A stretch of 64,000 nt of DNA from an uncultured Bacilli bacterium (GTDB lineage: Bacteria; Bacillota_I; Bacilli_A; RF39; UBA660): contig CAKOMY010000005.1 of assembly GCA_934096815.1 (NCBI GenBank), positions 46,807 to 110,806 of the forward strand. The letters are read 5' to 3'. This document shows positions 1 through 64,000 of this stretch, piece after piece. The notes below the pieces were generated by a model. It worked only from the letters and a program-made list of their open reading frames with translations. It was not told where the DNA came from and did no database searches. The position numbers and the translations under genes were made by a program. Positions within the stretch are counted from its first letter, which is position 1, and each line of letters opens with the position of its first letter.

Positions 1-437
1 AAAGATGATGCACTAACAATTGAATTACTATTTTTTGATAGTGATGCTTCTAAGAATTCAGTATAATCAAAGTCGTTATCAAAAAAATTTATATCATCAT
101 ATGAAATACTTGTATTAATAGGCTTTAACCAGTACTGTTCTGATAGTGATAGTCCGAAAGATTTATCAAGTAACTCACTGGGAGCAACTATGTTTAATCT
201 ATGTAAAAGAATATCTAATTTATCACGCCATGATGGTATTCCACGTCCTTGAAACCATTTACTTAGATTTAATCTAAAAGAATTATTATTAAAATCTTTT
301 TCATTGTAGAGATTCTTTAAAATATATGGTGCATATAGAATGTTGTAAACTTCATAAATTTTAGTAAATGTACTACTTGCTGAGTCATATTCCGTAAGCA
401 ATATTTCGGTATTTTTATTCATTAAAATACATCTCAT
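1..437 (-). CDS. HipA-like/kinase-family protein, N-terminal part (gene runs off window start); tentative
   Basis: Open minus-strand frame from ATG 435-437 (GTGGGTG SD-like sequence about 9 nt upstream) to the window edge. Translation MRCILMNKNTEILL...WFQGRGIPSWRDKLDILL...SLSEQYWLKP resembles N-termini of Firmicute HipA-like proteins. Absent from the ORF track because no stop lies in the window. Confidence 0.35.
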   Translation of the reverse strand, partial: MRCILMNKNTEILLTEYDSASSTFTKIYEVYNILYAPYILKNLYNEKDFNNNSFRLNLSKWFQGRGIPSWRDKLDILLHRLNIVAPSELLDKSFGLSLSEQYWLKPINTSISYDDINFFDNDFDYTEFLEASLSKNSNSIVSASS

Positions 438-527
438 TATTAAACACCCACTTTCAGTTAAGTTTTATTTGTATAATTATTGTATCAAATTACTTTAACT
501 AAATCTATGGCTTGGTTATTTATTATT

Positions 528-1199
528 TTAATCTAATAATATTTTAACGATACTATTTTCTTTTACAAAAGTATTTCCTTCTGGCATTTGAGATATTACT
601 TTTTCACCACTTCCTGAGTATTCTATTTTAAATCCTTTTAAAGATTTTTTAGCAGTATCTAAATCCATTCCTGTAACATCTGGTAATTTAATATATTTAG
701 TATCTAGCCATGTATATTCTCTAGCTCTATCTGTTTCTACTTTAGGAATATTTTGACTATCAATAATACTTAGCATTATATTTTTAGCAATAGGTGCAGC
801 AACTGTTCCACCATACTGAGTGATACCTTTAGGATTATCAACTGCAACATAGACTACATATTTAGGATTATCAGCTGGTAAGAAGCCAATAAATGAAACA
901 ATATAATTACCAACCATATATTTACCATCTTTAACTTTTTGGGCTGTTCCGGTTTTACCACCTACACGGTAGTTTTCAATGTAAGCATTTTTACCTGTAC
1001 CGTTTTGGACTACACTTTCAAGGGCAAATCTGACTAAGTTACTAGTTTCTTCAGTTACGATATTTTCTCTAACTACTTGTTTTTTATTAAGAACAATTAC
1101 ATTATTTGTTTCAGGTTCACTTATTGATTTAACTATATAAGGTTTATATAATGTTCCACCATTAATAGCGGCTGAGACTCCCGTTACTTGTTGTAACGG
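528..1199 (-). CDS. spoVD: spoVD-like class B PBP, segment 3 of 3 (C-terminal transpeptidase part with KTG box plus single PASTA domain)
   Basis: The frame is open upstream of the listed 528-917 ORF. Hand translation gives PLQQVTGVSAAINGGTLYKPYIVK...YRVGGKTGTAQKVKDGKYMVGNYIVSFIGFLPADNPKYVVYVAVDNPKG..., then one PASTA-like tail (KLPDVTGM...VKILLD). It matches the SpoVD order after TPIQQV. There is no start codon of its own at the junction. Confidence 0.85.
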   Translation of the reverse strand, partial: PLQQVTGVSAAINGGTLYKPYIVKSISEPETNNVIVLNKKQVVRENIVTEETSNLVRFALESVVQNGTGKNAYIENYRVGGKTGTAQKVKDGKYMVGNYIVSFIGFLPADNPKYVVYVAVDNPKGITQYGGTVAAPIAKNIMLSIIDSQNIPKVETDRAREYTWLDTKYIKLPDVTGMDLDTAKKSLKGFKIEYSGSGEKVISQMPEGNTFVKENSIVKILLD

Positions 1200-2823
1200 G
1201 GTCTAATAAATGAAACTTTTTACCTAAATTATTAGAAAGTGTATTTATACTTTCTCCTGTCTTAATAAAAATATCTAATTTAATTTGTTTATCATTTTGT
1301 TTATGAACTATTATTCTATCTATTAGTTCATTAAATACATCACTATAACATTCATCATCCTCTAAACACTTTTCTAATGCATTTTTAAGTTTCTCTGTTT
1401 TATTTTCTATATAATTTTTATCTTTCTTATTGTTTTTTAATTCATTTATTTTTGTTTGATAAATAGTTAAATTTTCATTTATTAAATCTATTTGTTTCTT
1501 ATAATCATCTTTAGATAAGTATTCTTCCATAACAAGTTCTAGTAATTTATCTTTTTTATTATTTAAAACTAATACTTTAGATTCTAAATTTTTTATTTCT
1601 ATTTCATTATTATTTGTTTCTAAATAATTTTTAGATTCACTTAATATTTCATCAAAGATATTATTTCTTCTTTTAAATAATTTATTAAACATATCTTTAA
1701 ATACTTCATCAAGTTCAAGTTCAAATACTCTAGGATTTGAACACCCTTTTAAACTTTCTTTCCGATATACTTGACATTCCCATACAGGATTGTTTTTTCT
1801 TTTTCCCGCACTTGATCTATGATAAGTTAAATTATGGCAACCACAATATATTTTTCCTGAATATGTATATCTATTTTGAAATACTGCTTTATTAACTGCA
1901 CGATTTGTAAAACTATCTTGTCGTTGCTTTAGTTTAATATTAGTTCGTTCCCATAGTTCTTCAGATACTATTGGTGGAACATTATCATAATCTTTATATG
2001 TTATCCAATCAGATTCATTTAATATTTTCTTTTGTTTTGTACGATAATCTAATACCTTTGATTTATGTCCACAATAATATCCTTTATATTTAGGATTTTC
2101 TATAATTCTTGTAAGGATTGTAGTATCTATTCGTTTACCAGTTTTGCTCTTATATCCTAAACTATATAAATATCTTGATACTTTAGATAATCCATCAGTA
2201 GTATTAGCATATCTATCAAATATTATCTTAATCATTTCTGCTTGTTCTTCATCGATTACTAATTTTCCTTTATCTTTTACATAACCATAAATATTAGAAC
2301 ATCCTAACACTACACCATTATCAATACTTCTCTTCATCCCAAATGAAACTCTTTCAGAAAGTCTTCTTACTTCATCTTGAGCAATTGAAGACATCATTGT
2401 AAGTCTAAGTTCAGAATCAGGTAATATCGTATTAATATTATCATTTAGAAAATATACACCAACACCATTAGATAAAAGTTCTTGTGTATACATAATACTA
2501 TCTAATGTACTTCTTGAAAATCTTGATATTTCTTTAGTTAAGATTAAATCAAACTTATGCCTTTTAGCATCTTCTATCATTCTTAAAAATTCTTCACGTT
2601 TTTTAACTTGTGTACCTGATATTCCTTCATCAATATATGAACCTATAAATTTCCAGTTAGGAACTTTACTAATATAATCATTAAAGAAAGATATTTGACT
2701 TTGTAAAGAATGTAACTGTTCGTCTTTATCAGTCGATACTCTTGCATAAAAACATACTCTTAAATTTAATTCTTGTAGTGGAACACCTTTCATAATATTA
2801 TTCCTAACTGTATATAAGTCCAT
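1162..2823 (-). CDS. Large serine recombinase (resolvase/invertase N-domain + recombinase domain + zinc ribbon + coiled coil)
   Basis: Contains YARVSTDKDEQLHSLQSQ (catalytic Ser motif), LTKEISRFSRS, and Cys-rich CGCHN...WECQ...CSNP. Length is about 553 aa. GGAGG lies 7 nt before ATG 2823. The last ~12 codons and the stop lie beyond the att junction, in spoVD-derived DNA. Confidence 0.9.
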   Translation of the reverse strand: MDLYTVRNNIMKGVPLQELNLRVCFYARVSTDKDEQLHSLQSQISFFNDYISKVPNWKFIGSYIDEGISGTQVKKREEFLRMIEDAKRHKFDLILTKEISRFSRSTLDSIMYTQELLSNGVGVYFLNDNINTILPDSELRLTMMSSIAQDEVRRLSERVSFGMKRSIDNGVVLGCSNIYGYVKDKGKLVIDEEQAEMIKIIFDRYANTTDGLSKVSRYLYSLGYKSKTGKRIDTTILTRIIENPKYKGYYCGHKSKVLDYRTKQKKILNESDWITYKDYDNVPPIVSEELWERTNIKLKQRQDSFTNRAVNKAVFQNRYTYSGKIYCGCHNLTYHRSSAGKRKNNPVWECQVYRKESLKGCSNPRVFELELDEVFKDMFNKLFKRRNNIFDEILSESKNYLETNNNEIEIKNLESKVLVLNNKKDKLLELVMEEYLSKDDYKKQIDLINENLTIYQTKINELKNNKKDKNYIENKTEKLKNALEKCLEDDECYSDVFNELIDRIIVHKQNDKQIKLDIFIKTGESINTLSNNLGKKFHLLDPVTTSNGSLSRY

Positions 2824-2834
2824 AATCACACCTC

Positions 2835-3041
2835 CTAAGTTAATAGTTTATAATTGTTTAAATCATTTATATATTTATCATCTTGTTTTTGCTTTTCAAA
2901 TTCTATTTTATGTAACAATTTATTAATACAAAAATTATACATTCCATCATCAATAGTATTATTTCTTTTTAAATATTCAAGTAATTTAATACTTGTTTCT
3001 ATTTCAATAATTTTTGATGGAACTTTATTTTTATTTTCCAT
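2835..3041 (-). CDS. Small protein directly upstream of and co-oriented with LSR A (possible recombination directionality factor or regulator)
   Basis: 68-aa ORF with a 6-11 nt gap to the LSR gene and an AAGAAAGGA SD. No family recognised. The functional call rests on position only. Confidence 0.3.
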   Translation of the reverse strand: MENKNKVPSKIIEIETSIKLLEYLKRNNTIDDGMYNFCINKLLHKIEFEKQKQDDKYINDLNNYKLLT

Positions 3042-3080
3042 ATACTTTGTCCTTTCTTTTAAGTTTATTTTTATAAAAAC

Positions 3081-3107
3081 TTAAAAAGAACTTAAGGTAT
3101 TAAGTTC
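3081..3107 (-). terminator. Putative intrinsic terminator after the 3209-3643 gene
   Basis: GAACTTAAGGTATTAAGTTC (3088-3107) has 8-bp arms (GAACTTAA/TTAAGTTC) around a 4-nt GGTA loop. On the minus strand it is followed by a T-run (plus-strand AAAAA at 3083-3087). Confidence 0.45.
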
Positions 3108-3208
3108 TACAAAAAATTTGAAAACTTAAATACCACAAAGGACAAAATTAGACTAAATCATCATTTGAAATAAATTAAGTTTTCAAATAACAATTTAGTT
3201 TTTTATTA

Positions 3209-3643
3209 TTAATATTTTATAATTTTTCTAGCTATTTCATATCCATCAATACTATCAGGTAATAATTCATCATGTTCTAGTACTAAGAATAATTCTGCAT
3301 GTGTATCTTTCTTTTCTTTAAATGGTAATTTTTCAAACACTGGTATTAATTCTTTATATTCTTTTGGATAAAGACGATAAAGATTAAAAGTATAGTTACA
3401 ATACTCATTAATCTCAATTACTAAATAACGATAATCAATACTACTCGGATTAAATATTTCTATATCTATACCATCATCAAGTAAATTATGATTAACCTCA
3501 CTTAAACTATTAATTTGATCTCTATCCCATAAGTTAAAAACATAGCTAATAAATTTTAGTTTATCATCTCTATCAAGTTCATTTATTTTTATAACTAATT
3601 CTTTTACTTTATTACTTGTATTTTTTAAATACATATCAAACAC
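3209..3643 (-). CDS. Hypothetical protein (144 aa)
   Basis: Clean ORF with no recognisable motif. Confidence 0.45.
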   Translation of the reverse strand: MFDMYLKNTSNKVKELVIKINELDRDDKLKFISYVFNLWDRDQINSLSEVNHNLLDDGIDIEIFNPSSIDYRYLVIEINEYCNYTFNLYRLYPKEYKELIPVFEKLPFKEKKDTHAELFLVLEHDELLPDSIDGYEIARKIIKY

Positions 3644-3886
3644 ACTCCTTCATCTTCAATTTAAGCCATTTTAAGAAACTTTATTTTTTACATTAATAAC
3701 CGATTAAGATTAATATCAAAGTCTCTTATTTCTTAAATTAGATATCAATAAATTAAAATTTATTTTTAACATTTATCACTTAAAAAAAATAATTTTGCAA
3801 GAGTTTTTTATAAAAAAAATTTAATTTTTGGTTTTATCTATTTTATCTTTGTTTTACTTTATTAATCTTTAAGTTATTAATACTAT

Positions 3887-4216
3887 CTAATTATCTATAT
3901 ATGGTTGTTCAGTGTGTACTTTTTGGGTATATTGTTTTTCATAAACAATATAGTTATATAAAAATTTTCCATCTCTAGAATGTCCTTTTTCAATAATTAA
4001 ATATCTATTTTCTTCTAATTCTTTTAGTGCATTAGTAATAGCTAACTTACTTTCTTTACATAAAAGTCTTAAACCATTAATATTAAAATTCCATACATCT
4101 GGTAAAGATAACATTAAAGTTAATAATCCTTTTGCCTTTAAAGATATATTTTTATCTTCTAAATAAGTGTTATCAATCTTCGTATAATTAGTAAGTTTTT
4201 CTGTTCTTATTACCAT
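3887..4216 (-). CDS. Winged-helix DNA-binding protein (replication-initiator/DnaD-like N-terminal HTH type)
   Basis: YTKIDNTYLEDKNISLKAKGLLTLMLSLPDVWNFNINGL...ITNALKELEENRYLI resembles HTH_36/Rep-N type wHTH proteins of plasmids and phages. Confidence 0.55.
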   Translation of the reverse strand: MVIRTEKLTNYTKIDNTYLEDKNISLKAKGLLTLMLSLPDVWNFNINGLRLLCKESKLAITNALKELEENRYLIIEKGHSRDGKFLYNYIVYEKQYTQKVHTEQPYIDN

Positions 4217-4404
4217 AATATTTTTCCTCCTTCCATTTTAAATTCATAATCTTTTTCATATCTTTCTATATAAGATCTATAACCTAGTTCTAATAAATAG
4301 ATAAACATTTTATTCATACTAAAATTATTTTTAATAGATAAAAGCCTAATTCTAGTTTTTAAATTATCATCTAATCTTAATGTGGTTCTTTCAGTACATC
4401 TCAT
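4210..4404 (-). CDS. Ribbon-helix-helix (CopG/Arc-like) DNA-binding protein
   Basis: MRCTERTTLRLDDNLKTRIRLLSIKNNFSMNKMFIYLLELGY shows an RHH beta-strand plus two-helix pattern. The start was taken at the internal Met (4404) rather than the ORF-track start at 4518. Confidence 0.55.
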   Translation of the reverse strand: MRCTERTTLRLDDNLKTRIRLLSIKNNFSMNKMFIYLLELGYRSYIERYEKDYEFKMEGGKILW

Positions 4405-4510
4405 AAAAATTTTCCTTCCTTTCTTAAAATTATGAGTAGCCAATTTTACTATTTTTAAGCTATTTTTTAAGTAAAAAATACTGCATATTTTTAATGGGCA
4501 TAAGGAAAGC

Positions 4511-4680
4511 GACACCACAAATCTATTTATCTTTTTTAAAGCAAAGATAAAATAGTGGTGTCTTACTATTTTTGCACTTGCAAGAATGACTACTTTTACA
4601 AGAGAAAGTGACTACTCATAATTTTATTTACCTTAATTTCAACAAAAAAAGTGGCTACTAATTTAATGAATAGTGACCAC
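4511..4680. promoter_or_regulatory. Iteron-like direct repeats plus long imperfect hairpin upstream of the RHH/wHTH genes
   Basis: Hairpin GACACCAC (4511-4518) with GTGGTGTC (4556-4563) and inner complementary arms. Direct repeats AATGACTAC (4585), AGTGACTAC (4607), AGTGGCTAC (4649) and AGTGACCAC (4672). Confidence 0.45.
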
Positions 4681-4898
4681 CATATAGAAAATCATTAAAA
4701 ATATGTGCTTCCTTTAGTTTTAAACTTATATTATCACCTCCTAACAAAAAAGAGAAAAGCAAAAGTTTCTCTCTCCATATTTTTTCATATTTTACTATAT
4801 TATACCACTTGACAAATCACGGTCAAGTTTATTTCATGACTAATTTATGTCGTTTTATGTATATTTTATGTTGTTTATAATTTTTAACTATTTTACTA

Positions 4899-5189
4899 TT
4901 AATTTAGATCAGTATCATCAATTTTATCTGACTCATTTTTCATTGTTAATAGAATACTATTAATTTCTATTTTTATTTTATTATATTCATCATTATCAAT
5001 GATATCTTTTACTAAATACTCAGGATCTTCTAAAATATACTCATTAATATAAATTTGTAATTCATTATTTGAGTTATAAATATTATCGGTATATGCCACG
5101 TAATCTTTATTAAATTCATCACTATGATAAGTTAAAATAGCATCATATTCTTTTAGATTACCATCTTTATCAATTGCATTTATTTTCAT
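4899..5189 (-). CDS. DUF1292-like small acidic protein
   Basis: IDKDGNLKEYDAILTYHSDEFNKDYVAYTDN...ELQIYINEY...EDPEYLVKDIIDNDEYNKI follows the DUF1292 pattern. Its start overlaps the stop of the upstream gene. Confidence 0.5.
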   Translation of the reverse strand: MKINAIDKDGNLKEYDAILTYHSDEFNKDYVAYTDNIYNSNNELQIYINEYILEDPEYLVKDIIDNDEYNKIKIEINSILLTMKNESDKIDDTDLN

Positions 5190-6181
5190 TATTTTCCTCT
5201 TCCTTTCACAAAATCTACACTTTCTATTTCTTCATTTTGTTTTAATATAACGCCGCCTCTTTTAACAATAGTATCATCCATTGCTTTGGCTTCATCAAAA
5301 GAATTAACATTAGATAAATCTAATCGTTCACCAACATTTGTGCATATTGTATAAAATTTTCCACCTTTATTTTTAAAATTAGGAATAACGTATATATTAA
5401 CCTTTCTTGTTGGTTCTTCTTTAGAAATTCTTACTTTAATATCTTTATCTAGATTAGGCAATATATTCTTATATCTAGCATACCAAGTAAACATATCAGT
5501 ACCATCAGAAAATCTACTTTCTTGTAGAAAAGGAATATATCCCAAGTTAGAAACTGTATCTAACAATTCTTTAATTCTATCATCAATTGATAAAGCATTT
5601 TTATTGTATGTTTGTAAATGAAGCAATAATTTTTCAACAAACTCAGGATCAAAAGATTCTAATTTATCATAAATAGTTCTGACATCAATTCCATCTTGAA
5701 TAATTACTTCCCCATGATTAGGAATTCTTTTTAACTTTTTAATTATATTAATAAACTCTACTTTTACAAATGACCAAATAGAAGCTAAATCTAGTTCTTG
5801 ATATTCTTTTAAACTATTATGAATAATTGTTTCAAAATTTCTATTTTTTCCTTTATAATTCATATACCATGAATGCATTTCATCATTATCACTAAAATAT
5901 GATTCTCCATATAATGGTATTTGCTTCCTTTTATTAATATAATCAATAAATTCCTGTTCTTTTTCTTCATTAGAGAGTATTTTTAAATCAAAATTACTTA
6001 ATATCTCGTTTATTTCAGTAAAGAAACTCTTATATTTTTCAATCTTAGATATTTTATTAAACCACAACCTCATATCTTCGTTATCACTAAATCTTACTTC
6101 CCATATTCTAGGCATTTTGTGTTCTTTAGTAACAAACTCCTTAAATTCTATTTTGCTTTTTTCAAATAATTCTTTAGACAA
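5189..6181 (-). CDS. Protein made of helicase-associated (HA)-like repeats
   Basis: Four repeats of the type hP..GE.(R/Y)FSD(N/G).DM..W(F/Y): MPRIWEVRFSDNEDMRLWFNK; IPLYGESYFSDNDEMHSWYMNYK; IPNHGEVIIQDGIDVRTIY; IPFLQESRFSDGTDMFTWYARYK. Confidence 0.5.
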   Translation of the reverse strand: MSKELFEKSKIEFKEFVTKEHKMPRIWEVRFSDNEDMRLWFNKISKIEKYKSFFTEINEILSNFDLKILSNEEKEQEFIDYINKRKQIPLYGESYFSDNDEMHSWYMNYKGKNRNFETIIHNSLKEYQELDLASIWSFVKVEFINIIKKLKRIPNHGEVIIQDGIDVRTIYDKLESFDPEFVEKLLLHLQTYNKNALSIDDRIKELLDTVSNLGYIPFLQESRFSDGTDMFTWYARYKNILPNLDKDIKVRISKEEPTRKVNIYVIPNFKNKGGKFYTICTNVGERLDLSNVNSFDEAKAMDDTIVKRGGVILKQNEEIESVDFVKGRGK

Positions 6182-6195
6182 ATTATATACCTCCT

Positions 6196-6408
6196 TTACT
6201 TTCCAAGAAGTCTTTTAAGCTTTATATTTTCTTCTTCTAAAGCTTTAACTTCTTGTGATAATTTAGAAATCTCTCCTCTATATAACTTATTTAAATCTTC
6301 AAGTTCTTCAAGAGGTAATTCATCTAAATTTATAGTTTTATTATCTAAATTCTTTTTATTATTAATCATAGTTTTATATTCTTCTAATTCAACTATTTTA
6401 TCATTCAT
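6196..6408 (-). CDS. Small coiled-coil protein (70 aa)
   Basis: Heptad-rich charged sequence ending EVKALEEENIKLKRLLGK. It sits tightly between the two HA-repeat genes. Confidence 0.4.
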   Translation of the reverse strand: MNDKIVELEEYKTMINNKKNLDNKTINLDELPLEELEDLNKLYRGEISKLSQEVKALEEENIKLKRLLGK

Positions 6409-6409
6409 A

Positions 6410-9286
6410 TTACATAGCCCTCCTATAAGAAGAATTTAATTCTTCAGTTAATTCTTGGTTTTCAATACTTAATTGTTGTTTTCTTAATAATAATGAATCT
6501 CTTAATTCTATTAATGATTTAACATCTTTTTTAGTCTTATCTAATGTATCAATATATTCATCTATAGTTTTAAACTCAGGTTGTTTTTTCTTTAATCTTT
6601 GAATATTTAAATATTCCATTATTCTTTGTTTTGCTATATCATATTTTTTACTAGCATAATTTTCTGAATAAAACAACAAAGGAATTATTTTTCTATCTTT
6701 ATTGTTTGCCCAAAATGAACCTATTTCTCCGTATTCTTTATCTAAAGCAAAATTTCCATTTTCATCTTGTTTATATGTTTTAAATCTTTGATTAGAATGT
6801 GCTTTAAATATTTGATCAGTTCTTTCATTTTCTATATTTATCATATTAATAAATATTTCTAATCTTCTTTTTTTACCTTCATCACTTTGTTGTCCATTAT
6901 ATGTATTCATATAATAATCATCCATTTTATTTTTTAATATTTCATTTTTTTCTATTAGTGGAATTATTTCCATTTTATTTTTGGCCCAAAATGATCCTAT
7001 TTCTCCATACTCCTTATCCAAAATTATATTTCCATTTCTATCATATCTAAATGTTTTGAATTTTTCTTTTGATTGACACTCTAAATATGATGAAAGAACC
7101 TGCTCGTTATCTTGATATTTTAACATATCAATAAATATTTCTATTCGTCTTTTATGACCATCATCGCTTTTTTGCCCACTATATGTATTCATATAATAAT
7201 CATCCATTTTATTTTTTAATATTTCATTTTTTTCTATTAGTGGAATTATTTCCATTTTATTTTTGGCCCAAAATGATCCTATTTCTCCATACTCCTTATC
7301 CAAAATTATATTTCCATTTCTATCATATCTAAATGTTTTGAATTTTTCACTTGATTTACTAGTTAGATAGTTAGCATATTCTTCCAAATTATTTATTTTA
7401 TTTAGCATATCAATAAATACTTCTATTCGTCTTTTATGACCATCCACGCTTTTTTGTCCACTTAATGTATTCATATAATAAAAATCCATCTTATCCCTTA
7501 ATATAATATTTTTTTTTATTAATGGAATTATTTCATTCTTATTACTTGCCCAAAATGATCCTATTTTTCCATATTCTTTATCAATAGAAATACCTTCTTT
7601 CCCACTTTTATATGTTCTAAAATTCAAATTTGAGCCTTGTTTTAATAAATTACTAATTTCTTCTTCGTTTCTTGAATATAAAAGCATATCAGTAAATATT
7701 TCTATTCGTCTTTTATGACCATCCATGCTTTTTTGTCCACTTAATGTATTCATATAATAATCATCTAATTTATTTTTTAATGTTTCATCATTTTTTATTA
7801 TGAATTGAATTTTTTCCTTATTTCTTGTCCAAAATGATCCTATCTTACCATAATTTTTTTGGACATTAATATTGTTAAACTTTATATATGTTTGGAAATT
7901 TGCATTAGAATCACCTTTTAAAAGTTCTGATATTTCTTTTTCAGTGCTAGCCATTCTTAACATATTTACAAAAATTGTTAATCTTCTTTCATTTCCTTCT
8001 TTACTTTTTTGTCCACTTAGAGTATTCATGTAATAATCGTCTAATTTAGATAATAGTGCAAAATCATTTTTAAATGATGTATTTATAATATTTAATATTT
8101 CTTTTTTATTTTTTCTATAAAACGCACCGATTTGACCATACTTCTTGCTTTCAACCCATTCTCCAAATTCATTTTGTTTATATATCGTAAAGTGAATTGT
8201 TGATTTATCTTTAAAAAGTTCTGATAATTCTTTAAGATCTTTTACCCTTTTTATCATTTCAATAAAAATTAATATTTTAGTATTGTGACTTATATTTATG
8301 TTATCAACAAACTTTTGTTTTAAATCTTCATTTATGTTATAAATATCACAATATAATAGGTTACTTTCTTCTATATCTTGGATATTTTCAAAATAATCAT
8401 TTATATTTTTATAGGATTTCATTAATATAGACTTAATATTATTTATTCTTTCTCTTATTTCACTTTCATAATCTTTGTCTTTTAATGATTTTAATAATTT
8501 ATTCATATCAATCTTCAAAGAATATGATAAATAACGTTTTGAATTTTCTCCTAATGCTTCTTTAAATACTGTTTGTACAGCATTAATTACTTTTTCAAGT
8601 TCATCAATATTGCCAAATGTATTTTGTTCTTTTAAATTATTTAATTGGGAATTATATTTTGATATATCTCTATTTTTAGATAATTCATTTATTAAATCAT
8701 TAATTAATTGATAATAGGTTATAGTTTGCTGAATATTTGTATTGGTTTTGTTACTCGTTCTATCTTTTAAATCTATTGATAAATCATCATTCTCTATATA
8801 ATCATCACTATTTAATGGATTATCATAATCATACAATTCTTCTTCAGTGGGTTCTTTAAAAGCTAGAGTATATCCTTCTAACATATATTTAATTAATCTT
8901 TCTAATCTATCATAATTAAAATAATTTTGTTCTTGCCACCATACTAAAAGATTAGCCTCATCACTTTTTGATAAATTTACTTTATTTAAAATAGGAATGC
9001 AATTAAATAATACAGTCCCACCATTACTTGATACTGGTAATATGTGTTCTAAATGAGCAGTAGATAAATCACTTATTATTTCACCACTATAAGGACATCT
9101 ATATGCAACAATATCTTCTTTATTTTCAGTATAATTTCCATTGGAATCAACTCCAAAATATTTAAGAGCAAGAGCATTCATTTGCCTTCTATATAATTCT
9201 GATACTAATCCTCTATCAGCAGTTCTTCTTAAATTTCCATCAACTTGACTATAGCTAATTAAATTTTCTACTAAATATTCATACAT
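6410..9286 (-). CDS. HNH endonuclease fused to six tandem ~94-aa HA-like repeats (958 aa)
   Basis: The N-terminus has YRCPYSGEII...AHLEHILPVSSNGGTVLFNCIPILNKVNLSKSD (HNH-type H..H...N....N, around 9035-9058). Six repeats follow, of the form RR.EIF.DML...F(K/R)T(Y/F)...KEYG.IGSFW..NK..I....N..L..K.D.YYMNT.SGQKS. Confidence 0.75.
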   Translation of the reverse strand: MYEYLVENLISYSQVDGNLRRTADRGLVSELYRRQMNALALKYFGVDSNGNYTENKEDIVAYRCPYSGEIISDLSTAHLEHILPVSSNGGTVLFNCIPILNKVNLSKSDEANLLVWWQEQNYFNYDRLERLIKYMLEGYTLAFKEPTEEELYDYDNPLNSDDYIENDDLSIDLKDRTSNKTNTNIQQTITYYQLINDLINELSKNRDISKYNSQLNNLKEQNTFGNIDELEKVINAVQTVFKEALGENSKRYLSYSLKIDMNKLLKSLKDKDYESEIRERINNIKSILMKSYKNINDYFENIQDIEESNLLYCDIYNINEDLKQKFVDNINISHNTKILIFIEMIKRVKDLKELSELFKDKSTIHFTIYKQNEFGEWVESKKYGQIGAFYRKNKKEILNIINTSFKNDFALLSKLDDYYMNTLSGQKSKEGNERRLTIFVNMLRMASTEKEISELLKGDSNANFQTYIKFNNINVQKNYGKIGSFWTRNKEKIQFIIKNDETLKNKLDDYYMNTLSGQKSMDGHKRRIEIFTDMLLYSRNEEEISNLLKQGSNLNFRTYKSGKEGISIDKEYGKIGSFWASNKNEIIPLIKKNIILRDKMDFYYMNTLSGQKSVDGHKRRIEVFIDMLNKINNLEEYANYLTSKSSEKFKTFRYDRNGNIILDKEYGEIGSFWAKNKMEIIPLIEKNEILKNKMDDYYMNTYSGQKSDDGHKRRIEIFIDMLKYQDNEQVLSSYLECQSKEKFKTFRYDRNGNIILDKEYGEIGSFWAKNKMEIIPLIEKNEILKNKMDDYYMNTYNGQQSDEGKKRRLEIFINMINIENERTDQIFKAHSNQRFKTYKQDENGNFALDKEYGEIGSFWANNKDRKIIPLLFYSENYASKKYDIAKQRIMEYLNIQRLKKKQPEFKTIDEYIDTLDKTKKDVKSLIELRDSLLLRKQQLSIENQELTEELNSSYRRAM
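6665..8290 (-). repeat. Intragenic tandem repeat array (six units, about 282-bp period) inside the HNH gene
   Basis: Protein-level repeats are listed above. At DNA level, 6901-7066 and 7183-7348 are an exact 166-bp direct repeat offset by 282 bp. Confidence 0.85.
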
Positions 9287-9297
9287 ATTAACACCAC

Positions 9298-9747
9298 CTA
9301 TATAATTCCTGCAATTTCATCTATTTTTTTATTTATTATATTAGGGTTATTTAATATAATTTGTTTTATATTATCAATAGAATAATTCTTATTTAAATAA
9401 TCAATGATTTTATCAAATTCTAAAGGACTACATGTATAAATATTACTATTATTATTCAGCAAATATTTAATTTGCTCATTAAATAAATTTAATTTATTAA
9501 TATATATTTCATCAAATGCATTTTTTCTCTTTGAAGATAAAGTTAATATAAATGGATTGATATTAACTAAACTAATTATTTCTTTATTATTTAATCCTTT
9601 ACCTGCGAAAAAATTTATATTTTCTTTAACTTTATCTAAAGATACAAAATACATATCTTCATTTAATTCTTCAAATCTATCTAAATTTTCTTTACTAAAT
9701 CCATAATTTATTAAGTATTCATATATTTCATTTTTCATATAATTCAA
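9298..9747 (-). CDS. mTERF-like repeat protein (tentative)
   Basis: YLINYGFSKENLDRF..., FFAGKGLNNKEIISLVNINPFILTLS and YLNKNYSIDNIKQIILNNPNIINKK match the mTERF repeat pattern (L..G.s...i..i....P.il..s). Confidence 0.4.
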   Translation of the reverse strand: MNYMKNEIYEYLINYGFSKENLDRFEELNEDMYFVSLDKVKENINFFAGKGLNNKEIISLVNINPFILTLSSKRKNAFDEIYINKLNLFNEQIKYLLNNNSNIYTCSPLEFDKIIDYLNKNYSIDNIKQIILNNPNIINKKIDEIAGII

Positions 9748-9758
9748 ACTCCTATCAA

Positions 9759-10610
9759 TTAAACAGTTACTAATTCCTGTTCTAATATATCTATTATTTG
9801 CTTTATTGCATCAATAGTATCTTCAAATTTCACATTTCTTACATAGTTAAGTTTCCTACTGTAATTATCAAATAATTCTTTTAATACAATACTATCTTTT
9901 ATTATTTCAAATATATCATTTAAGTATTCTATATTAAAATTTGTGTTTCTATGTTTAAAAGTTCTTTCTATTGCTTTAACAAGTGTATTTTTATTTATTT
10001 TATCTATATGATTGTTTACTATTATATACACATCATAAAAATCCTTTGCTCTAGTCGTAGAAATATTTTTACTAATTATACTTTCAAATTTTTCAGCAAT
10101 TATAGTTTCAATTGTATATGCCATAATGTTAATAGTTTTATCTTCAAAAATAGAACTATACTTATATTTTATCTCTCTCGGTGTAATGATATCTCCAGTA
10201 GTTACTTCTATAAAGAAATGGGTTTTTAATTTATCAAATTCTCCATATACATTTATTCTATAACCACTATAAAAATCATCTAATCTAATATCTTTAACAC
10301 TTTCAATTTTAAAGATAAAACCATCTTCTATATCTATTGATAATATTTCTTCAAAAATATTTTTAATAGACTCTTCATTAAGTGGAATACTTTTTAAAGT
10401 GGCATCTATATCTTTTGTAGTTCTCATATCACTTCCTATAATTGAAGAAAGTAATACACCACCCTTTAAAATAATGTTATCTTTATACCTACTTTTTTCT
10501 AATCTCATTAATACATGTTCAAAAAAAAACATTTGATGAAGATGTAGTGATACATCATTACTTCCATTAGCACGCTTTTTAATAAGGGCATTAAGTTTAT
10601 CGCTATTCAT
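9759..10610 (-). CDS. abiEii: AbiEii/AbiGii-family nucleotidyltransferase toxin (type IV TA)
   Basis: IILKGGVLLSSIIGSDMRTTKDIDATLKS is the hallmark DUF1814/AbiEii motif. Length is 283 aa. ATG overlaps the stop of the upstream antitoxin gene. Confidence 0.85.
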   Translation of the reverse strand: MNSDKLNALIKKRANGSNDVSLHLHQMFFFEHVLMRLEKSRYKDNIILKGGVLLSSIIGSDMRTTKDIDATLKSIPLNEESIKNIFEEILSIDIEDGFIFKIESVKDIRLDDFYSGYRINVYGEFDKLKTHFFIEVTTGDIITPREIKYKYSSIFEDKTINIMAYTIETIIAEKFESIISKNISTTRAKDFYDVYIIVNNHIDKINKNTLVKAIERTFKHRNTNFNIEYLNDIFEIIKDSIVLKELFDNYSRKLNYVRNVKFEDTIDAIKQIIDILEQELVTV

Positions 10611-11203
10611 TATAAAATCACCTGCATAATTTCCGCTACTTCTTTTTCAATATTTAATTTTTTTGAATACTTAGCAAGTTTTAGCATATCTTTATCTTTT
10701 CTTTCAGCATACCATTTTAAAGCTTTAGTATATATTTCTTTATCCATATGATTTTTATCTTTAATAATATCACAAATAGTTCTTTCAACATCATAACATT
10801 TAATATCCATACCGAATGGAGATTTAATAGTTTCCATTCCTAAATTTAAAATGTTATTATCTACATAGTGAAGCGATACAACATCAATATTTTGTAATGG
10901 TCCACCATAACCACGAGGTACTGTAATATCAAAATATAGTGGTGTTCTATCTGATAGTTCATGTAAAAATAAAGATGTTGTATAAGAAAATATAGCATTT
11001 TTACTTTTAGAAATTATTTTATAATAATCATCATTAATCATATTAGGTAATGAATAGTATCCAGTTGATACTCTCTCTAATATTCCACCATCACATAGTC
11101 TTTTTAATGCCATTTTGTTTAGTCCATTATCTACCACTTCTTTAGTAGTAATATATCCATCATTTTTTTGTACTAATTGTAAAATTTTTTCTAAATCACT
11201 CAT
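10610..11203 (-). CDS. abiEi: AbiEi-family antitoxin/transcriptional regulator
   Basis: MSDLEKILQLVQKNDGYITTKEVVDNGLNKMALKRLCDGGILERVSTGYYSLP is an AbiEi N-terminal wHTH. The start was set at Met 11203 (AGAGGTG SD upstream), not 11245. Confidence 0.8.
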   Translation of the reverse strand: MSDLEKILQLVQKNDGYITTKEVVDNGLNKMALKRLCDGGILERVSTGYYSLPNMINDDYYKIISKSKNAIFSYTTSLFLHELSDRTPLYFDITVPRGYGGPLQNIDVVSLHYVDNNILNLGMETIKSPFGMDIKCYDVERTICDIIKDKNHMDKEIYTKALKWYAERKDKDMLKLAKYSKKLNIEKEVAEIMQVIL

Positions 11204-11361
11204 AAGTAACACCTCTCTTATAATAATTATACAATAATAAATCATAAAAGAAAATAGTTTTTGTTACTTTTTTAATTATTTTTTAAATATTTTAATTTTA
11301 AAAGTAACATTTTTACAAACAAAAAAGCCAACTTATCATCGTTGACTCTTCTGGCAAATAT

Positions 11362-11399
11362 GCAATTATTTATAAATAATGCATTATTTATAAATAATT
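11362..11399. promoter_or_regulatory. Two tandem copies of a perfect 16-bp palindrome ATTATTTATAAATAAT, about 160 nt upstream of abiEi
   Basis: GCAATTATTTATAAATAAT then GCATTATTTATAAATAATT, read directly from the sequence. Operator-like architecture. Confidence 0.35.
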
Positions 11400-11873
11400 G
11401 TTTACACCTTTGTAAGCTTTGACATACTCACACTCTTTATTTGCTACTTGCATAATTTTTTCAATGGCAAAAAGAGCTTAATACTCAACAATATACCATC
11501 TCCATAATTTCATCTATAGTTTTAGTAATAACAAATTATTACATAGCGCTAAAATTAAATTTAATGGTTGTTAACTAATTATTTAATACTAAGGGTGTAC
11601 CACTGAAGGTAAAGCACCTTTTAACATTGTTTTTATGGTGCATCACCTCCTTATATCGTTATTTTCAAGATAAAGTACATACACTTCTTCATCCATCTAA
11701 CAACAATTAAATTATACCACATCTGCCAATATTTACCAAATAAATATAAGAAAAAAAGTTTAAATTTCTACAAAGCAATTATAAATAAAATCAACATCAT
11801 ACTTTTTTGTATATTTACTAGTAAATCCTATAGTAATAGTAATGGTATCATTTATTAGACAGTAAGGTGAATA

Positions 11874-12069
11874 GGCGTTACACTTATTCCTTGGCCAAAA
11901 GCGGTTGTTGCAGTTTCAACGGGTCCCATTTTAGATAATTTAAACATGATACCACTGGCTTCACCATTTAAATCAATTCCGGTCTTTTTACCAAAACCAA
12001 ATTTTTCTAAGTATGAATATAAAGTTTCAGTACCTAACCTTTGACCTAATACAACAAAACCGGGGTTGC
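11874..12069 (-). CDS. spoVD: spoVD-like PBP, segment 2 of 3 (64 codons between the SxN box and the TPxQQV region)
   Basis: ...SNPGFVVLGQRLGTETLYSYLEKFGFGKKTGIDLNGEASGIMFKLSKMGPVETATTAFGQGISVTP matches SpoVD directly after SCN. The listed ORF 11855-12100 adds element-derived codons at both ends (MLFYVPMVTP.. and ..IHLTV*). Confidence 0.85.
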
Positions 12070-12150
12070 TTGGTGTTACCATTGGAACATAAAAGAGCAT
12101 TTTTTTCCTTTATTTTCAAGACTTCCACTAAGAGTTCCAATGTTCTTATG

Positions 12151-13833
12151 TCAGCTGTTTTGAATCTCTATATCACCATAAGAACATTTTTCTGGATAAA
12201 AATTTGATAACTCAAGTTTTTTTATTTTGTTATCAATTTCTAATTCTCTGTATATTGTATCTGCATTAAAATTGAAATAAATAATTAATCTTACATGTTT
12301 TCTATCGCCATTTATTTTTTCAACTTCTACTCTTTCAACTAATATTCTCATTAAATTAGGTAGCTCTTTCTGTAAATCAACTTTTGAAGTAAGGGTATTT
12401 CTAACTTCTATTATTTTTTCCTTTAATTTTGTAAGTTCTGCATTAGGATTATTAAGTCTATCAATTTTCGTTTTTAAGGAATTAATTTCGTTGTTAAACT
12501 TATCATTTCTTTTCTTAAACTCTAAATCATCAATCATTCCTTTAATACTCAAATCTAATAATTTATTCTTTTGGTTTTCTATTTTTGTAATTTGATTGTT
12601 TATACTTCCAATATCATCAGAGCTATTATTACTACTTATAATATTCTCATATTCATTTATTACCCCACTTAAATATTCTTTTTTATTATCTATAAAATCA
12701 TTAAATATTTGTACAAATATCTTATCTAGATATTCTTCTCTTAAAATTGGTGAAGCACAGGCACCAACCCCTTCTGTCTTGTATTTCTTACAAGACCATG
12801 TAGGATTATTTGCTCTATTACTTCCACCAGCTCTTATAAATACATTTCCACAATCCTTACAATATAATAAACAGCTATATTTTGAATTTTCTAAAGATTT
12901 TTCAGAATTTAGAATGTGTCTTGCAGGTGATTTTTTTCTCATCTCATGAAGTTCATTTGCTTTATTCCATAACTCTTCAGATACAATTGCTGGAACTCTA
13001 TCATCATGCTCAATTATTTGTCTTTCTTTTGGAACTTTTTTCTTTTTATGTGTTTTATAATTTTCAACCTCAGTTAATCTAGCAGTATAATACCCTTTAT
13101 ATCTAGGATTAGTTAAAAATTTTGCCATAGTTGTATCAGAATAAGGTTCCCCTTTTGAATTTAAATATCCCATTTTTGCAAGATCTTGTCCTATCTTCTT
13201 AAGACCAACTTTCCCAGATGCATAAGTTTCAAAAAGATAAGTAATTATTGGTGCTTCTGCTGGATTAATTTCATATCTTCCATCTTTTTTGAAATATCCA
13301 GTTAAATTACCACCAATAAGTTTTCTATCTTTAATCATTCTATTAATACCAAATTTAACTCTTTCAGAAAGTTTTCTAACTTCATCTTGAGCTAAGCTTG
13401 ACATAATTGTAAGTCTAAACTCCGAATCTTCCCCTATTGTATTAAGATTGTCTGATAAAAAATATACAATAACTCCCTGTTTTAATAAATACTCTGTATA
13501 TTTTATACTATCAACAGTATTTCTTGAAAACCTTGATATCTCTTTTGTAACTATCATATCTATTTTTCCAAGAGTAGCATCCTCAATCATTTTTAGAAAT
13601 TTATCTCTATTTTTTACAGCAGTTCCACTAATTCCTTCATCTATATAACCACCACAAAATATCCAGTTTTTGTTTTCTGTTATCATTTCTTCAAAATAGT
13701 TTTGTTGGTTCTCCAAACTATTTAATTGATCGTCCTTATCTGTTGAAACACGAGCATAATATACTACTCTAAGTGGCATATCATAAATCGTTTTTCCTTT
13801 TCTTAAATCTTCCCTTGCTTTTTTTATATCCAT
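12151..13833 (-). CDS. Large serine recombinase (560 aa)
   Basis: YYARVSTDKDDQLNSLENQ, VTKEISRFSRN, zinc-ribbon Cys cluster CLLYCKDCGN...WSCKKY...C, and a coiled-coil C-terminus. Paralog of LSR A. Confidence 0.9.
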   Translation of the reverse strand: MDIKKAREDLRKGKTIYDMPLRVVYYARVSTDKDDQLNSLENQQNYFEEMITENKNWIFCGGYIDEGISGTAVKNRDKFLKMIEDATLGKIDMIVTKEISRFSRNTVDSIKYTEYLLKQGVIVYFLSDNLNTIGEDSEFRLTIMSSLAQDEVRKLSERVKFGINRMIKDRKLIGGNLTGYFKKDGRYEINPAEAPIITYLFETYASGKVGLKKIGQDLAKMGYLNSKGEPYSDTTMAKFLTNPRYKGYYTARLTEVENYKTHKKKKVPKERQIIEHDDRVPAIVSEELWNKANELHEMRKKSPARHILNSEKSLENSKYSCLLYCKDCGNVFIRAGGSNRANNPTWSCKKYKTEGVGACASPILREEYLDKIFVQIFNDFIDNKKEYLSGVINEYENIISSNNSSDDIGSINNQITKIENQKNKLLDLSIKGMIDDLEFKKRNDKFNNEINSLKTKIDRLNNPNAELTKLKEKIIEVRNTLTSKVDLQKELPNLMRILVERVEVEKINGDRKHVRLIIYFNFNADTIYRELEIDNKIKKLELSNFYPEKCSYGDIEIQNS

Positions 13834-13874
13834 TATTCCTCACTCTCCTTTCATGTTCTTAAAAAGCAAGATAA

Positions 13875-14123
13875 CTAGGATGATGACATGCTGCCATGAT
13901 TTTTCACTATTGTCAAACCATCATTAATCTTGTCTTTATATTCATTTTTTATTTTTGTCATTCTTCCAAGTATTGATTGTTCCATTAAACTAAAAACTTT
14001 TAAATCAATTACTTTACTCTCATATAATTCTCTATTTAAAATTAGTCGCCATTCTAATAATTTATATTCCAAAGGCAAATGTTTGGTACTACACTTTATT
14101 TCAATATCATCTGTATTATACAT
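13875..14123 (-). CDS. Small protein directly upstream of LSR B (possible RDF or regulator)
   Basis: 82-aa ORF, co-oriented, with a 41-nt gap to the LSR gene. No family recognised. Confidence 0.3.
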   Translation of the reverse strand: MYNTDDIEIKCSTKHLPLEYKLLEWRLILNRELYESKVIDLKVFSLMEQSILGRMTKIKNEYKDKINDGLTIVKNHGSMSSS

Positions 14124-14139
14124 GTTATACCATCCTCAT

Positions 14140-14409
14140 TTAACTATATGAGATAAAGATATAAATAATACTAAATAAAAATACACATTTAGGATTTTTA
14201 ATTCTACCATTTTCTAGTAACCATAATTCTATTTCAGATATATCTGATATTCTAAATAAATCACTTAAAGTAAGATTTAATTTATTTCTTGCTATTTTAA
14301 TTATTTCACTTAATTTTTTATATTTAATTTGTCTCTCTTCCTCTCTAGCACTCTTACTAGATATTTTTAATGCACAAAATAAAAAAAGTGATAATCCTAA
14401 AACTAACAC
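14140..14409 (-). CDS. XRE-like HTH-containing ORF, possibly degraded
   Basis: IKIARNKLNLTLSDLFRISDISEIELWLLENGRIKNP looks like an XRE HTH. The ORF starts at GTG with a hydrophobic leader, and short out-of-frame ORFs lie just upstream. Confidence 0.3.
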   Translation of the reverse strand: MLVLGLSLFLFCALKISSKSAREEERQIKYKKLSEIIKIARNKLNLTLSDLFRISDISEIELWLLENGRIKNPKCVFLFSIIYIFISYS

Positions 14410-14506
14410 TATAAATACTATAAATATTAATCATTTCAAAAATGGCATCATATCACCTCATTTTCATAATAAAAAAGAATAGAAATTCTTTTAGAAAATC
14501 TATTCT

Positions 14507-15016
14507 TTATTTAACTTTATTAGCAAGCTTTATAACTGCTTTAGTATATTTCATAAGTTCTTTTTTATTTTTAAATCCACAAGTCATTGCATAATAATCA
14601 GTATAGCTATCATCTTCTTTTACTAACTTTAATTGTAAAGATTTATTTATATTATAATTTTCTTTAGCAGACAAGTTAGATAATTTAGAATAATCTTTGA
14701 TTGTTATATTATAAAGTGGATCATTGCTTTTAAATTTATCATATATTTCATTTGATATTATACAATTATCAATAAGTTCCTCGTTATTCTCAAACTCTAT
14801 TAATGTCTTGTTTTTTTCAGGATATACTGTTACATTTTTAACTCTATCAATGTACACTACTTTTCCATCTTTTATTTTACCAACATATGGTTCTCTTGAT
14901 GATAGTAAAACAATAATTAGTATAACAACTAGAAGAATACTTGAAATAATGATAATTTGTTTTTTAGATAGTTTCTTTATCTTTAATTTTGTCTTTTTCA
15001 CATTACCATCCCTCAA
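14507..15016 (-). CDS. Membrane-anchored hypothetical protein (169 aa)
   Basis: N-terminal Lys-rich stretch followed by a TM helix (IIIISSILLVVILIIVLL). No known domain recognised. Confidence 0.5.
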   Translation of the reverse strand: MRDGNVKKTKLKIKKLSKKQIIIISSILLVVILIIVLLSSREPYVGKIKDGKVVYIDRVKNVTVYPEKNKTLIEFENNEELIDNCIISNEIYDKFKSNDPLYNITIKDYSKLSNLSAKENYNINKSLQLKLVKEDDSYTDYYAMTCGFKNKKELMKYTKAVIKLANKVK

Positions 15017-15059
15017 TTTTTATATTAAAAAGGAGTTAGAGAAAACTCTAACTCACAGT

Positions 15060-18000
15060 TTAATTTATTTGTTTTCTTCTATAAAAGATTCCAGCTCCAG
15101 CAAGTCCTACGATTGATAAGATTCCACTCATTATATAGAATCCAATATTATCTCCAGTTTGTGGATTTTCAGTAGGCACTGTTACTTTTGCTACGTTAAA
15201 TGTTGTAATTGCTTCTCCACCATCATTGAATAATACTTTTAAAGTATGTTCTCCAACTGATAATGTATCAACGAATTCTTTCTTCAATGTAATTATTGTG
15301 CTTCCTGATTCTGCTGTATAATTTTTAGGATCAACTAATTCATTATCAACATATACCTTACCATCATCAAATAATCTAAAATCAGCATTTATTTTAAATT
15401 TAGCTTCATTATTTTTAGTAATTGTATATTTTTGATTAGCTCCTTCAATTACTTCATAAACTATTTTTTCAACTACAACTTCTAAATTGATATTAGATGT
15501 TATATTTGTAAGTTTTAAAGTGTCTCCAACCATATCAGCAGTTTTATCAGTTTCATCAACTAAAACTTTAACTAACTTATATCCACTATTAGCAGTTATA
15601 GTAAATTCTTTATCTTCACCATAACTTACTGCAACAGCACCATTTGGTGTAATAGTTGCACCATCAACATCTTTAACAGTTACAGTAAATGGTATTTTCT
15701 TATAACTTACTTTAACATCTTTTTCTTCATTTACAGTAAGTTCTATTTTATTACCAGTTACAGTAGTTTCTACTGTATTTACTAATACTTTATCAATCAT
15801 ATATCCAACATTTGGTGTAAATGTTATTTCAACTTTTGTTCCTTCAACAGCATCTATTTTACTTGGTGTAATTGTTCCATTTCCACCATCAACTGATGTT
15901 ATTACATCAAACGTATCTTTAACATTAACTTCAATATCAATATCAGTTATTGTTTTATAGTTTGTAGTATCAACAGGAGTATATGTTGCTTTATAAGTAT
16001 GTGTTCCAGCTGTTAATACTGTACTTGTATCATTCCAAGTAAATCTACCTGGTAGAGTTACATCATTTAATGTTTTTCCTTTTACACCAGTAAGACCAGT
16101 TGGTACTGTATAGTCTGGTGTTGCTTGAGTGATTGACCAGTTTAAAACTAAATCTGTAGTTGTACCATCTTTCCACTCATAATTATCTTTATCTTTTAAG
16201 GATACTGTAATGCTATAATTTCCAACATTAGTAGCCTTAATATCGCCAGAAAAATTCATCTTATTTGAATCAAAATTACTATCTTGTGTAACTATTTCAT
16301 CACCAGTATATTCAAAAGTATTTTCAATTAAAGTTACTTTTTCAAGTTGTGCTTTTTTAATAGTAAATGCTACACTAAATGTTCCTGTATAATCAGAATT
16401 ACTATCTGGCACTTTATATGTTACTGTATAAGTTCCAGCTTTTGTAGGAGCCGTAGCACTGTTATAATTTGTAGAACCAGTTCCTTTATATAATACTTCT
16501 AAATCACTAACATTTACTGTACCAGCATTAACACTAATTGTTCCAGTTGGCTTTTTAGGATTTCCATCATAAGTAAATGTTTCATTATTAGAAAGTCCTG
16601 AAATATTTACATCAGTTTTATTTACAACATGAACTATAAAATCTTTTGTTGTTTCTTTCCATTCAGGAGTATTATCTCCACCAAGATCCATTTTTGCTGC
16701 CGTAATAGTCATTACAACATCACCTTCAGTAGCTCCTGCTACATATTCTTCATTTGTAGCATCATATGTAAGTGCTGTTCCTGATTTAATAGTAAAATCA
16801 ATGTTTCCTACATTTCCAGTTACTGATTGTTCTAAATATTCTTTTGATATAGAACCATTAACTTTTACATTTTGATCTGCAATTGCTAAAGGTTGTTCTG
16901 CACTTGTTACTTCAAGTACACCATTTACATGTGTTCCCATTGTATAGTTAGAAGTAATATCTTCACCATTTCTCATTACTTTAACATTGCTTACAGTATT
17001 ATTTGAAGAACCTACAAATTTTTGGCTACCAGTAATTGTAGCTTCTAACATATCACCTGGTAGTAATACACCATTAGTATATGTATAATTATTTTTTGTT
17101 AATTCAGTACCATCATATACTTTAGTATCTGAACCAGCTGTTACAACTATTGGTGTTGAAATTGGGTTTACTGTTAATTTACCAGCAGCTTTTACAATAC
17201 CAGAGTAACAACTAGTTACATCAACACCCTCAGCATTTGTTATAGTAATTTTTCCAATTGTATTATTTTCAAGAGCTGTATCTTTAACATCTCTTACTTT
17301 ACCAGTAATTACTGCAGTAACTAAATCACCATTAGGTAATTTTTTATCAGTTACTGGACTAGCATTATTTGCCCATAAAACATCATAAGCATTTTTTGTA
17401 TGTTCTGTTCCATCATAAGTGAATGTTTCATCATAACTTTTTACTTTTACTTCAGTATCGATCGGTTTAATTTCAAAATCAACATTACTTTCACTTTCAA
17501 TATAGTTTGCGCTTGTGATTTTTACATTCACTTTATATTTACCTACTAATATAGGTAATGTATTTCCTATATTTTCATAATTTCCAGGAGTTGTTTCTTT
17601 TGAATAATAAATTTCATATTCATTACTTCCTAAAGATTCTAATCCAGTTATACTTAAAGTAGGATTACTATTATATATCCAATTGCTTGGATAATGAATT
17701 GTTACTCCCTCATAATTTTTCTTTTCAACTTTTAATGTAACTGTTGCTGTATATGTTTTACCATTTTCATCAGTTACAGTAATTGTTGGTGTATATGTTC
17801 CAGCAGCTAGACCAGATTTTGCTTTAATTTTAAAATCATTATTTATTGCACCAATACCTATTGTTGGTTGTGTAGTTCCAATAATTTCAAATTTTTCATT
17901 ATCAGATACTGTTACATTAGTAATTTTTAACTCAGCAGCACCAATATTAGTAATTTTAATTGTTGCTGATGGTCCATCAGTATATCCATATGTAACATTT

Positions 18001-19604
18001 GGTAATGTAACATTATCTACACTTAAACCTGTTTCTTTAGCAAGTTTAATATATTGCGGATAAGTAGTACTTGTATCAGTTCTAACATCTTCAACTAATT
18101 TTGTTCTATCTTCTAGTTCAATTACTTGATTACTATCAGTATAATATAATTTTGTATCAGTTGGTATTACTTCATTAATACTTTTTTTACCTAAAATATT
18201 GGTTCCTAGTTTAACACCTGGGCCTTTTACCATAAGTGTTTCAAAATTGAAGTTTGACTTCATATTATTATTATCAGATGAAGGGAAATGAAATATTCCA
18301 CCATCTACTTTTCCAACCTCAAAAACACCTTTTTTTACATTAACATTTAAAGTAATATTTTGCTCCTTAGGTTCTGAATCAGAAAATACATCAAATATAT
18401 ATTCATCCCATGAACCTGTTCCAGTAACGGCATAAGTTCCTCCATCAATAGTAAAACCATAAGTCTTAGGTAGATTTTTTAATTCTTCAGCCATATCTAA
18501 AGTAGATAGTATTACTCTACCATTAAATCCTTTTCCAACTATTTTACCATTATTACCATTGCCACTGTCTTTAATGGTTAGATTACTTCTAAAATTATAA
18601 TTATTTCCATCTTTATAACCATAATAGAATGTTAAATTGTGTTCTGTTACATCAAGAGTATTACCTGCTAAATCTAAAGTAACATTACCTAAAACATAAA
18701 ATTCAAGAAACTTTGTTAACTTAATATTACCACCTAATTTAATAATAGTGTCTTTGCTATTATTAATTTGATTAACAGCATTTATTAATTCATCTTCTGT
18801 TGAAGCCGTTAATGTTTGAACTTCTTTTTTCTTAACTGTAATTGGACCCCAATAAGCATTAATAGTATTAAGTTTATCAGCTCTATTTGCTATTTTAGCA
18901 CCTTCTCTATCATAATACTCTATAATAGAATCAGCGTCAATTGCATCATCAACAGTTAAAGTGCTAGTTTTTATCAAATATGTTTCTGCACGACCTTTTT
19001 TATTATCTTTAGTAACATTTGAAAATTTTATTGTTTTATATGCCCTAAGATCTGCTATTTCATAAAATCCAGTAACTTTCAGATTTTTAAAAACTACATT
19101 ATTAAATCTGTAATCACCAGCGGTTTGCCAAAAACTGTCAAAATCTTTTATATATTCAACATCTATACCATCCATTTCAAAATTAACAGTATATTCAGCC
19201 TTCATAATTTCGTTATAGATTGGAGTTGTGCCTATATTTTTTAAAAGATTAAGCTTTGCTCTTTTAGAGCTATTTGAATTAATGAATTTTAAGTCTAGAC
19301 TATTTTGATATATTAGTTCAAACTTATAATGTTCTGGCACAGTTAATGTAAAGCCATTAAAATCCAAAGTTTTAGACATTTCAATATAGAATTTTGTATC
19401 AAAATCTTCTCTTAATGTAATGTCACTAGTAAGTTTAACTACATTAGTTACATTATCATTCATTTTAGCAGTTAAATCTGAATAATTATTAACTTCTGCA
19501 GTTGTTTCAGCATTTACATTAGTTAATCCTACGGCAAAGACTGCTACTAATGTAAATAATATCGTAGTTATTTTTTTAACTACATTTTTAGATTTGCCCA
19601 TCAA
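15060..19604 (-). CDS. Cell-wall-anchored giant surface protein/adhesin (1514 aa) with MBG-type and Ig-like repeats and an NPQTG sorting signal
   Basis: Signal peptide (ILFTLVAVFAVGLTNVNA). Repeated TFTYDGTEHTK/VYDGTELTK...GKLTVNP (MBG-like) and Ig-like units. The C-terminus has NPQTGD (15153-15167), then a hydrophobic helix and a YRRKQIN tail. Confidence 0.85.
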   Translation of the reverse strand: MMGKSKNVVKKITTILFTLVAVFAVGLTNVNAETTAEVNNYSDLTAKMNDNVTNVVKLTSDITLREDFDTKFYIEMSKTLDFNGFTLTVPEHYKFELIYQNSLDLKFINSNSSKRAKLNLLKNIGTTPIYNEIMKAEYTVNFEMDGIDVEYIKDFDSFWQTAGDYRFNNVVFKNLKVTGFYEIADLRAYKTIKFSNVTKDNKKGRAETYLIKTSTLTVDDAIDADSIIEYYDREGAKIANRADKLNTINAYWGPITVKKKEVQTLTASTEDELINAVNQINNSKDTIIKLGGNIKLTKFLEFYVLGNVTLDLAGNTLDVTEHNLTFYYGYKDGNNYNFRSNLTIKDSGNGNNGKIVGKGFNGRVILSTLDMAEELKNLPKTYGFTIDGGTYAVTGTGSWDEYIFDVFSDSEPKEQNITLNVNVKKGVFEVGKVDGGIFHFPSSDNNNMKSNFNFETLMVKGPGVKLGTNILGKKSINEVIPTDTKLYYTDSNQVIELEDRTKLVEDVRTDTSTTYPQYIKLAKETGLSVDNVTLPNVTYGYTDGPSATIKITNIGAAELKITNVTVSDNEKFEIIGTTQPTIGIGAINNDFKIKAKSGLAAGTYTPTITVTDENGKTYTATVTLKVEKKNYEGVTIHYPSNWIYNSNPTLSITGLESLGSNEYEIYYSKETTPGNYENIGNTLPILVGKYKVNVKITSANYIESESNVDFEIKPIDTEVKVKSYDETFTYDGTEHTKNAYDVLWANNASPVTDKKLPNGDLVTAVITGKVRDVKDTALENNTIGKITITNAEGVDVTSCYSGIVKAAGKLTVNPISTPIVVTAGSDTKVYDGTELTKNNYTYTNGVLLPGDMLEATITGSQKFVGSSNNTVSNVKVMRNGEDITSNYTMGTHVNGVLEVTSAEQPLAIADQNVKVNGSISKEYLEQSVTGNVGNIDFTIKSGTALTYDATNEEYVAGATEGDVVMTITAAKMDLGGDNTPEWKETTKDFIVHVVNKTDVNISGLSNNETFTYDGNPKKPTGTISVNAGTVNVSDLEVLYKGTGSTNYNSATAPTKAGTYTVTYKVPDSNSDYTGTFSVAFTIKKAQLEKVTLIENTFEYTGDEIVTQDSNFDSNKMNFSGDIKATNVGNYSITVSLKDKDNYEWKDGTTTDLVLNWSITQATPDYTVPTGLTGVKGKTLNDVTLPGRFTWNDTSTVLTAGTHTYKATYTPVDTTNYKTITDIDIEVNVKDTFDVITSVDGGNGTITPSKIDAVEGTKVEITFTPNVGYMIDKVLVNTVETTVTGNKIELTVNEEKDVKVSYKKIPFTVTVKDVDGATITPNGAVAVSYGEDKEFTITANSGYKLVKVLVDETDKTADMVGDTLKLTNITSNINLEVVVEKIVYEVIEGANQKYTITKNNEAKFKINADFRLFDDGKVYVDNELVDPKNYTAESGSTIITLKKEFVDTLSVGEHTLKVLFNDGGEAITTFNVAKVTVPTENPQTGDNIGFYIMSGILSIVGLAGAGIFYRRKQIN

Positions 19605-19635
19605 ATCTTCCTCCTTCCTATATAACTATACTATT

Positions 19636-19691
19636 TTTTCACTTTCTTTAATAGATGAAAAAAGTCATATTATTCTTGCAAAAAATATGAC
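19636..19691 (-). promoter_or_regulatory. Conserved promoter/leader module, copy 1 (upstream of the adhesin gene)
   Basis: TTTTCACTTTCTTTAATAGATGAAAAA at 19636-19662 and AAAAATATGAC at 19681-19691. The same two blocks occur with the same 45-nt offset upstream of 19986-21197. Confidence 0.5.
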
Positions 19692-19719
19692 TTTTGACAC
19701 ATTTTAAATATTTAATACC

Positions 19720-19938
19720 TTAATTTACTACGGCTACACAATACACTTCTAATTTTTGCCCTCCAACGGTAGTTGCAGTAATTGTAGCAGATGAGTTGAT
19801 TGTAGCATTTACTTTTCCAATACAAGTAGTATCATTTGTTGTAACACTTCCTGAAACAGTTCCACTTGTAGACCATTTAACACTTTGATTTGATTTAACA
19901 GTAAAATCATTAGAGCCAGTATTAAAATATCTATTTTT
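19720..19938 (-). pseudogene. Start-less Big_2-like (bacterial Ig) domain remnant
   Basis: Hand translation gives KNRYFNTGSNDFTVKSNQSVKWSTSGTVSGSVTTNDTTCIGKVNATINSSATITATTVGGQKLEVYCVAVVN*. A stop lies immediately upstream and there is no ATG. Confidence 0.35.
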
Positions 19939-19985
19939 ATCATTTTAATTATTTTTACTCTTTTTTACTGAATACTTTTTTAATA

Positions 19986-21197
19986 TTAAGCAACATAGTT
20001 CTTTATATCAACAAAGAATTTTTGTTCTGCTTTTGTTTTTGCGTGTAATCTTACATCACCACTAACTCTACTAATAGCACCCGTTGATGCTACAATAGTA
20101 TCAAAAGTATAACCACCTTTTACAGATGTTGATGTTTTACTTATAAAATCTTTATATGTATATTCATAGCTTACTGATGAAGTTAAAGTTACATCCCAAG
20201 TTACATTTTGATTTGCAGTTACATAATAACCATTACTATCTCCATAAAAAGAAGCATATTTACTATAAGACTCTCCTTTTGATGTTAATTCTAAGTCTTT
20301 TTCATAATAAATTGTTTGCTCAGCAGTAGTTCCACTTGGTGTTTTTGCATAAACTTTAATCGCTGCACCTTTTGAACATGCACCATTATTTTTAGCTGTA
20401 ATAACTCCAGTTTTAGCATCAATACCCATACATAATGTATTACTTAATGAGTATGTAACATCTCCTGTAGCATTTTCTACTTTTGCGCTCGCTTTTGCTG
20501 TTTTTATTCCATTATAATGAATTGTATCTCTTGATAAGCTTAATGTAATTTTTTCTGGTTTAACTTCAATCGTAGGTTCTTCTTTCTTTTCTTGTTTTGG
20601 TGTTTCTTTCTTCTGCTCTACTTTTTTCCATTTAGCATATAAAGTTGTATCTTCACTTAGTAATGCTTTATTATAAATTGGTCTATCATTAACATCAACC
20701 CAACCTTTAAAAGTATAACCTTTATAAGTAGGATCTTTTGGTAGTGTTAGTTCTGTTCCTTTATTTATAGTAATAGCATCAACATTTGATCCACCTTTAC
20801 TATCAAAAGTAACAGTAATAGTTTTAACCACTCCCTCATATACCGCTTTTAATTTGATATTTTTATTTATTTTAGTTTTAAAGTCATAAGGTTTATCTGC
20901 TAAAACATCTTTTCCATCTTTTTCTTCTAAAATTAAATACCAATCAATAAACTGTTCTCCTAAATCTTCTTTTGTTTTAACATCTTTACTATTAATGGTT
21001 TTATTGTATTTAACATATACTACTTCTTCTTTTGTACCATTATTATAATCAAATGTTACTTCAAATTTACGATTAAAGAACCATAATAAGAATAAAATAA
21101 CTATTAATAGTAATAGACCAGCTACTATTAAAATAATATTTTTTTTCTTATTGTTTTTAGAAGTTTTTTCTTCTTTTTCTTTACTTTTAGTAAACAT
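19986..21197 (-). CDS. Membrane-anchored surface protein with Listeria-Bacteroides (Flg_new/InlB B-type) repeats and an Ig-like region
   Basis: N-terminal TM helix. VTFDYNNGTKEE...FIDWY and ITVTFDSKGGSNVDAITINKGTELTLPKDPTYKGYTFKGWVD...TLYAKW are typical Flg_new repeats. Confidence 0.7.
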   Translation of the reverse strand: MFTKSKEKEEKTSKNNKKKNIILIVAGLLLLIVILFLLWFFNRKFEVTFDYNNGTKEEVVYVKYNKTINSKDVKTKEDLGEQFIDWYLILEEKDGKDVLADKPYDFKTKINKNIKLKAVYEGVVKTITVTFDSKGGSNVDAITINKGTELTLPKDPTYKGYTFKGWVDVNDRPIYNKALLSEDTTLYAKWKKVEQKKETPKQEKKEEPTIEVKPEKITLSLSRDTIHYNGIKTAKASAKVENATGDVTYSLSNTLCMGIDAKTGVITAKNNGACSKGAAIKVYAKTPSGTTAEQTIYYEKDLELTSKGESYSKYASFYGDSNGYYVTANQNVTWDVTLTSSVSYEYTYKDFISKTSTSVKGGYTFDTIVASTGAISRVSGDVRLHAKTKAEQKFFVDIKNYVA

Positions 21198-21227
21198 AAT
21201 ATCTCCTCCTAATAATATTATATATTA

Positions 21228-21283
21228 TTTTCACTTTCTTTAATAGATGAAAAAGGTAATACAAATTTAAGAAAAAATATGAC
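21228..21283 (-). promoter_or_regulatory. Conserved promoter/leader module, copy 2 (upstream of 19986-21197)
   Basis: Identical 27-mer TTTTCACTTTCTTTAATAGATGAAAAA at 21228-21254 and AAAAATATGAC at 21273-21283. It lies in the divergent intergenic region shared with the LuxR-type regulator gene. Confidence 0.5.
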
Positions 21284-21376
21284 AAAAGTAATAGTTTTTC
21301 TATTAAACTCATTGTTTTATATATGAAAAATTCAACTTTGATGATATAGTATTTATATATTCTTGAGGTGAATATT

Positions 21377-22006
21377 ATGGTAAATAAGAAGAAAATAATG
21401 ATTATTGAAGATCAAGCACTGCTTAACAATATGTTAAAGAATACTTTATCAAATGATTATGATATTGTCTGTACATGTACTAGTGCTAAAGATATGATGA
21501 ATTTATATAAAAAATATAAACCTGATTTAATATTAACTGATGTAGTTACTAAAGAAGGTGCTAATGGTATAGAATATGCCAAAGAAGTAAAAGATAAATA
21601 TCACAATAAAGTAAAAGTACTTGCTATTACTGGTGTACCAGAAATTACTTTTTTAAATACTGCTAAAGAATATAATTTAGATGGATTAATATATAAAGAC
21701 ACAGATAGTGAATCATTACTTTTTAGTATCAGTCAAGTTCTAAAAGGATATACTCTATTTCCTGATAATTGTATGTATAGTGAAGAAAGTGAAAAATTTA
21801 AAGATCTTTCAGATAAAGAAATTAAAATAATAAGATGTATATGTGAAGCTAAAGATAGAAATGAAATTGCCGAAGAATTAAATATAACCTCAGGTACTTT
21901 AAAAAATTATATTTCAAATATTCTTACTAAACTAGGTTTTGATAACATAACTAAACTTACCATATTTTGTTTAAGTAATGGATATATTGTTCCTAATCAA
22001 AAATAA
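21377..22006 (+). CDS. NarL/LuxR-family response regulator
   Basis: REC domain (IMIIEDQ...DLILTDV...KVLAITG) plus a LuxR HTH (LSDKEIKIIRCICEAKDRNEIAEELNITSGTLKNYISNILTKLG). GAGG lies 8 nt before ATG 21377. Confidence 0.85.
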   Translation: MVNKKKIMIIEDQALLNNMLKNTLSNDYDIVCTCTSAKDMMNLYKKYKPDLILTDVVTKEGANGIEYAKEVKDKYHNKVKVLAITGVPEITFLNTAKEYNLDGLIYKDTDSESLLFSISQVLKGYTLFPDNCMYSEESEKFKDLSDKEIKIIRCICEAKDRNEIAEELNITSGTLKNYISNILTKLGFDNITKLTIFCLSNGYIVPNQK

Positions 22007-22046
22007 AGAAGAAATATTTTGTAAAATTGATTTCTTCTTTTTTATG
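22005..22046. terminator. Bidirectional intrinsic terminator between convergent genes
   Basis: 11-bp stem AAAGAAGAAAT (22005-22015) pairing with ATTTCTTCTTT (22030-22040), followed by TTTT. Confidence 0.6.
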
Positions 22047-23157
22047 CTTTTATTATTAATTTAAAATTATCATCAGTTATAACTTTTAAACTACCATTTA
22101 TATTAGATAATTTCTTACGCATTCCTTTAATTCCTTCATTTTCAAATATAACACTTTTTGGTTTATTACCATCATTTGTTATAACCATTTCTATATAATT
22201 ATCACGAGCAGTTATAACTACTTTAATATTTTTACTATTAGCATGAATAATAGCATTAGTAATAGCTTCTCTTATTATTTCAAAAAATACTATACCTTTT
22301 TCTTCATCTATAGGTAAAGCACCAAAAACTTTAACATTTATTCCTATAATACTATACATATTTATCAAGTTTTTTAATTTTTCATTGCTATCTAGTTTTG
22401 AATTAAAATCTTCATAAATACTATCTAATAATTTTAATATGTTATTTATATCCTTATTTTCTTGTTCTAAATATTTATCAAACAAAGCAAGTCTATATCC
22501 TATTATATCGTGATATTCATTTTTAAGTTTTAATAAGTTCTTTTCTCTTTCTAATTCTTCAACATTTTTAATAGCAAGTAATAATTTATCATTATTTTCT
22601 TTAATTTGCTTATTTTGTTTTTTTTCTTCTTCTTGTAAAGAATATAACTCTGTTATATCTATTAAAGATACTTCTTTATTATCATATATATTTAACATAT
22701 ATACTTTATCATTATGCTTTAGTAGATAATTATTATTTACTTTCTTAAAACTTCTCTTTATTAGATTGTTTATAAAGTCTTCAGTAATATTTAGTCCTTT
22801 TAAAATATCAGAAAATAAATTATTTATTAAAATAATATTATTTTCATCTAAAAACATTATTCCAGTATCAGATGCATCAATACCTTTTTTAACAGATAAA
22901 ACTGATATATATTCATTTTTACATAATTTTTCATATATAAAACTAATCAAAATATAAAATGATAATAACAAAGATAAATACTTAGTTATTTTAGAAATAT
23001 CAAGTAAATTAAAATACTCTAATATAACCATAACTATTAATATTAATAATTCAAATATTTTTTTAATACTTGATGCATCTTTTCTTAAAAAGAAAGTAGA
23101 TACTCTAACAACTTGTATTAATGTAATTATAATGGTAATTATAAGTAATATTTTCAT
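22042..23157 (-). CDS. Sensor histidine kinase, NarL-partner (HisKA_3) type
   Basis: N-terminal TM helices, H-box EYHDIIGYRLALF, N-box REAITNAIIHANSKNI, and a G-box-like GIKGMRKK. Confidence 0.8.
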   Translation of the reverse strand: MKILLIITIIITLIQVVRVSTFFLRKDASSIKKIFELLILIVMVILEYFNLLDISKITKYLSLLLSFYILISFIYEKLCKNEYISVLSVKKGIDASDTGIMFLDENNIILINNLFSDILKGLNITEDFINNLIKRSFKKVNNNYLLKHNDKVYMLNIYDNKEVSLIDITELYSLQEEEKKQNKQIKENNDKLLLAIKNVEELEREKNLLKLKNEYHDIIGYRLALFDKYLEQENKDINNILKLLDSIYEDFNSKLDSNEKLKNLINMYSIIGINVKVFGALPIDEEKGIVFFEIIREAITNAIIHANSKNIKVVITARDNYIEMVITNDGNKPKSVIFENEGIKGMRKKLSNINGSLKVITDDNFKLIIKA

Positions 23158-24752
23158 TTTATAACACCACCTTTTATAACAAATTCTAGTTCTGTATCTG
23201 TATCATATATTTTTTCTTTTATCAAAACACTAGAATCTATTTTTATTTTATTCTTTAAAGATTTATCAGTATCTATAATAGCTTTTAGTTTAACATTCTT
23301 ATTTTCTTTAGAAATAAATAATACAATAGATTTATCATTACTACTTTCTATAAGTTCATATACAATATCATACAACAAAGACATTGTATTGCCGTTTATT
23401 GTCATCTTATTATTAATACTAATAAAACTCTTTATATTAGTACTCTTCATACTATTTAATAATTCATCTAATAATGCTTTAATTCCATTTTCGTTATAAG
23501 AATCTCCATTAATTTCAGATATTATTAACATACTTTTCTTTTTACTATATATAATTATTCTTTTAATTTTTTCAAAATCTTTTGTGGATACATCTTTCTT
23601 CTTTAATATCTTTTTAATCTCATTTCTTTTTTCAGTAAGTTTTAATTCAACTTTATCTATAACATCTTTTCTTATTTGCATTTCATATAATTCTTTTTTA
23701 GTTTTTTCTTCTAATCTTATACTTTCTTGTTGTTCAAGTAATTCTTTCTTTTGTTCATTTATTTCCTTTTCAAGTTCAAGAATACTAGATAAATCTTTTT
23801 TTAAGATAACATAACTATCTTTGTTCTTTTTTATATCATAAATAATATTTTTATTTTTATATGTTTCTTTCACACTATTATTATTTATATCATCTAATAA
23901 TTTTTTAGGAATATTATCAAACACATTCGTAGTATATTTGGTTTTACCATCCAATGAAATAATAGCCATATTTAAATTAGAGTTAGAAAATCTACTTTTG
24001 TATTTACTATTATTAGGAATTAGATTTAGATAAAAAGCAAGTTCAATGCCTACACAAATTAATGCACTATTAACAATGGACATATTTATACCTCTTACAT
24101 AAGGAACATTTAACACATAAAGAATTGTGTATGTTAGACCTAGTAATATTACTATAAACGGTAAAAATCCTTTTATATCTTTTTTTATTTTCATTCTATA
24201 AATTGCTAAATCTATTAAACTTTTACTAAATAAATAAAATATCCAAATAGATATTAAATAATATCCTATAAAATGTTTATAATCATCAAATAAAACTATT
24301 CCTTTAACAAATTTAAATACTAATTCGTGAAAATCATTAGTTAAAACAAGGAGTAATAAAAAGCACGAAATTGAATATATAATTTTTTTCTTTGTTTTAT
24401 TCATTTTACCTAATAATGATAATGAACTAATATAATATAGTGTTGGAATAAAGATTAGTGGCAAATAATATAGATACCAACACATTCTTTCTGTTAGTGG
24501 AGAAACTGCAATTCCTTTTATAATTCTTATTAACATCCAAAATACAATAAGTAATCCAATAAGCAAAATATATCTTCTTGTCTTCTTATCATACAGTTTA
24601 TAATAAAGTCTTATTGTCCAAATAGTGAACAATATAGCAAATAAAAATGTAATAAACTTATTCATAGTATTATCCACCTCTTTTCTTAAAAAATAAGTAA
24701 TAGCTAATACTAATATAATATATTTTACAAAATATTTAAATAATGTTATCAA
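23154..24752 (-). CDS. Multi-pass membrane sensor-like protein with coiled coil and degenerate kinase-like C-terminus
   Basis: About 7 predicted TM helices in the first ~250 aa, then a charged coiled coil. It overlaps the downstream kinase gene by 4 nt (ATGA). No catalytic motifs recognised. Confidence 0.45.
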   Translation of the reverse strand: MITLFKYFVKYIILVLAITYFLRKEVDNTMNKFITFLFAILFTIWTIRLYYKLYDKKTRRYILLIGLLIVFWMLIRIIKGIAVSPLTERMCWYLYYLPLIFIPTLYYISSLSLLGKMNKTKKKIIYSISCFLLLLVLTNDFHELVFKFVKGIVLFDDYKHFIGYYLISIWIFYLFSKSLIDLAIYRMKIKKDIKGFLPFIVILLGLTYTILYVLNVPYVRGINMSIVNSALICVGIELAFYLNLIPNNSKYKSRFSNSNLNMAIISLDGKTKYTTNVFDNIPKKLLDDINNNSVKETYKNKNIIYDIKKNKDSYVILKKDLSSILELEKEINEQKKELLEQQESIRLEEKTKKELYEMQIRKDVIDKVELKLTEKRNEIKKILKKKDVSTKDFEKIKRIIIYSKKKSMLIISEINGDSYNENGIKALLDELLNSMKSTNIKSFISINNKMTINGNTMSLLYDIVYELIESSNDKSIVLFISKENKNVKLKAIIDTDKSLKNKIKIDSSVLIKEKIYDTDTELEFVIKGGVIK

Positions 24753-24813
24753 TTTTTAGGTAAAGCAATGAATTTTAACTATAATTTTGTTAGAAGATAT
24801 TTGGTGATAAATA

Positions 24814-25623
24814 GTGAATAAAAAAAATAAAATTATACTATCAATAATTATAATCATTTCTTTATTACTATTAATTTATTCTATTGTAAATATAGTTATT
24901 TGGAAAAACGATTCTAATAAAACTAATAAACAAATAGAAGAAGTTCAAGAAACAATTAAAGTAGAAGAAGTAATAGATACTGAAAATACTGAAATAATAG
25001 AACAAGTAGAAGAAATACCAAAATCTAACCCATATTGGGATTATATAAAAATGAATATGATAGACATTAACTTTAATGAATTAAAAAACATCAATAATGA
25101 TGTTAAAGGTTGGATTAAAGTAAATGGTACTAATATAAATTATCCTTTCGTTCAATCTAACAATAATAAATATTATTTAACACATAGTTTTGATAAATCT
25201 TATAATTCAGCTGGTTGGTTATTTCTAGATTACAGAAATAATATAAATAATAATAAAAATACTATTATTTATGCACATGGTAGAAATGATAAAACTATGT
25301 TTGGATCATTAAGAACTGTATTAACTAAAAACTGATTATCTAACACAAATAACTATGTAATAAAAATATCTACTGAAAAGGAAAATAGTTTATGGCAGAT
25401 ATTTAGTACTTATCGTATACCTACTACTAGTGATTACTTACAAACTAATTTTGAAAGTGATATTGAATATCAAGAATTTTTGGATATGATAAAAGATAGA
25501 AGTAGTTATAACTTTAATACAAGTGTTAATTCTAACGATAATATTCTTACTTTATCTACATGTTATAATAATAGTGATAAAATGGTAGTTCATGCTAAAT
25601 TAATTAAAAAAGAGCAAAAATAA
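24814..25623 (+). pseudogene. srtB: Class B sortase interrupted by a single in-frame TGA (25333-25335)
   Basis: The part before the stop reads ...NINYPFVQSNNNKYYLTHSFD...IIYAHGRNDKTMFGSLRTVLTKN*. The same frame continues LSNTNNYVIKISTE...LQTNFESDIEYQEFL...ILTLSTCYNNSDKMVVHAKLI, which carries the TLSTC catalytic Cys. The total of 269 codons fits SrtB. Confidence 0.8.
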
Positions 25624-25654
25624 AAAGATTGGATAATATATAATATGATACTTA

Positions 25655-26035
25655 TTATATATTACGGTGTTCCATATCAATAAGATACTTGGCATAATTG
25701 AAGGAATTCTCATTCCCAACCCTCATTTTATATTTTAAAGAACACTTTTCATATCCCTTTCTAATAATACTTAACCTATTTTCCTTATCAAATATCTTAA
25801 CATCTTTTAAAAAACATAGAATCATTTCTTGTTCTTTTAATGTTACTTCCAGAATTCTACATCTATACTTAAAGAATATTCCTTTAAGTAAATAATTTCT
25901 AGTTATCTTTCTATCCTTTTTAAGAACATAATCTTCTAAATCATCATATAACTCTATTACCTTGGCATCTTTGTTGGTAGTTAATTTTTTATAATTATTA
26001 GTGTTAATATCGTAAGAAAGTTTGTTTTTTTCTAC
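25655..26035 (-). pseudogene. Start-less ORF remnant of unknown family
   Basis: Hand translation gives VEKNKLSYDINTNNYKK...DDLEDYVLKKDRKITRNYLLKGIFFKYRCRILEV...NSFNYAKYLIDMEHRNI*. There is no usable start for the first ~70 codons. Confidence 0.25.
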
Positions 26036-26193
26036 TATCCTTTACATGATTTGAAACATCCTTTTGGCTGTTTCAAATAAGTTCTGGGTGGTATATATTA
26101 CCATCATGGGCAAAATCAATGGTAGTATAGTCTTCCTAATGATTTAATACAATTTAAGGGATAATTAAAGAACTTAAAAATGTTCTTGTAGTA

Positions 26194-26214
26194 ACATCAA
26201 GATTGCTTGGTGTT
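26194..26214. other. attP-like site of the element-B recombinase family (junction between B1 and B2)
   Basis: ACATCAAGATTGCTTGGTGTT equals the right-end arm of element B (ACACCAAGA, one mismatch), then the TTGC core, then the left-end arm (TTGGTGTT). Confidence 0.65.
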
Positions 26215-26487
26215 CACACAGCAACACTTTAAGACCGAAGAATGCCTTGCACAAGCAAGGTTTTTAGAACTCAAACTTTTTAATGAGTTATCTTCGTTCA
26301 TATCTAAATCTATGTCTATGTCTGGAGTATTAAAGTCATAATATACTTTTAATCTTACATTTTTTCTATCACTATTGATTTTTTCAATCTCTACTTTTTC
26401 AACTAATAAATTAATTAGATATGCTAAATTTTCTTTTATATCTAATTTAGTATTTAAAGAATTTTCAATAGTTTCTAATTTCTTCAT
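26197..26487 (-). pseudogene. C-terminal relic of a third large serine recombinase
   Basis: LINLLVEKVEIEKINSDRKNVRLKVYYDFN aligns with LSR B LMRILVERVEVEKINGDRKHVRLIIYFNFN. Only about 75 homologous residues remain. It is truncated where the ABC ATPase gene ends. Confidence 0.7.
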
Positions 26488-27256
26488 TATTTATCACTTT
26501 ATAATTATTCGTATTTAGTTCTTTTTCTAATAAAACACTTACTTTTTTTGAATCATCTGTTTTAATTACTAGACATTTAGAACATTCTAAATCTAATTCT
26601 TCTTTTGATAATTCCTTAATTAATTTCCCATTTTCAAGAAAACCAAATTCATTTGCTAAAAGGTATAATTCTGATAATATGTGACTAGAAATAAGTAGAG
26701 TTATTCCATTATCTGATAACTTCTTAAATGTGTCTCTAAGTTCACTAATGCCTATTGGATCTAATCCATTTATTGGCTCATCTAATATAACAAAATCAGG
26801 ACTATTTAATATTGCTAATGCTATTCCTAATCTTTGTTTCATTCCTAGTGAAAATGTTTTAACTTTTTTCTTACCTGTGCCTGTTAGATTTACTAACTCT
26901 AATACTTTATTAATTTGGTTTTTATCTACAATACCTCTTTGAATAGTATAATATTTTAAATTATCATAAGCCGATAAATTGGGATAAAACGCTGGATATT
27001 CAATTAATGATCCAACTCTTTTTTTATTATCAAAAAGTTCATCATTTTCACTGCTAGTATTAAACAATTCAAATGTTCCACTTGTAGGAGATGCTAGCGT
27101 TGTTATTATTTTCATTAATGTTGTTTTACCAGCACCATTACGACCAATTAAACCATAAATATCCCCCTTTTTAATTGTTATATTAACATTATCTAATACT
27201 ACATTTTTATTATATTGTTTTGTTAAATTATTTGTTTTTAATACAACTTCTTTCAT
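26465..27256 (-). CDS. ABC transporter ATP-binding protein (BcrA/lantibiotic-export-like), no adjacent permease
   Basis: Walker A GRNGAGKTT, signature FSLGMKQRL, Walker B FVILDEP. Confidence 0.85.
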   Translation of the reverse strand: MKEVVLKTNNLTKQYNKNVVLDNVNITIKKGDIYGLIGRNGAGKTTLMKIITTLASPTSGTFELFNTSSENDELFDNKKRVGSLIEYPAFYPNLSAYDNLKYYTIQRGIVDKNQINKVLELVNLTGTGKKKVKTFSLGMKQRLGIALAILNSPDFVILDEPINGLDPIGISELRDTFKKLSDNGITLLISSHILSELYLLANEFGFLENGKLIKELSKEELDLECSKCLVIKTDDSKKVSVLLEKELNTNNYKVINNEEIRNY

Positions 27257-27328
27257 ATAATCATTCCTTTCAAATTAATTATACAAAAAAAGTGTTAAAA
27301 ATTTCTTAACACAATCCTTAAATTTTCC

Positions 27329-27997
27329 TTAATTTTTGAACTTATATCCAATACTCCATATAGTTTCTATATAGTCTTTGTTTGGATTTGCTTTTTTTAG
27401 TTTATTTCTAATTTTACTTATATGAACATTCAAAGTATTTTCATCAGCAGAATCAATATTGTCCCATACATTATCAAACAAAATACTTTTTGTTACTACT
27501 TGATTATTATTTTCCATAAGTAGTTTTAATATGTCAAATTCTATTTTAGAAAGATTAATATTCTTATTATTACAAACAACACTATATGACTTCTTATTAA
27601 TTTCTACATCATCAATAGTTATTATATCTTTACTATCTGTATTTGTTTTTCTCAAATGAACTTTTATCCTAGCAAGTAATTCGGCATTATTAAATGGTTT
27701 AGTAATATAATCATCAGCACCTAATTCAAATAAATCTAATTTTTTGTCTATATCATTAATTGCTGTAGTTATGATAATAGGAACATCATTAATAGTTTTT
27801 AATTTTTTGATAATTTCTTCACCATTTTTCCCAGGTAACATTAAATCTAAAATTATTAAATCAATTTGTTTATTATGAATCAACAATGCTTCAGTTCCAG
27901 AATATGCAGTACTGACATTATATCCATTATTTGATAATAATTCTTGCAACATTTCATTTATATTTTTATCATCTTCTATTATTAAAACTTTTTTCAT
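27329..27997 (-). CDS. OmpR-family response regulator (no cognate kinase adjacent)
   Basis: REC domain (KVLIIEDD...DLIILDLMLPG) plus a winged-helix trans_reg_C (LNVHISKIRNKL...IETIWSIGYKF). The start was set at Met 27997. Confidence 0.85.
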   Translation of the reverse strand: MKKVLIIEDDKNINEMLQELLSNNGYNVSTAYSGTEALLIHNKQIDLIILDLMLPGKNGEEIIKKLKTINDVPIIITTAINDIDKKLDLFELGADDYITKPFNNAELLARIKVHLRKTNTDSKDIITIDDVEINKKSYSVVCNNKNINLSKIEFDILKLLMENNNQVVTKSILFDNVWDNIDSADENTLNVHISKIRNKLKKANPNKDYIETIWSIGYKFKN

Positions 27998-28091
27998 TAA
28001 AGCACCACCAAACATATTAACTAACAAATATTATACCACAAAAAGTAATTCTATAATTGAACTGTTCCATAGATTGTAATTTTTCAATTAC

Positions 28092-29162
28092 TTACATATC
28101 TTTTTTGTGTTTTATAAATTCAATATTATTTCTTTCTAAATCTTCAATAGTAATATCGCCATATTCTAAAGATGTTGCAACTGTTTCTTGATAACCATTA
28201 GAATAAATAACAATTACATTTTTACTTTTGATACAAGGAAAATAATAAATAAATTCTTTATCTTCATAAAACTGTTCCAATGCTTCAGCACAAGCGATAT
28301 TTTCTTCTTTTACTTTATCGATTATTTTTAAATGAGTAAATGGCTGATTATTTTTATTTATATAATTTTTTTCACTTATCAATACTACTCCAATAACAAG
28401 AATAATAGGTATAACTATAATTATAATCTTCCTAAATAAATCTTTATAATTAATCTTGTTTTTTTCTAAAAGAAATATATTTTTCAATAACTCATTAATA
28501 GATTTTATATGCAATATTTCATACATTATTAAAGAGCCAGATACATTTAAAATTACATCATCAATATCACAAGATCCAGACATAGTAATAAACTGCAATA
28601 ATTCAATTCCAGTCACTATACAAATCATAGTTAATAGAAAAGTTTTAAAATTATTTTGTTTCTTAAATAGTAATGGCAAGAAGAAAGCAAAAGGCATTAA
28701 TGCAATAGCATTACCTAATATATTATAGATAAAAATATAAGGTGCTATATTGCCACTAACAAACTTTGTAACATAAGAGATAATCGTTTTGAAAGGAACA
28801 AGATTAAGTGAATTAGATAAATAGTTTTTAAATATTTCATTGTTCCAATTTAATATATTAAAATTACCTCTGTAAAAGTAATCATCAAATAAAGTAAGTG
28901 TTGAGAGTAGTATTATATATAACAATAACCATATTGAAATATTGATTTTGAAAATTTTCTCTTTATATTTCTTATCAACATATTTAGTTAAGAAGAATCC
29001 CCCTAAATACATTAGCAAACAACTTGCTGATAATAATATTATTCTTCTACTAGGGCTTAAGTGGAATAGTTTATTAAATTGTAAACTAAAATAATAGATT
29101 AATATTATTGCTGACAATAAATAAGTAATTATACTAACTATCAAATTTATCTTCTTTTTCAT
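28092..29162 (-). CDS. VanZ-like membrane protein with C-terminal extra domain
   Basis: NLVPFKTI...NILGNAIALMPFAFFLPLLF...DIDDVILNVSGSLI is the VanZ family pattern. Multiple TM helices. Confidence 0.65.
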   Translation of the reverse strand: MKKKINLIVSIITYLLSAIILIYYFSLQFNKLFHLSPSRRIILLSASCLLMYLGGFFLTKYVDKKYKEKIFKINISIWLLLYIILLSTLTLFDDYFYRGNFNILNWNNEIFKNYLSNSLNLVPFKTIISYVTKFVSGNIAPYIFIYNILGNAIALMPFAFFLPLLFKKQNNFKTFLLTMICIVTGIELLQFITMSGSCDIDDVILNVSGSLIMYEILHIKSINELLKNIFLLEKNKINYKDLFRKIIIIVIPIILVIGVVLISEKNYINKNNQPFTHLKIIDKVKEENIACAEALEQFYEDKEFIYYFPCIKSKNVIVIYSNGYQETVATSLEYGDITIEDLERNNIEFIKHKKDM

Positions 29163-29193
29163 ATTTCATCTCACTTTCAAATTGTTATTTGCA

Positions 29194-29526
29194 TTACTTT
29201 CTATTTAATGATTTGCATATTGAACTTCCAATAAATAATCCAATACTTGCAACAACTAAATACCATACAGAATGAATTAAAGCCGATTCATTATAATAGA
29301 TAAAAACTGATGGTATAAATATTATTGAAGTAAATACTGAATAGAAATATTTAATTTTATTATTAGATAAAATTCCAATAAGTAATGATAATATAAATGT
29401 TCCAACAATTATTAAAAACACCATTCCCATTGCATCTGTTGGTCCTGCAAATAATGGTAAAACATAAAATAATAATAATTGTAAAATACCTATTATAATT
29501 TCTTTAATATTCTTTTTCATAATCAA
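29194..29526 (-). CDS. Small integral membrane protein (110 aa)
   Basis: About four hydrophobic helices. No family recognised. Confidence 0.45.
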   Translation of the reverse strand: MIMKKNIKEIIIGILQLLLFYVLPLFAGPTDAMGMVFLIIVGTFILSLLIGILSNNKIKYFYSVFTSIIFIPSVFIYYNESALIHSVWYLVVASIGLFIGSSICKSLNRK

Positions 29527-29734
29527 TCCTCCATTTCAACAAATTACTATTTTCATAATAGATTTATTACTTAATTATAACATTTTTAGTAAAATAAAAA
29601 TAGTCCTGTACTAGCGACTATTATGTTTTTTACTACCTCACAAAAAGGAACAGTGAGCAGTAAAGTAAATGGTTTATTGTAGTAATATTTATTTACAACA
29701 ACTGTATAATAACATTTTTAGACAATAATTGCAA

Positions 29735-30072
29735 TTACTTTGTATAGTCATTTGATATAAAAAGTTTAGAAAATTCTTTTTGAGCCTCATCCATTTCATC
29801 ATTTATATTTCTAATAGCATTTTCTATTTCTTGTTTATTTTTAAATTTTTGCTTAGAATTAGTATTAGTGAAATATGTTTTTAATATATCTTTTCTTGTT
29901 TGTTTTTTGTTATCAAGATAATACTTTAATATTATTTCTTGAATAATATCATTTTCTTTTATCTTAGTAACATTTTTAGATTCTTTTTTATAATTGTAAT
30001 TAGAATAATTAACAATGGCATTATATATATAATTAAACTTATTTATACAGTTGTTAAATAAAAAAATAGAAT
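29735..30072 (-). pseudogene. Start-less ORF continuing (in another frame) from 30076-30444
   Basis: Hand translation gives LNDSIFLFNNCINKFNYIYNAIVNYSNYNYKK...NAIRNINDEMDEAQKEFSKLFISNDYTK*. There is no ATG until near the end, which suggests a frameshifted gene. Confidence 0.25.
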
Positions 30073-30075
30073 CAT

Positions 30076-30444
30076 TTAACTAAATTCTATCTTTTCAAAA
30101 TCAGATAATTTTTTGTTATATTTTATTTCAATTAACGAAATAGCATTAGATATTATACTTTGTTTCTCTTTTTCTGATAATTTAATCCTTTTTTGTAATT
30201 TATTAAAAACATCGTTCCCAGTAATACCATTATACTTATGATTAGATAATTCATAATTTAAAATTAATAGTTCAGATAATAAACAAGTATAATGATATTT
30301 GAATAAATCTTTTTCTTTTCTACTATAATCTATATCAAATATATTCATGAAATAACCTCCAGTTGCTTGAATGCTACCTCGTTTGAAATAAATTGTCAAA
30401 TCATCATATTGCATAATATTTATAAAATTCATCTTTAAGATCAT
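30076..30444 (-). CDS. Hypothetical protein (start uncertain; overlaps upstream ORF by 41 nt)
   Basis: ORF only. No motif recognised. Confidence 0.3.
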   Translation of the reverse strand: MILKMNFINIMQYDDLTIYFKRGSIQATGGYFMNIFDIDYSRKEKDLFKYHYTCLLSELLILNYELSNHKYNGITGNDVFNKLQKRIKLSEKEKQSIISNAISLIEIKYNKKLSDFEKIEFS

Positions 30445-31033
30445 AAGGATTAATTTTATTTAATTCAAAACTACCTTTTATAAAAGGTAAAACTATATCT
30501 ATATCTGATAGTTCTTTAACTTTGTAAGAAAGACATAATGGCTCATAATTTTTATGAGTAACAATGTTTAAAATATTGTCCTTATTTTTTACTTTTAAAA
30601 CTTTTACATAAATACCATAATTAGTTTTAGAAAGTAGTACAAAATTTCTTTTTTCTTTAAACATTAATCCTTTATTTGTATTATGAAAAGTAATACTTTC
30701 TGATATAGTAGTAATCTTAAATCTTAAGATATTGAACAATCTATCACTTAAACTTTCTTGTGGGTTAGTAAAGTAATTATACATATCTCTAACTATTTTA
30801 ACTGCATAATCACAACTAGTATTATCTTCAATGATTAATGAGTAGCAAATACTATTCCTTTCATACCCCTTACGATCTACTAATTTATTAAAAGAATCAA
30901 ATTGTTTAGCAATCCTATGAAAAGACACTAAAATATTATTTTGATTTATTTGTATTTCAACAATTCTATTATCTAATTTATAGACAACATTTTTTACTAG
31001 GTAATTTCTTATGATGTTTTTACTTATAGCCAT
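30404..31033 (-). CDS. Hypothetical protein; the frame stays open about 150 nt upstream without a start codon
   Basis: ORF track plus hand translation upstream (KSINQISNDKKDNTKKINDKVYNVDT...) back to a TAA that follows a GAGGTGG SD-like site near 31199. This hints at a nonsense or start lesion. Confidence 0.35.
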   Translation of the reverse strand: MAISKNIIRNYLVKNVVYKLDNRIVEIQINQNNILVSFHRIAKQFDSFNKLVDRKGYERNSICYSLIIEDNTSCDYAVKIVRDMYNYFTNPQESLSDRLFNILRFKITTISESITFHNTNKGLMFKEKRNFVLLSKTNYGIYVKVLKVKNKDNILNIVTHKNYEPLCLSYKVKELSDIDIVLPFIKGSFELNKINPYDLKDEFYKYYAI

Positions 31034-31333
31034 TATAGAAGAATCTAATCTATTAAATAAATCTATTGCAATTTGCTTTTTATTATAAATTATATTTTCA
31101 TAGGTATTAGTATCAACATTATAAACTTTATCATTAATCTTTTTTGTATTATCTTTTTTATCATTAGATATTTGATTAATAGATTTTTATATTTTAACCA
31201 CCTCGTCATTTGTATATGAAACATTATTATAGATAAGATTAAAGGTAGAACAAACCTCAATTTGGGTAGAAGTATTTGTGTTATTTAAAGATAGTTCTTC
31301 AAATTTATATGTGTTGCTGTATTGACACCAAGA

Positions 31334-32379
31334 TTGCAAGAGTTTTCGACGACGTTTAAAAAAGTTTCAGAACCATGTCCTCCTCTTTTCCAACATTTAA
31401 TTCTGGCATTTTCAACTTGAATTGATCCACCATCGTAATAATGATCATCAAATAAGTTTACTTTTCCTTCATTTATAGCACTAGATAGAGTTATAATTTT
31501 AAATGTTGAACCGGGTTCATAAGTCATCCATATTGGTAAGTTTCGGTTAATAGTTTCTAAGTTATAATTTTTATAATTATTAGAATCAAAGTTTGGGCGA
31601 GATGACATAGCAAGAACTTCTCCACTATTAGGATCCATTACTAAGGCTAAAGTACTGTCTGGATTATATTTTGTAACTACATTATCTAATTCTTTTTCTA
31701 CTGCTGATTGAATATCTATATCTATTGTTAAAGAAATATTATTGCCATTAACTGGCTCATCATAAATTTCTGATAAATTTAAACGATTTCCTTTACCATC
31801 AGAATAATATAATATACCTCCGTCATTACCTTTTAAATACTTATCATATTCAAGTTCAATTCCAGATAAACCTTGATTATCTATACCAACATATCCTAAA
31901 ACATGAGAAAGTAATGATTCATATGGATAATATCTTTTAGATTCTTTAAGTAAATAGACTCCATCATAATTTAAATTATTTATTTTTTCAGCTACATCAT
32001 ATGATAATCTTCTTCCTTCAGGATGAATTCTTTCAATTGAGGTATGTTTGGTTAAATGGGTATAAATATTTAAATAAGTTGTTCCTAGTATTTCAGATAA
32101 ATTTTTAGCAACTTCTTCTTTATTTTGAATTTGAACCGGAATAACTACTAAAGATGTTGTTGTTAAATTATCAGCAAGAACTATACCATTGCGATCAGTA
32201 ATTTTACCTCTATCAGCAAGAATTGGTAAGTTACGACTCCATAGGCTACCTGCTTTATCTTTTATATTATTTACTTTAAATACTTGAAGATAAAACACTC
32301 TTAATATTATTACTAAGAAAGTTATTAAAACTATTAAATAAACATAAAACATTCTTTTATGAATACGATAATGAAGCAT
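31334..32379 (-). CDS. spoVD: spoVD-like PBP, segment 1 of 3 (membrane anchor, dimerisation domain, SxxK and SxN boxes)
   Basis: TM helix YVYLIVLITFLVIILRV. EPGSTFKIITLSSAINEGKVNLFDDHYYDGGSIQVENARIKCWKRGGHGSETFLNVVENSCN parallels the SpoVD sequence as I recall it. After SCN the listed ORF runs into element DNA (LGVNTATHINLKNYL*). AGGTGA SD precedes ATG 32379. Confidence 0.85.
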
Positions 32380-32566
32380 TAAAATCACCTAATTAAATAT
32401 ATTAAATATAAACATTGTTTAGAATTAAATGTGTTCTTGTAATTTACTTCATGGTAGCATGGATTTATATAATAAAAGATTACCAAATTAAGTAATCTCT
32501 ATTGTTTTAATAATTTAATTAACTCATTAAAATATTACTGTTAAATCAAAAAAGTGGATTGAAAAA

Positions 32567-33418
32567 TTACATTTCAACTAATTCATTTTCTAAGATATTT
32601 ATTATTTCTCTTAACGAATTAATTGTGTCTTCAAAAGTAACTCCTTTTGTATATTCTAGTTTACTTTGATAATCGGTAAATACTCTTTTTAAAGCATTAC
32701 TATTTTCTAATATTTCTACTATTTCTTTGAAATTAACTATATTAAATTTAGTATTTCTTTTATTAAAAGTATTCGTTATGGCTTTAACCAAATTCTTATT
32801 ATTAATGTCTTTTTTTTGTTTATTCTTTAGCATATATAAATCATAGAAATCTTTTGCTCTTGTGGTAGTTATATTTTTACTAATAATACTTTCAAACTTT
32901 TCAGCGATAATGGTTTCAATAGTATAAGCCATGATATTTATCTTTTTATCTTCAAAAATAGAATTATATTTATATTTTATTTCTCTTGGTGTAATAATAT
33001 CTCCTGTGGTAATTTCGATAAAAAAGTTTGCTCTTATTTTATCATAAGTACCTTTGACATTTATTCTGAATCCACCATAATCATCTTCTAATCTAATATC
33101 TTTAATATTAACTATTTCAAAATTAACATTATCATCTATATCTATACATAAAATTTCTTCAAATATATTTTTAACAGACTCTATATTTAATGGTAGGCTT
33201 TTTAAAGTAGCATCAATATCTTTTGTAGTTCTTAGATCTTCTCCAATAATAGAAGATAATAAAACTCCACCTTTTAATATAATATTATCCTTGTATTTAC
33301 TTTTTTCTATTCTCATTAAAACGTGTTCAAAGAAAAACATTTGATGAAGATGATGAGCTAAATTATTGTTACCTTTAGATTTCTTTTTAATTATATTATT
33401 TAATTTATCTGAATTCAT
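32567..33418 (-). CDS. abiEii: AbiEii-family nucleotidyltransferase toxin (chromosomal paralog)
   Basis: IILKGGVLLSSIIGEDLRTTKDIDATLKS. 283 aa, collinear with the element-A copy and roughly 70 percent identical by eye. Confidence 0.85.
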   Translation of the reverse strand: MNSDKLNNIIKKKSKGNNNLAHHLHQMFFFEHVLMRIEKSKYKDNIILKGGVLLSSIIGEDLRTTKDIDATLKSLPLNIESVKNIFEEILCIDIDDNVNFEIVNIKDIRLEDDYGGFRINVKGTYDKIRANFFIEITTGDIITPREIKYKYNSIFEDKKINIMAYTIETIIAEKFESIISKNITTTRAKDFYDLYMLKNKQKKDINNKNLVKAITNTFNKRNTKFNIVNFKEIVEILENSNALKRVFTDYQSKLEYTKGVTFEDTINSLREIINILENELVEM

Positions 33419-34012
33419 TTATAATAAAACCTCCATCAATTCTACAACTTCTTCTTCGATATCTAACTTTCTAGCATATTTAACTAGTTTTAAAATATTT
33501 TTATCTTTATTTCTAGCATATTCTTTTAATGCTTTTGAATAAATTTCTTTATCCATTCGATTTTTATCTTTAATAATATCACATAATGTTCTTTCTAAAT
33601 CATAACACTTAACAGTTAGATCATTAATAGTTTTAATGTTAATCATTCCTAGTTCAAAAATATCATCTTTGACATATCTAAGAGATACATTTTTATTATT
33701 TAATAAATTACCACTATAGTTATATGGAACAGTTATATCATAAACTAAGGGAATTCTATCAGACATGTTATGTAAATACAAACTAGTTGCATGAGAATAG
33801 CACATATTTTTGCTACTTTTAGATAGAATATAAAAATTATCAATTGGATATTCAGGTAATTTATAAATACCAGTTCCAACTCTTTCTAATTTCTTATCAT
33901 TTACTAAATTACTTAAAAATGTACTGTTAACTTCTAAGTTTTTCGTTTCTTTTGTCGTAATATATCCATTATTTTTTTTAGCAAAATCTAAAATTTTATC
34001 ATAATTATTCAT
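33419..34012 (-). CDS. abiEi: AbiEi-family antitoxin (chromosomal paralog)
   Basis: NNGYITTKETKNLEVNSTFLSNLVNDKKLERVGTGIYKLP. The C-terminal half is collinear with the element-A AbiEi. Confidence 0.8.
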   Translation of the reverse strand: MNNYDKILDFAKKNNGYITTKETKNLEVNSTFLSNLVNDKKLERVGTGIYKLPEYPIDNFYILSKSSKNMCYSHATSLYLHNMSDRIPLVYDITVPYNYSGNLLNNKNVSLRYVKDDIFELGMINIKTINDLTVKCYDLERTLCDIIKDKNRMDKEIYSKALKEYARNKDKNILKLVKYARKLDIEEEVVELMEVLL

Positions 34013-34166
34013 ATATATCGTTTCCTTTTTTCAGGAAAATTATAACATTATTCCTAGAAAATATCAATTTAAAATTTATTATATTAATTGATAATATCTT
34101 TATAATTTAATTTTAAGATTAGCAAAAAAATGTTGAGAAATTAATTATTTAATTTCCCAACAGTTC

Positions 34167-35252
34167 CTATTGTTTTAATAATTTTATTAACTCGTTAAAA
34201 TATTGTTCTTTTAAATATTCATTTTTTATATTATCAATACCTAATGTTCTATCATTATTAATATTTATTGTATTAATTAATTCATTATTTTTATCATAAA
34301 GTGATAAGTTCCAATTATTTTTTTCAATATTTTTGTTATTTTCAATTGGTATTATTCTTGATAACAATTCAGTTATTTTAGTTATATCTTTTTGATCACT
34401 AATAGTATTAACTTCTTTATTGTTATCATCTTTTACAACAATTTTTTTAGTTTTAATTAAATTTTCAATTAATTTAGGCTCTACGTATAATTCTGTACCC
34501 CAATCATTATTAATAACATCCACACCTTTGTATTGATACAAAATATTGTATGTATAACACAATTTATTATCAACATAACTATAGTTAAGTAATATTATTT
34601 CTCCTGCAATGGTGAAATATTCTTCATAATCTTGGACAAAACCTTTTTCTTGTTTGTAATGGTTAATAAAATAATTATATCTATATAATACTTCATTTTC
34701 ATTAATTGTTTTATCTAAATAAGCATAAGAGATTTCATCTATAACACCATTATTTATATTAAAAGAAATATATTTATTAGTTGCAATAATATTATCGATA
34801 TAATGTGAAAAAGTAATATAACCAAAAGATAAATCAGAAGACGGATAATGAATACTATATTTCCATGAATTATCGATGGTAATATTAAATTTATCCTTGA
34901 TAATTTCAACAATATCTTTAATTTCTTCATTGTTGTTATATGTAATAGCTAGTACAGTTTCAACTACTTTATTTAAATCTATTTTATAGTTATAATCAAT
35001 TTCTTTATATTCAATGTCAGGCTTATCAACATCAGTATCATTCCCTGACTGAAACTTTAACAAAGTTTTATAATCTTCATTAGCATTTTCATCAATAACT
35101 TCATATGACTTTGCATGATTATCATTACTACCATTACCGTCATTATTTTCTTTTTTCAATGTTTTTGTAACTAAAAATAAACCGCAAATAAATATAATAA
35201 TTACTATAATAATAATCAAAATTTTCTTTTTCATATATTCCTCTATTCTCAT
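34167..35252 (-). CDS. Membrane-anchored hypothetical protein (361 aa)
   Basis: N-terminal TM helix (ILIIIIVIIIFICGLFLV). No domain recognised. Confidence 0.5.
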   Translation of the reverse strand: MRIEEYMKKKILIIIIVIIIFICGLFLVTKTLKKENNDGNGSNDNHAKSYEVIDENANEDYKTLLKFQSGNDTDVDKPDIEYKEIDYNYKIDLNKVVETVLAITYNNNEEIKDIVEIIKDKFNITIDNSWKYSIHYPSSDLSFGYITFSHYIDNIIATNKYISFNINNGVIDEISYAYLDKTINENEVLYRYNYFINHYKQEKGFVQDYEEYFTIAGEIILLNYSYVDNKLCYTYNILYQYKGVDVINNDWGTELYVEPKLIENLIKTKKIVVKDDNNKEVNTISDQKDITKITELLSRIIPIENNKNIEKNNWNLSLYDKNNELINTININNDRTLGIDNIKNEYLKEQYFNELIKLLKQ

Positions 35253-35326
35253 TAAAATTAATATATCAAAAAACTTATATACTCACAATGAATATATAAG
35301 GGTATTAAACGTATTAAATTATATAC

Positions 35327-35848
35327 TTAATTCTTTTTATTTAGATAATCTTCATCAATATTAATATCATCTGTTAAATTAGAATTATCTTCTTCATAAT
35401 CATCATAGTCATCTAAAACATTTATTTTAACTTTAATATCTCCTACTATCTCTACTCCTAATTCTTTTTCGACAGTAAGTTTTAAAGTATTTCCTTCAAC
35501 AAAAACATCACTTGCACTTGGAGCAGTTAAACTTCTTACAATAATCTCATTACCATCGGTTAATTTATCTTTTAAGTTAACATTTATTATATCACTATAA
35601 TTAAATGTTCTTGCTATAACATTTGTCTTTGTATTATTATCATAAGAATACCATACATTAACATCATATGATCCATTTACTGCTACTTTTCCATTGGAAT
35701 TATAGCCTTTGAATGTATGATTAATTACCCAACATCCTAAAACATTACTAATATCCTCTTCAACTAAAATACTATATTCATCTTTACTTGTTTTTTTACT
35801 TTTACCAATAACTGCTTTAGTAACTATCTCTTTATAATTATTATTCAT
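35327..35848 (-). CDS. cotE: Spore coat morphogenetic protein CotE
   Basis: YKEIVTKAVIGKSKK...LGCWVINH...YDVNVWYSYDNNTKTNV...acidic tail mirrors the B. subtilis CotE sequence as I recall it (YREIITKAVVAKGRK...YYDINVWYSYADNTKTEV). Confidence 0.8.
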   Translation of the reverse strand: MNNNYKEIVTKAVIGKSKKTSKDEYSILVEEDISNVLGCWVINHTFKGYNSNGKVAVNGSYDVNVWYSYDNNTKTNVIARTFNYSDIINVNLKDKLTDGNEIIVRSLTAPSASDVFVEGNTLKLTVEKELGVEIVGDIKVKINVLDDYDDYEEDNSNLTDDINIDEDYLNKKN

Positions 35849-35936
35849 CCTATCACTCCCTATTTTAACTTATGCATAATAGGCAAAAAAAGTGATAATA
35901 ACCCAAAAAGAAAACAACATAGTCTCCTACATTGTT

Positions 35937-37127
35937 TTATCTACTATACCAATATGTATATTTATTTGGTAAATTAAGTGTCTTTTTAGCATCAAATAAA
36001 TTACTAATCCATGTACTATATGAACTATATGTTGAACCATACCATCCATAACCTAGCATGAAATGTAAGTGAGCTCCAGTTGAACAACTTTCCCAGCTTT
36101 GAGTCTTCCTTCCGCCACCAACATGTCCTATAACAGTTTCACTTGTTACTTTATCACCAACTTTAACATTTATATCTAATAAATGCATATAACCTGACGT
36201 ATATTTTTTCCCATTAATTGTATGATAAATATAAACTTGTCTACCACCACATATCTTCTTACTAGTGTTATCAATAATCATTCCTACTACCCCATTAGCG
36301 GTAGCATAAACATTAGTTCCTTCTGCATTACCACCAATATCAGTACCACTATGGAATCTATAACTTCCTCTAATTGGATCTATACGATATCCAAAATAAC
36401 TAGTAATAGTTCCTTTAATTAATGGTTTTCTAAACATAGTATCTCCTTTAACAGAAACACATTCATTTAAATCTTGATTATCTTTACAACCTAGTCCTTC
36501 ATAATATTTAATTAAAGAATTAATTCCATCTATTTGCTCTTGAATATCCATTGTTATATCACTAATTTTTTCTAAATCACTGCCAAGAGAATCAATACTA
36601 CTTTCAAGAGATGCTATTTTCTTATTAAGTTCTTCTTCCTGTTTAGCTAAATCAACTTGTAATTGTTCATTATAAGTAACTTTACTTTCCCAGGACTCTA
36701 TCTGACTATTATTATAGCCTAAAATTTGATTAACAACTTCATAACGATATACTAAATCAGCATAGCTTTCAGCCTGAAAAATATATTCTAAATAAATATT
36801 ATCACCTTGTAATAATTCATAAGAATTAATTAATCTTTTAATACTTTCCTTAGTACTAGCAATTTCATTATTTAATTCTTCAACTTCTTTTTTAGCGTTT
36901 GCAATCTTTTCTCTATTTTGAGTTATTTCATTTTGCGATGTATAAATATTATTTCTTGCACTTTCTATTTCATTATTAGTTCTTTTCTTTTTATATTCTT
37001 GATTAGCCTTCTTAGTTTTTAAAGCTGCAAGTTCACTTTTTAATTCTCCTAAAGTTCTTGCATTAGTAGCAAATACATTTGGAATAAATAATATAATAGT
37101 TAATAACAAAACAATAATCTTTTTCAT
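35937..37127 (-). CDS. M23 family metallopeptidase with N-terminal coiled coil (FtsEX-associated hydrolase/activator type)
   Basis: Signal peptide, long coiled coil, then HSGTDIG...YMHL...GAHLHFML (HxxxD and HxH zinc motifs). Its start overlaps the ftsX stop. Confidence 0.85.
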   Translation of the reverse strand: MKKIIVLLLTIILFIPNVFATNARTLGELKSELAALKTKKANQEYKKKRTNNEIESARNNIYTSQNEITQNREKIANAKKEVEELNNEIASTKESIKRLINSYELLQGDNIYLEYIFQAESYADLVYRYEVVNQILGYNNSQIESWESKVTYNEQLQVDLAKQEEELNKKIASLESSIDSLGSDLEKISDITMDIQEQIDGINSLIKYYEGLGCKDNQDLNECVSVKGDTMFRKPLIKGTITSYFGYRIDPIRGSYRFHSGTDIGGNAEGTNVYATANGVVGMIIDNTSKKICGGRQVYIYHTINGKKYTSGYMHLLDINVKVGDKVTSETVIGHVGGGRKTQSWESCSTGAHLHFMLGYGWYGSTYSSYSTWISNLFDAKKTLNLPNKYTYWYSR

Positions 37128-38032
37128 ATTGTTAAATACTTTCTAACAGCCTTAACTGATGAGAACGCTCCTATTACAGTACCAATTAATATTAATAATA
37201 ATGATACCTTATAAACAACTTCTCCCGGACTAACTAAAGTAAGAATATTCATAATATTTGATAAATTAACTGTATTTAAAGCATTATAGGCATAACTATA
37301 ACCAAATATAGTGATAAGAACAGGAACTATACTACCTATAAAGCCAATAAAGAATCCTTCAATAAAGAAAGGTAACTTAATAACTATATTACTAGTTCCT
37401 ACTAATCTCATAATATCTATTTCTCTCTTCCTAGAGAAAATAGTAATTTTAATTGTATTATTAATTAAAAAGGCCGTAACTAATATAAGTCCAATAACTA
37501 AGCCAATTGTAACTTTTTTAATTGCTTCAAAAACTTTAATTAAATCATTAACAGTTGTTTCTCCATATTTAACTAAAGAAACTTTTTCTAAATTCTTAAT
37601 AGTTGTAGCAGTCTCGTTTATATCTTTAACATTTTTTACATCAACGATAAATGAATCTTGTAAAGGATTTTCTCCTTCTTCCCAAGTACTTATTATTTTA
37701 TTAAAAGTATCATTCTCATTAGCCATACTATTTTTAATATCTTCTTTAGATTTAAATGTTACATTTTTAATATTATCAATATTTTTTAAATCTTCTTTGG
37801 TTTTACTTAGTTCATCACTTGTAATATCTTTATCCATAAATATAACAATTGTTAATTCATCTTCAATATTTTTAGTAACATTGTTGATATTATATGAAAG
37901 TAGCATTCCAATAGATACTAATATTAAAGTAATAATAGAACAAGTAATAGATGCCATACTTAAACTAAAATTACGTAATATACTTTTTCCAGCATTTTGA
38001 ATGCTTCTTGAAATAATTCTAAATATCTTCAT
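37124..38032 (-). CDS. ftsX: Cell division permease-like protein FtsX
   Basis: Four TM helices, a large extracytoplasmic loop, REIDIMRLVG motif. Follows ftsE. Confidence 0.85.
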   Translation of the reverse strand: MKIFRIISRSIQNAGKSILRNFSLSMASITCSIITLILVSIGMLLSYNINNVTKNIEDELTIVIFMDKDITSDELSKTKEDLKNIDNIKNVTFKSKEDIKNSMANENDTFNKIISTWEEGENPLQDSFIVDVKNVKDINETATTIKNLEKVSLVKYGETTVNDLIKVFEAIKKVTIGLVIGLILVTAFLINNTIKITIFSRKREIDIMRLVGTSNIVIKLPFFIEGFFIGFIGSIVPVLITIFGYSYAYNALNTVNLSNIMNILTLVSPGEVVYKVSLLLILIGTVIGAFSSVKAVRKYLTI

Positions 38033-38720
38033 TTACTTTATATCTTCCTTTCGCATAATCTCCACTAATTAAGCCATTCTTAATTACGATTACTCTTTTT
38101 TTCATTCTATTAACGATATCTTGATCATGAGTTGCCATAACAACAGTTGTACCTGTTTCTTTATTAATTTTATCAATTACATCCATTATTTCTTTACTTG
38201 TTTCAGGATCTAGATTACCAGTTGGCTCATCGCAAATTAATAATTTAGGTTTATTAACTATTGCTCTAGCAATACATACTCTTTGTTGTTCACCACCTGA
38301 TAATTCATAGGGAAATGATCTTGTTTTATTAGATAGTCCAACCTGTTCTAAGGCATCAAGTACCATTGGTCTTATCTCTTTTGAACTAAGTCCATAACTC
38401 TCTAATGGATATGCAACATTTTCATAGGCAGTTAATTTAGGAAGTAATTTGTAATCTTGGAAAACAATTCCTATTTTTCTTCTTAATTTATAAATTTTAC
38501 TGTTTCTTAGTTTGGCTACATTTACTCCACCAACTGTAACATTTCCTTTACTAGGTTTTTCTTCACGATAAAGCAATTTAATCAAGGTTGATTTACCAGA
38601 TGCAGTTTGACCAATTATAAAGCAAAAATCACCTTTTTTTATTTTTAAATTTACTCCAGCAAGTCCTGTTACACCATTTTTATATATTTTATATACATCT
38701 TTAAGTTCTATAAATTCCAT
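38019..38720 (-). CDS. ftsE: Cell division ATP-binding protein FtsE
   Basis: MEFIELKDVYKIY..., Walker A GQTASGKST, signature LSGGEQQR, Walker B LLICDEPTGNLD. Confidence 0.9.
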   Translation of the reverse strand: MEFIELKDVYKIYKNGVTGLAGVNLKIKKGDFCFIIGQTASGKSTLIKLLYREEKPSKGNVTVGGVNVAKLRNSKIYKLRRKIGIVFQDYKLLPKLTAYENVAYPLESYGLSSKEIRPMVLDALEQVGLSNKTRSFPYELSGGEQQRVCIARAIVNKPKLLICDEPTGNLDPETSKEIMDVIDKINKETGTTVVMATHDQDIVNRMKKRVIVIKNGLISGDYAKGRYKVNEDI

Positions 38721-38825
38721 CAAAACATCTCTACTTTCTATTGTAAACAATTAAATTATATCATATATTGACAATTTTTGCGTACCAATTTATGGCTATT
38801 TACACATAAGAAAAAAATAGTCCCT

Positions 38826-39746
38826 TTATACCTTATTATTTTCTTCCTTTTCTTTATGTTTTTTGACAATATCATTTAACTTGCGAAAATGATGATTTAT
38901 TCCTGACTTTGTAATAGTTTTATCAGTTTCCATTGAAACTATTTTAGCTAATTCATCCATAGAAGTATCAGGATATTTTATTTTATATTCTAATATTTCT
39001 TTGGTGCGGTCATCTAAAAGAATCATTAAATCATTTTCTTTTAAATAATTGATATTATTAATTATAATGGAACTATTTTTCAAACTTTTTTCTAAATTAG
39101 CTTGTTCACAATTATTTAATCTATTAACCATATTTTTGTGATCTTTGTAGATTCTTATATCTTCAAAGTAAAATAAAGCGTTAATTGCATTTAAATATTT
39201 AATAAAATCACTTATTTGTTCACTCTTCTTAATATAAACCATATATTCATGTTCTCTTTTTATTATTTTACTATCAAACTTTAAATAATGAAGTAATCTA
39301 TTTATTAATTTTGAAATATTTTCTTCTTTTACTAAAAATTCTAAATGGTAGACGTTCTTTTTGGGGTCATTAATACTACCACTTGATAAAAATACTCCCT
39401 TTAAAAAAGCAACTTTTTCTTCTTTACTACCATTTATTATATTGTTCATGGTGCTATCGATATCTTTGGTTATAATGTCTACTTTATTTTTTATTTCTAG
39501 AATATATATGTTTCTTTTTTTAAATCTTTTAATAGTTCTTGAAGTTAAGTGAATATCGACATTGTAAAATTGTTTTAAAAGTTTAAATATCCATCTAGCA
39601 GTAGATGCATTTTCTGTATAAATAGTTATGGATTTATTAGTTATATCACTATTTAATTTAAGATATATGCAAAGTGAGATTAAAGCATCAGGTGAAGCAT
39701 AATCATCTTTTGTAATTTCATCTTTTATTTGGGTAGTAAAGGTCAT
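38826..39746 (-). CDS. whiA: DNA-binding sporulation/cell-division regulator WhiA
   Basis: MTFTTQIKDEI..., LAGLIDADG-like middle region (FLKGVFLSSGSINDP) and a C-terminal HTH (TSMDELAKIV...ITKSGINHHFRKL). Confidence 0.9.
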   Translation of the reverse strand: MTFTTQIKDEITKDDYASPDALISLCIYLKLNSDITNKSITIYTENASTARWIFKLLKQFYNVDIHLTSRTIKRFKKRNIYILEIKNKVDIITKDIDSTMNNIINGSKEEKVAFLKGVFLSSGSINDPKKNVYHLEFLVKEENISKLINRLLHYLKFDSKIIKREHEYMVYIKKSEQISDFIKYLNAINALFYFEDIRIYKDHKNMVNRLNNCEQANLEKSLKNSSIIINNINYLKENDLMILLDDRTKEILEYKIKYPDTSMDELAKIVSMETDKTITKSGINHHFRKLNDIVKKHKEKEENNKV

Positions 39747-39762
39747 TTAAATCACTTCTTTT

Positions 39763-40740
39763 CTATTTTTTATTTATTAATAGTGTTACTAGGTTTTGGG
39801 GATTTTCATTATTAACAATTATTTTATATATTATGTCAATTATTGGCATTTTAATTTTTTTCTTTCTAACTAAATTATAAATACTTTTTAAAGTATAGTA
39901 TCCCTCTACTGTATTATCTTGTAAGAATTTATCTTGTTCTTCTTTAGGGACTCCACTTCCAACTAATTTACCAAACTTAAAATTACGACTTTTAGGTGAT
40001 GTACAAGTTAAAAGTAAATCTCCAACTCCCGCAAATGACAAGCAAGTTTTAGGATTTCCGCCTAGCGCCTTTATAAGTTCTTTAATATCATTTAAAGATT
40101 CAGTTATTAAAAAACTTTGAGTAGATTCAGGATAATTCATTCCACCTAACATACCTGCTGCTAAGGCAATAACATTTTTTATACTTCCACATATTTGGAC
40201 CCCTATTAAATCAATTGTTTCTCTTAATTTGACTGAGTCACTAACTAAGGACTGTTTAATAAGTTTAACAGATTTTTTACTAAGGGATGCAATAGATAAA
40301 CCAACTGGATAATTATTTGCCATATCAACAGCAAATGATGGTCCTGAAATAATAGCAATATGTTTAGTTTTTAATTTTTCATAAGCAATATCACTTAAAA
40401 ATTTACAGCTTACATTTTCAATACCTTTTGATGCAATACACACTATTGTCTTTTTAGTAATGTAAGGATTAATTTCATCACATATTTTTCCAACATAATG
40501 CGCTGTTGTCATTATAAAAATTATATCTTTATTTAAACAAGCTTCTTTAATATCATTAGTTAATTTAATTTCTTTAGGTATTTTTACATCATTTATTAAA
40601 CTTTTGATTTCATTATTTTCTTTATAAAATTTATATTTATCTTCATTTTCAGTCCACATTATTACGTTATTGTTATTTTTAAGTAGCATCATAGCCATAG
40701 CTTGCCCATAAGCACCTGTTCCAATTAGTCCAATATTCAT
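39763..40740 (-). CDS. gpsA: NAD(P)H-dependent glycerol-3-phosphate dehydrogenase
   Basis: MNIGLIGTGAYGQAMA (Rossmann), GPSFA, GSIKNVIALAAGM, GDLLLTCTSPKSRN. Confidence 0.9.
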   Translation of the reverse strand: MNIGLIGTGAYGQAMAMMLLKNNNNVIMWTENEDKYKFYKENNEIKSLINDVKIPKEIKLTNDIKEACLNKDIIFIMTTAHYVGKICDEINPYITKKTIVCIASKGIENVSCKFLSDIAYEKLKTKHIAIISGPSFAVDMANNYPVGLSIASLSKKSVKLIKQSLVSDSVKLRETIDLIGVQICGSIKNVIALAAGMLGGMNYPESTQSFLITESLNDIKELIKALGGNPKTCLSFAGVGDLLLTCTSPKSRNFKFGKLVGSGVPKEEQDKFLQDNTVEGYYTLKSIYNLVRKKKIKMPIIDIIYKIIVNNENPQNLVTLLINKK

Positions 40741-40856
40741 AAACTCTCTCTTTCTAACAACAAAAAGTATATCATAATAAATATATTTAATCTATTTAAT
40801 ATCTTTGTTTATTAGAAGAGTTATTTAACTTTATAATAATCTTATAAGCTTTTGAT

Positions 40857-41444
40857 TTATTCTTCTATATTTTCTTTTTCATAATATGAATTAATATATT
40901 CAAGGTTATCTCGTATGTTTGCTGGAAAATCATTTTTTCTTTTTTTAAATAATGCGATCATTTTATAGTTTTTATCAAAAAATAAATCCATAAAAATTGA
41001 TTCTTTAGGTTTGATTTTAAAAAACTCAGATTTTAATTGTCCACCTTCATTGTAAATAAGTAAATATTGACAGGCTGATTTCATAAATTCAAATGCTATA
41101 TTATTAAAGGCATTTTCATAATATACTGTCCAATCTTCATTTTTCTTTTCAAGACATCTTTTCTTTTTTCTAGGAATATAATCTAATATTAAATCCTTGT
41201 CAACTATCTTACTTTTATAATCCGGTCCAAAATGTGGAATATTACTTTCACCAATAAAAAACAATTCTATATCAGTATATGTTAATTTTTCATTAATAGC
41301 ATCTTTTAATATTTCAAGCTCATGACTATTAATATTTGATATATCAAATATTATTTCTTTATCCAAAACACATTTTATTACGTTAACACATATTGTTTCT
41401 ACCTTTTTTGTCTTAGAGTTTTCAATATCTATATAACTCTTCAT
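40857..41444 (-). CDS. Hypothetical protein (195 aa)
   Basis: ORF only. Confidence 0.45.
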   Translation of the reverse strand: MKSYIDIENSKTKKVETICVNVIKCVLDKEIIFDISNINSHELEILKDAINEKLTYTDIELFFIGESNIPHFGPDYKSKIVDKDLILDYIPRKKKRCLEKKNEDWTVYYENAFNNIAFEFMKSACQYLLIYNEGGQLKSEFFKIKPKESIFMDLFFDKNYKMIALFKKRKNDFPANIRDNLEYINSYYEKENIEE

Positions 41445-41599
41445 AATTTCAACTCCTTTTTTATTAAACTATTTTTTATTTTTTTAGCAATATCTTATAC
41501 CAAGTTTAATCTATGATATTTTGTTTGTATTGTCAATACTTTTTGGCATTAAGTATATTTATTTGCTGGATTTTATGATAAGATTAATTTGGTGATAGA

Positions 41600-41974
41600 A
41601 TGGATTGTTTATTTTGTAAAATTAATAAAAATGATTGTGATTCTTTGTGCATTTATGAAGATGATATTGTTAAAGTAATACTAGATGCTTATCCTGATGC
41701 TAATGGTCACACTTTAATTATACCTAAAAAACATATAACAGATATTGATGAAATGGATAATGAAACTTTAGGTCATATTAATGATGTTGCTAAAAAAATG
41801 CGTAAATTGTTATTTGATGCATTAAATCCAGATGGTATGGTATTCTTAGTTAACTATGGAATGACTCAAGTTATTAAACATTATCATTTACATTTAATTC
41901 CTGTTTATAAGAAGAAACAAGAAATTATCGATCGAAATGTTATTTATGAAAAAATAATGAACGTAAATAAATAG
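41600..41974 (+). CDS. HIT-family (histidine triad) protein
   Basis: CLFCKI...HTLIIPKKHI...HYHLHLIP histidine triad. Confidence 0.85.
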   Translation: MDCLFCKINKNDCDSLCIYEDDIVKVILDAYPDANGHTLIIPKKHITDIDEMDNETLGHINDVAKKMRKLLFDALNPDGMVFLVNYGMTQVIKHYHLHLIPVYKKKQEIIDRNVIYEKIMNVNK

Positions 41975-41980
41975 ATAAAA
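41759..41980 (+). repeat. 222-bp direct repeat, copy 1 (3-prime half of the HIT gene)
   Basis: Near-identical to 42465-42686, with about four mismatches seen by eye. Confidence 0.85.
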
Positions 41981-42049
41981 TTTAATATTGGATTATATTC
42001 CTAGAAAAAATGCATTGAAGTGAAAATACGTAGATAATAGGAGAATATT

Positions 42050-42358
42050 ATGCAAAATTTATTTGATAATTATTTAAAAAATGGCTTATCTGAATATGAT
42101 TCAAAATATTTGTCAACATATCAATATGTAATGTTATTGTCAAAAAATAATATTATTAAAGCTTATTTTGCTAATGTTGATTATACATATTTTATTGAAT
42201 ATCCGACATCTGATAAAGAGTATAATGCACCATTAGAGGTATTAGAAAGTGAAATGTTGCTCACTGGTTGTGATGTAGGAATAATTTATGAAAATGTTAA
42301 CGGACAATTTAAGACAATAGCCTTTGTTGATTTAAAAGAAAACATTCGTAAGATGTAA
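42050..42358 (+). CDS. Hypothetical protein (102 aa) bracketed by the HIT 3-prime repeats
   Basis: ORF with an AGGAGA SD 7 nt upstream and a strong terminator downstream. Confidence 0.45.
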   Translation: MQNLFDNYLKNGLSEYDSKYLSTYQYVMLLSKNNIIKAYFANVDYTYFIEYPTSDKEYNAPLEVLESEMLLTGCDVGIIYENVNGQFKTIAFVDLKENIRKM

Positions 42359-42364
42359 AAAATA

Positions 42365-42410
42365 AAAAGATTATTAGCTTATATTTTAGTTAATAATCTT
42401 TTTATTTTTT
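42365..42410 (+). terminator. Intrinsic terminator
   Basis: 12-bp stem AAAAGATTATTA (42365-42376) pairing with TAATAATCTTTT (42391-42402), followed by a T-run. Confidence 0.6.
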
Positions 42411-42464
42411 AATACTTACTCAACTACCAATTAAATAGTTTTTAAATAAATTATAGTCAACTTT

Positions 42465-42686
42465 AATGAAACTTTAGGTCATATTAATGATGTAGCTAAA
42501 AAAATACGTAAATTGTTATTTGATGCATTAAATCCAGATGGTATGGTATTCTTAGTAAACTATGGAATGACTCAAGTTATTAAACATTATCATTTACATT
42601 TAATTCCTGTTTATAAGAAGAAACAAGAAATTATCGATCGAAATGTTATTTATGAAAAAATAATGAATGTAAATAAATAGATAAAA
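42465..42686 (+). repeat. 222-bp direct repeat, copy 2 (orphan duplicate of the HIT gene 3-prime half including its stop)
   Basis: AATGAAACTTTAGGTCATATTAATGATGTAGC...GTAAATAAATAGATAAAA is offset 706 bp from copy 1. It has no upstream HIT 5-prime half. Confidence 0.85.
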
Positions 42687-42714
42687 ATCTTGAAATTTCG
42701 TTTATTATTTGCTA

Positions 42715-43611
42715 TTAATTCCATAAATTATTAGGATATAGTCCTTGTTTAACCATTTCATTTATAGCACTAACAAGTAATTCTTTATCTTCTTTATATG
42801 TCATTCCATACCAAACTGCTGATGTCGATAAAGCTTTAACCTTTATTTTATTATCTTTTATTCCTTTACAAACTACATCTGGTAGTAAATATTCACAAGT
42901 TTGTAAATTATCTTTGTTATCCTTAAAAAAAATATCAAATTCGTTTTCTAATAATTCAAATATTTTGGGAGTAAACGCAAACATATTCATTGAAACTAAA
43001 CTATTATTTTCAATATAGAAACTATTTTCTTCATTTAAAGGTGTTGCTTTTATTAAATGCTGTTCCTTTTCTAAACTGCTTTCAATTAAAGTATCTAAAT
43101 AACCATTTGTTATTTTTAATACCCCTCTTTTTACTGCTCCGACATTTGTTAATGTATTACCAGCTATATAACTTATATTAGCAAATTCATTATTATTTTG
43201 ATTATTTTTTAGAAAACTACTAGCAACTTTAAATGCATCATAACCATAAAAATCATCTGAATTTATAACTACAAAATTATTTTTAACGACATCTTTACAG
43301 CATAAAATTGCATGAGCTGTTCCTAATGGTTTAACCCTAGTATCAGGTAGATTAACCCATTTTGGTACATTATCATTATTTTGAAAAACATAAACAGTTT
43401 CGATGTTTTTTTCAATTCTCTTTCCTATTGTTTCTCTAAATAAATCATAATTTTCTTCTTTAATTATAAACACTACTCGATTAAATCCCGTTTTAATGGC
43501 ATCATAAATTGAGTAATCTATAATAAATTCTCCATTCTTGTGTACTTTTTCAATTTGTTTTAAACCACCAAATCTTGATCCCATTCCAGCTGCCATAATT
43601 ACTAAATCCAT
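42715..43611 (-). CDS. Sugar-phosphate nucleotidyltransferase family protein
   Basis: MDLVIMAAGMGSRFGGLKQ (G-x-G-x-R...K NTP-transferase signature), GTAHAI, NSDDFYG. Confidence 0.7.
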   Translation of the reverse strand: MDLVIMAAGMGSRFGGLKQIEKVHKNGEFIIDYSIYDAIKTGFNRVVFIIKEENYDLFRETIGKRIEKNIETVYVFQNNDNVPKWVNLPDTRVKPLGTAHAILCCKDVVKNNFVVINSDDFYGYDAFKVASSFLKNNQNNNEFANISYIAGNTLTNVGAVKRGVLKITNGYLDTLIESSLEKEQHLIKATPLNEENSFYIENNSLVSMNMFAFTPKIFELLENEFDIFFKDNKDNLQTCEYLLPDVVCKGIKDNKIKVKALSTSAVWYGMTYKEDKELLVSAINEMVKQGLYPNNLWN

Positions 43612-43672
43612 ACTTTTAACTCCTATCTCTAATTAAATTATATCTTATATTTATTTTGTTGTAAAAATAATT

Positions 43673-44869
43673 TTATTTAAAATATTTAATTGTAAATGTT
43701 GTGCCATCATTACTTGATTCAACACTTATTTTTCCATTTTGTTTTTCAATTATACTTTTAGATAAGGCAAGTCCAATACCTATGCTATCATAATCAGAAT
43801 CTTTACCTTTGTAAAATCTTTCAAATATATGATTAATATCTTCTTTTGCTATACCGGTGCCAAAGTCTTTAATTGTAATTTTAACATAAGCATTATTTTC
43901 ACTACTTTCAATTAATACTTTATTATTTTCATATGAATGTTCAACTGAATTCTTTAAAATATTAGTTAATGCTTCTATTTGCCATTTATAATCACAATTA
44001 ATAAATGAATCACTTAAATTAGTTTCTATTTTTACATTTTTTAAATCACTTAATAAAGAAACATTTAAAATAGCTTCATTAATTATTTCTTTAACACTTT
44101 CTTTTTTACTTATAAATTTTACAGTGTTTGTATCTAATCTTGATAATTTTAAAATTGATTTAACTAAAAAATTAATATTCATAACTTCTCTTTTCATATT
44201 TCTTAAGAAGTCTTCTCTAGTATTTTGATCCATATCCTCATCATCTAATAAGGTATCAATCATTATTAGAATACTTGTTAATGGAGTCTTTAATTGATGT
44301 GATATATCCTCTAAGCTTTCTTCAAGTTCTTTTTTATCTTTTTTAGATATTTCACTTATTTCATTTAACATAATAGTTGTCTTATATATTTCATTTTTAA
44401 GTAACGATAAATCTTCTTCATTAATATCTTTCATTTTAAAACTATAATTTTTATTATTTATTTCTTCAATTATTTTTATAACTTCATTTATTTCTTTATC
44501 TTTCTTTTTATCATTATTAATAATTATTGTTAGATATACTAAACAAATAATTAAATATATAAACAATAGGATAAAAAAGTAACTTACAAATATAGTTTTA
44601 TTTTCTTTAATTAACACTATTCCGTCTAAATCAAAACTATATCTATTAAAAATGCTCGTTTTAACATTGTTTTTTATTATATCAAATAATTCATCATCTT
44701 TTATTTCAGGATATTTTTCTTTAATAGTGCTGATAATATTCACTATTTTATTATTATAATTTTTATTTACGTGATAATATAACATGACATTAAGTAGAAT
44801 AATAATTCCAAATGTTATTAAAGTAAATATTATTAATTTTGAATATTTCTTTTTATTTTTCATTGTCAA
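43673..44869 (-). CDS. Sensor histidine kinase (OmpR-partner, HisKA type)
   Basis: Two TM helices, H-box SHQLKTPLTSI, N-box LTNILKNSVEH, G-boxes DFGTGI and GIGLALSK. Confidence 0.85.
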   Translation of the reverse strand: MTMKNKKKYSKLIIFTLITFGIIILLNVMLYYHVNKNYNNKIVNIISTIKEKYPEIKDDELFDIIKNNVKTSIFNRYSFDLDGIVLIKENKTIFVSYFFILLFIYLIICLVYLTIIINNDKKKDKEINEVIKIIEEINNKNYSFKMKDINEEDLSLLKNEIYKTTIMLNEISEISKKDKKELEESLEDISHQLKTPLTSILIMIDTLLDDEDMDQNTREDFLRNMKREVMNINFLVKSILKLSRLDTNTVKFISKKESVKEIINEAILNVSLLSDLKNVKIETNLSDSFINCDYKWQIEALTNILKNSVEHSYENNKVLIESSENNAYVKITIKDFGTGIAKEDINHIFERFYKGKDSDYDSIGIGLALSKSIIEKQNGKISVESSNDGTTFTIKYFK

Positions 44870-45512
44870 TCCTATAACCTATCCCTTTTACTGTTATTAT
44901 AATATCTGTATTAATTTTTTCTCTAATTCTTTTTAAGTAAACTGTAATTGTATGATCATCTACATCATTTCCAGTCCATTCCCATATTTTATCTAATAAT
45001 AAATTACGAGTAACTACTTTATTGATATTAATAAATAATAAATTTAGTATTTTTAGTTCTAATGAAGATAACTCTATTTTTTGATTATTCTTATAAACTT
45101 CCATTTTATCATAATTGTAAGTTATATCTTTAATTTTAATTGTAGAATTATTGTTTTTCCTTACCATAATACGATTAATTCTAGTAAGTAATTCTTTCAT
45201 ACTAAATGGTTTAGTAATATATTCATTAACACCTAACTCTAATCCTTTAACAACATTATCTTCATCATCAACGGCTGTTAAAATAATTGTTGGTATATTT
45301 AAATCTTTAATATTATTTTCATATAAATTAAAACCATTTCCATCTGGTAAAGTTACATCTAAAATTATTAAATCAATCTTATTATTACTATTTAAATAAT
45401 TAATGGAGTCACTTATATTTGTTTTTGCAACAACTTGATAATTATTTTGTTCTAAATTATATTTTATCCCTTTAATTATACTAAGATTATCTTCAATTAA
45501 TAAAATATTCAT
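44853..45512 (-). CDS. OmpR-family response regulator
   Basis: MNILLIEDN...DLIILDVTLPDGNG...KPF plus a winged helix (TITVYLKRIREKI...VKGIGYRI). Confidence 0.9.
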   Translation of the reverse strand: MNILLIEDNLSIIKGIKYNLEQNNYQVVAKTNISDSINYLNSNNKIDLIILDVTLPDGNGFNLYENNIKDLNIPTIILTAVDDEDNVVKGLELGVNEYITKPFSMKELLTRINRIMVRKNNNSTIKIKDITYNYDKMEVYKNNQKIELSSLELKILNLLFININKVVTRNLLLDKIWEWTGNDVDDHTITVYLKRIREKINTDIIITVKGIGYRIDNEK

Positions 45513-45530
45513 AATTATATTCCTTTCTTT

Positions 45531-46397
45531 TTAATTAATATTTAATGTATTAATAATTTGTTCTAAATAATTTATATCATTAAATTCACTAATTGCAAAA
45601 CATTTTTTACCTAAATCTTTAAAACTTGCTCCACATGTGTATAATTTGCTTCTATCTAGTATTATAAAACGATCATAAAATGAGTTATTATCTATAAACT
45701 CAACATTTTTATATTGCTTTGTATATTTTTCTTTAAGAACGCTATCAACATTTTTAGAAACTATAATAATTTTTAAATTTATATCTTTAAGAATATCTAA
45801 TAATTCTTTGCTAGCATAATTATCAATAATTATTATTTCAGTTCTTGCTTTATTTAAGATATCTACAAGAATTGAATAAGCATCATATATTTGACCTTCA
45901 AAAAATATTTTCTTTATTTTTTGTTCTTTAAATGAATCTAGGGTATTTTCAAGTAATTGAATTCTATTTTCGTGATTTAACAATAATTCATTAGTGTTAA
46001 AATTATTAGCAAAATATCTTCTCATTTTAACAAAAGCATCAATGATTTGGATATTTACTTTAACAGCTATATCACTTTTTAATAAACCTGATAACATCAT
46101 AATTCCTTGTTCCGTTAGAACATATGGAAGATATTTGTAGTGTTGCCCTCTTAAATTATTGCTTTTGTTTAAGGTTGCAAATTGTGACCTTAAAGATAAT
46201 CTATCTATTTCCTCATCAGTTAGTTGAAAACAAAATGTACTTGGAAATCTATCTATATTTCGTTTAATTACCTGATTTAATCGCTTAGTTTCAATTTGAT
46301 ATAGTATAGCAACATCCGAAGATAACATTACTTGCACCCCTCTTACTTCAAAAATCATATTTTCTATTTGTTTATCTTTTATTATAATTTCATTCAT
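45531..46397 (-). CDS. ORF6N-domain protein (KilA-N-related DNA-binding, prophage/ICE-associated)
   Basis: IFEVRGVQVMLSSDVAILYQIETKRLNQVIKRNIDRFPSTFCFQLTDEE...LPYVLTEQGIMMLSGLLKSDIAVKVNIQIIDAFVKMR is the ORF6N pattern. Confidence 0.7.
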   Translation of the reverse strand: MNEIIIKDKQIENMIFEVRGVQVMLSSDVAILYQIETKRLNQVIKRNIDRFPSTFCFQLTDEEIDRLSLRSQFATLNKSNNLRGQHYKYLPYVLTEQGIMMLSGLLKSDIAVKVNIQIIDAFVKMRRYFANNFNTNELLLNHENRIQLLENTLDSFKEQKIKKIFFEGQIYDAYSILVDILNKARTEIIIIDNYASKELLDILKDINLKIIIVSKNVDSVLKEKYTKQYKNVEFIDNNSFYDRFIILDRSKLYTCGASFKDLGKKCFAISEFNDINYLEQIINTLNIN

Positions 46398-46426
46398 TAA
46401 ATCCTCATTTTCTATTACAAATCGTG

Positions 46427-46688
46427 TTCAAGATCACATTTTGTGATCTTGAAGAATATTTTTTTAGTATTTACACTTGAGGTCGCAATTTGCGACCTCA
46501 AATTTAGAATCGCATTCTTTTCTTGTTCAAGGTCGCGAATTGCGACCTTGAAGATTAATTACACTATTATATTAAGCTTTTGGTATAACTTTTTCATCTT
46601 GAGGTCACAATTTGTGATCTCAAGTTTGTACAATAAATATTAATTTTAGCATGTTTATTTCTTTAAGGCCGCAAATTGCGACCTTAAA
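46427..46688. repeat. Array of five related 25-27-bp palindromic hairpin units
   Basis: Units at 46427-46453 TTCAAGATCAC-ATTTT-GTGATCTTGAA, 46477-46501 TTGAGGTCGC-AATTT-GCGACCTCAA, 46526-46552 TTCAAGGTCGC-GAATT-GCGACCTTGAA, 46598-46624 CTTGAGGTCAC-AATTT-GTGATCTCAAG, and 46662-46688 TTTAAGGCCGC-AAATT-GCGACCTTAAA. Stem changes are compensatory. Confidence 0.8.
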
Positions 46689-46696
46689 CATATTTA

Positions 46697-46948
46697 TCAT
46701 TTATCGTTATCATTATCTATTTTTTCTATTTTTAAAGTATATCCTAGAGGTCCTAAAATTCTTAACACACTTTTAATATTTGGTGGATATATTCCTCTTT
46801 CAATTTTAGCAATTTTGTCCCTTAAAACATGAGATTTATCAGCCATTTCTTGCTGAGTTAATCCTAGTTTATGTCTTAAACAGACAAAATCAAAGTTAAA
46901 ATTTTGATATAATATTTCTTCTAATTCGGATTCATAATTACTTTTCAC
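46697..46948 (-). CDS. XRE-family HTH transcriptional regulator (83 aa)
   Basis: LGLTQQEMADKSHVLRDKIAKIERGIYPPNIKSVLRILGPLGYTL. Confidence 0.75.
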   Translation of the reverse strand: MKSNYESELEEILYQNFNFDFVCLRHKLGLTQQEMADKSHVLRDKIAKIERGIYPPNIKSVLRILGPLGYTLKIEKIDNDNDK

Positions 46949-47081
46949 ACAATCACCACTTTAAGAATATCATTAATGTTCTATACATGCAACATTATAT
47001 TAGAAAATATAAAGAAATCATTAGTCATTTAACTTATATAGAAAAAACTCTCCACTTTGGAAAGTTTCGTTATTAAAAATA

Positions 47082-47990
47082 TTATTTTTTTAAATTACTT
47101 TGTGTTTTAGTTTGCAATAAAAATTTTATATATTCTTTATCATTTTCATCTTTGGCATTCATTAAATCTTCAAATAACATATCTTTAGATTTTTTAAGTA
47201 CACATCCATCACTAATATAGTATTCAAACTTTAATTGAGGATATTTGATAAGTAATTCTGGCATATTAATAATAATAGAATCAAATATATTATCAAAAGA
47301 AAATGATGGTGGAATTATTAAATTCATCAATTGAAATTTAGTTTTATGATTATTATAGTCATTTAAGTTTTTTTCTAAAGATGTTTTTATTTTCTTTAAT
47401 ATTGATGGTTTAAGATTTATTCCTATATATTCTAAAAATAATAATAAATATTTATTTCCTTGAATATCAGCAATTGTCTCTTCTGAAGTAAATTCATAGC
47501 TAGGATTACAAAAAACGCCTTCAAAATATGATTCATTTTCTATTACAGCTCTATTTAATTCATTAGATAAACATACATTACTAATTATTTCTTCTTTAAT
47601 GCATCTTACTACCCATTCATTACTATATCCTACTTTTTTGTCTATAGCAATTTTAAAATGAGTTAATTCATGAAAAATTATTTGTATTAAATTTATTTTT
47701 CCAGAGTATATTTGTTTCACAATTTTTTCATTTATAGTTATTTTATTATCACTTTCACTATATAAGCCAAAAGTTGAGAATGGAAGTTTATCTATAATAA
47801 ATGAATAATTATCTCTATTAAGACCCGCATTAGCCAAATATGTTTTCATAACTAAAAGTATAAAACTACTTAAATTTTCTTTAAATTCATAATAAGATAA
47901 TTTTGAATTATCTTTTTCAATTTGTAAAATATTTAGTTTTATTTGTTTAAATTCGATTGAATTTAAAACAACCTCATTTAATAATTTCAT
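47082..47990 (-). CDS. Putative ImmA/IrrE-like zinc metallopeptidase (HExxH)
   Basis: IQIIFHELTHFKIAIDKK contains HELTH. It sits immediately upstream of an XRE regulator, as in ImmR/ImmA pairs. The rest of the protein is not recognised. Confidence 0.45.
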   Translation of the reverse strand: MKLLNEVVLNSIEFKQIKLNILQIEKDNSKLSYYEFKENLSSFILLVMKTYLANAGLNRDNYSFIIDKLPFSTFGLYSESDNKITINEKIVKQIYSGKINLIQIIFHELTHFKIAIDKKVGYSNEWVVRCIKEEIISNVCLSNELNRAVIENESYFEGVFCNPSYEFTSEETIADIQGNKYLLLFLEYIGINLKPSILKKIKTSLEKNLNDYNNHKTKFQLMNLIIPPSFSFDNIFDSIIINMPELLIKYPQLKFEYYISDGCVLKKSKDMLFEDLMNAKDENDKEYIKFLLQTKTQSNLKK

Positions 47991-48080
47991 AATTTATCTC
48001 CGTTATTACTTTTTATTATAACATATTATTAACAAATACATAAATCTTTTATAAGTTAAAAACTCTCCCTAAGGAAAGTT

Positions 48081-50672
48081 TTATATATTTTCATTTCTAA
48101 TAGTTTCAATCGTGTTTTGTTTATTAATTCTACTAATAGAATACTTCATTAATATACTTATTAATAATAATACAAATATACTAGAAATTATAATTCCATT
48201 AAATGGTACTTCAAATTTTAAGTCTTCATTTTGACTTAATAATAAATATATAACATAAGATATTGCTAAACCAATAGGAATACCAAAGATAAGTGATTTA
48301 ATACAAACAAAGATACTTTCTAATCTTATCATTCTATTAAATTCTTTAGTTGTCATACCAACAGATTTTAACATAGCAAACTCTGGTTTTCTTAATTCCA
48401 TACTAGTTGTTATAGTATTAAATATATTAGTAACACTTATTAAAGTAATAACTGTAATAAAACCATATAAGAATATACCAATTAATAAAATTAAATTTCG
48501 CATTATTCTAACATTTTCTTCTTTATTATCAATATGATATCTCTCATCTTTTAAAATATTATCAATATCATCTTGTAACTTACTAGCATTAGAACTATCA
48601 AAATAAACATTATAATAATTATTTGTTCCTTTAATTTTATCATAATATTCATCATTTACTACTAGATATTCTTCATTATTATAGTTATTTTTTATTCCAA
48701 AAGGAAATTTAGTAGTAATAAATCCAATAGTTAAATCTATATTATATTCTCCTACATATTCTCCTACATTAGTATATAAAGTAGTATTTATAATATCGTT
48801 TTTATTATAATTAAATATGCTTGTTTTTTTATACTTATTATTTTTATCCATTATATTAATATAATCTATTAAAATAGCTTTATCTTTAAATTCATTATAA
48901 TTTAAATTTAGGGAATTAATATATTTTTTATATTGATAATCACCTAATGAGATTATTTGAATATTATAACTATCATCAAATTCTTCTTTGTATGAAGGAT
49001 TATTTATTTCACAATTAGTAGTTCTTATAACACTATAATCGTTAATATTATCTAATTTAACTGTTTGATTTATTTTATTAATAATATTTTTATCTTCTTT
49101 ACTAGTAATATTATAATTAATGTTATATTCAGAAGCACTAACTTCTTTTTTTATTTCATTCATAAAAGTATTCATAAAGTAAGTTAGGGAAATAAATACC
49201 AAAACTGAAATGGTTAAAGATACAATAGTTGTACGATAACTCTTTTTATTTCTTTTAATATTTTTATAAGATATTTCTCCACCTACTGCAAATATTTTAT
49301 TAATTAATTTAGGCACTTTTAATTTTTTACTATTTAATTTTAGATTAGCGCTATTTCTAATTGAATCAATGGGACTTATTTTAGATGCTTTTCTTGCACT
49401 TTTAAGAGCAGATAAATAAATTGTTATAATACCTAATAGAATTGCAACTATATATGATATTACAGAATATGATAGAACCATATTAAGTCCACCAGTTAAT
49501 GAATCTTTAAGTAAAATGTTACAAATAATTATTAAAATATATGATGCAATAAATCCAAGTAATAAACCTAAAGGAATACCAATTAATCCCAAGATAGTTG
49601 CTTCATAAAAGACATTATTTTTAATTTGTTTTTTAGTTGCACCAATACTTCTAAGCATCCCATACTGTTTAATTTTTTCAGTTATTGAAATATCAAAACT
49701 ATTTTTAATACAAAATACAGAAGTAAACACTATAATAATGCAAACAACTATTACAACATAACCTAAATTACCAATTCCACTATTATTAATTGGATCAATT
49801 TCCAAAGCAATCAAATAGCCATTAAAATCGGTTGCATATCTTGCTTTTTCTAGTTCTTCACGAACATTAATTAACTCTTCTTCATTATCAAAACTACCAT
49901 AATAATATTTGTTAAGAACATCTGCATTAACTCCAATAATATCAGCAGTAACTTTTATATGATTTTTACTACCAACTTTATTATATTTAGCATAAACATT
50001 CACATTTCCAGTAAAATTATTATCATCAATATAGCTTATAAATGTATAACCAGGTGCAATGTATGGTTCAATATTAGTTGCTGATCTTTCATAAACTCCA
50101 ACTATTTTATATGTCTTTTGCTTAGTATTAATAATCTTTTCATTATCGGCATCATAACCATCATATTGATTTAATTTATAAGTGCCAGATACCCTCTCGC
50201 CAACTTCTAGAGTAATTTCTTTGTTATTTTCAATATCCATTCTTCCGTTTGTTTTTAAATGAGTAGGTATTATAATTTCGTCTTCGTTTTGCGGTAAACG
50301 TCCACTTGTTAATCTAATTGATAAATTTTCTAAAGCACCTTTATCAAAGCCCATAACATAGGCATATGGTTTACCACTGTTTTTAGAATCTTTTAATGGA
50401 GCATATCCTATTTCTTTAGTTAAATAAACGTCTTCAACACCATTATTATTCTTTATGTTTTTAACTTCATCACTTGGAACATCCATAAATTCAACATGGA
50501 AATCACCTTTAACATATTTTTCATAAACTATTAAAGATTTTAATCCACTAGCATACATAGTTGCAACTGCTGTTATTAATGCAACGGATAACATAATTCC
50601 AATAATAGTAACGATAGTTCTTTTTTTATTTAATTTTAAATTTTTAATAGTTAATTTTTTTAGTAAGTTCAT
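48081..50672 (-). CDS. ABC transporter permease with two FtsX-type domains (MacB/BceB-like, 863 aa)
   Basis: Ten predicted TM helices in two 4-TM FtsX modules (GMLRSIGATKKQI and AMLKSVGMTTKEF) with large extracytoplasmic domains. Confidence 0.85.
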   Translation of the reverse strand: MNLLKKLTIKNLKLNKKRTIVTIIGIMLSVALITAVATMYASGLKSLIVYEKYVKGDFHVEFMDVPSDEVKNIKNNNGVEDVYLTKEIGYAPLKDSKNSGKPYAYVMGFDKGALENLSIRLTSGRLPQNEDEIIIPTHLKTNGRMDIENNKEITLEVGERVSGTYKLNQYDGYDADNEKIINTKQKTYKIVGVYERSATNIEPYIAPGYTFISYIDDNNFTGNVNVYAKYNKVGSKNHIKVTADIIGVNADVLNKYYYGSFDNEEELINVREELEKARYATDFNGYLIALEIDPINNSGIGNLGYVVIVVCIIIVFTSVFCIKNSFDISITEKIKQYGMLRSIGATKKQIKNNVFYEATILGLIGIPLGLLLGFIASYILIIICNILLKDSLTGGLNMVLSYSVISYIVAILLGIITIYLSALKSARKASKISPIDSIRNSANLKLNSKKLKVPKLINKIFAVGGEISYKNIKRNKKSYRTTIVSLTISVLVFISLTYFMNTFMNEIKKEVSASEYNINYNITSKEDKNIINKINQTVKLDNINDYSVIRTTNCEINNPSYKEEFDDSYNIQIISLGDYQYKKYINSLNLNYNEFKDKAILIDYINIMDKNNKYKKTSIFNYNKNDIINTTLYTNVGEYVGEYNIDLTIGFITTKFPFGIKNNYNNEEYLVVNDEYYDKIKGTNNYYNVYFDSSNASKLQDDIDNILKDERYHIDNKEENVRIMRNLILLIGIFLYGFITVITLISVTNIFNTITTSMELRKPEFAMLKSVGMTTKEFNRMIRLESIFVCIKSLIFGIPIGLAISYVIYLLLSQNEDLKFEVPFNGIIISSIFVLLLISILMKYSISRINKQNTIETIRNENI

Positions 50673-50674
50673 AG

Positions 50675-51343
50675 TTATTCACCTACTATTTTTCCATCTT
50701 CAATTTTAATAATTCGATCTGCAACAGCAGCTATTTCCATATTATGAGTAATCATTATAATTGTTTGTTTTAATTCTTTATTTGTTTTTTTAAGAAGTGC
50801 TACTATTTCATCACTTGATTTTGAATCTAAATTTCCGGTTGGCTCATCTGCTAGTATGATACTTGGATTTGTAATTAATGCCCTACCTATACTTGTTCTT
50901 TGTTGTTGTCCACCTGATAACTCATTTGGCAAATGATTTTTTCTAGCTTCTAAACCTAAAAGTTTAATCATATCATTTAATTTAGTTTTATCAGGTGTTC
51001 TTCCATCTAACGCAAGTGGTAATGTAATATTTTCTTCCACGTTAAGAATAGGAATTAAATTATAAAACTGATATATTAATCCAACTTGTCTTCTTCTAAA
51101 GATAGCAAGCTTATCATCATCAAATTTATAAATATCTTGTCCATTAACATAAACTTTACCACTTGTTGGTCTATCTACTCCACCAATTAAATGTAATAAT
51201 GTTGACTTACCACTACCTGATGCTCCTACAATAGCAACAAACTCTCCTTTTTCAACACTAAAGGATACATGATCAAGTGCAACAACTTTAGTGCTATCTT
51301 TACCATATACTTTAGTTAAATTTTCAACTTTTAATATTTCCAT
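50675..51343 (-). CDS. ABC transporter ATP-binding protein (MacB/LolD-like)
   Basis: Walker A GASGSGKST, signature LSGGQQQR, Walker B ILADEPTGNLD. Confidence 0.9.
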   Translation of the reverse strand: MEILKVENLTKVYGKDSTKVVALDHVSFSVEKGEFVAIVGASGSGKSTLLHLIGGVDRPTSGKVYVNGQDIYKFDDDKLAIFRRRQVGLIYQFYNLIPILNVEENITLPLALDGRTPDKTKLNDMIKLLGLEARKNHLPNELSGGQQQRTSIGRALITNPSIILADEPTGNLDSKSSDEIVALLKKTNKELKQTIIMITHNMEIAAVADRIIKIEDGKIVGE

Positions 51344-51502
51344 ATAATCTTCCTTTCAACAATTAAGTTATATCACACTAAAAGTTACAATTAAGTTACA
51401 TTTTGTTATTTTGATATTGTTTTAATTGTTGCTTTAATTCATACCATGTAAATAAATTTAAATTTACTATAATTCTATTTTAAATAACAAATGTAATGAG
51501 AT

Positions 51503-51952
51503 TTATAAATCAAATTCTACACTAAAATATTTATATTCTCCATCATATATTTTTTTAATAATTCGGTATTTTCCACTTGTTAAATTACCATATGCTTTAG
51601 ACCAATCAATATTCATTTCTAACTCATTATTGTCATCTACTAAATATCCCATTTCATTAAATAAAACATCACCCCTTGGTTTTAATTCATACCAAATATG
51701 ATCAATTCTTTTTTCTAATTTGTAATATTCTTCATATGTATATTTAGTTTTATTTTTATCTGTAATAATAATTGTTGCACCACTTTTAGTTAAAGTATTA
51801 TCTTTTAATTTCATAGTAACACCTTCAAGCGTATATTCTTCATTATCTTTATTTAAAGTAACACTGGCATTATTTAAAGAATCTAAATAATAAATTAATC
51901 CTCCAAATATTAATACAATTAAAATTATTTTAATTAAAAGTTCTTTTTTCAT
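51503..51952 (-). CDS. Membrane-anchored small secreted-domain protein (149 aa)
   Basis: N-terminal TM helix, then a beta-rich domain. No family confidently recognised. Confidence 0.45.
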   Translation of the reverse strand: MKKELLIKIILIVLIFGGLIYYLDSLNNASVTLNKDNEEYTLEGVTMKLKDNTLTKSGATIIITDKNKTKYTYEEYYKLEKRIDHIWYELKPRGDVLFNEMGYLVDDNNELEMNIDWSKAYGNLTSGKYRIIKKIYDGEYKYFSVEFDL

Positions 51953-52053
51953 ATAAGTATCTCCTTCTATTTATAGTTTAGCATATAAACAAAATATTGT
52001 CTTTAATATTTGCATATGCTATAATAACTGGAATTGTTGAAAGGAAGATTTAA

Positions 52054-52941
52054 ATGAATATACTAGATAAAATGAGCGAATATAAAAGAAGATTATATTT
52101 AAGATATATTACCGGTAATATCGGTTTTGTGAGAGAAACTAATGATGCAATTATATGTTATGTAAAAGAAGATAAAATAGATAATGGAATATTAATGGAT
52201 TTATCTAAACGTTCTAAAGAAGTAAATTTAGATAAAAAAATTTGTTATGTATTTGATAATATAGTTACATATAAAAGACTAAATATTTTATCACAAGATA
52301 ACTCTGAAATTATAATTAAAGATTGTGATTTTAAAAATGGATTACAAATAGGTTGTGCTGGCAAATGTATAATTGATAATTCATTCTTTAAATTATATGG
52401 AATTGGATATAACAGATATAATATTATCGCTAATGAATTGGAACTTAAAAATTTAAAAGAAAATATGATAGATTTTAATGGTGATTATGAATTGGGGATA
52501 TGTGTAAAAGAAAAGTTAACACTTAAAAATAGTATTTTATCAACGAATAGTTTAGTGAAATCAATTTTATTAATTTCAGATAATATTTTAAATATTGATA
52601 ATTCAAGTATTAATAGTCATTCAATTATTATTAATGCTCCTAAAATTTGTACTAAAGGAAAGGCTGAAATTAATTCAGATAGTATTAAAATGTATACTGA
52701 AGATTTTGATAGTATAAATATTATTACTTCTTATCTTGAAATTAATGGTGAATTTATTGATACTAGTGATAAAAAAGTTACACTTAGAAAAATAGTTAAT
52801 GATGTTGAGAAAAAAAGATTAGAGTTAATCGATTGTTTAAAGAAAGTAAAAACTAAAGTTGATGAAGAAAATCAAAATAGATTAAATGATTATCAAAAAG
52901 AACTAGAAAATAAACCGGTTAAAACTTTATTAAAAAAATAA
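52054..52941 (+). CDS. Hypothetical protein (295 aa)
   Basis: ORF with a GAAAGGAAG SD. Coiled-coil C-terminus. No motif recognised. Confidence 0.5.
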   Translation: MNILDKMSEYKRRLYLRYITGNIGFVRETNDAIICYVKEDKIDNGILMDLSKRSKEVNLDKKICYVFDNIVTYKRLNILSQDNSEIIIKDCDFKNGLQIGCAGKCIIDNSFFKLYGIGYNRYNIIANELELKNLKENMIDFNGDYELGICVKEKLTLKNSILSTNSLVKSILLISDNILNIDNSSINSHSIIINAPKICTKGKAEINSDSIKMYTEDFDSINIITSYLEINGEFIDTSDKKVTLRKIVNDVEKKRLELIDCLKKVKTKVDEENQNRLNDYQKELENKPVKTLLKK

Positions 52942-52985
52942 AAGAAGGATTTCTATAAAAAATTAAATTCCTTCTTTTTATTTTA
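52931..52985. terminator. Bidirectional terminator between convergent genes
   Basis: AAAAGAAGGA (52941-52950) pairs with TCCTTCTTTT (52970-52979). An A-run lies before the stem and a T-run after it. Confidence 0.5.
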
Positions 52986-53193
52986 TACAATAAAATTTAG
53001 TACCTTTTGGTTTTATTTGTAATATAGGGTATTCTGTGCAATCATATGAATCATAAAAGATTCCATAATATACATTATCTTTCTTTATAGCTATAATTGG
53101 TCTATTAACTCTAAAAATACAAGCTAAATCTATAACAACTATTAAAACTATAGAACATATAATAATTAAAAATATTTTTAAATATTTATTCAT
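52978..53193 (-). CDS. Small membrane protein (71 aa)
   Basis: One TM helix (IFLIIICSIVLIVVIDLACIF). Confidence 0.35.
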   Translation of the reverse strand: MNKYLKIFLIIICSIVLIVVIDLACIFRVNRPIIAIKKDNVYYGIFYDSYDCTEYPILQIKPKGTKFYCIK

Positions 53194-53202
53194 AACTTCT
53201 TT

Positions 53203-53721
53203 TTAATCTTTTTTATTTTCTTCACTTTCCTCTAATAATTTTAATATTTTATTTTGATTAGTAGTTAATCTACTTATTTCTCTATGTAATTCTTCTAAAA
53301 TAAGTTCACTTTTTAAATCCGTTTTATAATCATTAGAACTTCTTAATCGATCTTTTTTAGCTTCTCTATTTTGACTCATCATAATTATTGGGGCTTGTAA
53401 TGCGGCAATACATGATAATAATAAATTAAGTAGTATGAATGGATATGGATCAGCATTTTCTAATACATAAATATTTAACATTATCCATAATATTAAAAAA
53501 ACAACCATACCAATTATAAAATTCCAACTACCAGCAACTTCTGTTATTTTATCGGCTACCTTATCTCCAAAAGTACGATTTATATCGCTTTGTTTATCAG
53601 TATCTACTGCAATTGGTTCATCAATTAACATATTAATTAATTCTTCTTCATCATTACTTTCAAGATTCGTTTTTAATAACATTTCTACTATTTCTTTTTT
53701 AGTTCTACTTCTTTCAGCCAT
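53203..53721 (-). CDS. DUF1003-family membrane protein
   Basis: GSWNFIIGMVVFLILWIMLNIYV...DPYPFILLNLLLSCIAALQAPIIMMSQNR is the DUF1003 signature. Confidence 0.7.
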   Translation of the reverse strand: MAERSRTKKEIVEMLLKTNLESNDEEELINMLIDEPIAVDTDKQSDINRTFGDKVADKITEVAGSWNFIIGMVVFLILWIMLNIYVLENADPYPFILLNLLLSCIAALQAPIIMMSQNREAKKDRLRSSNDYKTDLKSELILEELHREISRLTTNQNKILKLLEESEENKKD

Positions 53722-54097
53722 TTTATACCACCTATTAAAATAATAACATTTATAAAATATAATGTAAATTATTTTGTGACTGTATTAAAACGGTTTTAAA
53801 AGATAATGTTAAATCATATGGTTGTTATATTTTCTATTTAAGTTTGAAATTCCTATTATAAAAACTAACTATTTCAGATTACTTTTCTTTCTAAGATTAC
53901 CATACTTAACATACAATTAAAACACTTCCACATTTAATAACTGATTAAAAAAACATAAAGCTTTTATGATAATATACATCATTTTATAAATTTACAACTA
54001 ATTAATCTAATTTAGTCCATACAATTTTACTATAAAAAGGATAAGCATTCATTTACTTTACAAATAAACTATGATATCTTTTTTATAGTATAAGGTT

Positions 54098-55726
54098 GTG
54101 ATTAATATGATCAAAATAAATGATTTAGTTACTGAATTAAATAAATATGATATTCCTAATGAGGATGAAATTATTTCTTGGTTTGTAAACGGAGATAAAA
54201 ATGCAACTTTGGAAAACTGGCAATTTTATCAAAAATGTATATTAGGGATGTTACATCTTGATGAGCATTTTGATAATATTTGTTGTTCTTATAAAGAGTT
54301 TAATAGGTTAGAAACATTATTAACATCAAAAAAATCTAAAATTTATGATCAAAATGAAATAAAAGAATTAATAGATACATTTATCTCAAGTGATAGCATA
54401 TCAAAAAGTTATCTACTAGAAAATAATGAACTAATAAATTATATTAAATTATATGCAAGTTCTAATTATTCACATTATAATGGGATCGAAATTGATGAAA
54501 CTAAAGTAAGAAAAATAAAAACAGACATTGATTATTGTAATAATGTAATTGAAATGTTGTCTTCTGCTAGCGAAAATTTAAAACATGGAAAAAAAGTTGA
54601 TGTTAATTTATTTAAAAGACAAAAAGAAATTATATTTAATGTTTTTATGACTAAAAATAAAAAAATTAAATTAATTGATGATAAAATAAAAGAATTAAAT
54701 AAACAAATATCAAGACTGACAGAAATAATGACTTTAGAAGAACTAAATGTTAAAAGAAAATATATTAATGAAGTTATAGATTTTTTGAATACAGAATGTG
54801 TTAAAAATAATAATTTATTATACGAAAGATTAATAAATGATTTGATTAGTTTAAGAGATAATCACTTACAAGATATTACAATTAATCATTTAATAACGTT
54901 TGAAAATTATCTTAGATCTTTTATAAATTTAAATATGGAAAAAAATAGTAATTATTTAAACAATATGAAAAAGGATATTATATCATGTGCAAAAATATAT
55001 AAATATTTTTGGGATATTAAATGGTCAAAGGATAAAAACTTTATGGAGTTATGCAAAACTATAAGAAATGCTATGGCAAAAGCTGATGTTTCTAGTGATA
55101 ATAAAATCGACAGTAATCTTCGTGAAAGTAAACTTTCCTCTGATAATGAAGGATTTATTCAAGGAGCATCGCTTAGCAAAGAACAAATTTCTAAAGGTAT
55201 GGAATATCTATCTCAAAAATACGATGATATTATGAAAATTAATGATATTAAAGAATATGTAAGTGAATGTGCTAAATTTATGCATGATTTTATCATGATA
55301 CATCCATTTACAGATGGAAATGGAAGAACTAGTAGAATGATACTTCAAGTAATGCTTGCAAAAAGAAATATTTTAATTCCATCTTTGTTTGATAGTTCTT
55401 ACCATAGAATCCAATCAATGTATCAAAAACTAGCAATTAAAAATGGTTTGATTTTTGACTATTTAGATAACTTCTCTACTGCAGATAATTTAACAACCTA
55501 TAATAACGATTATACCTATATTATTAATTATGTTATAAACCGCGTACAACAATTTAACTATAATTTATTACCAGAGACAACTGAAAAAATTAGTGCTAGT
55601 GATACTAGTATTATTGATTCAAAAAAATCAAAAGATATGGTTTGTAATATTGTCCAAGAAATTGAAAACTATAAAAAAGAAGAAAAAATTTCGAATGAAT
55701 CAAGCAGTTACAAAAACATTCGCTAA
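54098..55726 (+). CDS. Fic/DOC-family protein (542 aa) with long N-terminal extension
   Basis: HPFTDGNGRTSRM matches the Fic core HxFx(D/E)GNGRxxR. The true start may be ATG 54107. Confidence 0.8.
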   Translation: MINMIKINDLVTELNKYDIPNEDEIISWFVNGDKNATLENWQFYQKCILGMLHLDEHFDNICCSYKEFNRLETLLTSKKSKIYDQNEIKELIDTFISSDSISKSYLLENNELINYIKLYASSNYSHYNGIEIDETKVRKIKTDIDYCNNVIEMLSSASENLKHGKKVDVNLFKRQKEIIFNVFMTKNKKIKLIDDKIKELNKQISRLTEIMTLEELNVKRKYINEVIDFLNTECVKNNNLLYERLINDLISLRDNHLQDITINHLITFENYLRSFINLNMEKNSNYLNNMKKDIISCAKIYKYFWDIKWSKDKNFMELCKTIRNAMAKADVSSDNKIDSNLRESKLSSDNEGFIQGASLSKEQISKGMEYLSQKYDDIMKINDIKEYVSECAKFMHDFIMIHPFTDGNGRTSRMILQVMLAKRNILIPSLFDSSYHRIQSMYQKLAIKNGLIFDYLDNFSTADNLTTYNNDYTYIINYVINRVQQFNYNLLPETTEKISASDTSIIDSKKSKDMVCNIVQEIENYKKEEKISNESSSYKNIR

Positions 55727-55776
55727 CACGATTAGAATCATTTATTATATGTTGAACGAAAATCTTTTATATTAGA

Positions 55777-56036
55777 AACGCATTAAAATAATAAGAAGCC
55801 ATTGGTCTGTAGAAAATAAAATCCATTGGCATTTAGATTATACTTTTAATCAAGATAGAAATAAAACAACAAATAAGAATGCATTATTAAATCTAGAAAT
55901 AATACATAAATTTGTTTTAGCCGAATTAGAAAAAAACAAAATATAATCGTAGCTTACTTAGAATTAGAAAACATCTAGGAAGAAATATTAAAGAATATTT
56001 TACCAAATTAGCATGCTTTCTAATTGTTTCACGATA
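55777..56036 (+). pseudogene. ISAs1-family transposase C-terminal remnant (frameshifted)
   Basis: KRIKIIRSHWSVENKIHWHLDYTFNQDRNKTTNKNALLNLEIIHKFVLAEL matches the conserved ISAs1 HW.IEN.LHW.LD..F.ED block. The tail continues in another frame. No N-terminal part is present. Confidence 0.6.
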
Positions 56037-56146
56037 ACGTTTTTTTACGAAAAAATTCTCTTAAACTAGCATAAATAATTAGTTTAAGAGAATCAATTCA
56101 AAATTTTATAATTTTATCCTGTTTAAAAATTTATTATATAAAACTA

Positions 56147-56386
56147 TTAACTTCTAGCTAATTTAATAGTTACATTACAATATACTATATCTTCAAAATT
56201 ACTTATTTTATAATTTATTAAATAAGTAAATAGTTTATATTCTTTATCACAATAATCACTTACAGGATCTTTATATCTACTATTTTTATTATTTTTTAAA
56301 TTGGCTACTAAAAATAACATTTCACATTTAATATTAAAACTGATTTTATATACATTTAGTATTTTTTTATTATATTTTTCTTTCAT
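56147..56386 (-). CDS. Hypothetical small ORF (79 aa), doubtful
   Basis: ORF only. It lies between the IS remnant and an orphan hairpin. Confidence 0.25.
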   Translation of the reverse strand: MKEKYNKKILNVYKISFNIKCEMLFLVANLKNNKNSRYKDPVSDYCDKEYKLFTYLINYKISNFEDIVYCNVTIKLARS

Positions 56387-56559
56387 TATTTTTGGTACCT
56401 CAATTGTTTCCTTACCGACAACAATTGAGGATTTCTTTTATTTTTATTTTTTGGGGCCATCTATTTTACTCTATTAGCATTTGCGGCGGTGGCCCTTAGA
56501 ATCCGATATTCCTATTCTTGTTATTATCTATATTTTGTACTTTACATATGATTTACATT

Positions 56560-57918
56560 TTATCCGATACGGAAGGCTGGGGCAAAGCCACCAGTATGGT
56601 TAGCATCTTTGCTATTCCAGTCGCCGTCGTCAGTGACACCAAGGAAATAAAGGTCATAGTTGGGATGGGCCCCACGAAGCCACCAAAAGGAAGCCAAACC
56701 AGTGTTCTTCTTTATAGCACCTAAGTAGGTGTTGCTATTTACTCCTATTTGATTATAATAATCTAATTGTCTTGTATTATTTGCTGTACTGTCATTAGAA
56801 TCTACATTATGTATTTCTTTTCTAGTAAACAAATATATTTTATCTGTTGATTCCCAGTTGCCATCTGTTCTATTTGCGTTCTTATCACTACTTCCATGTC
56901 CTGATGCTACTTTTGTTGCTTTTATTACTTTTTGTAAATCACTTGGTAATTTATTTAAGAAATCTCCATTTGCATATGTTCTCAATTCACTTGCTGGCCA
57001 TCCACCTACATTTGTTTGTGATGAATTCATTTGTCTACTTTCTACGATATCAGCAAACTCTACTACAAATCCACAGGCTGTTTGGGAAAAATCATTTCTA
57101 TTACATTCTGCTGGTGTTGATTTATTAGCAATTCTTACTGTATATGGTTTATTACCTATTAAAACTTGTTTTGTATCGCCTACTTTATATACATCAGATG
57201 AAGTATTATCAGCTATTGTTTCCCATGTATCTTTGGCAAATGTTTTTGGCTCTTTATAGTTTACTACTACTTTACCATTAAATGTTTTTCCTTTTTCACT
57301 GTCTTGATTTAAACCATTATCAGGAAATTGTATTATTAAATTAAACGTTATAGTTTGATCATTTAAACTTGCAGGAAATTCTCCGGTTACCATTTCAGTA
57401 TATTTTTTACCATTTTTAAATGTTCCATGAGTATATCCTGTGTATGTATCATTTCCAGGTACTGTTTGATTTTTATAATCATCTTCTGTTTTTCCTGTTT
57501 CAGGTGTTATTACATAATTTGCTGTTATTTGTGAGTTTGCAGATCTATTTACTTCTTTTATATAATAATGCATCATGCCATCGCTAAAGGTTGATGTATA
57601 TTGTACTCCTACTTGATATGGCATTGAAAGTCCATCACCAGTCTTCATTCCTACTGTCGTATTTGATCCAGTTAATGTAAATGTTTTATTAACTATTATT
57701 GCATTACTAGGCTGTATATCATTTGATACTAATAAATCACTTTTGCCATCTGCATAACTTATTGACATCTTACCACTTGTTGCTGATATTAAAGACGTAC
57801 TTCCTTTATTATTACTCGCACTAAAAAAAGCATATGTTATTCCCGAAAAGATCACTAGTAACATTACTATTGTTCCTATCATTACATATACTTTTATTTG
57901 TTCTTCTTTATTATTCAT
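56560..57918 (-). CDS. Secreted protein with SipW-dependent-type (TasA/camelysin-like) signal peptide and DUF6273-like C-terminal domain
   Basis: The N-terminus has VMLLVIFSGITYAFFSASNN (G.TYAFFS signal type). The C-terminus has GGWPASELRTYANGDFLNKLP...FWWLRGA...GGFAPAFRIG, typical of DUF6273. Confidence 0.65.
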   Translation of the reverse strand: MNNKEEQIKVYVMIGTIVMLLVIFSGITYAFFSASNNKGSTSLISATSGKMSISYADGKSDLLVSNDIQPSNAIIVNKTFTLTGSNTTVGMKTGDGLSMPYQVGVQYTSTFSDGMMHYYIKEVNRSANSQITANYVITPETGKTEDDYKNQTVPGNDTYTGYTHGTFKNGKKYTEMVTGEFPASLNDQTITFNLIIQFPDNGLNQDSEKGKTFNGKVVVNYKEPKTFAKDTWETIADNTSSDVYKVGDTKQVLIGNKPYTVRIANKSTPAECNRNDFSQTACGFVVEFADIVESRQMNSSQTNVGGWPASELRTYANGDFLNKLPSDLQKVIKATKVASGHGSSDKNANRTDGNWESTDKIYLFTRKEIHNVDSNDSTANNTRQLDYYNQIGVNSNTYLGAIKKNTGLASFWWLRGAHPNYDLYFLGVTDDGDWNSKDANHTGGFAPAFRIG

Positions 57919-58048
57919 ATAAAATCACCATATTCCATAGTGAAATTATACCTCTAAATACCCCCCCGTCAAGTACGCGAACATTTATTCTATTGAACTA
58001 TCAAAATAAAATTGTTAAAATTTAATATAGAATAGAAAGAGATTGGAA

Positions 58049-59398
58049 ATGAAAGAAGATAAGAAGAATAAAGAAAAACTTATTAATGATGTTACTTTGA
58101 ATCCACAAGATCTTATAGACCCAGTCTCTAAACTTGTTGTTTTTAACTATGAAGAAACACCTATTACTGAAATAGTTAACGCTATAATAGTTGACGCTAT
58201 TAGAATGAAGGCATCAGATATTCATTTTGATCCAATGGAAACGGGTTTAAAAATAAGAGTTAGAATAGATGGAGCTTTATCAGATTATAGTATGGTTCCT
58301 TTATATGTTGAAAAAAACATGATTACTAGAATTAAAATAATTTCTGGAATGAATATAACTGAATCAAGGATTCCACAAGATGGGGCTATTAAAAATAGTT
58401 TAGATAATATTGATGTTGATTTACGTGTTTCTTGTTTACCTACTAATTTAGGTGAGAAAATTGTTATTCGTGTTTTAGATTATAAAATGTCAGCAGCTGG
58501 AATTGAAGAACTAGACTTCAGCAAGGAAAACTTAGAAAAAGTTAAAAAAATGATTCAAATTCCTAATGGTATAATCTTAGTTACTGGTGCAACCGGTACT
58601 GGTAAATCAACCACTGTATACTCTATCTTACAAAGACTTAACACTGAAGACTCTAATATAATTACAGTAGAAGATCCAATCGAAATGAATATTGAAGGAA
58701 TTAATCAAGTCCAAGTAAACTCCGATGTCGGTCTTTCATTTGCGACTGCCTTAAGAAGTATTTTAAGACAAGACCCTGATATTATAATGATTGGAGAAAT
58801 TCGTGATGATGAAACTGCTAAAATTGCTGTTCGAGCATCTATAACTGGACACTTAGTTTTGTCAACAATCCACACCAATAACTCTCTTAACACTATAGAG
58901 CGTTTAACTGATATGAATGTTGAACGTTACCTACTTGGTGCTGCTTTATCAGGTGTTATTTCTCAAAGACTTGCTAGACGCTTATGTAAAAAATGTAGAG
59001 TCTTAAGAGAAACTAATGAATATGAAAAAGAATTATTTAAGAAAAATTTAGGTTTAGATGTTAACGAAATATATGATGCTCAAGGATGTGATGAATGCCA
59101 CCAAGGATATAAAGGACGTATTGCTATTCAAGAAGTATTACTTACTAACCAAGAAATAAAAGACGCCATTGTTCTTAACTCACCAAAAAAAGAATTAAGA
59201 AAATTAGTTTATGGAAAAAGCGGAACAACTACTCTTTTCCAAGATGGTTTATTAAAAGTTGTATCAGGTGAAACATCACTAGAAGAAATATTAAAATTAG
59301 TTGAATCTGACGATGAAGTAGATACGGAAATTGAAGAAGAAGCTAAAGAAAAAGATATTGAATTACCAATAAAAAAAGAAACTATAGAAACATTATAA
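58049..59398 (+). CDS. GspE/PilB/ComGA-family type II/IV secretion ATPase (stand-alone)
   Basis: ASDIHFDP, Walker A GATGTGKST, Asp box, Walker B IIMIGEIRD, His box LVLSTIHTN, and the tetracysteine CKKC...CDEC. Acidic C-terminal tail. Confidence 0.85.
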   Translation: MKEDKKNKEKLINDVTLNPQDLIDPVSKLVVFNYEETPITEIVNAIIVDAIRMKASDIHFDPMETGLKIRVRIDGALSDYSMVPLYVEKNMITRIKIISGMNITESRIPQDGAIKNSLDNIDVDLRVSCLPTNLGEKIVIRVLDYKMSAAGIEELDFSKENLEKVKKMIQIPNGIILVTGATGTGKSTTVYSILQRLNTEDSNIITVEDPIEMNIEGINQVQVNSDVGLSFATALRSILRQDPDIIMIGEIRDDETAKIAVRASITGHLVLSTIHTNNSLNTIERLTDMNVERYLLGAALSGVISQRLARRLCKKCRVLRETNEYEKELFKKNLGLDVNEIYDAQGCDECHQGYKGRIAIQEVLLTNQEIKDAIVLNSPKKELRKLVYGKSGTTTLFQDGLLKVVSGETSLEEILKLVESDDEVDTEIEEEAKEKDIELPIKKETIETL

Positions 59399-59416
59399 TC
59401 TCTATAGTTTTTTATT
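59380..59416. terminator. Putative terminator shared by convergent genes
   Basis: AACTATAG (59380-59387) pairs with CTATAGTT (59402-59409), followed by a T-run. Confidence 0.45.
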
Positions 59417-59560
59417 TTAACTTACTAAATCAGCAGTATCATCAATAAAAGTATTAATTTTACGTTTAATAACTTTTTTATTTTTAGTTAGATTCTCCAT
59501 GCCCATATATAAACCAATACCAGCAGCTGCTCCAACCATCATCATCATTGTATTTTTCAT
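59417..59560 (-). CDS. Small YtxH-like membrane protein (47 aa), not in the ORF track
   Basis: GGTGA SD, then ATG. Translation is MKNTMMMMVGAAAGIGLYMGMENLTKNKKVIKRKINTFIDDTADLVS*. Confidence 0.45.
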   Translation of the reverse strand: MKNTMMMMVGAAAGIGLYMGMENLTKNKKVIKRKINTFIDDTADLVS

Positions 59561-59590
59561 TCTATCACCATTATTATTATGAACAAAATC

Positions 59591-61750
59591 TTAAAGTTTA
59601 TTCATAATTAATTCATTTAAAGTAGTTTTTCTCTTAAAACTATAATCATTATTTATAGCCTTTAAGTAAGCATCTTTACTACCAACTAATATAAGTGATT
59701 TTTTAGCTCTTGATACTCCAGTGTAAAGTAGTTTATTATATAACATTCTATTATAACTTAATGACATTGGCATAATAACATAGTCAAATTCTGATCCTTG
59801 AGACTTATGAATAGTTATAGCATAGGCATGACTAATACTTATTAGATCTTCTCTTTTATAATCAACTATGTTACCATCATAATCTATACTTAATATATCT
59901 TTTTTAGAGTTTACATTAACAGAGCAAATATAACCTATATCACCATTAAAGATATTATTATCAACATCATTAACCAAATTAAGCATTTTATCCCCTACTC
60001 TATAAGTAATAGGACCAACTTTTAATTCGTCTTTTTTATTAACAACTGGATTAAAATATTCCTGTAACAAGATATTTAAGTTATCAATTCCATTTTCTCC
60101 TTTATACATAGGAGCTAAAACTTGAACATTTCTGACATCAATACCTTTTTCTTGCATTTTATCTAATAACTTAATAATAATACTCTTTATATTTAAATTA
60201 TCACAAGAAATAAAACTAAAGTCATCTCCACTAGGAACTATATCAATAACCTTATCTTTAATATTTTTAGCAACTGTTGGAATATATGATTTATCACTTT
60301 GTCTATAAATCTTTTCTAATCTAATATGCGGTATATTAGTGTTTATAATATCATTTAATACTAATCCTGGCCCAACAGAAGGAAGTTGATATTCATCACC
60401 TACTAAAACTATTTGTGTATTAAAAATATCTAATCCTCTAAGTAATGATGCCATTAAATGATTATCTATCATTGAAGATTCATCAACTATTATTAAGTTA
60501 TAATGCATACTATTTAATTCATTTATATTAAAAACATTATTTTCTTTATCCCATTTTAGAAATCTATGAATAGTACTTGCTTGATATCCAGTTGAATCAC
60601 TCATTCTTTTAGCAGCTCTTCCAGTTGGTGCTAATAATAATACATGATCTTTAACCGCATTTTCACTAACTTTATAAATAAGTGAATAAGTTTTAATTAT
60701 CCCTTTAATAATAGTTGTTTTACCAGTTCCAGGTCCTCCCGTAATAACACTTATATTATTAATTAAAGATTTACTAATTGCTTCTTTTTGTTCTTCATTA
60801 TACTTTATATCAAGATCTTTTTCCGCTTTATTAATGTATCTATCTATATTACTTACTCTACTACTTAATTTAAATAATTTAGTTAAATAATCAGCAATAT
60901 ACACCTCATCATCATAATCTTCTTTTAAATATATTTTATCCTCTTTAATAGCAACTTTACCGGTATTAAATAAATAATTAATTTGACTATCAATATCAAC
61001 ATTTATACCATATAACTTTTTTAAACCAGCACATATCTCTTCTTTATATAAATAAATATCCCCAGAACTAAATGTTAAATATTTCATAGTTTCAATTAAA
61101 CAAGCCTTAACTCTTCGATCATCTTCTATATCGTTATTACTTAAAAATATTTCATCTAATTTCTTAAAATTAACTTCATCATTTAAATCATAAATATTTT
61201 TATTTATTATATCTTTAATTCTTTTACCAAACTTATTAATTAAATTCATTGTTTCTTTAACACTAAATCCCATATTTTTAAGTTCAACTATTAAAGCATC
61301 ATTATCAAAATATTTACATACTGAATTATATATTTGATCTCTCTTCTTATCGTTTATTCCTTCAACTAATTCTAAATTACTTTTATTTTCTTTAATTTTA
61401 TATAAACTATCATTACCAAATACTTTATATATTTTTTTAGCAGTTGCTTCTCCGCATCCCTTAACAAAAGAACTAGTTAAAAATTCAATTATTGCATCTT
61501 TTCCTTCTGGCACAACCTTTTCATAATTATCAGTACTAAACTGATAACCATATCTATCGTGAAATATATACTTTCCATTTAAAACATAAGTATCATTTTC
61601 ATTAGTTTTCATAAAATAACCAGTATAAGTAATTTGTTTATTAGTAGGAATATCTTCATCATCAGTTTCATTAACCTTAAAAAGACCAACCCTATAGCCT
61701 GATTCAGATTCAAAAATAATATGTTTAAACTTTCCTTTAATATAACTCAT
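59591..61750 (-). CDS. recD2: RecD2-type (YrrC-like) SF1 ATP-dependent DNA helicase
   Basis: Walker A ITGGPGTGKTT, LLAPTGRAAKRM, IIVDESSMID, LVGDEYQLPSVGPG, AITIHKSQGSEF, YTGVSRAKKSL. Confidence 0.9.
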   Translation of the reverse strand: MSYIKGKFKHIIFESESGYRVGLFKVNETDDEDIPTNKQITYTGYFMKTNENDTYVLNGKYIFHDRYGYQFSTDNYEKVVPEGKDAIIEFLTSSFVKGCGEATAKKIYKVFGNDSLYKIKENKSNLELVEGINDKKRDQIYNSVCKYFDNDALIVELKNMGFSVKETMNLINKFGKRIKDIINKNIYDLNDEVNFKKLDEIFLSNNDIEDDRRVKACLIETMKYLTFSSGDIYLYKEEICAGLKKLYGINVDIDSQINYLFNTGKVAIKEDKIYLKEDYDDEVYIADYLTKLFKLSSRVSNIDRYINKAEKDLDIKYNEEQKEAISKSLINNISVITGGPGTGKTTIIKGIIKTYSLIYKVSENAVKDHVLLLAPTGRAAKRMSDSTGYQASTIHRFLKWDKENNVFNINELNSMHYNLIIVDESSMIDNHLMASLLRGLDIFNTQIVLVGDEYQLPSVGPGLVLNDIINTNIPHIRLEKIYRQSDKSYIPTVAKNIKDKVIDIVPSGDDFSFISCDNLNIKSIIIKLLDKMQEKGIDVRNVQVLAPMYKGENGIDNLNILLQEYFNPVVNKKDELKVGPITYRVGDKMLNLVNDVDNNIFNGDIGYICSVNVNSKKDILSIDYDGNIVDYKREDLISISHAYAITIHKSQGSEFDYVIMPMSLSYNRMLYNKLLYTGVSRAKKSLILVGSKDAYLKAINNDYSFKRKTTLNELIMNKL

Positions 61751-61779
61751 AATTAATATTTTACCACATCAAAAAAAAA

Positions 61780-62169
61780 TTACAATAATATGTAATCTTT
61801 TCCAAATCTTTTATTAGTTCTATTTTCAATGTCTTTAATTATATTCTCATACTCATTGTTTATTAAAGTAATTATTTCATTAAAATCATTTTCTGTATAA
61901 AATGATGAATTATTTTTCATATTATTATATTTATTTTTATTACTAATTAAATTATTTAAATCTATATCTATTTTTAAATCTTTTTTAACCATATTTATAA
62001 ATTCATCATATTTTTCCCAAATATTATAATGATTTTTACTGGATTTTTTATAACTATTTAATTTATTACAAACTAAATCTTTATAATTAATTATTTTATT
62101 ATTTTTAGGATAACATCTCATCATCCCTTTTGTATCACCTGTAATATTATATTCTACTATTGTTTTCAT
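61780..62169 (-). CDS. Hypothetical protein (129 aa)
   Basis: ORF only. Confidence 0.45.
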   Translation of the reverse strand: MKTIVEYNITGDTKGMMRCYPKNNKIINYKDLVCNKLNSYKKSSKNHYNIWEKYDEFINMVKKDLKIDIDLNNLISNKNKYNNMKNNSSFYTENDFNEIITLINNEYENIIKDIENRTNKRFGKDYILL

Positions 62170-62170
62170 T

Positions 62171-63172
62171 TTATAACTTTAATAATTTATCCATTACTCT
62201 AATCATTTGAGCAGTGTAACCAAATTCATTATCATACCAAGCAACTATTTTAACTTGTTTTTTATTTACATCTAACACTTTAGTAGATAATCCATCAACT
62301 AAGGCACCTGTTGCAAGTCCAACTACATCACTTGACACTACTGGATCCATTGTAAATTTAAGAGCTTCACTTTCGTTATTTTTAAATATATTGTTTAGTT
62401 CTTCTTTACTTGTTTCTCTATTTAATGTTAAGGTTACGTCAACCATAGATCCATCTATAACTGGTACTCTATAAGCAACGCCTTCCATTTTTCCACTAAG
62501 TGATGGTATTACAAGTCCAATAGCTTTAGCTGCTCCTGTACTTGTTGGAATAATGTTTGCTGCTGCTGTTCTTCCTCTTCTTGATTCGATTCCTTTTTTA
62601 TGTGATCCATCTAATGTATTTTGATCATTAGTATAAGCATGAATTGTTGACATAAATCCTGATTCTATCCCAATATTATCTTCAATTAATTTTAAAACTG
62701 GTGCTAAACAATTAGTTGTACAAGAAGCACTAGAAATAACCTCATCGTTACGTTCTAATAAATTATCATTAACTCCATAAACTATTGTTTTCATCTCACC
62801 TTTTCCTGGTGCTGAAATAATTACGTGCTTTGCTCCTGCTTCAATATGTTTATAAGCATCTTCCTTTTTAGTAAAAGCACCTGTACACTCTAGCACTAAA
62901 TCAACATTTAATTCTTTCCAAGGATAATCTTTTGGATCATCTATTTGAAGTACTCTTGTAAACATAGTGTCCACTATAATTCCATCTTGAGTAACATTTA
63001 TATTCTCATCTAAAGTTCTAAAAACACTATCATACTTAAGTAAATAAGCATTTTCTTCAGCACTACCTCTTGAATTAATTGCGACTACTTCATAATCACT
63101 ACTTCCAAGAAGCATTCTATATGCTATTCTACCAATTCTACCAAAACCATTAATTGCTATTCTTTTTTTCAT
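62171..63172 (-). CDS. gap: Type I glyceraldehyde-3-phosphate dehydrogenase
   Basis: INGFGRIGR, active site SCTTNCLAP, WYDNEFGY. Confidence 0.95.
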   Translation of the reverse strand: MKKRIAINGFGRIGRIAYRMLLGSSDYEVVAINSRGSAEENAYLLKYDSVFRTLDENINVTQDGIIVDTMFTRVLQIDDPKDYPWKELNVDLVLECTGAFTKKEDAYKHIEAGAKHVIISAPGKGEMKTIVYGVNDNLLERNDEVISSASCTTNCLAPVLKLIEDNIGIESGFMSTIHAYTNDQNTLDGSHKKGIESRRGRTAAANIIPTSTGAAKAIGLVIPSLSGKMEGVAYRVPVIDGSMVDVTLTLNRETSKEELNNIFKNNESEALKFTMDPVVSSDVVGLATGALVDGLSTKVLDVNKKQVKIVAWYDNEFGYTAQMIRVMDKLLKL

Positions 63173-63175
63173 TTT

Positions 63176-64000
63176 CTAACCTCTTTCAAAATAACTATCT
63201 CCTACAAATTCCCTTAGTATATTACTATCTGGTAAATAATCACTAGGTATTGGAAAAAACATTTGTAGTTCATCTATTAATCTTCTTGATTCATTATAAT
63301 ATTTAGAATCTATTGGAACACTATATAAAAGTGGTTCTGCATAAACTCTTAATATACCTAATTCATATGTATAAGCCGTATTAAGCACCACATTAGCCTC
63401 ATTTGTAAAGGGAAAAACATATTTTGTCTCGCCATTACGTACTTTATCCCAAAGTTTAAGAGTATCTTGAACATTATATCCTCTAGTTCTATTATCTCTA
63501 ACTATTCGTCTAAGTAATCTAATATCAACTGTAGATATATGATTATGTCTATCAACAGATAATGGCATAAAAGGACTAATATATACTTTTAATTTAGCAT
63601 CCTGTGGTATTGTACTAGTTAACTTTTCATTCAAACAATGTAATCCCTCAATAAGTATTATATCATTTTCTTTTAATTTTATTATTCTCCCCTTATATTC
63701 TTTCTTACCTTCAATAAAATTATAAGTTGGAACACTTACCTCCTCACCATTTAATATACTTGTTAATTGTCTATTAAATAAATCTAAATCAATACAATCA
63801 ATAGATTCAAAATCATATTCTCCATTTTCCAATTTAGGAGAGTCAACTTTTTCTTTAAAATAATCATCTAAACCTAAATATATTGGATTAAGCCCAATCG
63901 CACTCATATATAAAGCAAGCTTCTTAGTACTAGTTGTTTTACCAGAAGAAGACGGTCCTCCTAAAAGAATTAATTTCTTATTTTCTTTTCTAATCAAATT
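63176..64000 (-). CDS. Uridine-kinase/phosphoribulokinase-family nucleoside kinase-like protein (5-prime end probably outside the window)
   Basis: P-loop GGPSSSGKTT, IIEGLHCLN, RRIVRDNRTRG. The frame is still open at the window edge. Confidence 0.7.
   Translation of the reverse strand, partial: NLIRKENKKLILLGGPSSSGKTTSTKKLALYMSAIGLNPIYLGLDDYFKEKVDSPKLENGEYDFESIDCIDLDLFNRQLTSILNGEEVSVPTYNFIEGKKEYKGRIIKLKENDIILIEGLHCLNEKLTSTIPQDAKLKVYISPFMPLSVDRHNHISTVDIRLLRRIVRDNRTRGYNVQDTLKLWDKVRNGETKYVFPFTNEANVVLNTAYTYELGILRVYAEPLLYSVPIDSKYYNESRRLIDELQMFFPIPSDYLPDSNILREFVGDSYFERG

Follow-up and report, generated by a model that had tools for sequence, protein, structure and literature searches.

A spoVD gene split by large serine recombinase elements in uncultured gut Bacilli and its possible restoration by excision

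The skin element, which interrupts sigK, is excised by the large serine recombinase (LSR) SpoIVCA in B. subtilis and by CD1231 together with the directionality factor CD1234 in C. difficile, and SPβ, which interrupts spsM, depends on SprA and SprB (PMC5025042, PMC4191935, PMC5499854). A non-phage counterpart is gin, located in gerE of Bacillus cereus ATCC 10987, which the LSR GirC and the 42-aa factor GirX excise during sporulation (PMC5595907). A search of a collection of papers found no published report of an element intervening in spoVD.

The DNA analysed (the window, 64,000 nt) belongs to an uncultured low-GC (24%) lineage of gut Bacilli, known from metagenome-assembled genomes (MAGs) and metagenome contigs. 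In this window spoVD, a gene required for building the spore wall, consists of three collinear minus-strand pieces that are in frame and split by LSR elements (Table 1), as had been predicted. Joined, the pieces form one 1908-nt open reading frame (1046+198+664) of 635 codons and a stop, whose product scored 715.6 bits on NCBIfam TIGR02214 spoVD_pbp (curated cutoff 688); in the profile comparison the SpoVD equivalog was the top family, with PBP2 and FtsI far behind. Translation placed the transmembrane anchor, STFK (aa 291) and SC-N (aa 347-349) in the first segment, NPGFVVLGQRLG...GQGISVTP in the second and KTGT (aa 494) with one C-terminal PASTA domain in the third, in agreement with the predicted domains. 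The search for an uninterrupted ortholog, proposed along with the prediction, was successful: an intact 635-aa protein (P0001), 99.8% identical to the joined product, is encoded on at least six public contigs, and same-length intact alleles (98-99% nucleotide identity to L001-L005) occur in metagenome contigs and MAGs and supply the empty sites. When the intact locus L001 was aligned to the window with BLASTN, it tiled exactly onto the three pieces, which do rebuild a contiguous PBP. Comparison of intact and interrupted sequences gives GCAA (site A) and CA (site B) as the shared cores, and precise recombination at these cores produces the allele that is found uninterrupted in related genomes. 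With each shared core counted once, the middle segment measures 198 nt, from the last base of the Asn349 codon to CA, the first two bases of the Gln415 codon. The predicted total length stands, although its parts (1046+192+670) had to be corrected: junction B reads GTAACGCCTATTCA|ACAAGTAACG in the intact allele, so that the crossover falls on CA (11869-11868 / 1193-1192), 6 nt from the predicted 11874/1199, and residue 414 is Ile instead of Leu. The sequence CCGTTA at 1199-1194 is element DNA mimicking host codons. cotE, which had been placed about 3 kb away, was confirmed as a neighbour.

Table 1. Positions of the spoVD segments, interrupting elements and associated features in the window, with the matching intervals of the intact locus L001
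Feature	Position	Strand	Details
spoVD 5′ segment	31334..32379	-	aa 1-348 + AA, first two bases of Asn349 codon (SxN)
spoVD middle segment	11868..12067	-	L001 BLASTN and translation
spoVD 3′ segment	528..1193	-	Gln415 to stop codon; L001 BLASTN and translation
L001 5845-7046	32536-31334		spoVD segment 1; BLASTN
L001 7043-7244	12069-11868		spoVD segment 2, 99%; BLASTN
L001 7243-7910	1193-526		spoVD segment 3; BLASTN
Element 1	1194..11867	-	10,676 bp, at site B
LSR1, 553-aa large serine recombinase	1162..2823	-	Resolvase + Recombinase + Zn_ribbon_recom (Pfam)
68-aa ORF, candidate directionality factor	2835..3041	-	immediately upstream of LSR1
Element 2b	12068..26202	-	~14.1 kb; Pfam, PHROGs, att analysis
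LSR2, 560-aa large serine recombinase	12151..13833	-	Resolvase + Recombinase + Zn_ribbon_recom
82-aa ORF, candidate recombination directionality factor	13875..14123	-	directly upstream of LSR2
CATATAGT, -10-like motif	14143..14150	-	27 nt upstream of 82-aa ORF start codon
Internal hybrid att site	26180..26230	-	GTGTTGCTGTGTGAACACCAAG-CAA-TCTTGATGTTACTACAAGAAC
Element 2a, relic	26204..31333	-	~5.1 kb; cognate inverted-repeat ends CTTGGTGT..ACAGCAACAC
Element-2a recombinase remnant	26197..26487	-	last 290 nt, 96-aa ORF
cotE	35327-35848		PF10628, E = 8e-43; 2.9 kb upstream of spoVD

Site A is the Asn349 codon of the SxN motif, with AA as its core, and is occupied by the tandem pair 2a and 2b; the 5′ segment of spoVD ends at its attL. 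Two interrupting elements had been predicted, and both LSR elements stand, but the interval 12066-31334 holds two elements in tandem, the suspected relic being element 2a. The att-like junction between them, centred at 26204-26203, is a hybrid made of the P arm of 2a, the central AA and the P′ arm of 2b. Its left half is the right end of the element in MAG locus L076, and its right half pairs as an inverted repeat with the arm adjoining spoVD segment 2. The attP of each element is an imperfect inverted repeat around AA, and the two P′ arms match at 17 of 22 positions. Element 2a encodes a VanZ-like protein, an OmpR-type response regulator and an ABC ATPase (Pfam). Its recombinase remnant, which reads across the att core as do its relatives, is 99% identical to L076 13562-13851, the 3′ end of an intact 577-aa LSR that is still present at site A of that locus. 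L076 matches the window at 98.3% over 35259-27593 (7.7 kb, spanning attL of site A), a stretch that runs from the upstream gene through an AbiE cassette and segment 1 into 2a, of which it takes in the first ~3.7 kb. Element 2b carries, besides LSR2 and the 82-aa ORF, 1514-aa and 403-aa surface-repeat proteins, a sortase fragment, a LuxR-type response regulator (+ strand) and histidine-kinase-like proteins; Pfam and PHROGs searches turned up neither phage nor conjugation genes in it. The two LSR genes had been called apparently intact, which holds for their full domain sets but not for the length of LSR2: its stop codon stands where 96-97% identical relatives (592 aa) continue across the att core, so that it is 32 C-terminal residues short while keeping all three catalytic/DNA-binding domains. 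The 82-aa ORF was found in every LSR2-family locus examined and is weakly similar (BLASTP E = 2e-4) to a 51-aa ORF upstream of the recombinase at a third spoVD site (site C, see below) in locus L153.

Site B, the Gln415 codon of GQG..TPxQ with core CA, lies 198 nt downstream of site A. Element 1 encodes LSR1, the 68-aa ORF, a 144-aa protein, a Rep-N/DnaD-like 109-aa protein, an Arc-like 102-aa protein, proteins of 96, 330, 70 and 958 aa, an mTERF-like protein and an AbiEii/AbiEi pair (9759-11245). The reconstructed attP1, TCATTTATTAGAC-CCCGTTA-CA-CCTTACT-GTCTAATAAATGA, is a perfect 13-bp inverted repeat spaced 7+2+7 around CA, and the last nine codons and stop of LSR1 lie in spoVD DNA past the crossover. 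LSR1 and LSR2 are ~40% identical and their att arms are unrelated. The 68-aa ORF was present in 9/10 LSR1-family loci checked, including the minimal elements of L117 and L153, and was not detected in the tenth, L146. None of the elements in the window is phage-like, no conjugation genes were detectable in them, and IMG/VR contains essentially no members of the LSR1 family.

The split spoVD of the window does not stand alone but belongs to a pattern that is widespread and recurrent. A 3′ fragment of spoVD adjoins the element at the same codon in 50 of 53 evaluable LSR1-family metagenome loci, which represent 33 host clusters at 90% amino acid identity, and LSR1 homologs form more than 120 clusters at 90% identity or higher. 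Among LSR2 relatives (63-97% identity), every locus retaining the flank next to the recombinase gene has a spoVD fragment ending or starting at aa 348-351. Both families are widespread and spoVD-specific, each using one exact codon in many host taxa. A third recombinase family uses the Lys294 codon of SxxK (site C), seen in one locus, L153, and a small ORF stands beside the recombinase in members of all three. Double splits were found in four other independent contig groups (L117, L104, L088/L090 and L153). The crossover dinucleotides occupy positions 1-2 of the codons for K294, N349 and Q415, which are ~99% conserved across 79 genomes; by crossing over on the first two positions of an invariant catalytic residue the elements have an attB that is conserved across diverse spore-former-like hosts and lies in a gene dispensable for vegetative growth. 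Because the same recombinase families occur at the same codons in dozens of gut bacteria, spoVD appears to be an undescribed target of skin/SPβ-type excisable gene interruption.

The reading to which we give the most weight, with a probability of roughly 55%, is that three LSR-mobilised elements interrupt spoVD and that two orthogonal excisions, most likely in the mother cell, restore it. Two independent attL x attR recombinations would suffice. LSR2 would recombine the outer sites of the 2a/2b tandem, and the likeness of the two P′ arms means that a single reaction could clear all 19.3 kb; at site A, however, the outer attL carries the P′ arm of the relic and not that of 2b, so LSR2 may use it inefficiently. 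LSR1 would remove element 1, and each recombinase is probably assisted by the small ORF directly upstream as directionality factor. As for skin, SPβ and gin, the most likely setting for excision would be the mother cell, which is terminally differentiated, while the spore would keep the elements. The intervening-element reading of the original prediction is borne out in its structural part, namely the split, the tandem relic and the precise rejoining at the cores seen through intact alleles. Sporulation-timed mother-cell excision of both elements is what we infer from the sequence. Indirect support comes from att sites and LSR genes that look intact, from the low dN/dS of split alleles, and from the small ORF and conserved motif before LSR2, whose operon is apparently under a sporulation-sigma-type promoter. 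The CATAnnnT motif is kept, between diverging flanks, in 7/7 distinct upstream regions of the LSR2 family and also in L153; it recurs with the same spacing at cotE and spoVD of related genomes, and occurs in only 2/32 upstream regions of window 1-36 kb. Counting against excision are the shortened LSR2, the -35 region of its putative promoter, which matches no known consensus, a few decaying split alleles (L124, L138, L166 and L178), and the LSR1/68-aa operon, which is preceded by a terminator hairpin and short spacer and in whose upstream region no CATA-type motif was found.

A possible alternative, though a doubtful one, is that ordinary mobile elements, whether integrative, mobilisable or conjugative, have inactivated spoVD, the conserved codons of this vegetatively dispensable gene serving as a safe landing site. 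Excision would then be sporadic and serve transfer, and the carriers would be cortex-less, asporogenous or reliant on rare spontaneous excision. Host-adapted Firmicutes of the gut have commonly lost sporulation, and the decayed alleles and the motif-less LSR1 operon fit such a history. LSR2-family relatives usually encode a TraG/VirD4-type T4SS coupling protein and a methyltransferase, a gene set typical of conjugative or mobilisable elements, and so may be ordinary mobile elements excising in vegetative cells; against this, the window's own elements lack detectable conjugation genes, and the minimal 3-4-kb elements of L117 and L153 keep the recombinase and its small partner ORF without transfer genes. 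Closely related MAGs include carriers of the intact and of the split allele. Element 1 turns up almost unchanged in distant hosts, such as that of L115 (AbiEi 100%, 330-aa protein 97%, host SpoVD merely 61-63% identical), which points to recent horizontal transfer. Since LSR identity reaches 84-94% across distant hosts, intact frames may reflect recency and not selection. What argues against simple inactivation is that 47/50 of the 3′ fragments are uninterrupted, reaching the C-terminus in a single alignment, that the motif before the small ORF matches the cotE and spoVD promoter regions of these genomes, and that split alleles show dN/dS values of 0.05 (window versus L076; 32 synonymous and 6 non-synonymous changes) and 0.08-0.28 (split-versus-split pairs). 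The divergence from L076 in spoVD contrasts with the 98.3% match over attL and the adjoining relic; dS is also unequal between spoVD segments (0.023 vs 0.16), which suggests recombination with other alleles and weakens the dN/dS argument.

It is unlikely that the split gene is a redundant class B PBP without a sporulation-specific role, whose interruption would be developmentally meaningless. Class B PBPs are paralogous, the TIGR02214 cutoff was cleared only narrowly, and in other hosts the gene lies beside mraY and ftsW/spoVE, like division PBPs; B. subtilis spoVD, however, is also in the dcw cluster. The rank of the SpoVD equivalog well above PBP2 and FtsI, the single PASTA domain, the proximity of cotE and the CATA-type motif before spoVD in related genomes all speak for a sporulation gene, and because its interruption is tolerated in dozens of lineages the target cannot be an essential division PBP. 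Functional overlap among SpoVD-type PBPs of C. difficile (PMC12713402) would fit such redundancy. That the contig is a chimera assembled across repeated att-like sequences is very improbable: the assembly may be metagenomic and related elements share similar ends, but all junctions have the expected attL or attR half-site structure, the independent L076 spans attL of site A, and identical junctions recur on dozens of independent contigs.

Among known systems, accreted tandem arrays include an ICE combined with a cis-mobilisable relic. Composite SCCmec cassettes are a further example (PMC5595907). Elements 2a and 2b likewise share one chromosomal site, with a hybrid att between them and one partner devoid of a recombinase; they differ in carrying no detected conjugation genes in the window copies and in lying inside a coding sequence, whose restoration needs recombination of the outer sites. 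The cyanobacterial heterocyst elements of nifD, fdxN and hupL are developmentally excised, XisF being a serine recombinase, and some cyanobacterial genes carry several elements. There too a gene is restored by excision tied to terminal differentiation, as proposed for spoVD, but in another phylum and another developmental programme, and LSR1 and LSR2 are only weak matches to the XisF model (92-93 bits, cutoff 375). With skin and SPβ the locus shares a sporulation gene split by an LSR-bounded element, which here too would persist in the germline of the spore. In those cases single prophages or prophage remnants are inserted, with a sporulation-sigma promoter on the recombinase or directionality factor; here several elements free of phage genes occupy one gene, and such a promoter is suggested by the conserved CATA-type motif. 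The gin element is similar in being a non-phage element within a mother-cell sporulation gene, served by an LSR and a tiny accessory protein, and in its short shared cores, precise in-frame reconstitution and composite structure with more than one recombinase gene. Its excision and timing have been demonstrated in vivo and in vitro, whereas those of the spoVD elements are deduced from sequence. The target there is gerE; here it is spoVD of uncultured gut Bacilli, attacked at two sites by two orthogonal recombinase systems, with a tandem relic besides, and by recombinase families that have spread over many host taxa.

Joined in order, the three minus-strand pieces of spoVD give 1908 nt and 635 codons, and their product scores 715.6 bits on the NCBIfam profile TIGR02214, whose curated equivalog cutoff is 688; the runner-up family, pbp2_mrdA, reaches 367.9 bits and falls below its own cutoff of 455. 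The joined protein carries STFK at aa 291, SCN at aa 347, KTGT at aa 494 and a single PASTA domain, and P0001, a protein 99.8% identical to it, is recorded with PF03717, PF00905 and PF03793 (PBP_dimer, Transpeptidase and PASTA). The equivalog score, this domain set with one PASTA domain and the SxxK, SxN and KTG motifs together assign the product to SpoVD. A search of about 5.8 billion proteins returned an unsplit 635-aa protein with 99.8% identity, encoded by at least six public contigs, plus many relatives of 634-635 aa. By BLASTN, the intact locus L001, from a related public contig, tiles on the window without loss, with 98-99% identity to intact alleles, and the 4-nt and 2-nt overlaps between its tiles are the shared cores of the two insertion sites. 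The original prediction of three collinear fragments that rebuild a contiguous PBP was thus borne out: the fragments translate as described, the joined product passes the profile cutoff and aligns with the intact alleles, and cotE, placed about 3 kb away, lies 2.9 kb upstream of spoVD. For expression in the mother cell and a requirement in cortex formation, the indirect evidence is this position of cotE and a CATA-type motif that precedes spoVD in related genomes. Domain and profile scans detected no second PBP within the 64-kb window. The insertions lie inside the spoVD coding sequence, and the in-frame join and the tiling on natural intact alleles predict that precise excision restores the reading frame.

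The insertions at both sites display what is expected of integration by large serine recombinases (LSRs), namely a central dinucleotide shared by attL and attR, inverted-repeat attP arms and an empty attB, the last being present in the related loci L001-L013. At site A, the arms form an inverted repeat with the 4-nt spacer CAAT, which sets the central dinucleotide as AA; it lies within the shared core GCAA and constitutes the first two bases of the Asn349 codon of the SxN motif. At site B, the reconstructed attP1 is symmetric about CA, with 13-bp perfect inverted repeats, and CA occupies positions 1-2 of the Gln415 codon. The junction originally proposed for site B (11874/1199) was found to be 6 nt off on the evidence of the intact allele and the attP symmetry, an error explained by the element end CCGTTACA, which mimics the host sequence CCTATTCA; residue 414 becomes Ile and the length of the product is unchanged. 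Element 1, inserted at site B, measures 10,676 bp, and the interval at site A 19,268 bp.

That this interval consists of two elements became apparent from the comparison with L076, a locus of the GTDB representative MAG CAKOJQ01 from a Hadza gut, which matches window positions 35259-27593 at 98.3% identity, from the upstream gene through segment 1 and attL into the first 3.7 kb of the element. The L076 element has its own 577-aa LSR, and its right end, ...GTGTTGCTGTGTGAACACCAAG/CAA/CCCCGG, abuts segment 2, which is continuous with segment 3; site A of this locus is therefore occupied by a single 6-kb element, and site B is empty. The window has this right end at 26240-26203, where it is followed by TCTTGATGTTACTACAAGAAC, the inverted-repeat partner of the arm beside segment 2. 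An internal junction between an L076-type end and the arm of element 2b means that site A holds two elements, the relic 2a and the LSR2-bearing 2b. The third, relic element that had been suspected does exist, and its location is inside the former "element 2", in tandem with the LSR2 element. Direct comparison shows identical bases at 17 of 22 positions in the P' arms of 2a and 2b, so that LSR2 could plausibly recombine the outer attL and attR; a single LSR2 reaction on these outer sites would then remove 2a and 2b together. In sum, three LSR elements at two sites interrupt spoVD, and recombination at the cores regenerates an allele that exists in nature; we hold this anatomy of the gene to be nearly certain.

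Coordinates, sequences and gene content of the split spoVD locus (slashes mark junctions)
Feature	Window position	Strand	Sequence, content or match	Source
spoVD segment 1	32379-31334	minus		
spoVD segment 2	12067-11868	minus		
spoVD segment 3	1193-528	minus		
L001 5845-7046	32536-31334	minus	intact locus	BLASTN
L001 7043-7244	12069-11868	minus	intact locus	BLASTN
L001 7243-7910	1193-526	minus	intact locus	BLASTN
Site A attB			...GAAAACTCTTGCAACCCCGGTTTTG...	intact allele
Site A attL			...TCTTGCAA/TCTTGGTGTCAATAC...	
Site A attR			...GGTAACACCAAGCAA/CCCCGG...	
Site B, intact allele			GTAACGCCTATTCA/ACAAGTAACGGG	
Site B attB, predicted excision junction			GTAACGCCTATTCAACAAGTAACGG	
Site B attL			...CCTATTCA/CCTTACTGTCTAATAAATGA...	
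Site B attR			...TCATTTATTAGACCCCGTTACA/ACAAGT...	
attP1, reconstructed			TCATTTATTAGAC-CCCGTTA-CA-CCTTACT-GTCTAATAAATGA	
attP1, predicted junction sequence			TTATTAGACCCCGTTACACCTTACTGTCTAATAA	
Element 1			LSR1; 68-aa ORF; 144-aa protein; 109-aa protein like a replication-initiator N-terminal HTH; Arc-like 102-aa protein; 96-, 330- and 70-aa proteins; mTERF-like protein; AbiEi/AbiEii pair; 958-aa protein, N-terminus HNH/endonuclease-VII-like	
LSR1 gene	1162-2823			
68-aa ORF	2835-3041			
AbiEii	9759-10610		285.8 bits	PADLOC
AbiEi	10610-11245		215.1 bits	PADLOC
Element 2b	about 12068-26202		LSR2; 82-aa ORF; two large surface-repeat proteins; two-component regulators	
LSR2 gene	12151-13833			
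82-aa ORF	13875-14123			
Element 2a	26204-31333		recombinase gene cut to its last 290 nt (26197-26487); VanZ; OmpR-type regulator; ABC ATPase	

The original prediction had placed an intact recombinase gene beside each downstream piece, and both LSR1 (553 aa) and LSR2 (560 aa) have the complete set of Resolvase, Recombinase and Zn_ribbon_recom domains, all above the Pfam gathering score. The cargo of element 1 includes an AbiE type IV toxin-antitoxin/abortive-infection pair encoded by adjacent genes; PADLOC, run on ten element ORFs including the 330-aa and 958-aa proteins of element 1, detected no defence system other than AbiE. A prophage origin was rejected, since Pfam gave no matches to phage structural, packaging or lysis genes in elements 1, 2a and 2b, the PHROGs matches of eight element-1 ORFs and two small element-2b ORFs were limited to the Rep-N/DnaD-like HTH, the Arc-like repressor and the endonuclease-VII-like N-terminus, and LSR1 is essentially absent from IMG/VR (one 21-aa match, against 82 relatives in metagenome contigs). 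Coupling protein, relaxase and T4SS genes were likewise not detected in the three elements of the window.

In element 1, a strong candidate for a vegetative-type promoter (TTGACC-N17-TATAAT, 4780-4850, minus strand) overlaps a TTGACCGTGATTTGTCAA palindrome upstream of the Arc-like and Rep-like genes, in what looks like a repressor-controlled module apart from the LSR1 operon. In element 2b, the regions upstream of the genes for the 1514-aa and 403-aa surface-repeat proteins (19605-19675 and 21198-21270) share an identical 26-nt block, TTTTTCATCTATTAAAGAAAGTGAAA, which, together with an adjoining divergent LuxR-type response regulator (21368-22006), suggests co-regulated cargo. The stretch from the 82-aa ORF to the LSR2 start (13834-13874, AGTTATCTTGCTTTTTAAGAACAT) is strongly conserved across the LSR2 family and resembles the P' arm of the element, TCTTGATGTTACTACAAGAACAT; it may serve in recombinase binding or in autoregulation. 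The recombinase ORF of both LSR families normally crosses the att core (window 1162-1193, 12066-12151 and 26197-26205; 5677-5779 in locus L086), so that its last codons are host-encoded and altered by excision. LSR1 has 553 aa when integrated and a predicted 579 aa in the circle, and the lengths found in its family (549, 553 or 559 aa) vary with the host. The LSR2 of the window stops (AGC TGA) where relatives with 96-97% identity continue to 592 aa.

The arrangement recurs widely in other hosts. The LSR1 family comprises more than 120 clusters at 90% identity or higher, and in every context looked up the recombinase was followed by a Transpeptidase+PASTA fragment of 167-207 aa. A survey of 78 metagenome loci left 53 that could be evaluated, defined by an LSR1-family gene (at least 70% identity) with sufficient downstream DNA; a spoVD 3' fragment starting at aa 412-419 abuts the recombinase gene in 50 of the 53, and for 47 of these 50 fragments one alignment extends to the C-terminus. 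Clustering of the fragments yields 33 groups at 90% and 13 at 70% amino acid identity, and the attL junction has the identical form ...CA/CCTTACTGTCTAATAAATGATAC in hosts whose SpoVD is just 44-72% identical to that of the window. Locus L115 carries a near-identical element 1 (AbiEi 100%, 330-aa protein 97%), and SpoVD identity in its host is 61-63%, a combination that shows horizontal transfer. For the LSR2 family (63-97% identity), the spoVD fragment ends or starts at aa 348-351 wherever the recombinase-side flank is present, in either orientation. A third family, represented by a 3.2-kb element in locus L153 (3173-6421), encodes a 578-aa LSR that is 41-42% identical to LSR1 and LSR2 and has its crossover at TTT AA/A, the Lys294 codon of SxxK (site C). 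In a set of 79 genomes, positions 1-2 of the three target codons show about 99% conservation. Independent double interruptions were found at sites A and B in L117, L104 and L088/L090, and at sites C and B in L153. These element families specifically and repeatedly target conserved catalytic-motif codons of spoVD.

Some relatives depart from this pattern. In L087 and L179, LSR2-family elements sit reversed at the same SxN codon, with the recombinase gene beside the 5' fragment of spoVD. Because the central AA is not a palindrome, attP in these elements is presumably inverted relative to the recombinase gene. In L139 (ERZ1643249 NODE-931, 30.9 kb, 158x), an LSR1-family gene (85% identity) is followed at about 11590-11700 by its own P' arm, GTCTAATAAATGATACC, instead of spoVD; the junction has the attP form, and its 15-nt inner spacer is different. 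Coverage exceeds that of another LSR1-family contig of the same sample by about 12-fold, and the contig may represent a relative that is free or replicating, or that uses another target. L169 and L171 retain an LSR remnant (aa 327-551 only) and an LSR1-type P arm with the CA core joined to non-spoVD DNA (CA/ACTTATGATGCAGG), which has the appearance of a degenerate secondary-site copy.

Among genomes, the closest are gut MAGs of uncultured bacteria, which were deposited under the names "Bacilli", "Tenericutes" or "Erysipelotrichaceae". The window has a GC content of 24%, and its remainder is housekeeping in nature (FtsEX, M23 peptidase, WhiA, GpsA, GAPDH and RecD2). A 1.63-kb insertion at 32537-34166, between an upstream 361-aa gene and spoVD, is absent from L001-L005 and flanked by an imperfect 38-bp duplication of the 3' end of the 361-aa gene. 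It was considered as a recombinase-bearing relic and discarded, being a second AbiE pair (AbiEi 33419-34012, AbiEii 32567-33418) with no recombinase; the L076 copy of this cassette is about 73% identical in nucleotides to the AbiE pair of element 1. On the other side, window positions 1-525, 3' of the spoVD stop, do not match L001-L005, which have MerR and ABC exporters there, and match the MAG locus L013; an ORF that runs off the window from 437 has no Pfam match. The spoVD neighbourhood is thus strain-variable on both sides. The otherwise intact MAG locus L007 has two copies of the spoVD promoter region with the first ~95 nt of the coding sequence, one at 6047-6296 and the other starting at 8175; the ~1.9 kb of unrelated DNA between them represents another insertion type at the spoVD 5' end.

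Whether excision is coupled to sporulation is a separate matter, and we give this reading a probability of about 0.5-0.6. In the main rival reading, the insertions are those of plain mobile elements, which inactivate a gene dispensable in vegetative growth and excise only sporadically. Between the window and L076, which match at 98.3% over a region that takes in attL and the first ~3.7 kb of the site-A relic, spoVD differs by 32 synonymous and 6 non-synonymous changes (dN/dS 0.05), and pairs of split alleles from other hosts give 0.08-0.28 under a looser gap filter, the strict no-gap filter having left too few sequences. In reading these ratios, dS is uneven along spoVD (0.023 vs 0.16), which suggests recombination, and the horizontal spread of the elements implies that part of the divergence is older than the insertion. 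Only three substitutions, all synonymous, are unique to the spoVD branch of the window, too few to be decisive, and four split alleles (L124, L138, L166 and L178) are decaying.

Members of all three families have a small ORF immediately before the recombinase gene. It encodes 82 aa in every LSR2-family locus examined, 68 aa in nine of ten LSR1-family loci and 51 aa in the single site-C locus. None of these small ORFs matches a family; the 82-aa and 51-aa proteins show weak similarity (E = 2e-4), and BLASTP found none between the 68-aa and 82-aa ORFs. By analogy with GirX (PMC5595907), SprB (PMC4191935) and CD1234 (PMC5025042), they are candidate directionality factors. In an otherwise divergent region, the motif CATAnnnT is kept 5-13 nt before the ribosome-binding site of the small ORF in all seven distinct LSR2-family loci and in L153, which has a CATACACT motif. 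In B. subtilis, CATA-type -10 elements are an established hallmark of sporulation sigma factors, among them sigma-E and sigma-K. With equal spacing, the CATAnnnT motif lies before the cotE gene of the window and before spoVD of seven related genomes, and among 32 minus-strand upstream regions in window positions 1-36 kb it occurs in two, those of the 82-aa ORF and cotE. It represents a putative sporulation-sigma promoter for the 82-aa ORF and LSR2, with no assignable -35, and should be taken as a lead and not as a proof. For LSR1, such a promoter was sought and rejected: in the alignment of 50 distinct upstream regions no CATA motif was conserved, and the only features seen were a terminator hairpin and a short spacer rich in A and T. 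This lack favours plain insertion, as do the conjugation genes of LSR2-family relatives, in which, outside the window, a coupling protein of the TraG/VirD4 type is usually found together with a DNA methyltransferase. Under sporulation-coupled excision, two orthogonal reactions, each of an LSR with its small ORF, would restore spoVD, most likely in the mother cell.

A broader model can be put forward tentatively, as possible and somewhat less probable than coupling itself. spoVD may act as a multi-lock landing pad on which at least three orthogonal LSR families have each evolved a crossover at positions 1-2 of an invariant catalytic codon (SxxK Lys, SxN Asn and TPxQ Gln), the elements being stacked at separate sites and in tandem arrays. 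Cortex formation would need several independent excisions in the mother cell, each by a small-ORF/recombinase operon under a sporulation sigma factor, forming a combinatorial, non-phage developmental switch in many uncultured gut spore-formers. To our knowledge, spoVD would be alone among sporulation genes in its need of two orthogonal recombinase systems for restoration. If excision is sporulation-coupled, developmental rearrangement of this kind would no longer be confined to a few Bacillus and Clostridium strains in culture and would take in many uncultured gut lineages, one recombinase family alone accounting for 33 host clusters. Apart from development, a crossover dinucleotide anchored on the first two bases of invariant catalytic codons, in a vegetatively dispensable gene, gives the elements a broad host range. 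Three natural LSR/attP/attB sets, orthogonal to one another and accompanied by candidate directionality factors, also emerge from the analysis and may serve genome engineering, and surveys of sporulation capacity in MAGs will miscall split spoVD as missing or as a pseudogene.

Full-text literature searches found no case of a spoVD-intervening element. ICEBs1 uses a tyrosine recombinase. The sole spoVD match concerns secondary-site insertions of ICEBs1 in engineered laboratory B. subtilis (PMC3715440). The intervening elements described so far interrupt sigK, spsM, spoVFB, spoVR, gerE and yabG (PMC4191935, PMC5595907, PMC10747680 and the bioRxiv review 10.1101/2022.02.25.481979), a list of developmentally rearranged genes that spoVD would join if its excision is coupled to sporulation. 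The closest analogue is gin, which is likewise of non-phage type and has an LSR with a tiny directionality factor, a role for which the spoVD elements have candidates. In contrast to gin, the elements described here target spoVD, combine two orthogonal systems and a tandem relic in one gene, involve at least three recombinase families with convergent crossovers at positions 1-2 of the codons for invariant residues, and are broadly spread in uncultured gut taxa.

Follow-up and report, generated by a model that had tools for sequence, protein, structure and literature searches.

A conserved gene cluster from uncultured gut Firmicutes built around a predicted HNH nuclease with a cassette-like repeat array

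Within the window, the whole 64,000-nucleotide stretch of DNA analyzed here, the original prediction had described five tightly packed minus-strand genes, and we confirmed all of their ORFs, coordinates and gaps. The five co-oriented ORFs run from 9747 to 4899 and encode an mTERF-like protein, a large multidomain protein (BIG), a coiled-coil protein (cc70), the repeat protein p330 and the DUF1292-like p96 (Table 1). Intergenic gaps measure 11 nt between mTERF and BIG, 1 nt between BIG and cc70, and 14 nt between cc70 and p330, and the p330 stop and p96 start overlap as TAATG. The AbiEii stop lies 11–20 nt upstream of the mTERF gene. The true mTERF start is probably the ATG at 9738, which would give a 146-aa protein, because GGAG is found upstream and the orthologues are 146 aa long. 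An Rfam scan of positions 1–34500 returned no RNA family, and the AT richness of the DNA left a promoter and terminator scan uninformative. Dozens of independent metagenomic contigs keep the whole gene set, so the arrangement is not due to chance. The five genes form one conserved, translationally coupled cluster, a real and unnamed cassette from uncultured low-GC gut Firmicutes. As for the earlier view of a single operon, the tight and conserved clustering holds, but the single unit does not: the cluster consists of two sub-modules, mTERF-BIG-cc and p330-p96.

Table 1. Positions of the five genes, their domains and the surrounding element, numbered within the window.
Feature	Position	Strand	Basis
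Element A, ~10.7 kb, interrupts SpoVD-like PBP gene	1203-11866	-	PBP residue mapping
Large serine recombinase	1162-2829		recombinase domains
AbiEi	10610-11245	-	Pfam and PADLOC
AbiEii	9759-10610	-	Pfam and PADLOC
mTERF-like	9298-9747	-	ORF of 149 aa; Pfam
BIG, HNH, six ~94-aa repeats and C-terminal coiled-coil tail	6410-9286	-	ORF of 958 aa
BIG: predicted HNH (beta-beta-alpha-Me) core, aa 60-110	8957-9109	-	CPYSG...LEHILP...FNC...N
BIG: hypervariable repeat array, aa 336-902, six repeats	6581-8281	-	repeat boundaries, DNA period, model
BIG: conserved C-terminal tail, aa 903-958, ~40-aa helix	6413-6580	-	model, conservation
cc70, coiled-coil protein	6196-6408	-	ORF of 70 aa
p330, four HA-like helical repeats and C-terminal domain	5189-6181	-	ORF of 330 aa
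p330: HA-like repeats, aa 1-256	5414-6181	-	model
p330: conserved C-terminal beta-beta-alpha-beta domain, aa 257-330	5192-5413	-	conservation
p96, DUF1292-like	4899-5189	-	ORF of 96 aa

The five-gene module is cargo of element A and makes up nearly half of it. PBP residues 344–419 map to 12091–11867 and residues 416–638 to 1202–531, the reading frame of the PBP running on from one side of the element to the other. The interrupted gene encodes a PBP_dimer, a transpeptidase and one PASTA domain, and this architecture, together with the neighboring mraY and FtsW/SpoVE-family genes, points to a SpoVD-like PBP. The same element occupies the same gene position in L001–L005, L019 and L029. Besides the recombinase, its other genes encode a possible RDF, an RHH regulator and a truncated replication-initiator-like winged-helix protein. 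Element A has the layout of an intervening element, with a large serine recombinase at its end and a split sporulation-type gene that excision would restore, and so resembles skin, gin, yin and SPbeta in spsM, which parallel it among sporulation-gene intervening elements (PMC5595907, PMC10747680, PMC4191935). The likeness concerns the carrier, known here from sequence, and not the five-gene module. Literature searches returned no paper on an intervening element in spoVD, and elements of this kind, which interrupt a SpoVD-like gene, appear to form a family not yet described that adds to the "skin-like" set.

Directly upstream of the module, the AbiE pair is genuine, with strong AbiEi and AbiEii matches in Pfam and PADLOC. 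The pair is missing at L006/L007, L009, L010, L027, L039 and L042; AbiE is neighboring cargo, separable from the module. The original prediction was correct in placing the genes downstream of AbiE inside a mobile element, but the other contexts in which they occur show that they are tied to neither.

The mTERF-like protein resembles the mTERF family (PF02536) by a significant Pfam match (31.3 bits against a gathering score of 23.1; E 1.3e-7; profile positions 111–249 of 314), and its orthologues are likewise annotated mTERF. Eight sub-threshold sequence matches in the PDB (best E 0.022) were all to mitochondrial mTERFs, exclusively mTERF1, mTERF3 and mTERF4. The mTERF fold is a helical-repeat fold that binds double-stranded nucleic acid. 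Unlike its eukaryotic relatives, the window protein is bacterial, about half their size at ~146 aa, and genetically coupled to an HNH nuclease, and the literature searched contained no mTERF–HNH nuclease pairing. In all BIG-family loci examined mTERF adjoins BIG, with the cc gene intervening in one architecture, and mTERF is duplicated together with BIG. One possible HNH-mTERF fusion, P0279, was set aside as evidence, as its Pfam match (20.2 bits) falls below the gathering score and BLAST against the window mTERF gave E 0.028.

BIG consists of an N-terminal HNH core, a helical linker, tandem ~94-aa alpha/beta repeats (two to nine across the family) and a conserved coiled-coil tail, and its family numbers 73 clusters at 90% identity, with 74 representatives at E<1e-30. 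The N-terminal HNH domain proposed originally is borne out by a motif at residues 64–104, whose positions [E/D]80, H81, N95 and N104 do not vary among the 36 homologues aligned. In the AlphaFold2 model (mean pLDDT 84), beta strands at 61–63, 77–81 and 96–100 are followed by a helix at 105–109. HNH_4 scores 17.5–20.2 bits on BIG, below its gathering threshold of 22, and phrog_1035 (endonuclease VII) matches at 2.3e-8. Over the HNH region the BIG-family profile reaches remote proteins at 1e-14 to 1e-9; these relatives are Pfam HNH, HNH_4 or HNH_5 proteins (about half of 51 members each), and the solved structures closest to them are the Gme HNH nickase, several ~750-aa HNH-domain proteins and Cas9. 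Foldseek of the BIG model against the PDB gave no significant match, the output being weak local HNH hits and solenoid noise. Judged by motif and profile, BIG carries a Cas9/IscB-like, HNH_4-type core whose predicted catalytic signature is intact. Its organization is not that of a polymorphic toxin: the HNH domain is N-terminal, the N-terminus is hydrophilic, Pfam finds no secretion-related domain, and the variable part is an internal array, not the catalytic tip.

The six ~94-aa repeats claimed for BIG were confirmed, with starts at residues 336, 434, 526, 619, 713 and 807. Their DNA has a 282-nt period (4.1 copies), and two copies are 94% identical. AlphaFold2 models each repeat as helix-helix-long beta hairpin-three helices, with pLDDT of about 90 over the repeats. 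The "HA-like" label that the original prediction attached to them is not demonstrable by sequence: Pfam HA (PF03457) did not match single BIG repeats even at E≤10, an HMM of canonical HA repeats found nothing in BIG, and hhalign of the BIG repeats against HA and against the p330 repeats was not significant. A BIG repeat is ~30 residues longer than HA and contains the long beta hairpin. "HA-like" would here denote homologous architecture only, in that a distant family member, P0259, carries canonical HA in this place (Pfam HA 1.5e-18, plus HNH_4; family profile E 1.4e-28, aligned over 9–991). P0286, P0323 and P0327 are further HNH and HA proteins.

Comparison of closely related elements singled out the repeat array. 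The window and L003 share 92–94% DNA identity, but nothing aligns across 6648–8251, and the array is the sole stretch without nucleotide similarity to elements otherwise this close. At the protein level, mTERF, cc, p330 and p96 are 95–100% identical between elements, and BIG merely 47–65%. Likewise, dS is 0–0.1 in the module flanks versus 0.26–0.9 in the BIG N-terminus and repeats. The length of BIG varies even among near-identical elements, at about 600, 706 and 1013 aa. In the window itself, repeats R4 and R5 have 100% DNA identity over 56 codons, adjoined by an 18-codon patch with 14 non-synonymous changes. By these alignments, the array behaves as a cassette that is exchanged, expands and contracts. 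Where the array is alignable its dN/dS is 0.43, that is, not above 1, and so its diversity looks like old alleles exchanged by recombination rather than demonstrable positive selection. Entropy over 49 distinct repeats is moderately higher at positions 10–28 with no sharp two- or three-residue hotspot, and no RVD-like (TALE-like) positions were found.

Beyond the array, the BIG tail forms a helix at 920–957 in the model and is again 96–100% identical between elements. It is present in 6/6 BIGs with a cc gene at the locus and missing from both distant BIGs without one. The cc gene, where present, always comes after BIG; cc70 has weak coiled-coil-type profile matches only and is 97–100% conserved between elements and 50–64% in distant loci. 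The BIG tail and cc70 may form a coiled coil that oligomerizes or regulates the enzyme.

The p330 family comprises 239 clusters, nearly all of 330 aa. Four structural repeats are present in the p330 model (pLDDT 83.8), as originally described, but the accompanying FSD..DM..W motif is found in three, the third repeat being degenerate. Its designation as an HA-repeat protein stands by fold but not by the Pfam HA profile. Foldseek against BFVD matched a Mimivirus helicase-domain protein (E 2.6e-5, probability 1.0), Pithovirus and Klosneuvirus helicases and, more weakly, a Siphoviridae "Helicase associated domain" protein (E 6e-3); the matched regions would correspond to HA arrays. Neither p330 nor its first 256 residues gave a Pfam HA match with the cut-off relaxed to E≤10, an HMM of canonical HA repeats found nothing in it, the best hhalign comparison with HA was not significant (P=0.006, probability 6%), a search of PDB sequences with the p330 repeat profile returned no HA entry, and Foldseek of the model against the PDB gave no significant match. 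The C-terminal domain is the sole part that p330 shares with its 550/560-aa counterparts in L039 and L009. For p96, Pfam (PF06949) gives nothing and NCBIfam PRK13678 models match at E 4.5e-6 to 1e-3, far below cut-offs. Its DUF1292-like label, sub-threshold by profile, draws mainly on 35–43% identity to L009 and L039 orthologues that carry weak PF06949 matches. Wherever the contig extends beyond p330, p96 comes after it, except in L034.

The module genes turned up, with their order changed, in at least five further contexts, four of them without AbiE or a recombinase. Their co-occurrence in other genomes is strong. The architectures are mTERF-BIG-cc-p330-p96; BIG-cc-mTERF-p330-p96; p560-p85 followed by three copies of mTERF-BIG-cc; p550-DUF1292-mTERF-BIG; BIG-mTERF; and p330-p96-BIG. 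The triplication is in tandem, in one genome. The highly conserved p330-p96 pair, the usual companion of mTERF and BIG, stands alone in L015/L016 and L033, one such pair lying between mreD and thiI. At L027 the module sits between spoVD and mraY, with the PBP gene intact and no recombinase, and at L010 and L009 it occupies other chromosomal sites with no recombinase or element. At L039, beside the rpsL operon (rpsL-fusA-tuf), BIG matches the family profile at merely E 1e-28, yet all four components are at the locus. The available part of L042 holds BIG-mTERF with no p330 identified, and the L013 copy is degraded by IS elements. Positions are non-syntenic, and the chromosomal site differs in almost every genome examined. 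NUDIX genes were considered as a further module part and rejected, because those adjacent in different loci either are one gene lying at varying distances or have no relation to each other.

Among GTDB genomes the family was found in two MAGs only, and it accordingly has no cultured host. Protein-mode searches with BIG and p330 found no match in 50,697 phage records and 72,556 plasmids, and IMG/VR scans with both family alignments found none in 2.9 million viral contigs. At E≤0.1 none of the five proteins matched a family in PADLOC-DB v2; PADLOC, PHROGs and NCBIfam gave them no functional assignment. PHROG in particular contained no structural, terminase or replication match beyond generic HNH, and no profile assigns the genes to phage structure or replication. 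Neither such an assignment nor a lack of conserved co-occurrence, both of which would have counted against the original prediction, was seen. No name was attached to the homologues in the sources searched, and the literature on DUF1292, bacterial mTERF and HA with HNH contained nothing directly relevant. With PADLOC empty, homologues nameless and the literature silent, the original view that the gene combination is not recognizable as a named system stands.

What, then, might the module do? Our best reading, which we put forward tentatively, is that BIG and its partners make up a nuclease for genetic conflict, restriction-like in its action, whose DNA-recognition arrays can be exchanged. The five genes would form one module around a modular DNA endonuclease working most likely in genetic conflict, its target being foreign DNA (phage, plasmid or rival elements) attacked in restriction-like fashion. 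The repeat array would be the target-recognition arm that binds DNA, because distant homologues have canonical HA there, because DNA binding is reported for HA, and because HA is a known fusion partner of nucleases among restriction-type enzymes (HA-nuclease fusions and DNA binding by HA are noted in PMC12191111). Swapping the array would then alter what is recognized. The mTERF protein and p330/p96 could place the nuclease on DNA, license it there or hold it back; given the lack of a methyltransferase, this may provide self-protection.

Of the new arguments for conflict, the cassette-like hypervariability of the array is the strongest, and it suggests, short of proof, a new nuclease system. 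DNA divergence confined to the array, protein divergence concentrated in BIG, the instability of the array, the tandem triplication in one genome, and the HA repeats of distant BIG relatives with the HA-like fold of p330 argue in the same direction, as do the linkage of components that persists despite shuffled gene order, the invariant nuclease signature with its Pfam HNH relatives, the co-occurrence of BIG tail and cc gene, and the mobile, accessory-like placement (cargo next to AbiE, non-syntenic sites, the IS-degraded L013 copy). Against conflict stand the silence of PADLOC for all five proteins; the lack of an ATPase, a methyltransferase or a discernible discrimination mechanism; the core-looking neighborhoods of L039 (rpsL operon) and L027 (spoVD/mraY); the p330-p96 pair alone between mreD and thiI, with conservation far above that of typical defense genes; BIG repeats that show neither significant HA similarity (HMM, hhalign) nor a PDB fold match; and an array dN/dS of 0.43 with no RVD-like positions.

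An alternative that we regard as rather unlikely is a lineage-specific housekeeping complex for nucleic-acid processing (rRNA/tRNA maturation, DNA repair or recombination, for example), in which BIG, mTERF, p330 and the DUF1292-like protein would work on RNA or DNA of the host and of which the element would simply have picked up a copy. Eukaryotic mTERFs often function on organellar rRNA or in RNA processing, and YrzB, the canonical DUF1292 protein, is encoded together with RuvX and IreB in an operon conserved among Firmicutes. The core-looking contexts (rpsL-fusA-tuf, mreCD-thiI, spoVD-mraY), the strong conservation and constant length of p330 across its 239 clusters, and the lack of matches in phage and plasmid collections fit such a role. 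A cassette-swapped array of variable copy number in otherwise identical operons would be unexpected of it, however, as would tandem triplication, IS degradation, an excisable carrier and a site that differs in almost every genome. If the housekeeping explanation is true, the module is a curiosity of its lineage and matters less in general. It is also conceivable, though unlikely, that two independent and often adjacent systems have been read as one, a nuclease unit (mTERF-BIG-cc) and a separate p330-DUF1292-like pair. That p330-p96 occurs alone at L015/L016 and L033, that mTERF-BIG-cc has multiplied without it, that the available part of L042 has BIG-mTERF without an identified p330, and that the two units have diverged in sharply different ways all favor separation; the units nevertheless stay together through at least four gene orders and a large sequence distance (L039), the 14 nt between cc and p330 would fit translational coupling from one unit to the next, and HA-type repeat proteins are found in both.

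A toxin-antitoxin or addiction module stabilizing the carrier DNA, in which BIG would be an HNH toxin neutralized by the mTERF or coiled-coil protein, seems improbable to us. Its placement on a mobile element beside another TA/Abi pair, the small partner translationally coupled to the nuclease, and the co-duplication of toxin and partner would suit addiction. TA systems, however, do not typically comprise five genes with a 958-aa multi-repeat protein among them, the changes in the variable part of BIG are not matched by changes in mTERF or cc, simple addiction offers no obvious use for a recognition array that is hypervariable, and copies exist in non-mobile contexts. Very improbable, finally, is that the module serves the PBP-interrupting element itself in excision, replication, transfer or packaging. 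It does fill nearly half of a small element, and HNH nucleases assist terminases in some phages. But the same module occurs without recombinase or element at L010, L027, L039 and L009, it has no PHROG structural, terminase or replication match beyond generic HNH, and no relatives turned up in the phage, plasmid and viral-contig collections searched. The contexts outside elements already largely refute such a role, and because of them the element maintenance or packaging function offered as an option in the original prediction is unlikely.

Several known systems bear on the conflict-nuclease reading. Single-chain restriction enzymes combining a nuclease and a recognition domain share with BIG an N-terminal nuclease followed by a separate, plausibly substrate-determining module. 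Examples are the PLD nucleases fused with EVE, helicase, HA or pseudobarrel domains that have been discussed for END nucleases, BfiI and SauUSI (PMC12191111). In contrast to these, the nuclease of BIG is HNH, its recognition part would be a long, swapped tandem array (2–9 × ~94 aa), and the PLD-nuclease restriction enzymes have no counterpart of the mTERF, coiled-coil, p330 and DUF1292-like partners. Type IV-like enzymes, like the module, come without a cognate methyltransferase. To HA (PF03457) proteins p330 is alike by fold, and distant BIG members and other HNH proteins carry canonical HA; the window proteins differ in having no Pfam HA score at all, and no helicase is present. Target-recognition-domain shuffling in Type I HsdS is alike in combining conserved machinery with one component whose modules are exchanged by recombination, and in its old divergent alleles within near-identical flanks, and the module has tandem paralogues available for exchange. 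The module differs from Type I HsdS in lacking a methyltransferase, ATPase and invertible segments, and its variable part is fused to the nuclease.

Should the conflict-nuclease reading be true, the system would be assembled from parts not previously linked to defense (bacterial mTERF, HA-type arrays and DUF1292), so far confined to uncultured gut Firmicutes, where defense repertoires are poorly charted. HA, bacterial mTERF and DUF1292 are poorly understood families, and each would gain its first functional setting. A bolder version, which we consider decidedly unlikely, would make the ~94-aa HA-like repeats a natural exchangeable DNA-recognition code, BIG a TALEN-like nuclease reprogrammed by repeat swap, gain and loss, and its combination with the mTERF partner a new methylation-independent restriction class in gut Firmicutes. 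Repeats that recognize DNA modularly would be of interest to protein engineers, and the near-identical operons that differ only in the array constitute a natural experiment on binding or cleavage specificity.

BIG, the HNH-repeat protein of the five-gene module, is a conserved HNH cutter joined to a variable repeat arm. Its HNH core spans residues 60–110; curated profiles fall slightly short (HNH_4, 20.2 versus 22 bits), phrog_1035 matches at 2.3e-8, and E/D80, H81, N95 and N104 are unchanged in 36 of 36 homologues. A BIG family profile picks up hundreds of remote proteins precisely over this core; these are Pfam HNH, HNH_4 or HNH_5 proteins whose closest solved structures are the Gme HNH nickase, several ~750-residue HNH-domain proteins, and Cas9. 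In an AlphaFold2 model (mean pLDDT 84) the core is followed by a disordered acidic stretch (151–187), a helical linker as far as residue ~335, six repeats starting at residues 336, 434, 526, 619, 713 and 807, and a C-terminal 40-residue helix. In the model each repeat begins with two helices and ends with three, a long beta hairpin lying between them; in the DNA the repeats have a 282-nt period. With its catalytic residues invariant and six repeat starts mapped, BIG is the six-repeat HNH nuclease originally proposed.

Variation between copies of the carrier element is concentrated in the repeat array, a hypervariable cassette and a feature new to this analysis. The mTERF-like protein (95–97% identical), the coiled-coil protein cc (97–100%), the repeat protein p330 (97–99%) and the DUF1292-like p96 (99–100%) are nearly constant, and BIG is only 47–65% identical. 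The window and the homologous loci L003 and L004 are 92–94% identical in DNA throughout outside the array, across which blastn found no match. Comparing the window with L001 and L003, dS is 0–0.10 for mTERF, the BIG tail, cc, p330 and p96, 0.26–0.34 for the BIG N-terminus, 0.33–0.42 for the recombinase, and 0.7–0.9 for the array; AbiE (window versus L001) gives 0.31–0.45. Array dN/dS is 0.43 over the alignable part. These sequences suggest that the array alleles are old and divergent and have been brought by recombination into flanks that were shared recently; point-mutational positive selection is not demonstrable. Repeat number ranges from 2 to 9 across the family, and elements more than 95% identical encode BIGs of about 600, 706 and 1013 residues. 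Repeats 4 and 5 share 94% DNA identity overall, with perfect identity over 56 codons (168 nt) beside an 18-codon patch holding 14 non-synonymous differences, which is either the trace of a recent, sharply bounded gene conversion or a localized variable patch. No TALE-like two-residue hotspot was seen in the repeats.

The original prediction called the repeats of BIG and p330 HA-like, a description that fails by sequence; p330 supports it by fold, and for BIG the evidence is one of architecture. Pfam HA searches of both returned nothing at E≤10, an HMM built from canonical HA repeats matched neither, and hhalign against HA gave p330 a weak result (P=0.006) and BIG no significant one. The p330 model (pLDDT 84) comprises four helix/mini-hairpin/helix/helix units and a small C-terminal beta-beta-alpha-beta domain. 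In BFVD, giant-virus helicases match it best (E 2.6e-5, probability 1.0), followed more weakly (E 6e-3) by a phage protein named ‘Helicase associated domain’; p330 is HA-like by its predicted structure. PDB structure searches gave no significant match for either model. For BIG, the case is architectural: the distant family member P0259 carries nine canonical HA repeats (Pfam 1.5e-18) after the same HNH and linker, and other HNH proteins sharing this core also carry HA arrays. P0279, an HNH protein with a BIG-type core, has seven near-identical 30-residue tandem repeats (EEFKAYPHLFTSxVLAHSTPERIQEIIAS) at residues ~330–535 in place of HA, and is a further instance of the same HNH joined to differing arrays.

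The remaining genes complete the tight operon that had been predicted: all five open reading frames are present, with successive junctions of 11 nt, 1 nt, 14 nt and a TAATG overlap, at 21–23% GC. GGAG lies ahead of the first gene (mTERF-like) and GGTGGTG ahead of the second (BIG), both Shine-Dalgarno-like; the most likely start of the mTERF-like gene is the ATG at 9738, so that it would encode 146 residues, like its orthologues. An AbiEi/AbiEii pair ends 11–20 nt upstream. The mTERF assignment is secure (Pfam, 31.3 bits; threshold 23.1), and mitochondrial mTERFs are its only matches among PDB sequences, all weak and sub-threshold. For p96 the likeness to DUF1292 is sub-threshold by profile, but the protein is 35–43% identical to orthologues having weak PF06949 hits.

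We annotated module architecture in 42 fetched loci. The order (AbiEi-AbiEii-)mTERF-BIG-cc-p330-p96 occurs in the spoVD-type element, and in L027 the five genes alone, without recombinase or AbiE, separate mraY from a PBP gene that is intact. BIG-cc-mTERF-p330-p96 occupies a different chromosomal site (L010, L028, L030). Other forms are p560-DUF1292-[mTERF-BIG-cc]x3 (L009, L008), p550-DUF1292-mTERF-BIG beside the rpsL operon (L039, its BIG related at E 1e-28 only), BIG-mTERF (L042), p330-p96-BIG (L038), p330-p96 alone, flanked by mreC/mreD and thiI in a spore former (L015 10001–11268; L016), and an IS-disrupted copy (L013). Thus, membership is kept while order and location vary, which argues for functional linkage among the genes. 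[mTERF-BIG-cc] and [p330-like + DUF1292-like] behave as sub-modules of the cluster, which is independent of its carrier. BIG has an mTERF-type partner wherever examined, and usually an HA-type repeat protein and a DUF1292-like protein as well. A coiled-coil tail is present in six of six examined BIGs from cc-encoding loci and missing in both from loci without cc. Named hosts are limited to MAGs titled ‘uncultured Bacillales’ and ‘uncultured Clostridia’, GC is 23–30% in all loci, and one contig is labeled human gut metagenome; searches of phage, plasmid and viral-contig collections with BIG and p330 found no relative.

What might such a module do? DNA binding has been reported for HA domains (Mills et al. 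2013, cited in PMC12191111), and they occur as C-terminal partners of restriction-type PLD nucleases in which the C-terminal domain sets substrate choice. For these reasons we tentatively favor, short of calling it probable, a restriction-like conflict nuclease: BIG would attack DNA in genetic conflict, and its recognition arm, the repeat array, would be swapped by recombination. Several features of the module typify conflict genes: its pattern of diversity, its amplification in tandem, its mobility, its placement at non-syntenic sites, and one copy decayed by IS elements. Other points speak against this reading: copies in L039, L027 and L015 sit in surroundings that look core, p330 is unusually well conserved, the module has no visible mechanism for self versus non-self discrimination, and PADLOC matched none of the five proteins.

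A lineage-specific housekeeping complex for nucleic-acid processing is a rather unlikely alternative. That two independent systems happen to adjoin is doubtful, a toxin–antitoxin or addiction module more so, and a function specific to the element is very improbable, being largely excluded by the module contexts outside elements. The original observation of a tight five-gene operon is confirmed, and its interpretation is supported in part; the module is not tied to a mobile element or to AbiE (L027, L039, L010). A nuclease fused to a recognition module is known in kind, and we found no precedent for this partner set. The combination is, as first suspected, unnamed and uncharacterized. With a restriction-like conflict role as its putative function, the module offers a concrete candidate system open to testing, whose ‘array-swap’ polymorphism is natural and unusual.

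Positions of the module, its carrier elements and neighboring features in the window
Feature	Position	Strand	Remarks
PBP residues 416–638	1202–531
Element A	~1203–11866		~10.7 kb; bears module
Large serine recombinase	1162–2829		at end of element A
109-aa ORF	3887–4216
RHH/Arc-like gene	4210–4518
Promoter match	4799–4828	minus	TTGACC-16-TATAAT, extended TG
mTERF-like, BIG, cc, p330, p96	9747–4899	minus	149, 958, 70, 330, 96 aa
BIG repeat array	6648–8251		no blastn match to L003/L004
BIG repeats 4 and 5	6837–7359
PBP residues 344–419	12091–11867
Element B	~12092–31326		~19 kb
Large serine recombinase	12151–13833		element B's own
Surface protein	15060–19604		1514 aa
PBP residues 5–355	32379–31327
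Second AbiEi/AbiEii pair	32567–34012

Several loci carry further variants. In L009 3863–16078 (also L008, L011, L012) the tandem triplication has mTERF and cc copies 95–97% identical and BIG copies just 74–78% (901, 794 and 1011 residues); upstream are a C39-peptidase ABC exporter and two small, bacteriocin-like double-glycine-leader peptides, and downstream murT/gatD. Proteins of 550/560 residues (L039 5566–7218; L009 4251–5933) occupy p330's place. Their N-terminal repeat is of another type ([DE]LP.v....L..yl) and their C-terminus is a coiled coil; they share with p330 only its C-terminal ~90-residue beta domain (NxY.IPN...GG.FY), which suggests that this domain is the constant functional part. 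In an element variant (L006 1–9300; also L007), AbiE is replaced, directly upstream of mTERF-BIG, by co-oriented genes spanning at least 9 kb that encode ASCH-GNAT, GNAT, NUDIX, NT5C-like, radical SAM, HhH-GPD-like, dNK/thymidylate-kinase-like, PfkB-like and MazG-like proteins. This gene content resembles a pathway for nucleotide or DNA modification or for nucleotide depletion; PADLOC recognized no system in it. The L015/L016 genome has sporulation genes (YlbD_coat, SASP).

The intact L027 PBP (638 residues) has PBP_dimer, transpeptidase and one PASTA domain; its alignment with the window placed the gene in three pieces. Two different serine-recombinase elements interrupt this one SpoVD-like PBP gene, at sites about 70 codons from each other. 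Double occupancy recurs in L004/L005, where the second element differs and has a TraG-like coupling protein, and on other contigs the element A type splits the same gene beside mraY and an FtsW/SpoVE-family gene. Sporulation genes interrupted by ‘skin-like’ intervening elements have this anatomy (PMC5595907, PMC10747680, PMC4191935); our literature search on such elements found no paper describing one in spoVD. In element A, the region's best sigma-70-like promoter match overlaps an inverted repeat with a 7-bp stem between the module end and the RHH/Arc-like gene, and may be an operator or promoter for element regulatory genes, or a module terminator. Similarity of the 109-aa product is confined to the winged helix at the N-terminus of phage replication initiators and DnaD-like loaders (phrog_4707, E 1e-20, profile positions 7–105 of 409); element A seems to retain a Rep-like DNA-binding protein in truncated form and to lack replication enzymes. 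Element B, which may be an ICE remnant or an island, encodes a surface protein with a signal peptide and hydrophobic C-terminal segment, a Listeria-Bacteroides-repeat protein, a VanZ-like protein, and two adjoining ORFs with 7TM histidine-kinase N-terminal and HATPase_c hits. The second AbiEi/AbiEii pair belongs to neither element; it sits immediately upstream of the PBP 5' piece, and its AbiEii is 69% identical to that of element A.

Follow-up and report, generated by a model that had tools for sequence, protein, structure and literature searches.

Element B and the split spoVD gene

The 64-kb window analysed here (the whole stretch of 64,000 nt, from an uncultured Bacilli bacterium) carries a sporulation gene, spoVD, in three pieces, and one of the two insertions that separate them, the 19-kb element B, holds in its interior a sequence that resembles two joined element ends. 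This raises the question of whether element B is one mobile element or several, and how such an arrangement could have arisen and could be removed. Our analysis indicates that element B is very probably a tandem of two related elements, B1 and B2, with a hybrid attachment (att) site between them. The overall layout, which for B1 and B2 is based on open reading frames (ORFs), Pfam hits and comparison with other-species modules and the L110 junction (B1) or with locus L060 (B2), is as follows.

526–1191, minus strand: spoVD C-terminal part, residues ~416–635, PASTA domain included
1192–11867, minus strand: element A, a separate large serine recombinase (LSR) element at spoVD codon ~415, with a 2-nt overlap at the junction
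1162–2829: LSR A, 39% identical to LSR B
11868–12065, minus strand: spoVD middle fragment, residues ~350–415, between elements B and A
12051–12097, plus strand: attL of the composite (spoVD B arm 12051–12065, TT 12066–12067, P'(B1) 12068–12097)
12068–26204, minus strand: element B1, ~14.1 kb
26176–26234, plus strand: internal chimeric att site (P(B1) 26176–26202, TT 26203–26204, P'(B2) 26205–26234)
26205–31335, minus strand: element B2, ~5.1 kb, decayed and recombinase-less
31308–31335, plus strand: attR of the composite, P arm of B2 (TATGTGTTGCTGTATTGACACCAAGA) and central TT
31336–32379, minus strand: N-terminal part of spoVD (residues 1 to ~349), closing with the SxN motif, ...VENSCN
31336–31354: B' arm of attB

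Within spoVD, element B has targeted the Asn codon of the SxN active-site motif, at its AA dinucleotide. When A and B are deleted in silico, an in-frame SpoVD of 635 aa results, one residue off that of P0015, which passes the TIGR02214 spoVD_pbp equivalog model (714.7 bits against a cut-off of 688). The gene in the window differs from intact alleles by 17–24 synonymous and 2 non-synonymous changes, and the split copy appears free of decay. Uninterrupted spoVD is present in P0015 and in loci L024–L028; in the latter, which are conspecific, the N-terminal part is collinear with the intact gene and the window flanks abut exactly, with a 4-nt TTGC overlap. This exact empty site and the in-frame product show that the integration of element B was conservative and precise, and a sporulation gene that is split and whose frame is restored in silico is in keeping with a sporulation-gene intervening element. 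The sequence-only reading held that spoVD would be restored only by the joint loss of B1 and B2; both must indeed go, but so must element A at codon ~415. In Bacillus subtilis, spoVD functions in the mother cell. A cotE homologue lies close by. This gene, the lack of decay and the 67 related LSR loci described below that leave both spoVD halves open give indirect support to a sporulating host with developmentally regulated excision.

A hybrid attachment site inside element B

The internal 21-mer (26194–26214) is ACATCAAGATTGCTTGGTGTT. The right end of element B (31321–31337) reads ...GACACCAAGATTGC, then AAGAGTTTTCG in spoVD, and the left end (12060–12079) reads CCGGGGTTGC, then TTGGTGTTAC; a TTGC/TT core is common to the internal site and both outer ends. 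Thus the 21-mer is, as first read, the right-end arm with one mismatch (T for C) joined through TTGC to the left-end arm, and both its sequence and its coordinates were confirmed. That reading stood to fall if the match proved insignificant; the idealised 21-mer occurs once in the window at three or fewer mismatches and in 0 of 100 dinucleotide-preserving shuffles. A repeat search of 11.5–32 kb returned only AT-rich chance families and missed such short att repeats, and the att sites were therefore analysed by hand and with a script.

The resemblance extends beyond the 21-mer. The 30-nt stretches to the left of the internal and right-end cores are identical at 21 of 30 positions, whereas either arm matches the spoVD arms at only 8–12 of 30. 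The similarity previously reported for the ~45 nt left of the site is consequently real, but it is essentially the recombinase half-site. Read toward the centre, the P and P' arms agree with one another at 18–22 of 30 positions and with the B and B' arms at 8–12 of 30; the four P-type arms share the pattern TGTTC/G...ACAYCAAG, with a G-to-A change within the conserved inner motif of the internal P(B1) arm (ACATCAAG). Because P-type arms reach ~25 nt to each side, the site spans ~26176–26234 rather than 21 nt. An attP of about 50 bp, with imperfect inverted repeats around a 2-nt crossover, and an attB that differs from attP are features of LSR integrative elements, and the sites of element B show both.

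Exchange most likely takes place at the TT inside TTGC (12066–67, 26203–04 and 31334–35). The centre of the attP palindrome, ACACCAAG-A-TT-G-CTTGGTGT, gives AA/TT as the crossover dinucleotide; intersecting the identity blocks of attB and attP in four species (GCAA, AATC, GTAA and AACC) gave AA/TT again. B1-type modules may possess two inverted attP sites ~95 bp apart, the candidates being the integrated attP1 and an intact palindrome at 12140–12187, the centre of which is the exact junction used in L035, L038 and L042. If so, one recombinase could integrate the element either way round.

We considered whether each P arm pairs best with the P' arm of its own element. This holds for B2, in which P(B2) and P'(B2) match as an inverted repeat at 22 of 30 positions, and fails for B1, as P(B1) is equally like P'(B1) and P'(B2) (19 of 30 each). 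Given this tie, arms were assigned to elements by comparison with solitary elements and not by symmetry. The left half of the internal site corresponds to the P arms seen in solitary B1-type elements (L034, L036, L039 and L110), and L060 and L108 have a P' arm identical to its right half.

The recombinase relic belongs to a second LSR lineage

The two components differ in their recombination genes and in their cargo. B1 contains the following.

12068–14185: recombination module, comprising LSR B and an 82-aa ORF
12151–13833, minus strand: LSR B, an intact 560-aa large serine recombinase
13875–14123, minus strand: 82-aa ORF immediately upstream of LSR B, candidate recombination directionality factor (RDF)
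15060–19604: surface protein with an NPQTG motif, 1514 aa
Further cargo: a Flg_new protein of 403 aa, a LuxR-type response regulator and two histidine-kinase-like proteins
24814–25335: frameshifted sortase
25640–26202: right-end region

B2 contains the following.

26197–26487, minus strand: LSR relic, a 96-aa ORF corresponding to the C-terminal 95 residues (472–566) of a B2-type 577-aa LSR
26465–27256: ABC ATPase
27329–28027: OmpR-type response regulator
28092–29162: VanZ-like protein, 356 aa
30404–31033: broken right-end gene, a 209-aa remnant
Further ORFs: a 122-aa ORF and a 110-aa membrane protein

LSR B has an N-terminal YARVSTD motif and the three domains characteristic of LSR integrative elements, Resolvase (PF00239), Recombinase (PF07508) and Zn_ribbon_recom (PF13408); all three recur in the complete B2-type LSR of L060. 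The 82-aa ORF adjoins the LSR in every B1- or B2-type module noted (L021, L023, L032, L060 and L110) and, judged by position, could be the RDF. Searches of Pfam and NCBIfam returned nothing for the 82-aa, 89-aa, 169-aa, 122-aa and 110-aa ORFs or for the relic.

That the 96-aa ORF matches the C terminus of LSR B was borne out: the relic is 42% identical to LSR B residues 472–545 over 76 aa (BLASTP E = 1e-16), and tblastn over the whole window recovers it at E = 7e-12. It is far closer to the intact 577-aa LSR of L060, with 98% identity over 95 aa and 99% nucleotide identity to the last 290 nt of that gene. It has residues 472–566 only and no catalytic domain, and a deletion has joined it, at ~26487–26495, to the ABC ATPase gene at that gene's 3' end. 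The proposed tandem, with the LSR of B2 cut down to its tail, is upheld by L060, L108 and L110, but the relic does not stem from a copy of LSR B; it comes from a separate LSR lineage, 73% identical overall to LSR B. Used as a search query, the relic returned only short ORFs (86–150 aa) and zero full-length LSRs; its full-length homologues came from a genome scan with LSR B (L060) and from L021. Divergence between LSR B and the B2-type LSR is greatest in the C-terminal, site-reading half (42–55% identity), which makes use of the right arm of B2 by LSR B uncertain.

Each component occurs alone in other genomes

A complete B2 is present in L060, a conspecific locus (SpoVD 99% identical in amino acids) whose single spoVD insert of 6.1 kb ends in the intact 577-aa LSR. 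Its B2 has the same attR and P' arm as the window and is ~99% identical in nucleotides to the window B2 over 27593–31320. This is the full-length homologue that the sequence-only reading had asked for. In a second conspecific locus, L108, a decayed B2 lies directly on spoVD, without B1 and without A, and has the same relic–ABC ATPase junction as the window (99.7% nucleotide identity). B2-only versions therefore exist in both a complete and a decayed form, and the window B2, although devoid of a functional recombinase, retains two intact arms that are identical or near-identical to those of the complete element. B2-type P' arms on spoVD were found in further genomes (L020–L023), of which L021 counts as supporting evidence only because of a 10-N scaffold gap.

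The B1-only versions foreseen by that reading turned up in other species. B1-type elements stand alone in spoVD in L034 and L036, with matching P and P' arms (also in L039), and the B1 P' arm abuts spoVD in L029–L040. In L110, the B1 right end (25667–26214) is joined to the LSR end, which amounts to a joined attP. No genome of the same species with B1 alone was found among the related loci compared. The B1 recombination module is 90–94% identical in nucleotides in other species, where the cargo is different, and relatives of LSR B at 94–98% identity occur in species whose SpoVD is only 53–75% identical, indicating horizontal mobility of B1-type elements.

Two rival accounts can be set aside. 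One takes the 21-mer for a chance or pseudo-att sequence within a single 19-kb element and the 96-aa ORF for an unrelated small gene. It draws on the shortness of the match and nothing more; each half of the site is the end of an element that occurs separately elsewhere, and an intact LSR has a tail 98% identical to the ORF. With L060, L108 and L110 this account is already refuted, and we give it practically no weight. The other takes the junction for a metagenome assembly artefact in which a B1-bearing and a B2-bearing strain were joined through shared att sequence. The window does come from a metagenome assembly (identical to ENA ERZ28615496 scaffold_619), and strains that differ in site occupancy do co-exist in the population. 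Against this, a B1-only attR and a B2-only attL share just TTGC (4 nt), far below the k of any assembler. Moreover, five other loci have the exact 46-nt internal junction, and L007 has it with 1 mismatch. The exact copies come from at least 4 samples and independent assemblies, made with different assemblers, and one lies on a 260-kb contig covered 45x. We regard an artefact as very improbable, and effectively refuted.

The tandem of B1 and B2 belongs to a wider pattern of insertion into spoVD. In 67 of the 79 fetched relatives of LSR B, the LSR lies immediately upstream of the downstream spoVD part and both halves are open coding sequence. LSR insertions in spoVD occur at three codon positions (~296, ~349 and ~415). 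The gap between LSR and spoVD exceeds 400 nt in 6 of the 67 loci; att or relic signs of stacking are confined to L032 and L039, and the remaining wide-gap loci look like cargo downstream of the LSR. Other arrays or relics at the same spoVD site occur in L032, L039, L023 and L050.

Proposed history and routes of excision

The anatomy, the solitary occurrence of each component and the restored frame in silico are shown by the sequences; the order of arrival, the enzyme responsible and the occurrence of excision at all are inferred. Array B is most probably the outcome of site-specific accretion at one recombinase target. B2, a member of a 6-kb LSR element family, would have integrated at spoVD; a deletion would then have removed the upstream small ORF and LSR residues 1–471, fusing the LSR tail to the ABC ATPase gene. 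Having lost its LSR and kept both arms, B2 is now non-autonomous, in the manner of a cis-mobilizable element (CIME). B1, with its own intact LSR and different cargo, would have settled between B2 and the downstream spoVD part by recombination of its attP with the left junction of the resident B2, leaving the chimeric P(B1)-TT-P'(B2) behind.

The reverse order, in which B1 was resident first and B2 joined at its right junction (P(B1)-TT-B'), losing its LSR before or afterwards, has symmetry on its side: attP(B2) × attR(B1) yields the same internal site and the same attR. It takes more events than B2 arriving first, the identical LSR deletion is seen in the B2-only L108 and an intact solitary B2 in L060, and a B1-only genome was not found in the same species; we therefore consider it improbable.

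A more serious contender is that B1 and B2 came together in another lineage and entered as a unit, through a hybrid attP, P(B2)-TT-P'(B1), recombining with the attB of an empty spoVD. The window B2 is 99–99.7% identical to that of L060 and L108, and the spoVD middle and C-terminal parts only 96–97%; these same parts are 98–99% identical to the empty-site loci L024–L028. A canonical LSR reaction would suffice in the window lineage, and transfer of a CIME–ICE (integrative and conjugative element) tandem as a unit is documented (PMC5704250). On the other hand, the upstream flank, including an AbiE insertion, is L060-like and not L024-like, which homologous recombination fits equally well, and accretion would still be needed somewhere, making this a variant of the preferred explanation with the same anatomy. 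We judge entry as a unit unlikely, though appreciably less so than B1 arriving first.

Relative to L060, the window is a mosaic (upstream flank 97.0%, spoVD N-terminal part 99.4%, B2 99.0%, spoVD middle and C-terminal parts 96.1–96.5% identity), which reflects reshuffling by homologous recombination and limits what can be said of the order of events. Self-movement of the decayed B2 was also considered, from the mismatches to L108 (1/326 in B2 against 16/494 in the flanks, p = 0.004). It was given up, because the mosaic includes the spoVD N-terminal part and homologous recombination explains the conservation of B2 equally.

As to removal under the accretion scheme, the four P-type arms are alike, so that LSR B is the one enzyme at hand that could act on them, probably together with a directionality factor (the 82-aa ORF being the candidate). 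LSR B could recombine attL with the internal site, releasing B1 alone and leaving B2 in place; it could recombine attL with attR, releasing B1 and B2 as a 19.3-kb circle and regenerating attB; or it could remove B2 in trans. An intact 635-aa SpoVD would result only once B1, B2 and element A had all been removed, and by analogy with other sporulation-gene intervening elements excision would take place in the mother cell. The predicted junctions are as follows.

attB: TCGAAAACTCTTGCAACCCCGGTTTTG
B-P'(B2): AAAACCGGGGTTGCTTGGTGTTCACACAGC
B1 circle (14.1 kb): GTAGTAACATCAAGATTGCTTGGTGTTACCATTGG, junction ...ACATCAAGATTGCTTGGTGTTACC...
B1+B2 circle (19.3 kb): TATTGACACCAAGATTGCTTGGTGTTACCATTGG, junction ...ACACCAAGATTGCTTGGTGTTACC...
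B2 circle: TATTGACACCAAGATTGCTTGGTGTTCACACAGC
P(B1)-B': GTAGTAACATCAAGATTGCAAGAGTTTTCG

A circle-junction scan of JGI metagenomes returned L110, a linear 7.1-kb contig with no terminal overlap, and two GC-rich chance matches; a scan of IMG/VR gave zero matches. Neither scan contained an excision product or circle junction of the window array, and L108, with its B2 alone, need not descend from the lineage of the window.

To our knowledge, canonical phage-type LSRs recombine only attP with attB, or attL with attR together with an RDF. Accretion requires a reaction of the attP × attL or attP × attR kind, which the spoVD LSR family would have to perform. It is possible, though doubtful, that this family routinely recombines attP with an occupied attL or attR, against current thinking on phage-type serine integrases, so that elements stack at the spoVD SxN codon; LSR B would then remove the chimeric array and a second LSR element A, rebuilding a penicillin-binding protein gene during sporulation in these uncultured, small-genome gut Bacilli.

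Significance and comparison with known systems

In uncultured gut Bacilli, spoVD is a hot spot of LSR insertion; our literature search yielded no paper that describes this or that connects spoVD with an intervening element. The array also provides a sequence-defined set of att sites with which to gauge how strictly serine integrases pair their sites: attB, two attP types, three junction types and one chimeric junction, with single-element and empty-site counterparts in relatives. For genome engineering, it offers closely related integrases (73–98% identical) with known, slightly different att arms.

The pile-up of elements at a single recombinase target is a clear natural case of a kind already known. 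CIME-type accretion with a chimeric internal att site has been described for ICESt1/ICESt3 and CIMEs of Streptococcus thermophilus and for an ICE-IME composite of S. agalactiae with a chimeric attI (PMC5704250). Array B shares with these two related, adjacent elements in one target, a chimeric internal junction, one partner that lacks a recombinase and keeps both att sites, the occurrence of each partner alone elsewhere (for B1, in other species) and the same expected excision patterns (inner element, outer element or whole composite). The CIME cases involve tyrosine integrases, regenerate identical core repeats and usually occupy a tRNA gene or gene 3' end, whereas array B has a large serine recombinase, a 2-nt crossover and only TTGC in common between its junctions. 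Its target is internal to a sporulation gene's coding region, and unlike a CIME the array therefore keeps spoVD inactive until it is removed. It works like accretion, but outside the ICESt-type family.

Composite or tandem SCC elements (SCCmec with SCC, ACME and others), mobilised at rlmH by Ccr large serine recombinases (bioRxiv 10.64898/2026.03.31.715619), are likewise LSR-driven tandem arrays with internal att sites and partners without recombinase genes; in principle, the recombinase of one element can excise parts of such a composite or all of it. LSR B is not a Ccr, however (128.9 bits with the CcrB model and 121.8 with the CcrC model, against a cut-off of 900), and it splits spoVD at codon ~349, whereas SCC elements insert at the 3' end of rlmH and preserve the gene.

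A third parallel is with sporulation-gene intervening elements excised by an LSR and a small directionality factor, namely skin (sigK), SPbeta (spsM, SprA/SprB) and gin (gerE, GirC/GirX) (PMC4191935, PMC5499854, PMC5595907). As in these, a sporulation gene of the mother cell is split by an element that has non-phage cargo and a terminal LSR, its frame would be restored by precise removal, and a small ORF beside the LSR is a candidate directionality factor. Unlike them, spoVD in the window genome carries three elements (A, B1 and B2) at two sites, and the recombinase-less B2 would rely on its neighbour. If the array is excised during sporulation, restoration of spoVD would hang on that neighbour carrying B2 out; one mobile element would thus depend on another, with the synthesis of the spore cortex as a direct read-out of fitness.

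Attachment sites of element B

Re-reading of the window confirmed the three junction sequences proposed for element B, an insert in spoVD that carries the large serine recombinase (LSR) LSR B. These junctions and the neighbouring features are as follows.

12066-12069, core of the left end (attL), ...AAAACCGGGG-TTGC-TTGGTGTTACCATTGG; central TT at 12066-67
26203-26206, core of the internal site, ...GTAGTAACATCAAGA-TTGC-TTGGTGTTCACACAGC; central TT at 26203-04
31334-31337, core of the right end (attR), ...GTATTGACACCAAGA-TTGC-AAGAGTTTTCG; central TT at 31334-35
12151-13833, LSR B
26197-26487, minus strand, 96-aa ORF beside the internal site (the relic)
1192-11867, element A, with LSR A at 1162-2829 and a 2-nt overlap at spoVD codon ~415

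The 21-mer similarity at the internal site is significant: with up to three mismatches allowed, the window gives one match to the idealised 21-mer and 100 shuffles give none. The sequence-only reading had located this site correctly but gave it an extent of 21 nt. The four element-side (P and P') arms, read toward the centre, have 18–22 of 30 positions in common with each other, in the pattern TGTT(C/G)...(A)ACA(C/T)CAAG, compared with only 8–12 of 30 for the two spoVD arms. The site is accordingly about 50 bp, the length expected of an LSR attP. Its inner palindrome, ACACCAAG-A-TT-G-CTTGGTGT, is centred at TT. The blocks of attB/attP identity in four species (GCAA in the window, AATC in L034, GTAA in L041 and AACC in L059) have only AA in common, which is TT on the window plus strand and provides bases 1–2 of the Asn codon in the spoVD SxN motif (...VENSCN/PGF...). 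The TT positions place B1 at ~12068-26204 and B2 at ~26205-31335.

B1 as an independent element

A scan with LSR B, using one genome per species, yielded 79 loci (L-numbers denote these and other comparison loci), in 67 of which the LSR is closely followed, on the same strand, by the downstream part of spoVD. LSRs that are 94–98% identical to LSR B occur in MAGs in which SpoVD is only 53–75% identical (L029–L037), which indicates that the B1 module is horizontally mobile. The predicted B1-only arrangement exists at spoVD of other species in L034 and L036, as solitary 3.7-kb B1-type elements with arms (P = TCTTGGTGTTACTACAAGAACATTTTT on the spoVD sense strand; P' = TTTTATGTTCCGATAGTAACACCAAGCAA) that match the left half of the window internal site and the right half of attL. 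The common core of B1-type elements corresponds to window 12066-14185 (the LSR and an 82-aa ORF; 90–94% nt identity), and the cargo is variable. In L110 (JABLTL010014249.1), a complete B1 attP, ...GTTCTTGTAGTAACACCAAGATTGCTTGGTGTTACTATCGGAACAT..., directly connects the B1 right end (25667-26214, 90%) with the LSR B end (12225-13843, 86%); this contig is linear, with no terminal overlap found on searching for one, and could represent part of a circle or a further tandem. Taken together, these copies indicate that B1 is an independent element. The 82-aa ORF, which is upstream of these LSRs in all cases and has no family match, is a positional candidate for a directionality factor, for which GirC/GirX of the gin element in gerE offer a precedent (PMC5595907).

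A second attP-like palindrome, ATGTTCTTATGGTGATATAGAGA-TT-CAAAACAGCTGACATAAGAACAT, lies intact over the LSR B stop codon (12140-12187, minus strand), ~95 bp from attL and with the TT in the opposite orientation. The spoVD B' arm junctions of L035, L038 (LSR 95% identical) and L042 fall exactly at the centre of this palindrome, with the LSR gene inverted relative to spoVD, and L095, in which both ends are visible, has the inverted layout too. These junctions and layouts raise the possibility that B1-type modules may have two alternative attP sites. Elsewhere in B1, the sortase gene (24814-25335; region 25400-25900) is truncated to 173 aa in the window and intact in L007 (269 aa). The L008 and L009 contigs break at window ~25610, where L008 enters what looks by eye like the N-terminus of an IS256-family-like transposase. 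At L102 (11680-11800), an LSR B relative (95% identical) has a normal P' arm that adjoins sequence other than spoVD (GTAACACCAAGCAA/TACAAGCATTAAGAACATC...), and the 21-kb locus contains no SpoVD match; the junction may mark a secondary target or a further stacked element.

B2 and its recombinase relic

Over the whole window, tblastn with LSR B gave three matches: LSR B itself, LSR A (39% identity) and the relic. In a BLASTP comparison, the relic aligns with the C-terminal region of LSR B as proposed (residues 472–545, 42% identity, E=1e-16). The relic is a recombinase C-terminal remnant, but its parent is a B2-type LSR. In a GTDB representative MAG of the same species (L060, CAKOJQ010000016.1; SpoVD 99% identical), one 6.1-kb insert at element B's spoVD site is ~99% identical to window 27593-31320, has the same attR and carries its P' arm (GTGTTGCTGTGTGAACACCAAGCAA) directly against spoVD. 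The LSR of this full-length B2, which also has an 86-aa ORF, is intact at 577 aa and has Resolvase, Recombinase and Zn-ribbon domains; its residues 472–566 correspond to the window 96-aa ORF at 98% identity. LSR B is 73% identical to the L060 LSR overall, with a highly conserved N-terminal half and a divergent C-terminal quarter. B2 alone is also found decayed: L108, an 821-bp contig from another sample, has the same decayed B2 immediately beside spoVD and lacks both B1 and A. Identity is 99.7% over 326 nt, a stretch that takes in the point where the ABC-ATPase 3' end is fused to the LSR tail. B2-type P' arms lie on spoVD in further genomes (L020–L023), with an LSR that is near full-length in L021 (10-N scaffold gap) and frameshifted in L023. 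These comparisons identify B2, too, as an independent element, and the 96-aa ORF as the tail of its recombinase.

The ABC ATPase gene is absent from the complete B2 of L060, in which the response regulator (8938-9648) has a different C-terminus fused to it; in L023 (1389-2393) this C-terminus is found again, fused to an LSR N-terminal fragment. The window and L060 copies are thus both deletion derivatives of a larger ancestor. B2 is polymorphic at window 29535-30040, with a 326-aa tyrosine-integrase gene at ~29758 in L017 and a ~440-bp deletion in L005. L005, L007, L009 and L060 retain its right-end gene (311 aa) intact, whereas in the window this gene is broken into a 209-aa remnant plus fragments. 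The B2-type LSR ORF extends beyond the attachment site and has its stop within spoVD (L060 10001-11734 with 5619-6554). In silico circularisation lets this ORF read on, still in frame, into the gene at the right end, for totals of 874 aa (L060), 656 aa (L072) and 616 aa (L082), and the joined attP of L110 (3311-5884) gives an 857-aa read-through; the read-through is not universal, with an earlier stop in L062, L077, L088 and L097. In the window (26197-26214), a G-to-A change in the P(B1) arm creates the stop codon of the relic.

Origin of the array

The arms identify the internal site as a chimeric junction, P(B1)-TT-P'(B2). With B1 and B2 each found alone and one end of each joined here, the view of element B as a tandem of two related elements stands. 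Nesting is ruled out, as the other end of B1 abuts spoVD itself. An assembly chimera is excluded because the B1-only and B2-only junctions have only 4 nt in common and the exact 46-nt junction recurs in contigs from at least four samples with different assemblers (one mismatch in a 260-kb contig).

Most economically, an intact B2 at spoVD, as in L060, would have lost its small ORF and LSR residues 1–471, as in L108, before B1 arrived between the spoVD B arm and P'(B2). Less probably, B2 arrived second, or a B1+B2 composite arrived as a unit via a hybrid attP, P(B2)/P'(B1). If B1 did arrive last, attP(B1) would have to recombine with an occupied junction. For phage-type LSRs, attP × attL is not known to be a permitted pair; we therefore infer this accretion step, which is the mechanistically interesting one. 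The mosaic identity between the window and L060 (upstream flank, 97.0%; spoVD-N, 99.4%; B2, 99.0%; spoVD middle/C, 96.1–96.5%) suggests homologous exchange around the array, so that homologous recombination would also have acted on the locus. The spoVD middle and C parts are closer to the empty-site strains L024–L028 (98–99%) than to L060, and the switch in identity coincides with the B1 position.

The split spoVD gene and predicted excision

spoVD (minus strand) is split twice in the window, by element B at codon ~349 and by element A at codon ~415. In-silico removal of both gives an in-frame 635-aa protein that differs at a single residue (M590N) from P0015, a 472-member SpoVD cluster on contigs of up to 344 kb, and scores above the NCBIfam SpoVD equivalog cut-off (714.7 versus 688 bits). 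In L024–L028, spoVD is uninterrupted and the window flanks abut, overlapping by 4 nt at B and 2 nt at A. The split gene differs from these alleles by 17–24 synonymous and 2 non-synonymous changes and, on this evidence, is free of decay.

No recombinase other than LSR B is intact in the B1+B2 array, and all four P-type arms have the LSR B half-site pattern. LSR B might plausibly release B1 alone, B1+B2 together, or B2 in trans. The sequence-only reading held that removal of B1 and B2 together restores spoVD; complete removal of B is needed but insufficient alone, as the in-silico reconstruction requires that A also goes. Excision of A by LSR A, with complete removal of B, would restore spoVD.

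Downstream of the spoVD stop, window 1-525 does not match L024–L028, where spoVD is followed by a MerR regulator and ABC transporters; the left edge of the window may fall within a further insertion specific to the strain. Just upstream of spoVD, an AbiEi/AbiEii toxin–antitoxin pair (32537-34166) is an indel relative to L024–L028 (38-nt join overlap) and shares 72% nt identity with the AbiE pair in element A.

Recurrence at spoVD

Gene order in other genomes indicates that stacking and decay recur at element B's spoVD site. The order in L032 is a B1-type LSR, a B1-type attP-like junction (complete), a 5-kb element whose LSR is a third one (50% identity), spoVD and an A-like element; in the last of these, an internal deletion has left 92-aa N-terminal and 94-aa C-terminal pieces of the LSR A homologue. 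An intact LSR accompanies a second LSR 3'-tail relic beside attL in L039, L023 has an additional LSR N-terminal fragment, and in L050 an LSR B-type internal fragment lies 22 nt from spoVD. Element A, whose cargo includes an AbiEi/AbiEii pair (9759-11245), a 958-aa repeat protein and other genes, has relatives at the same spoVD codon (~415) in L055 and L083. Other species (L050, L067, L068, L085 and L104) have an additional LSR lineage, with ~41% identity to both LSR A and LSR B, at spoVD codon ~296, so that a single spoVD can carry elements at three codon positions.

Comparison with known systems

The finding is correct and well supported, and is chiefly valuable as a natural system for asking how selective LSRs are about site pairs and how stacked elements depend on one another. 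No paper linking spoVD to intervening elements was found in the literature searched. Accretion with decayed CIME partners and chimeric attI sites has been described for tyrosine-integrase elements (PMC5704250), and LSR-driven tandem composites for SCC (bioRxiv 10.64898/2026.03.31.715619). Like these, B1+B2 would work as a tandem with a cis-mobilisable remnant. It falls outside the ICESt/CIME family because its enzyme is a serine, not a tyrosine, recombinase, and outside the SCC family because Ccr models score ~125 bits against a 900-bit cut-off and the target differs. In anatomy, as read from sequence, element B fits the class of sporulation-gene intervening elements.
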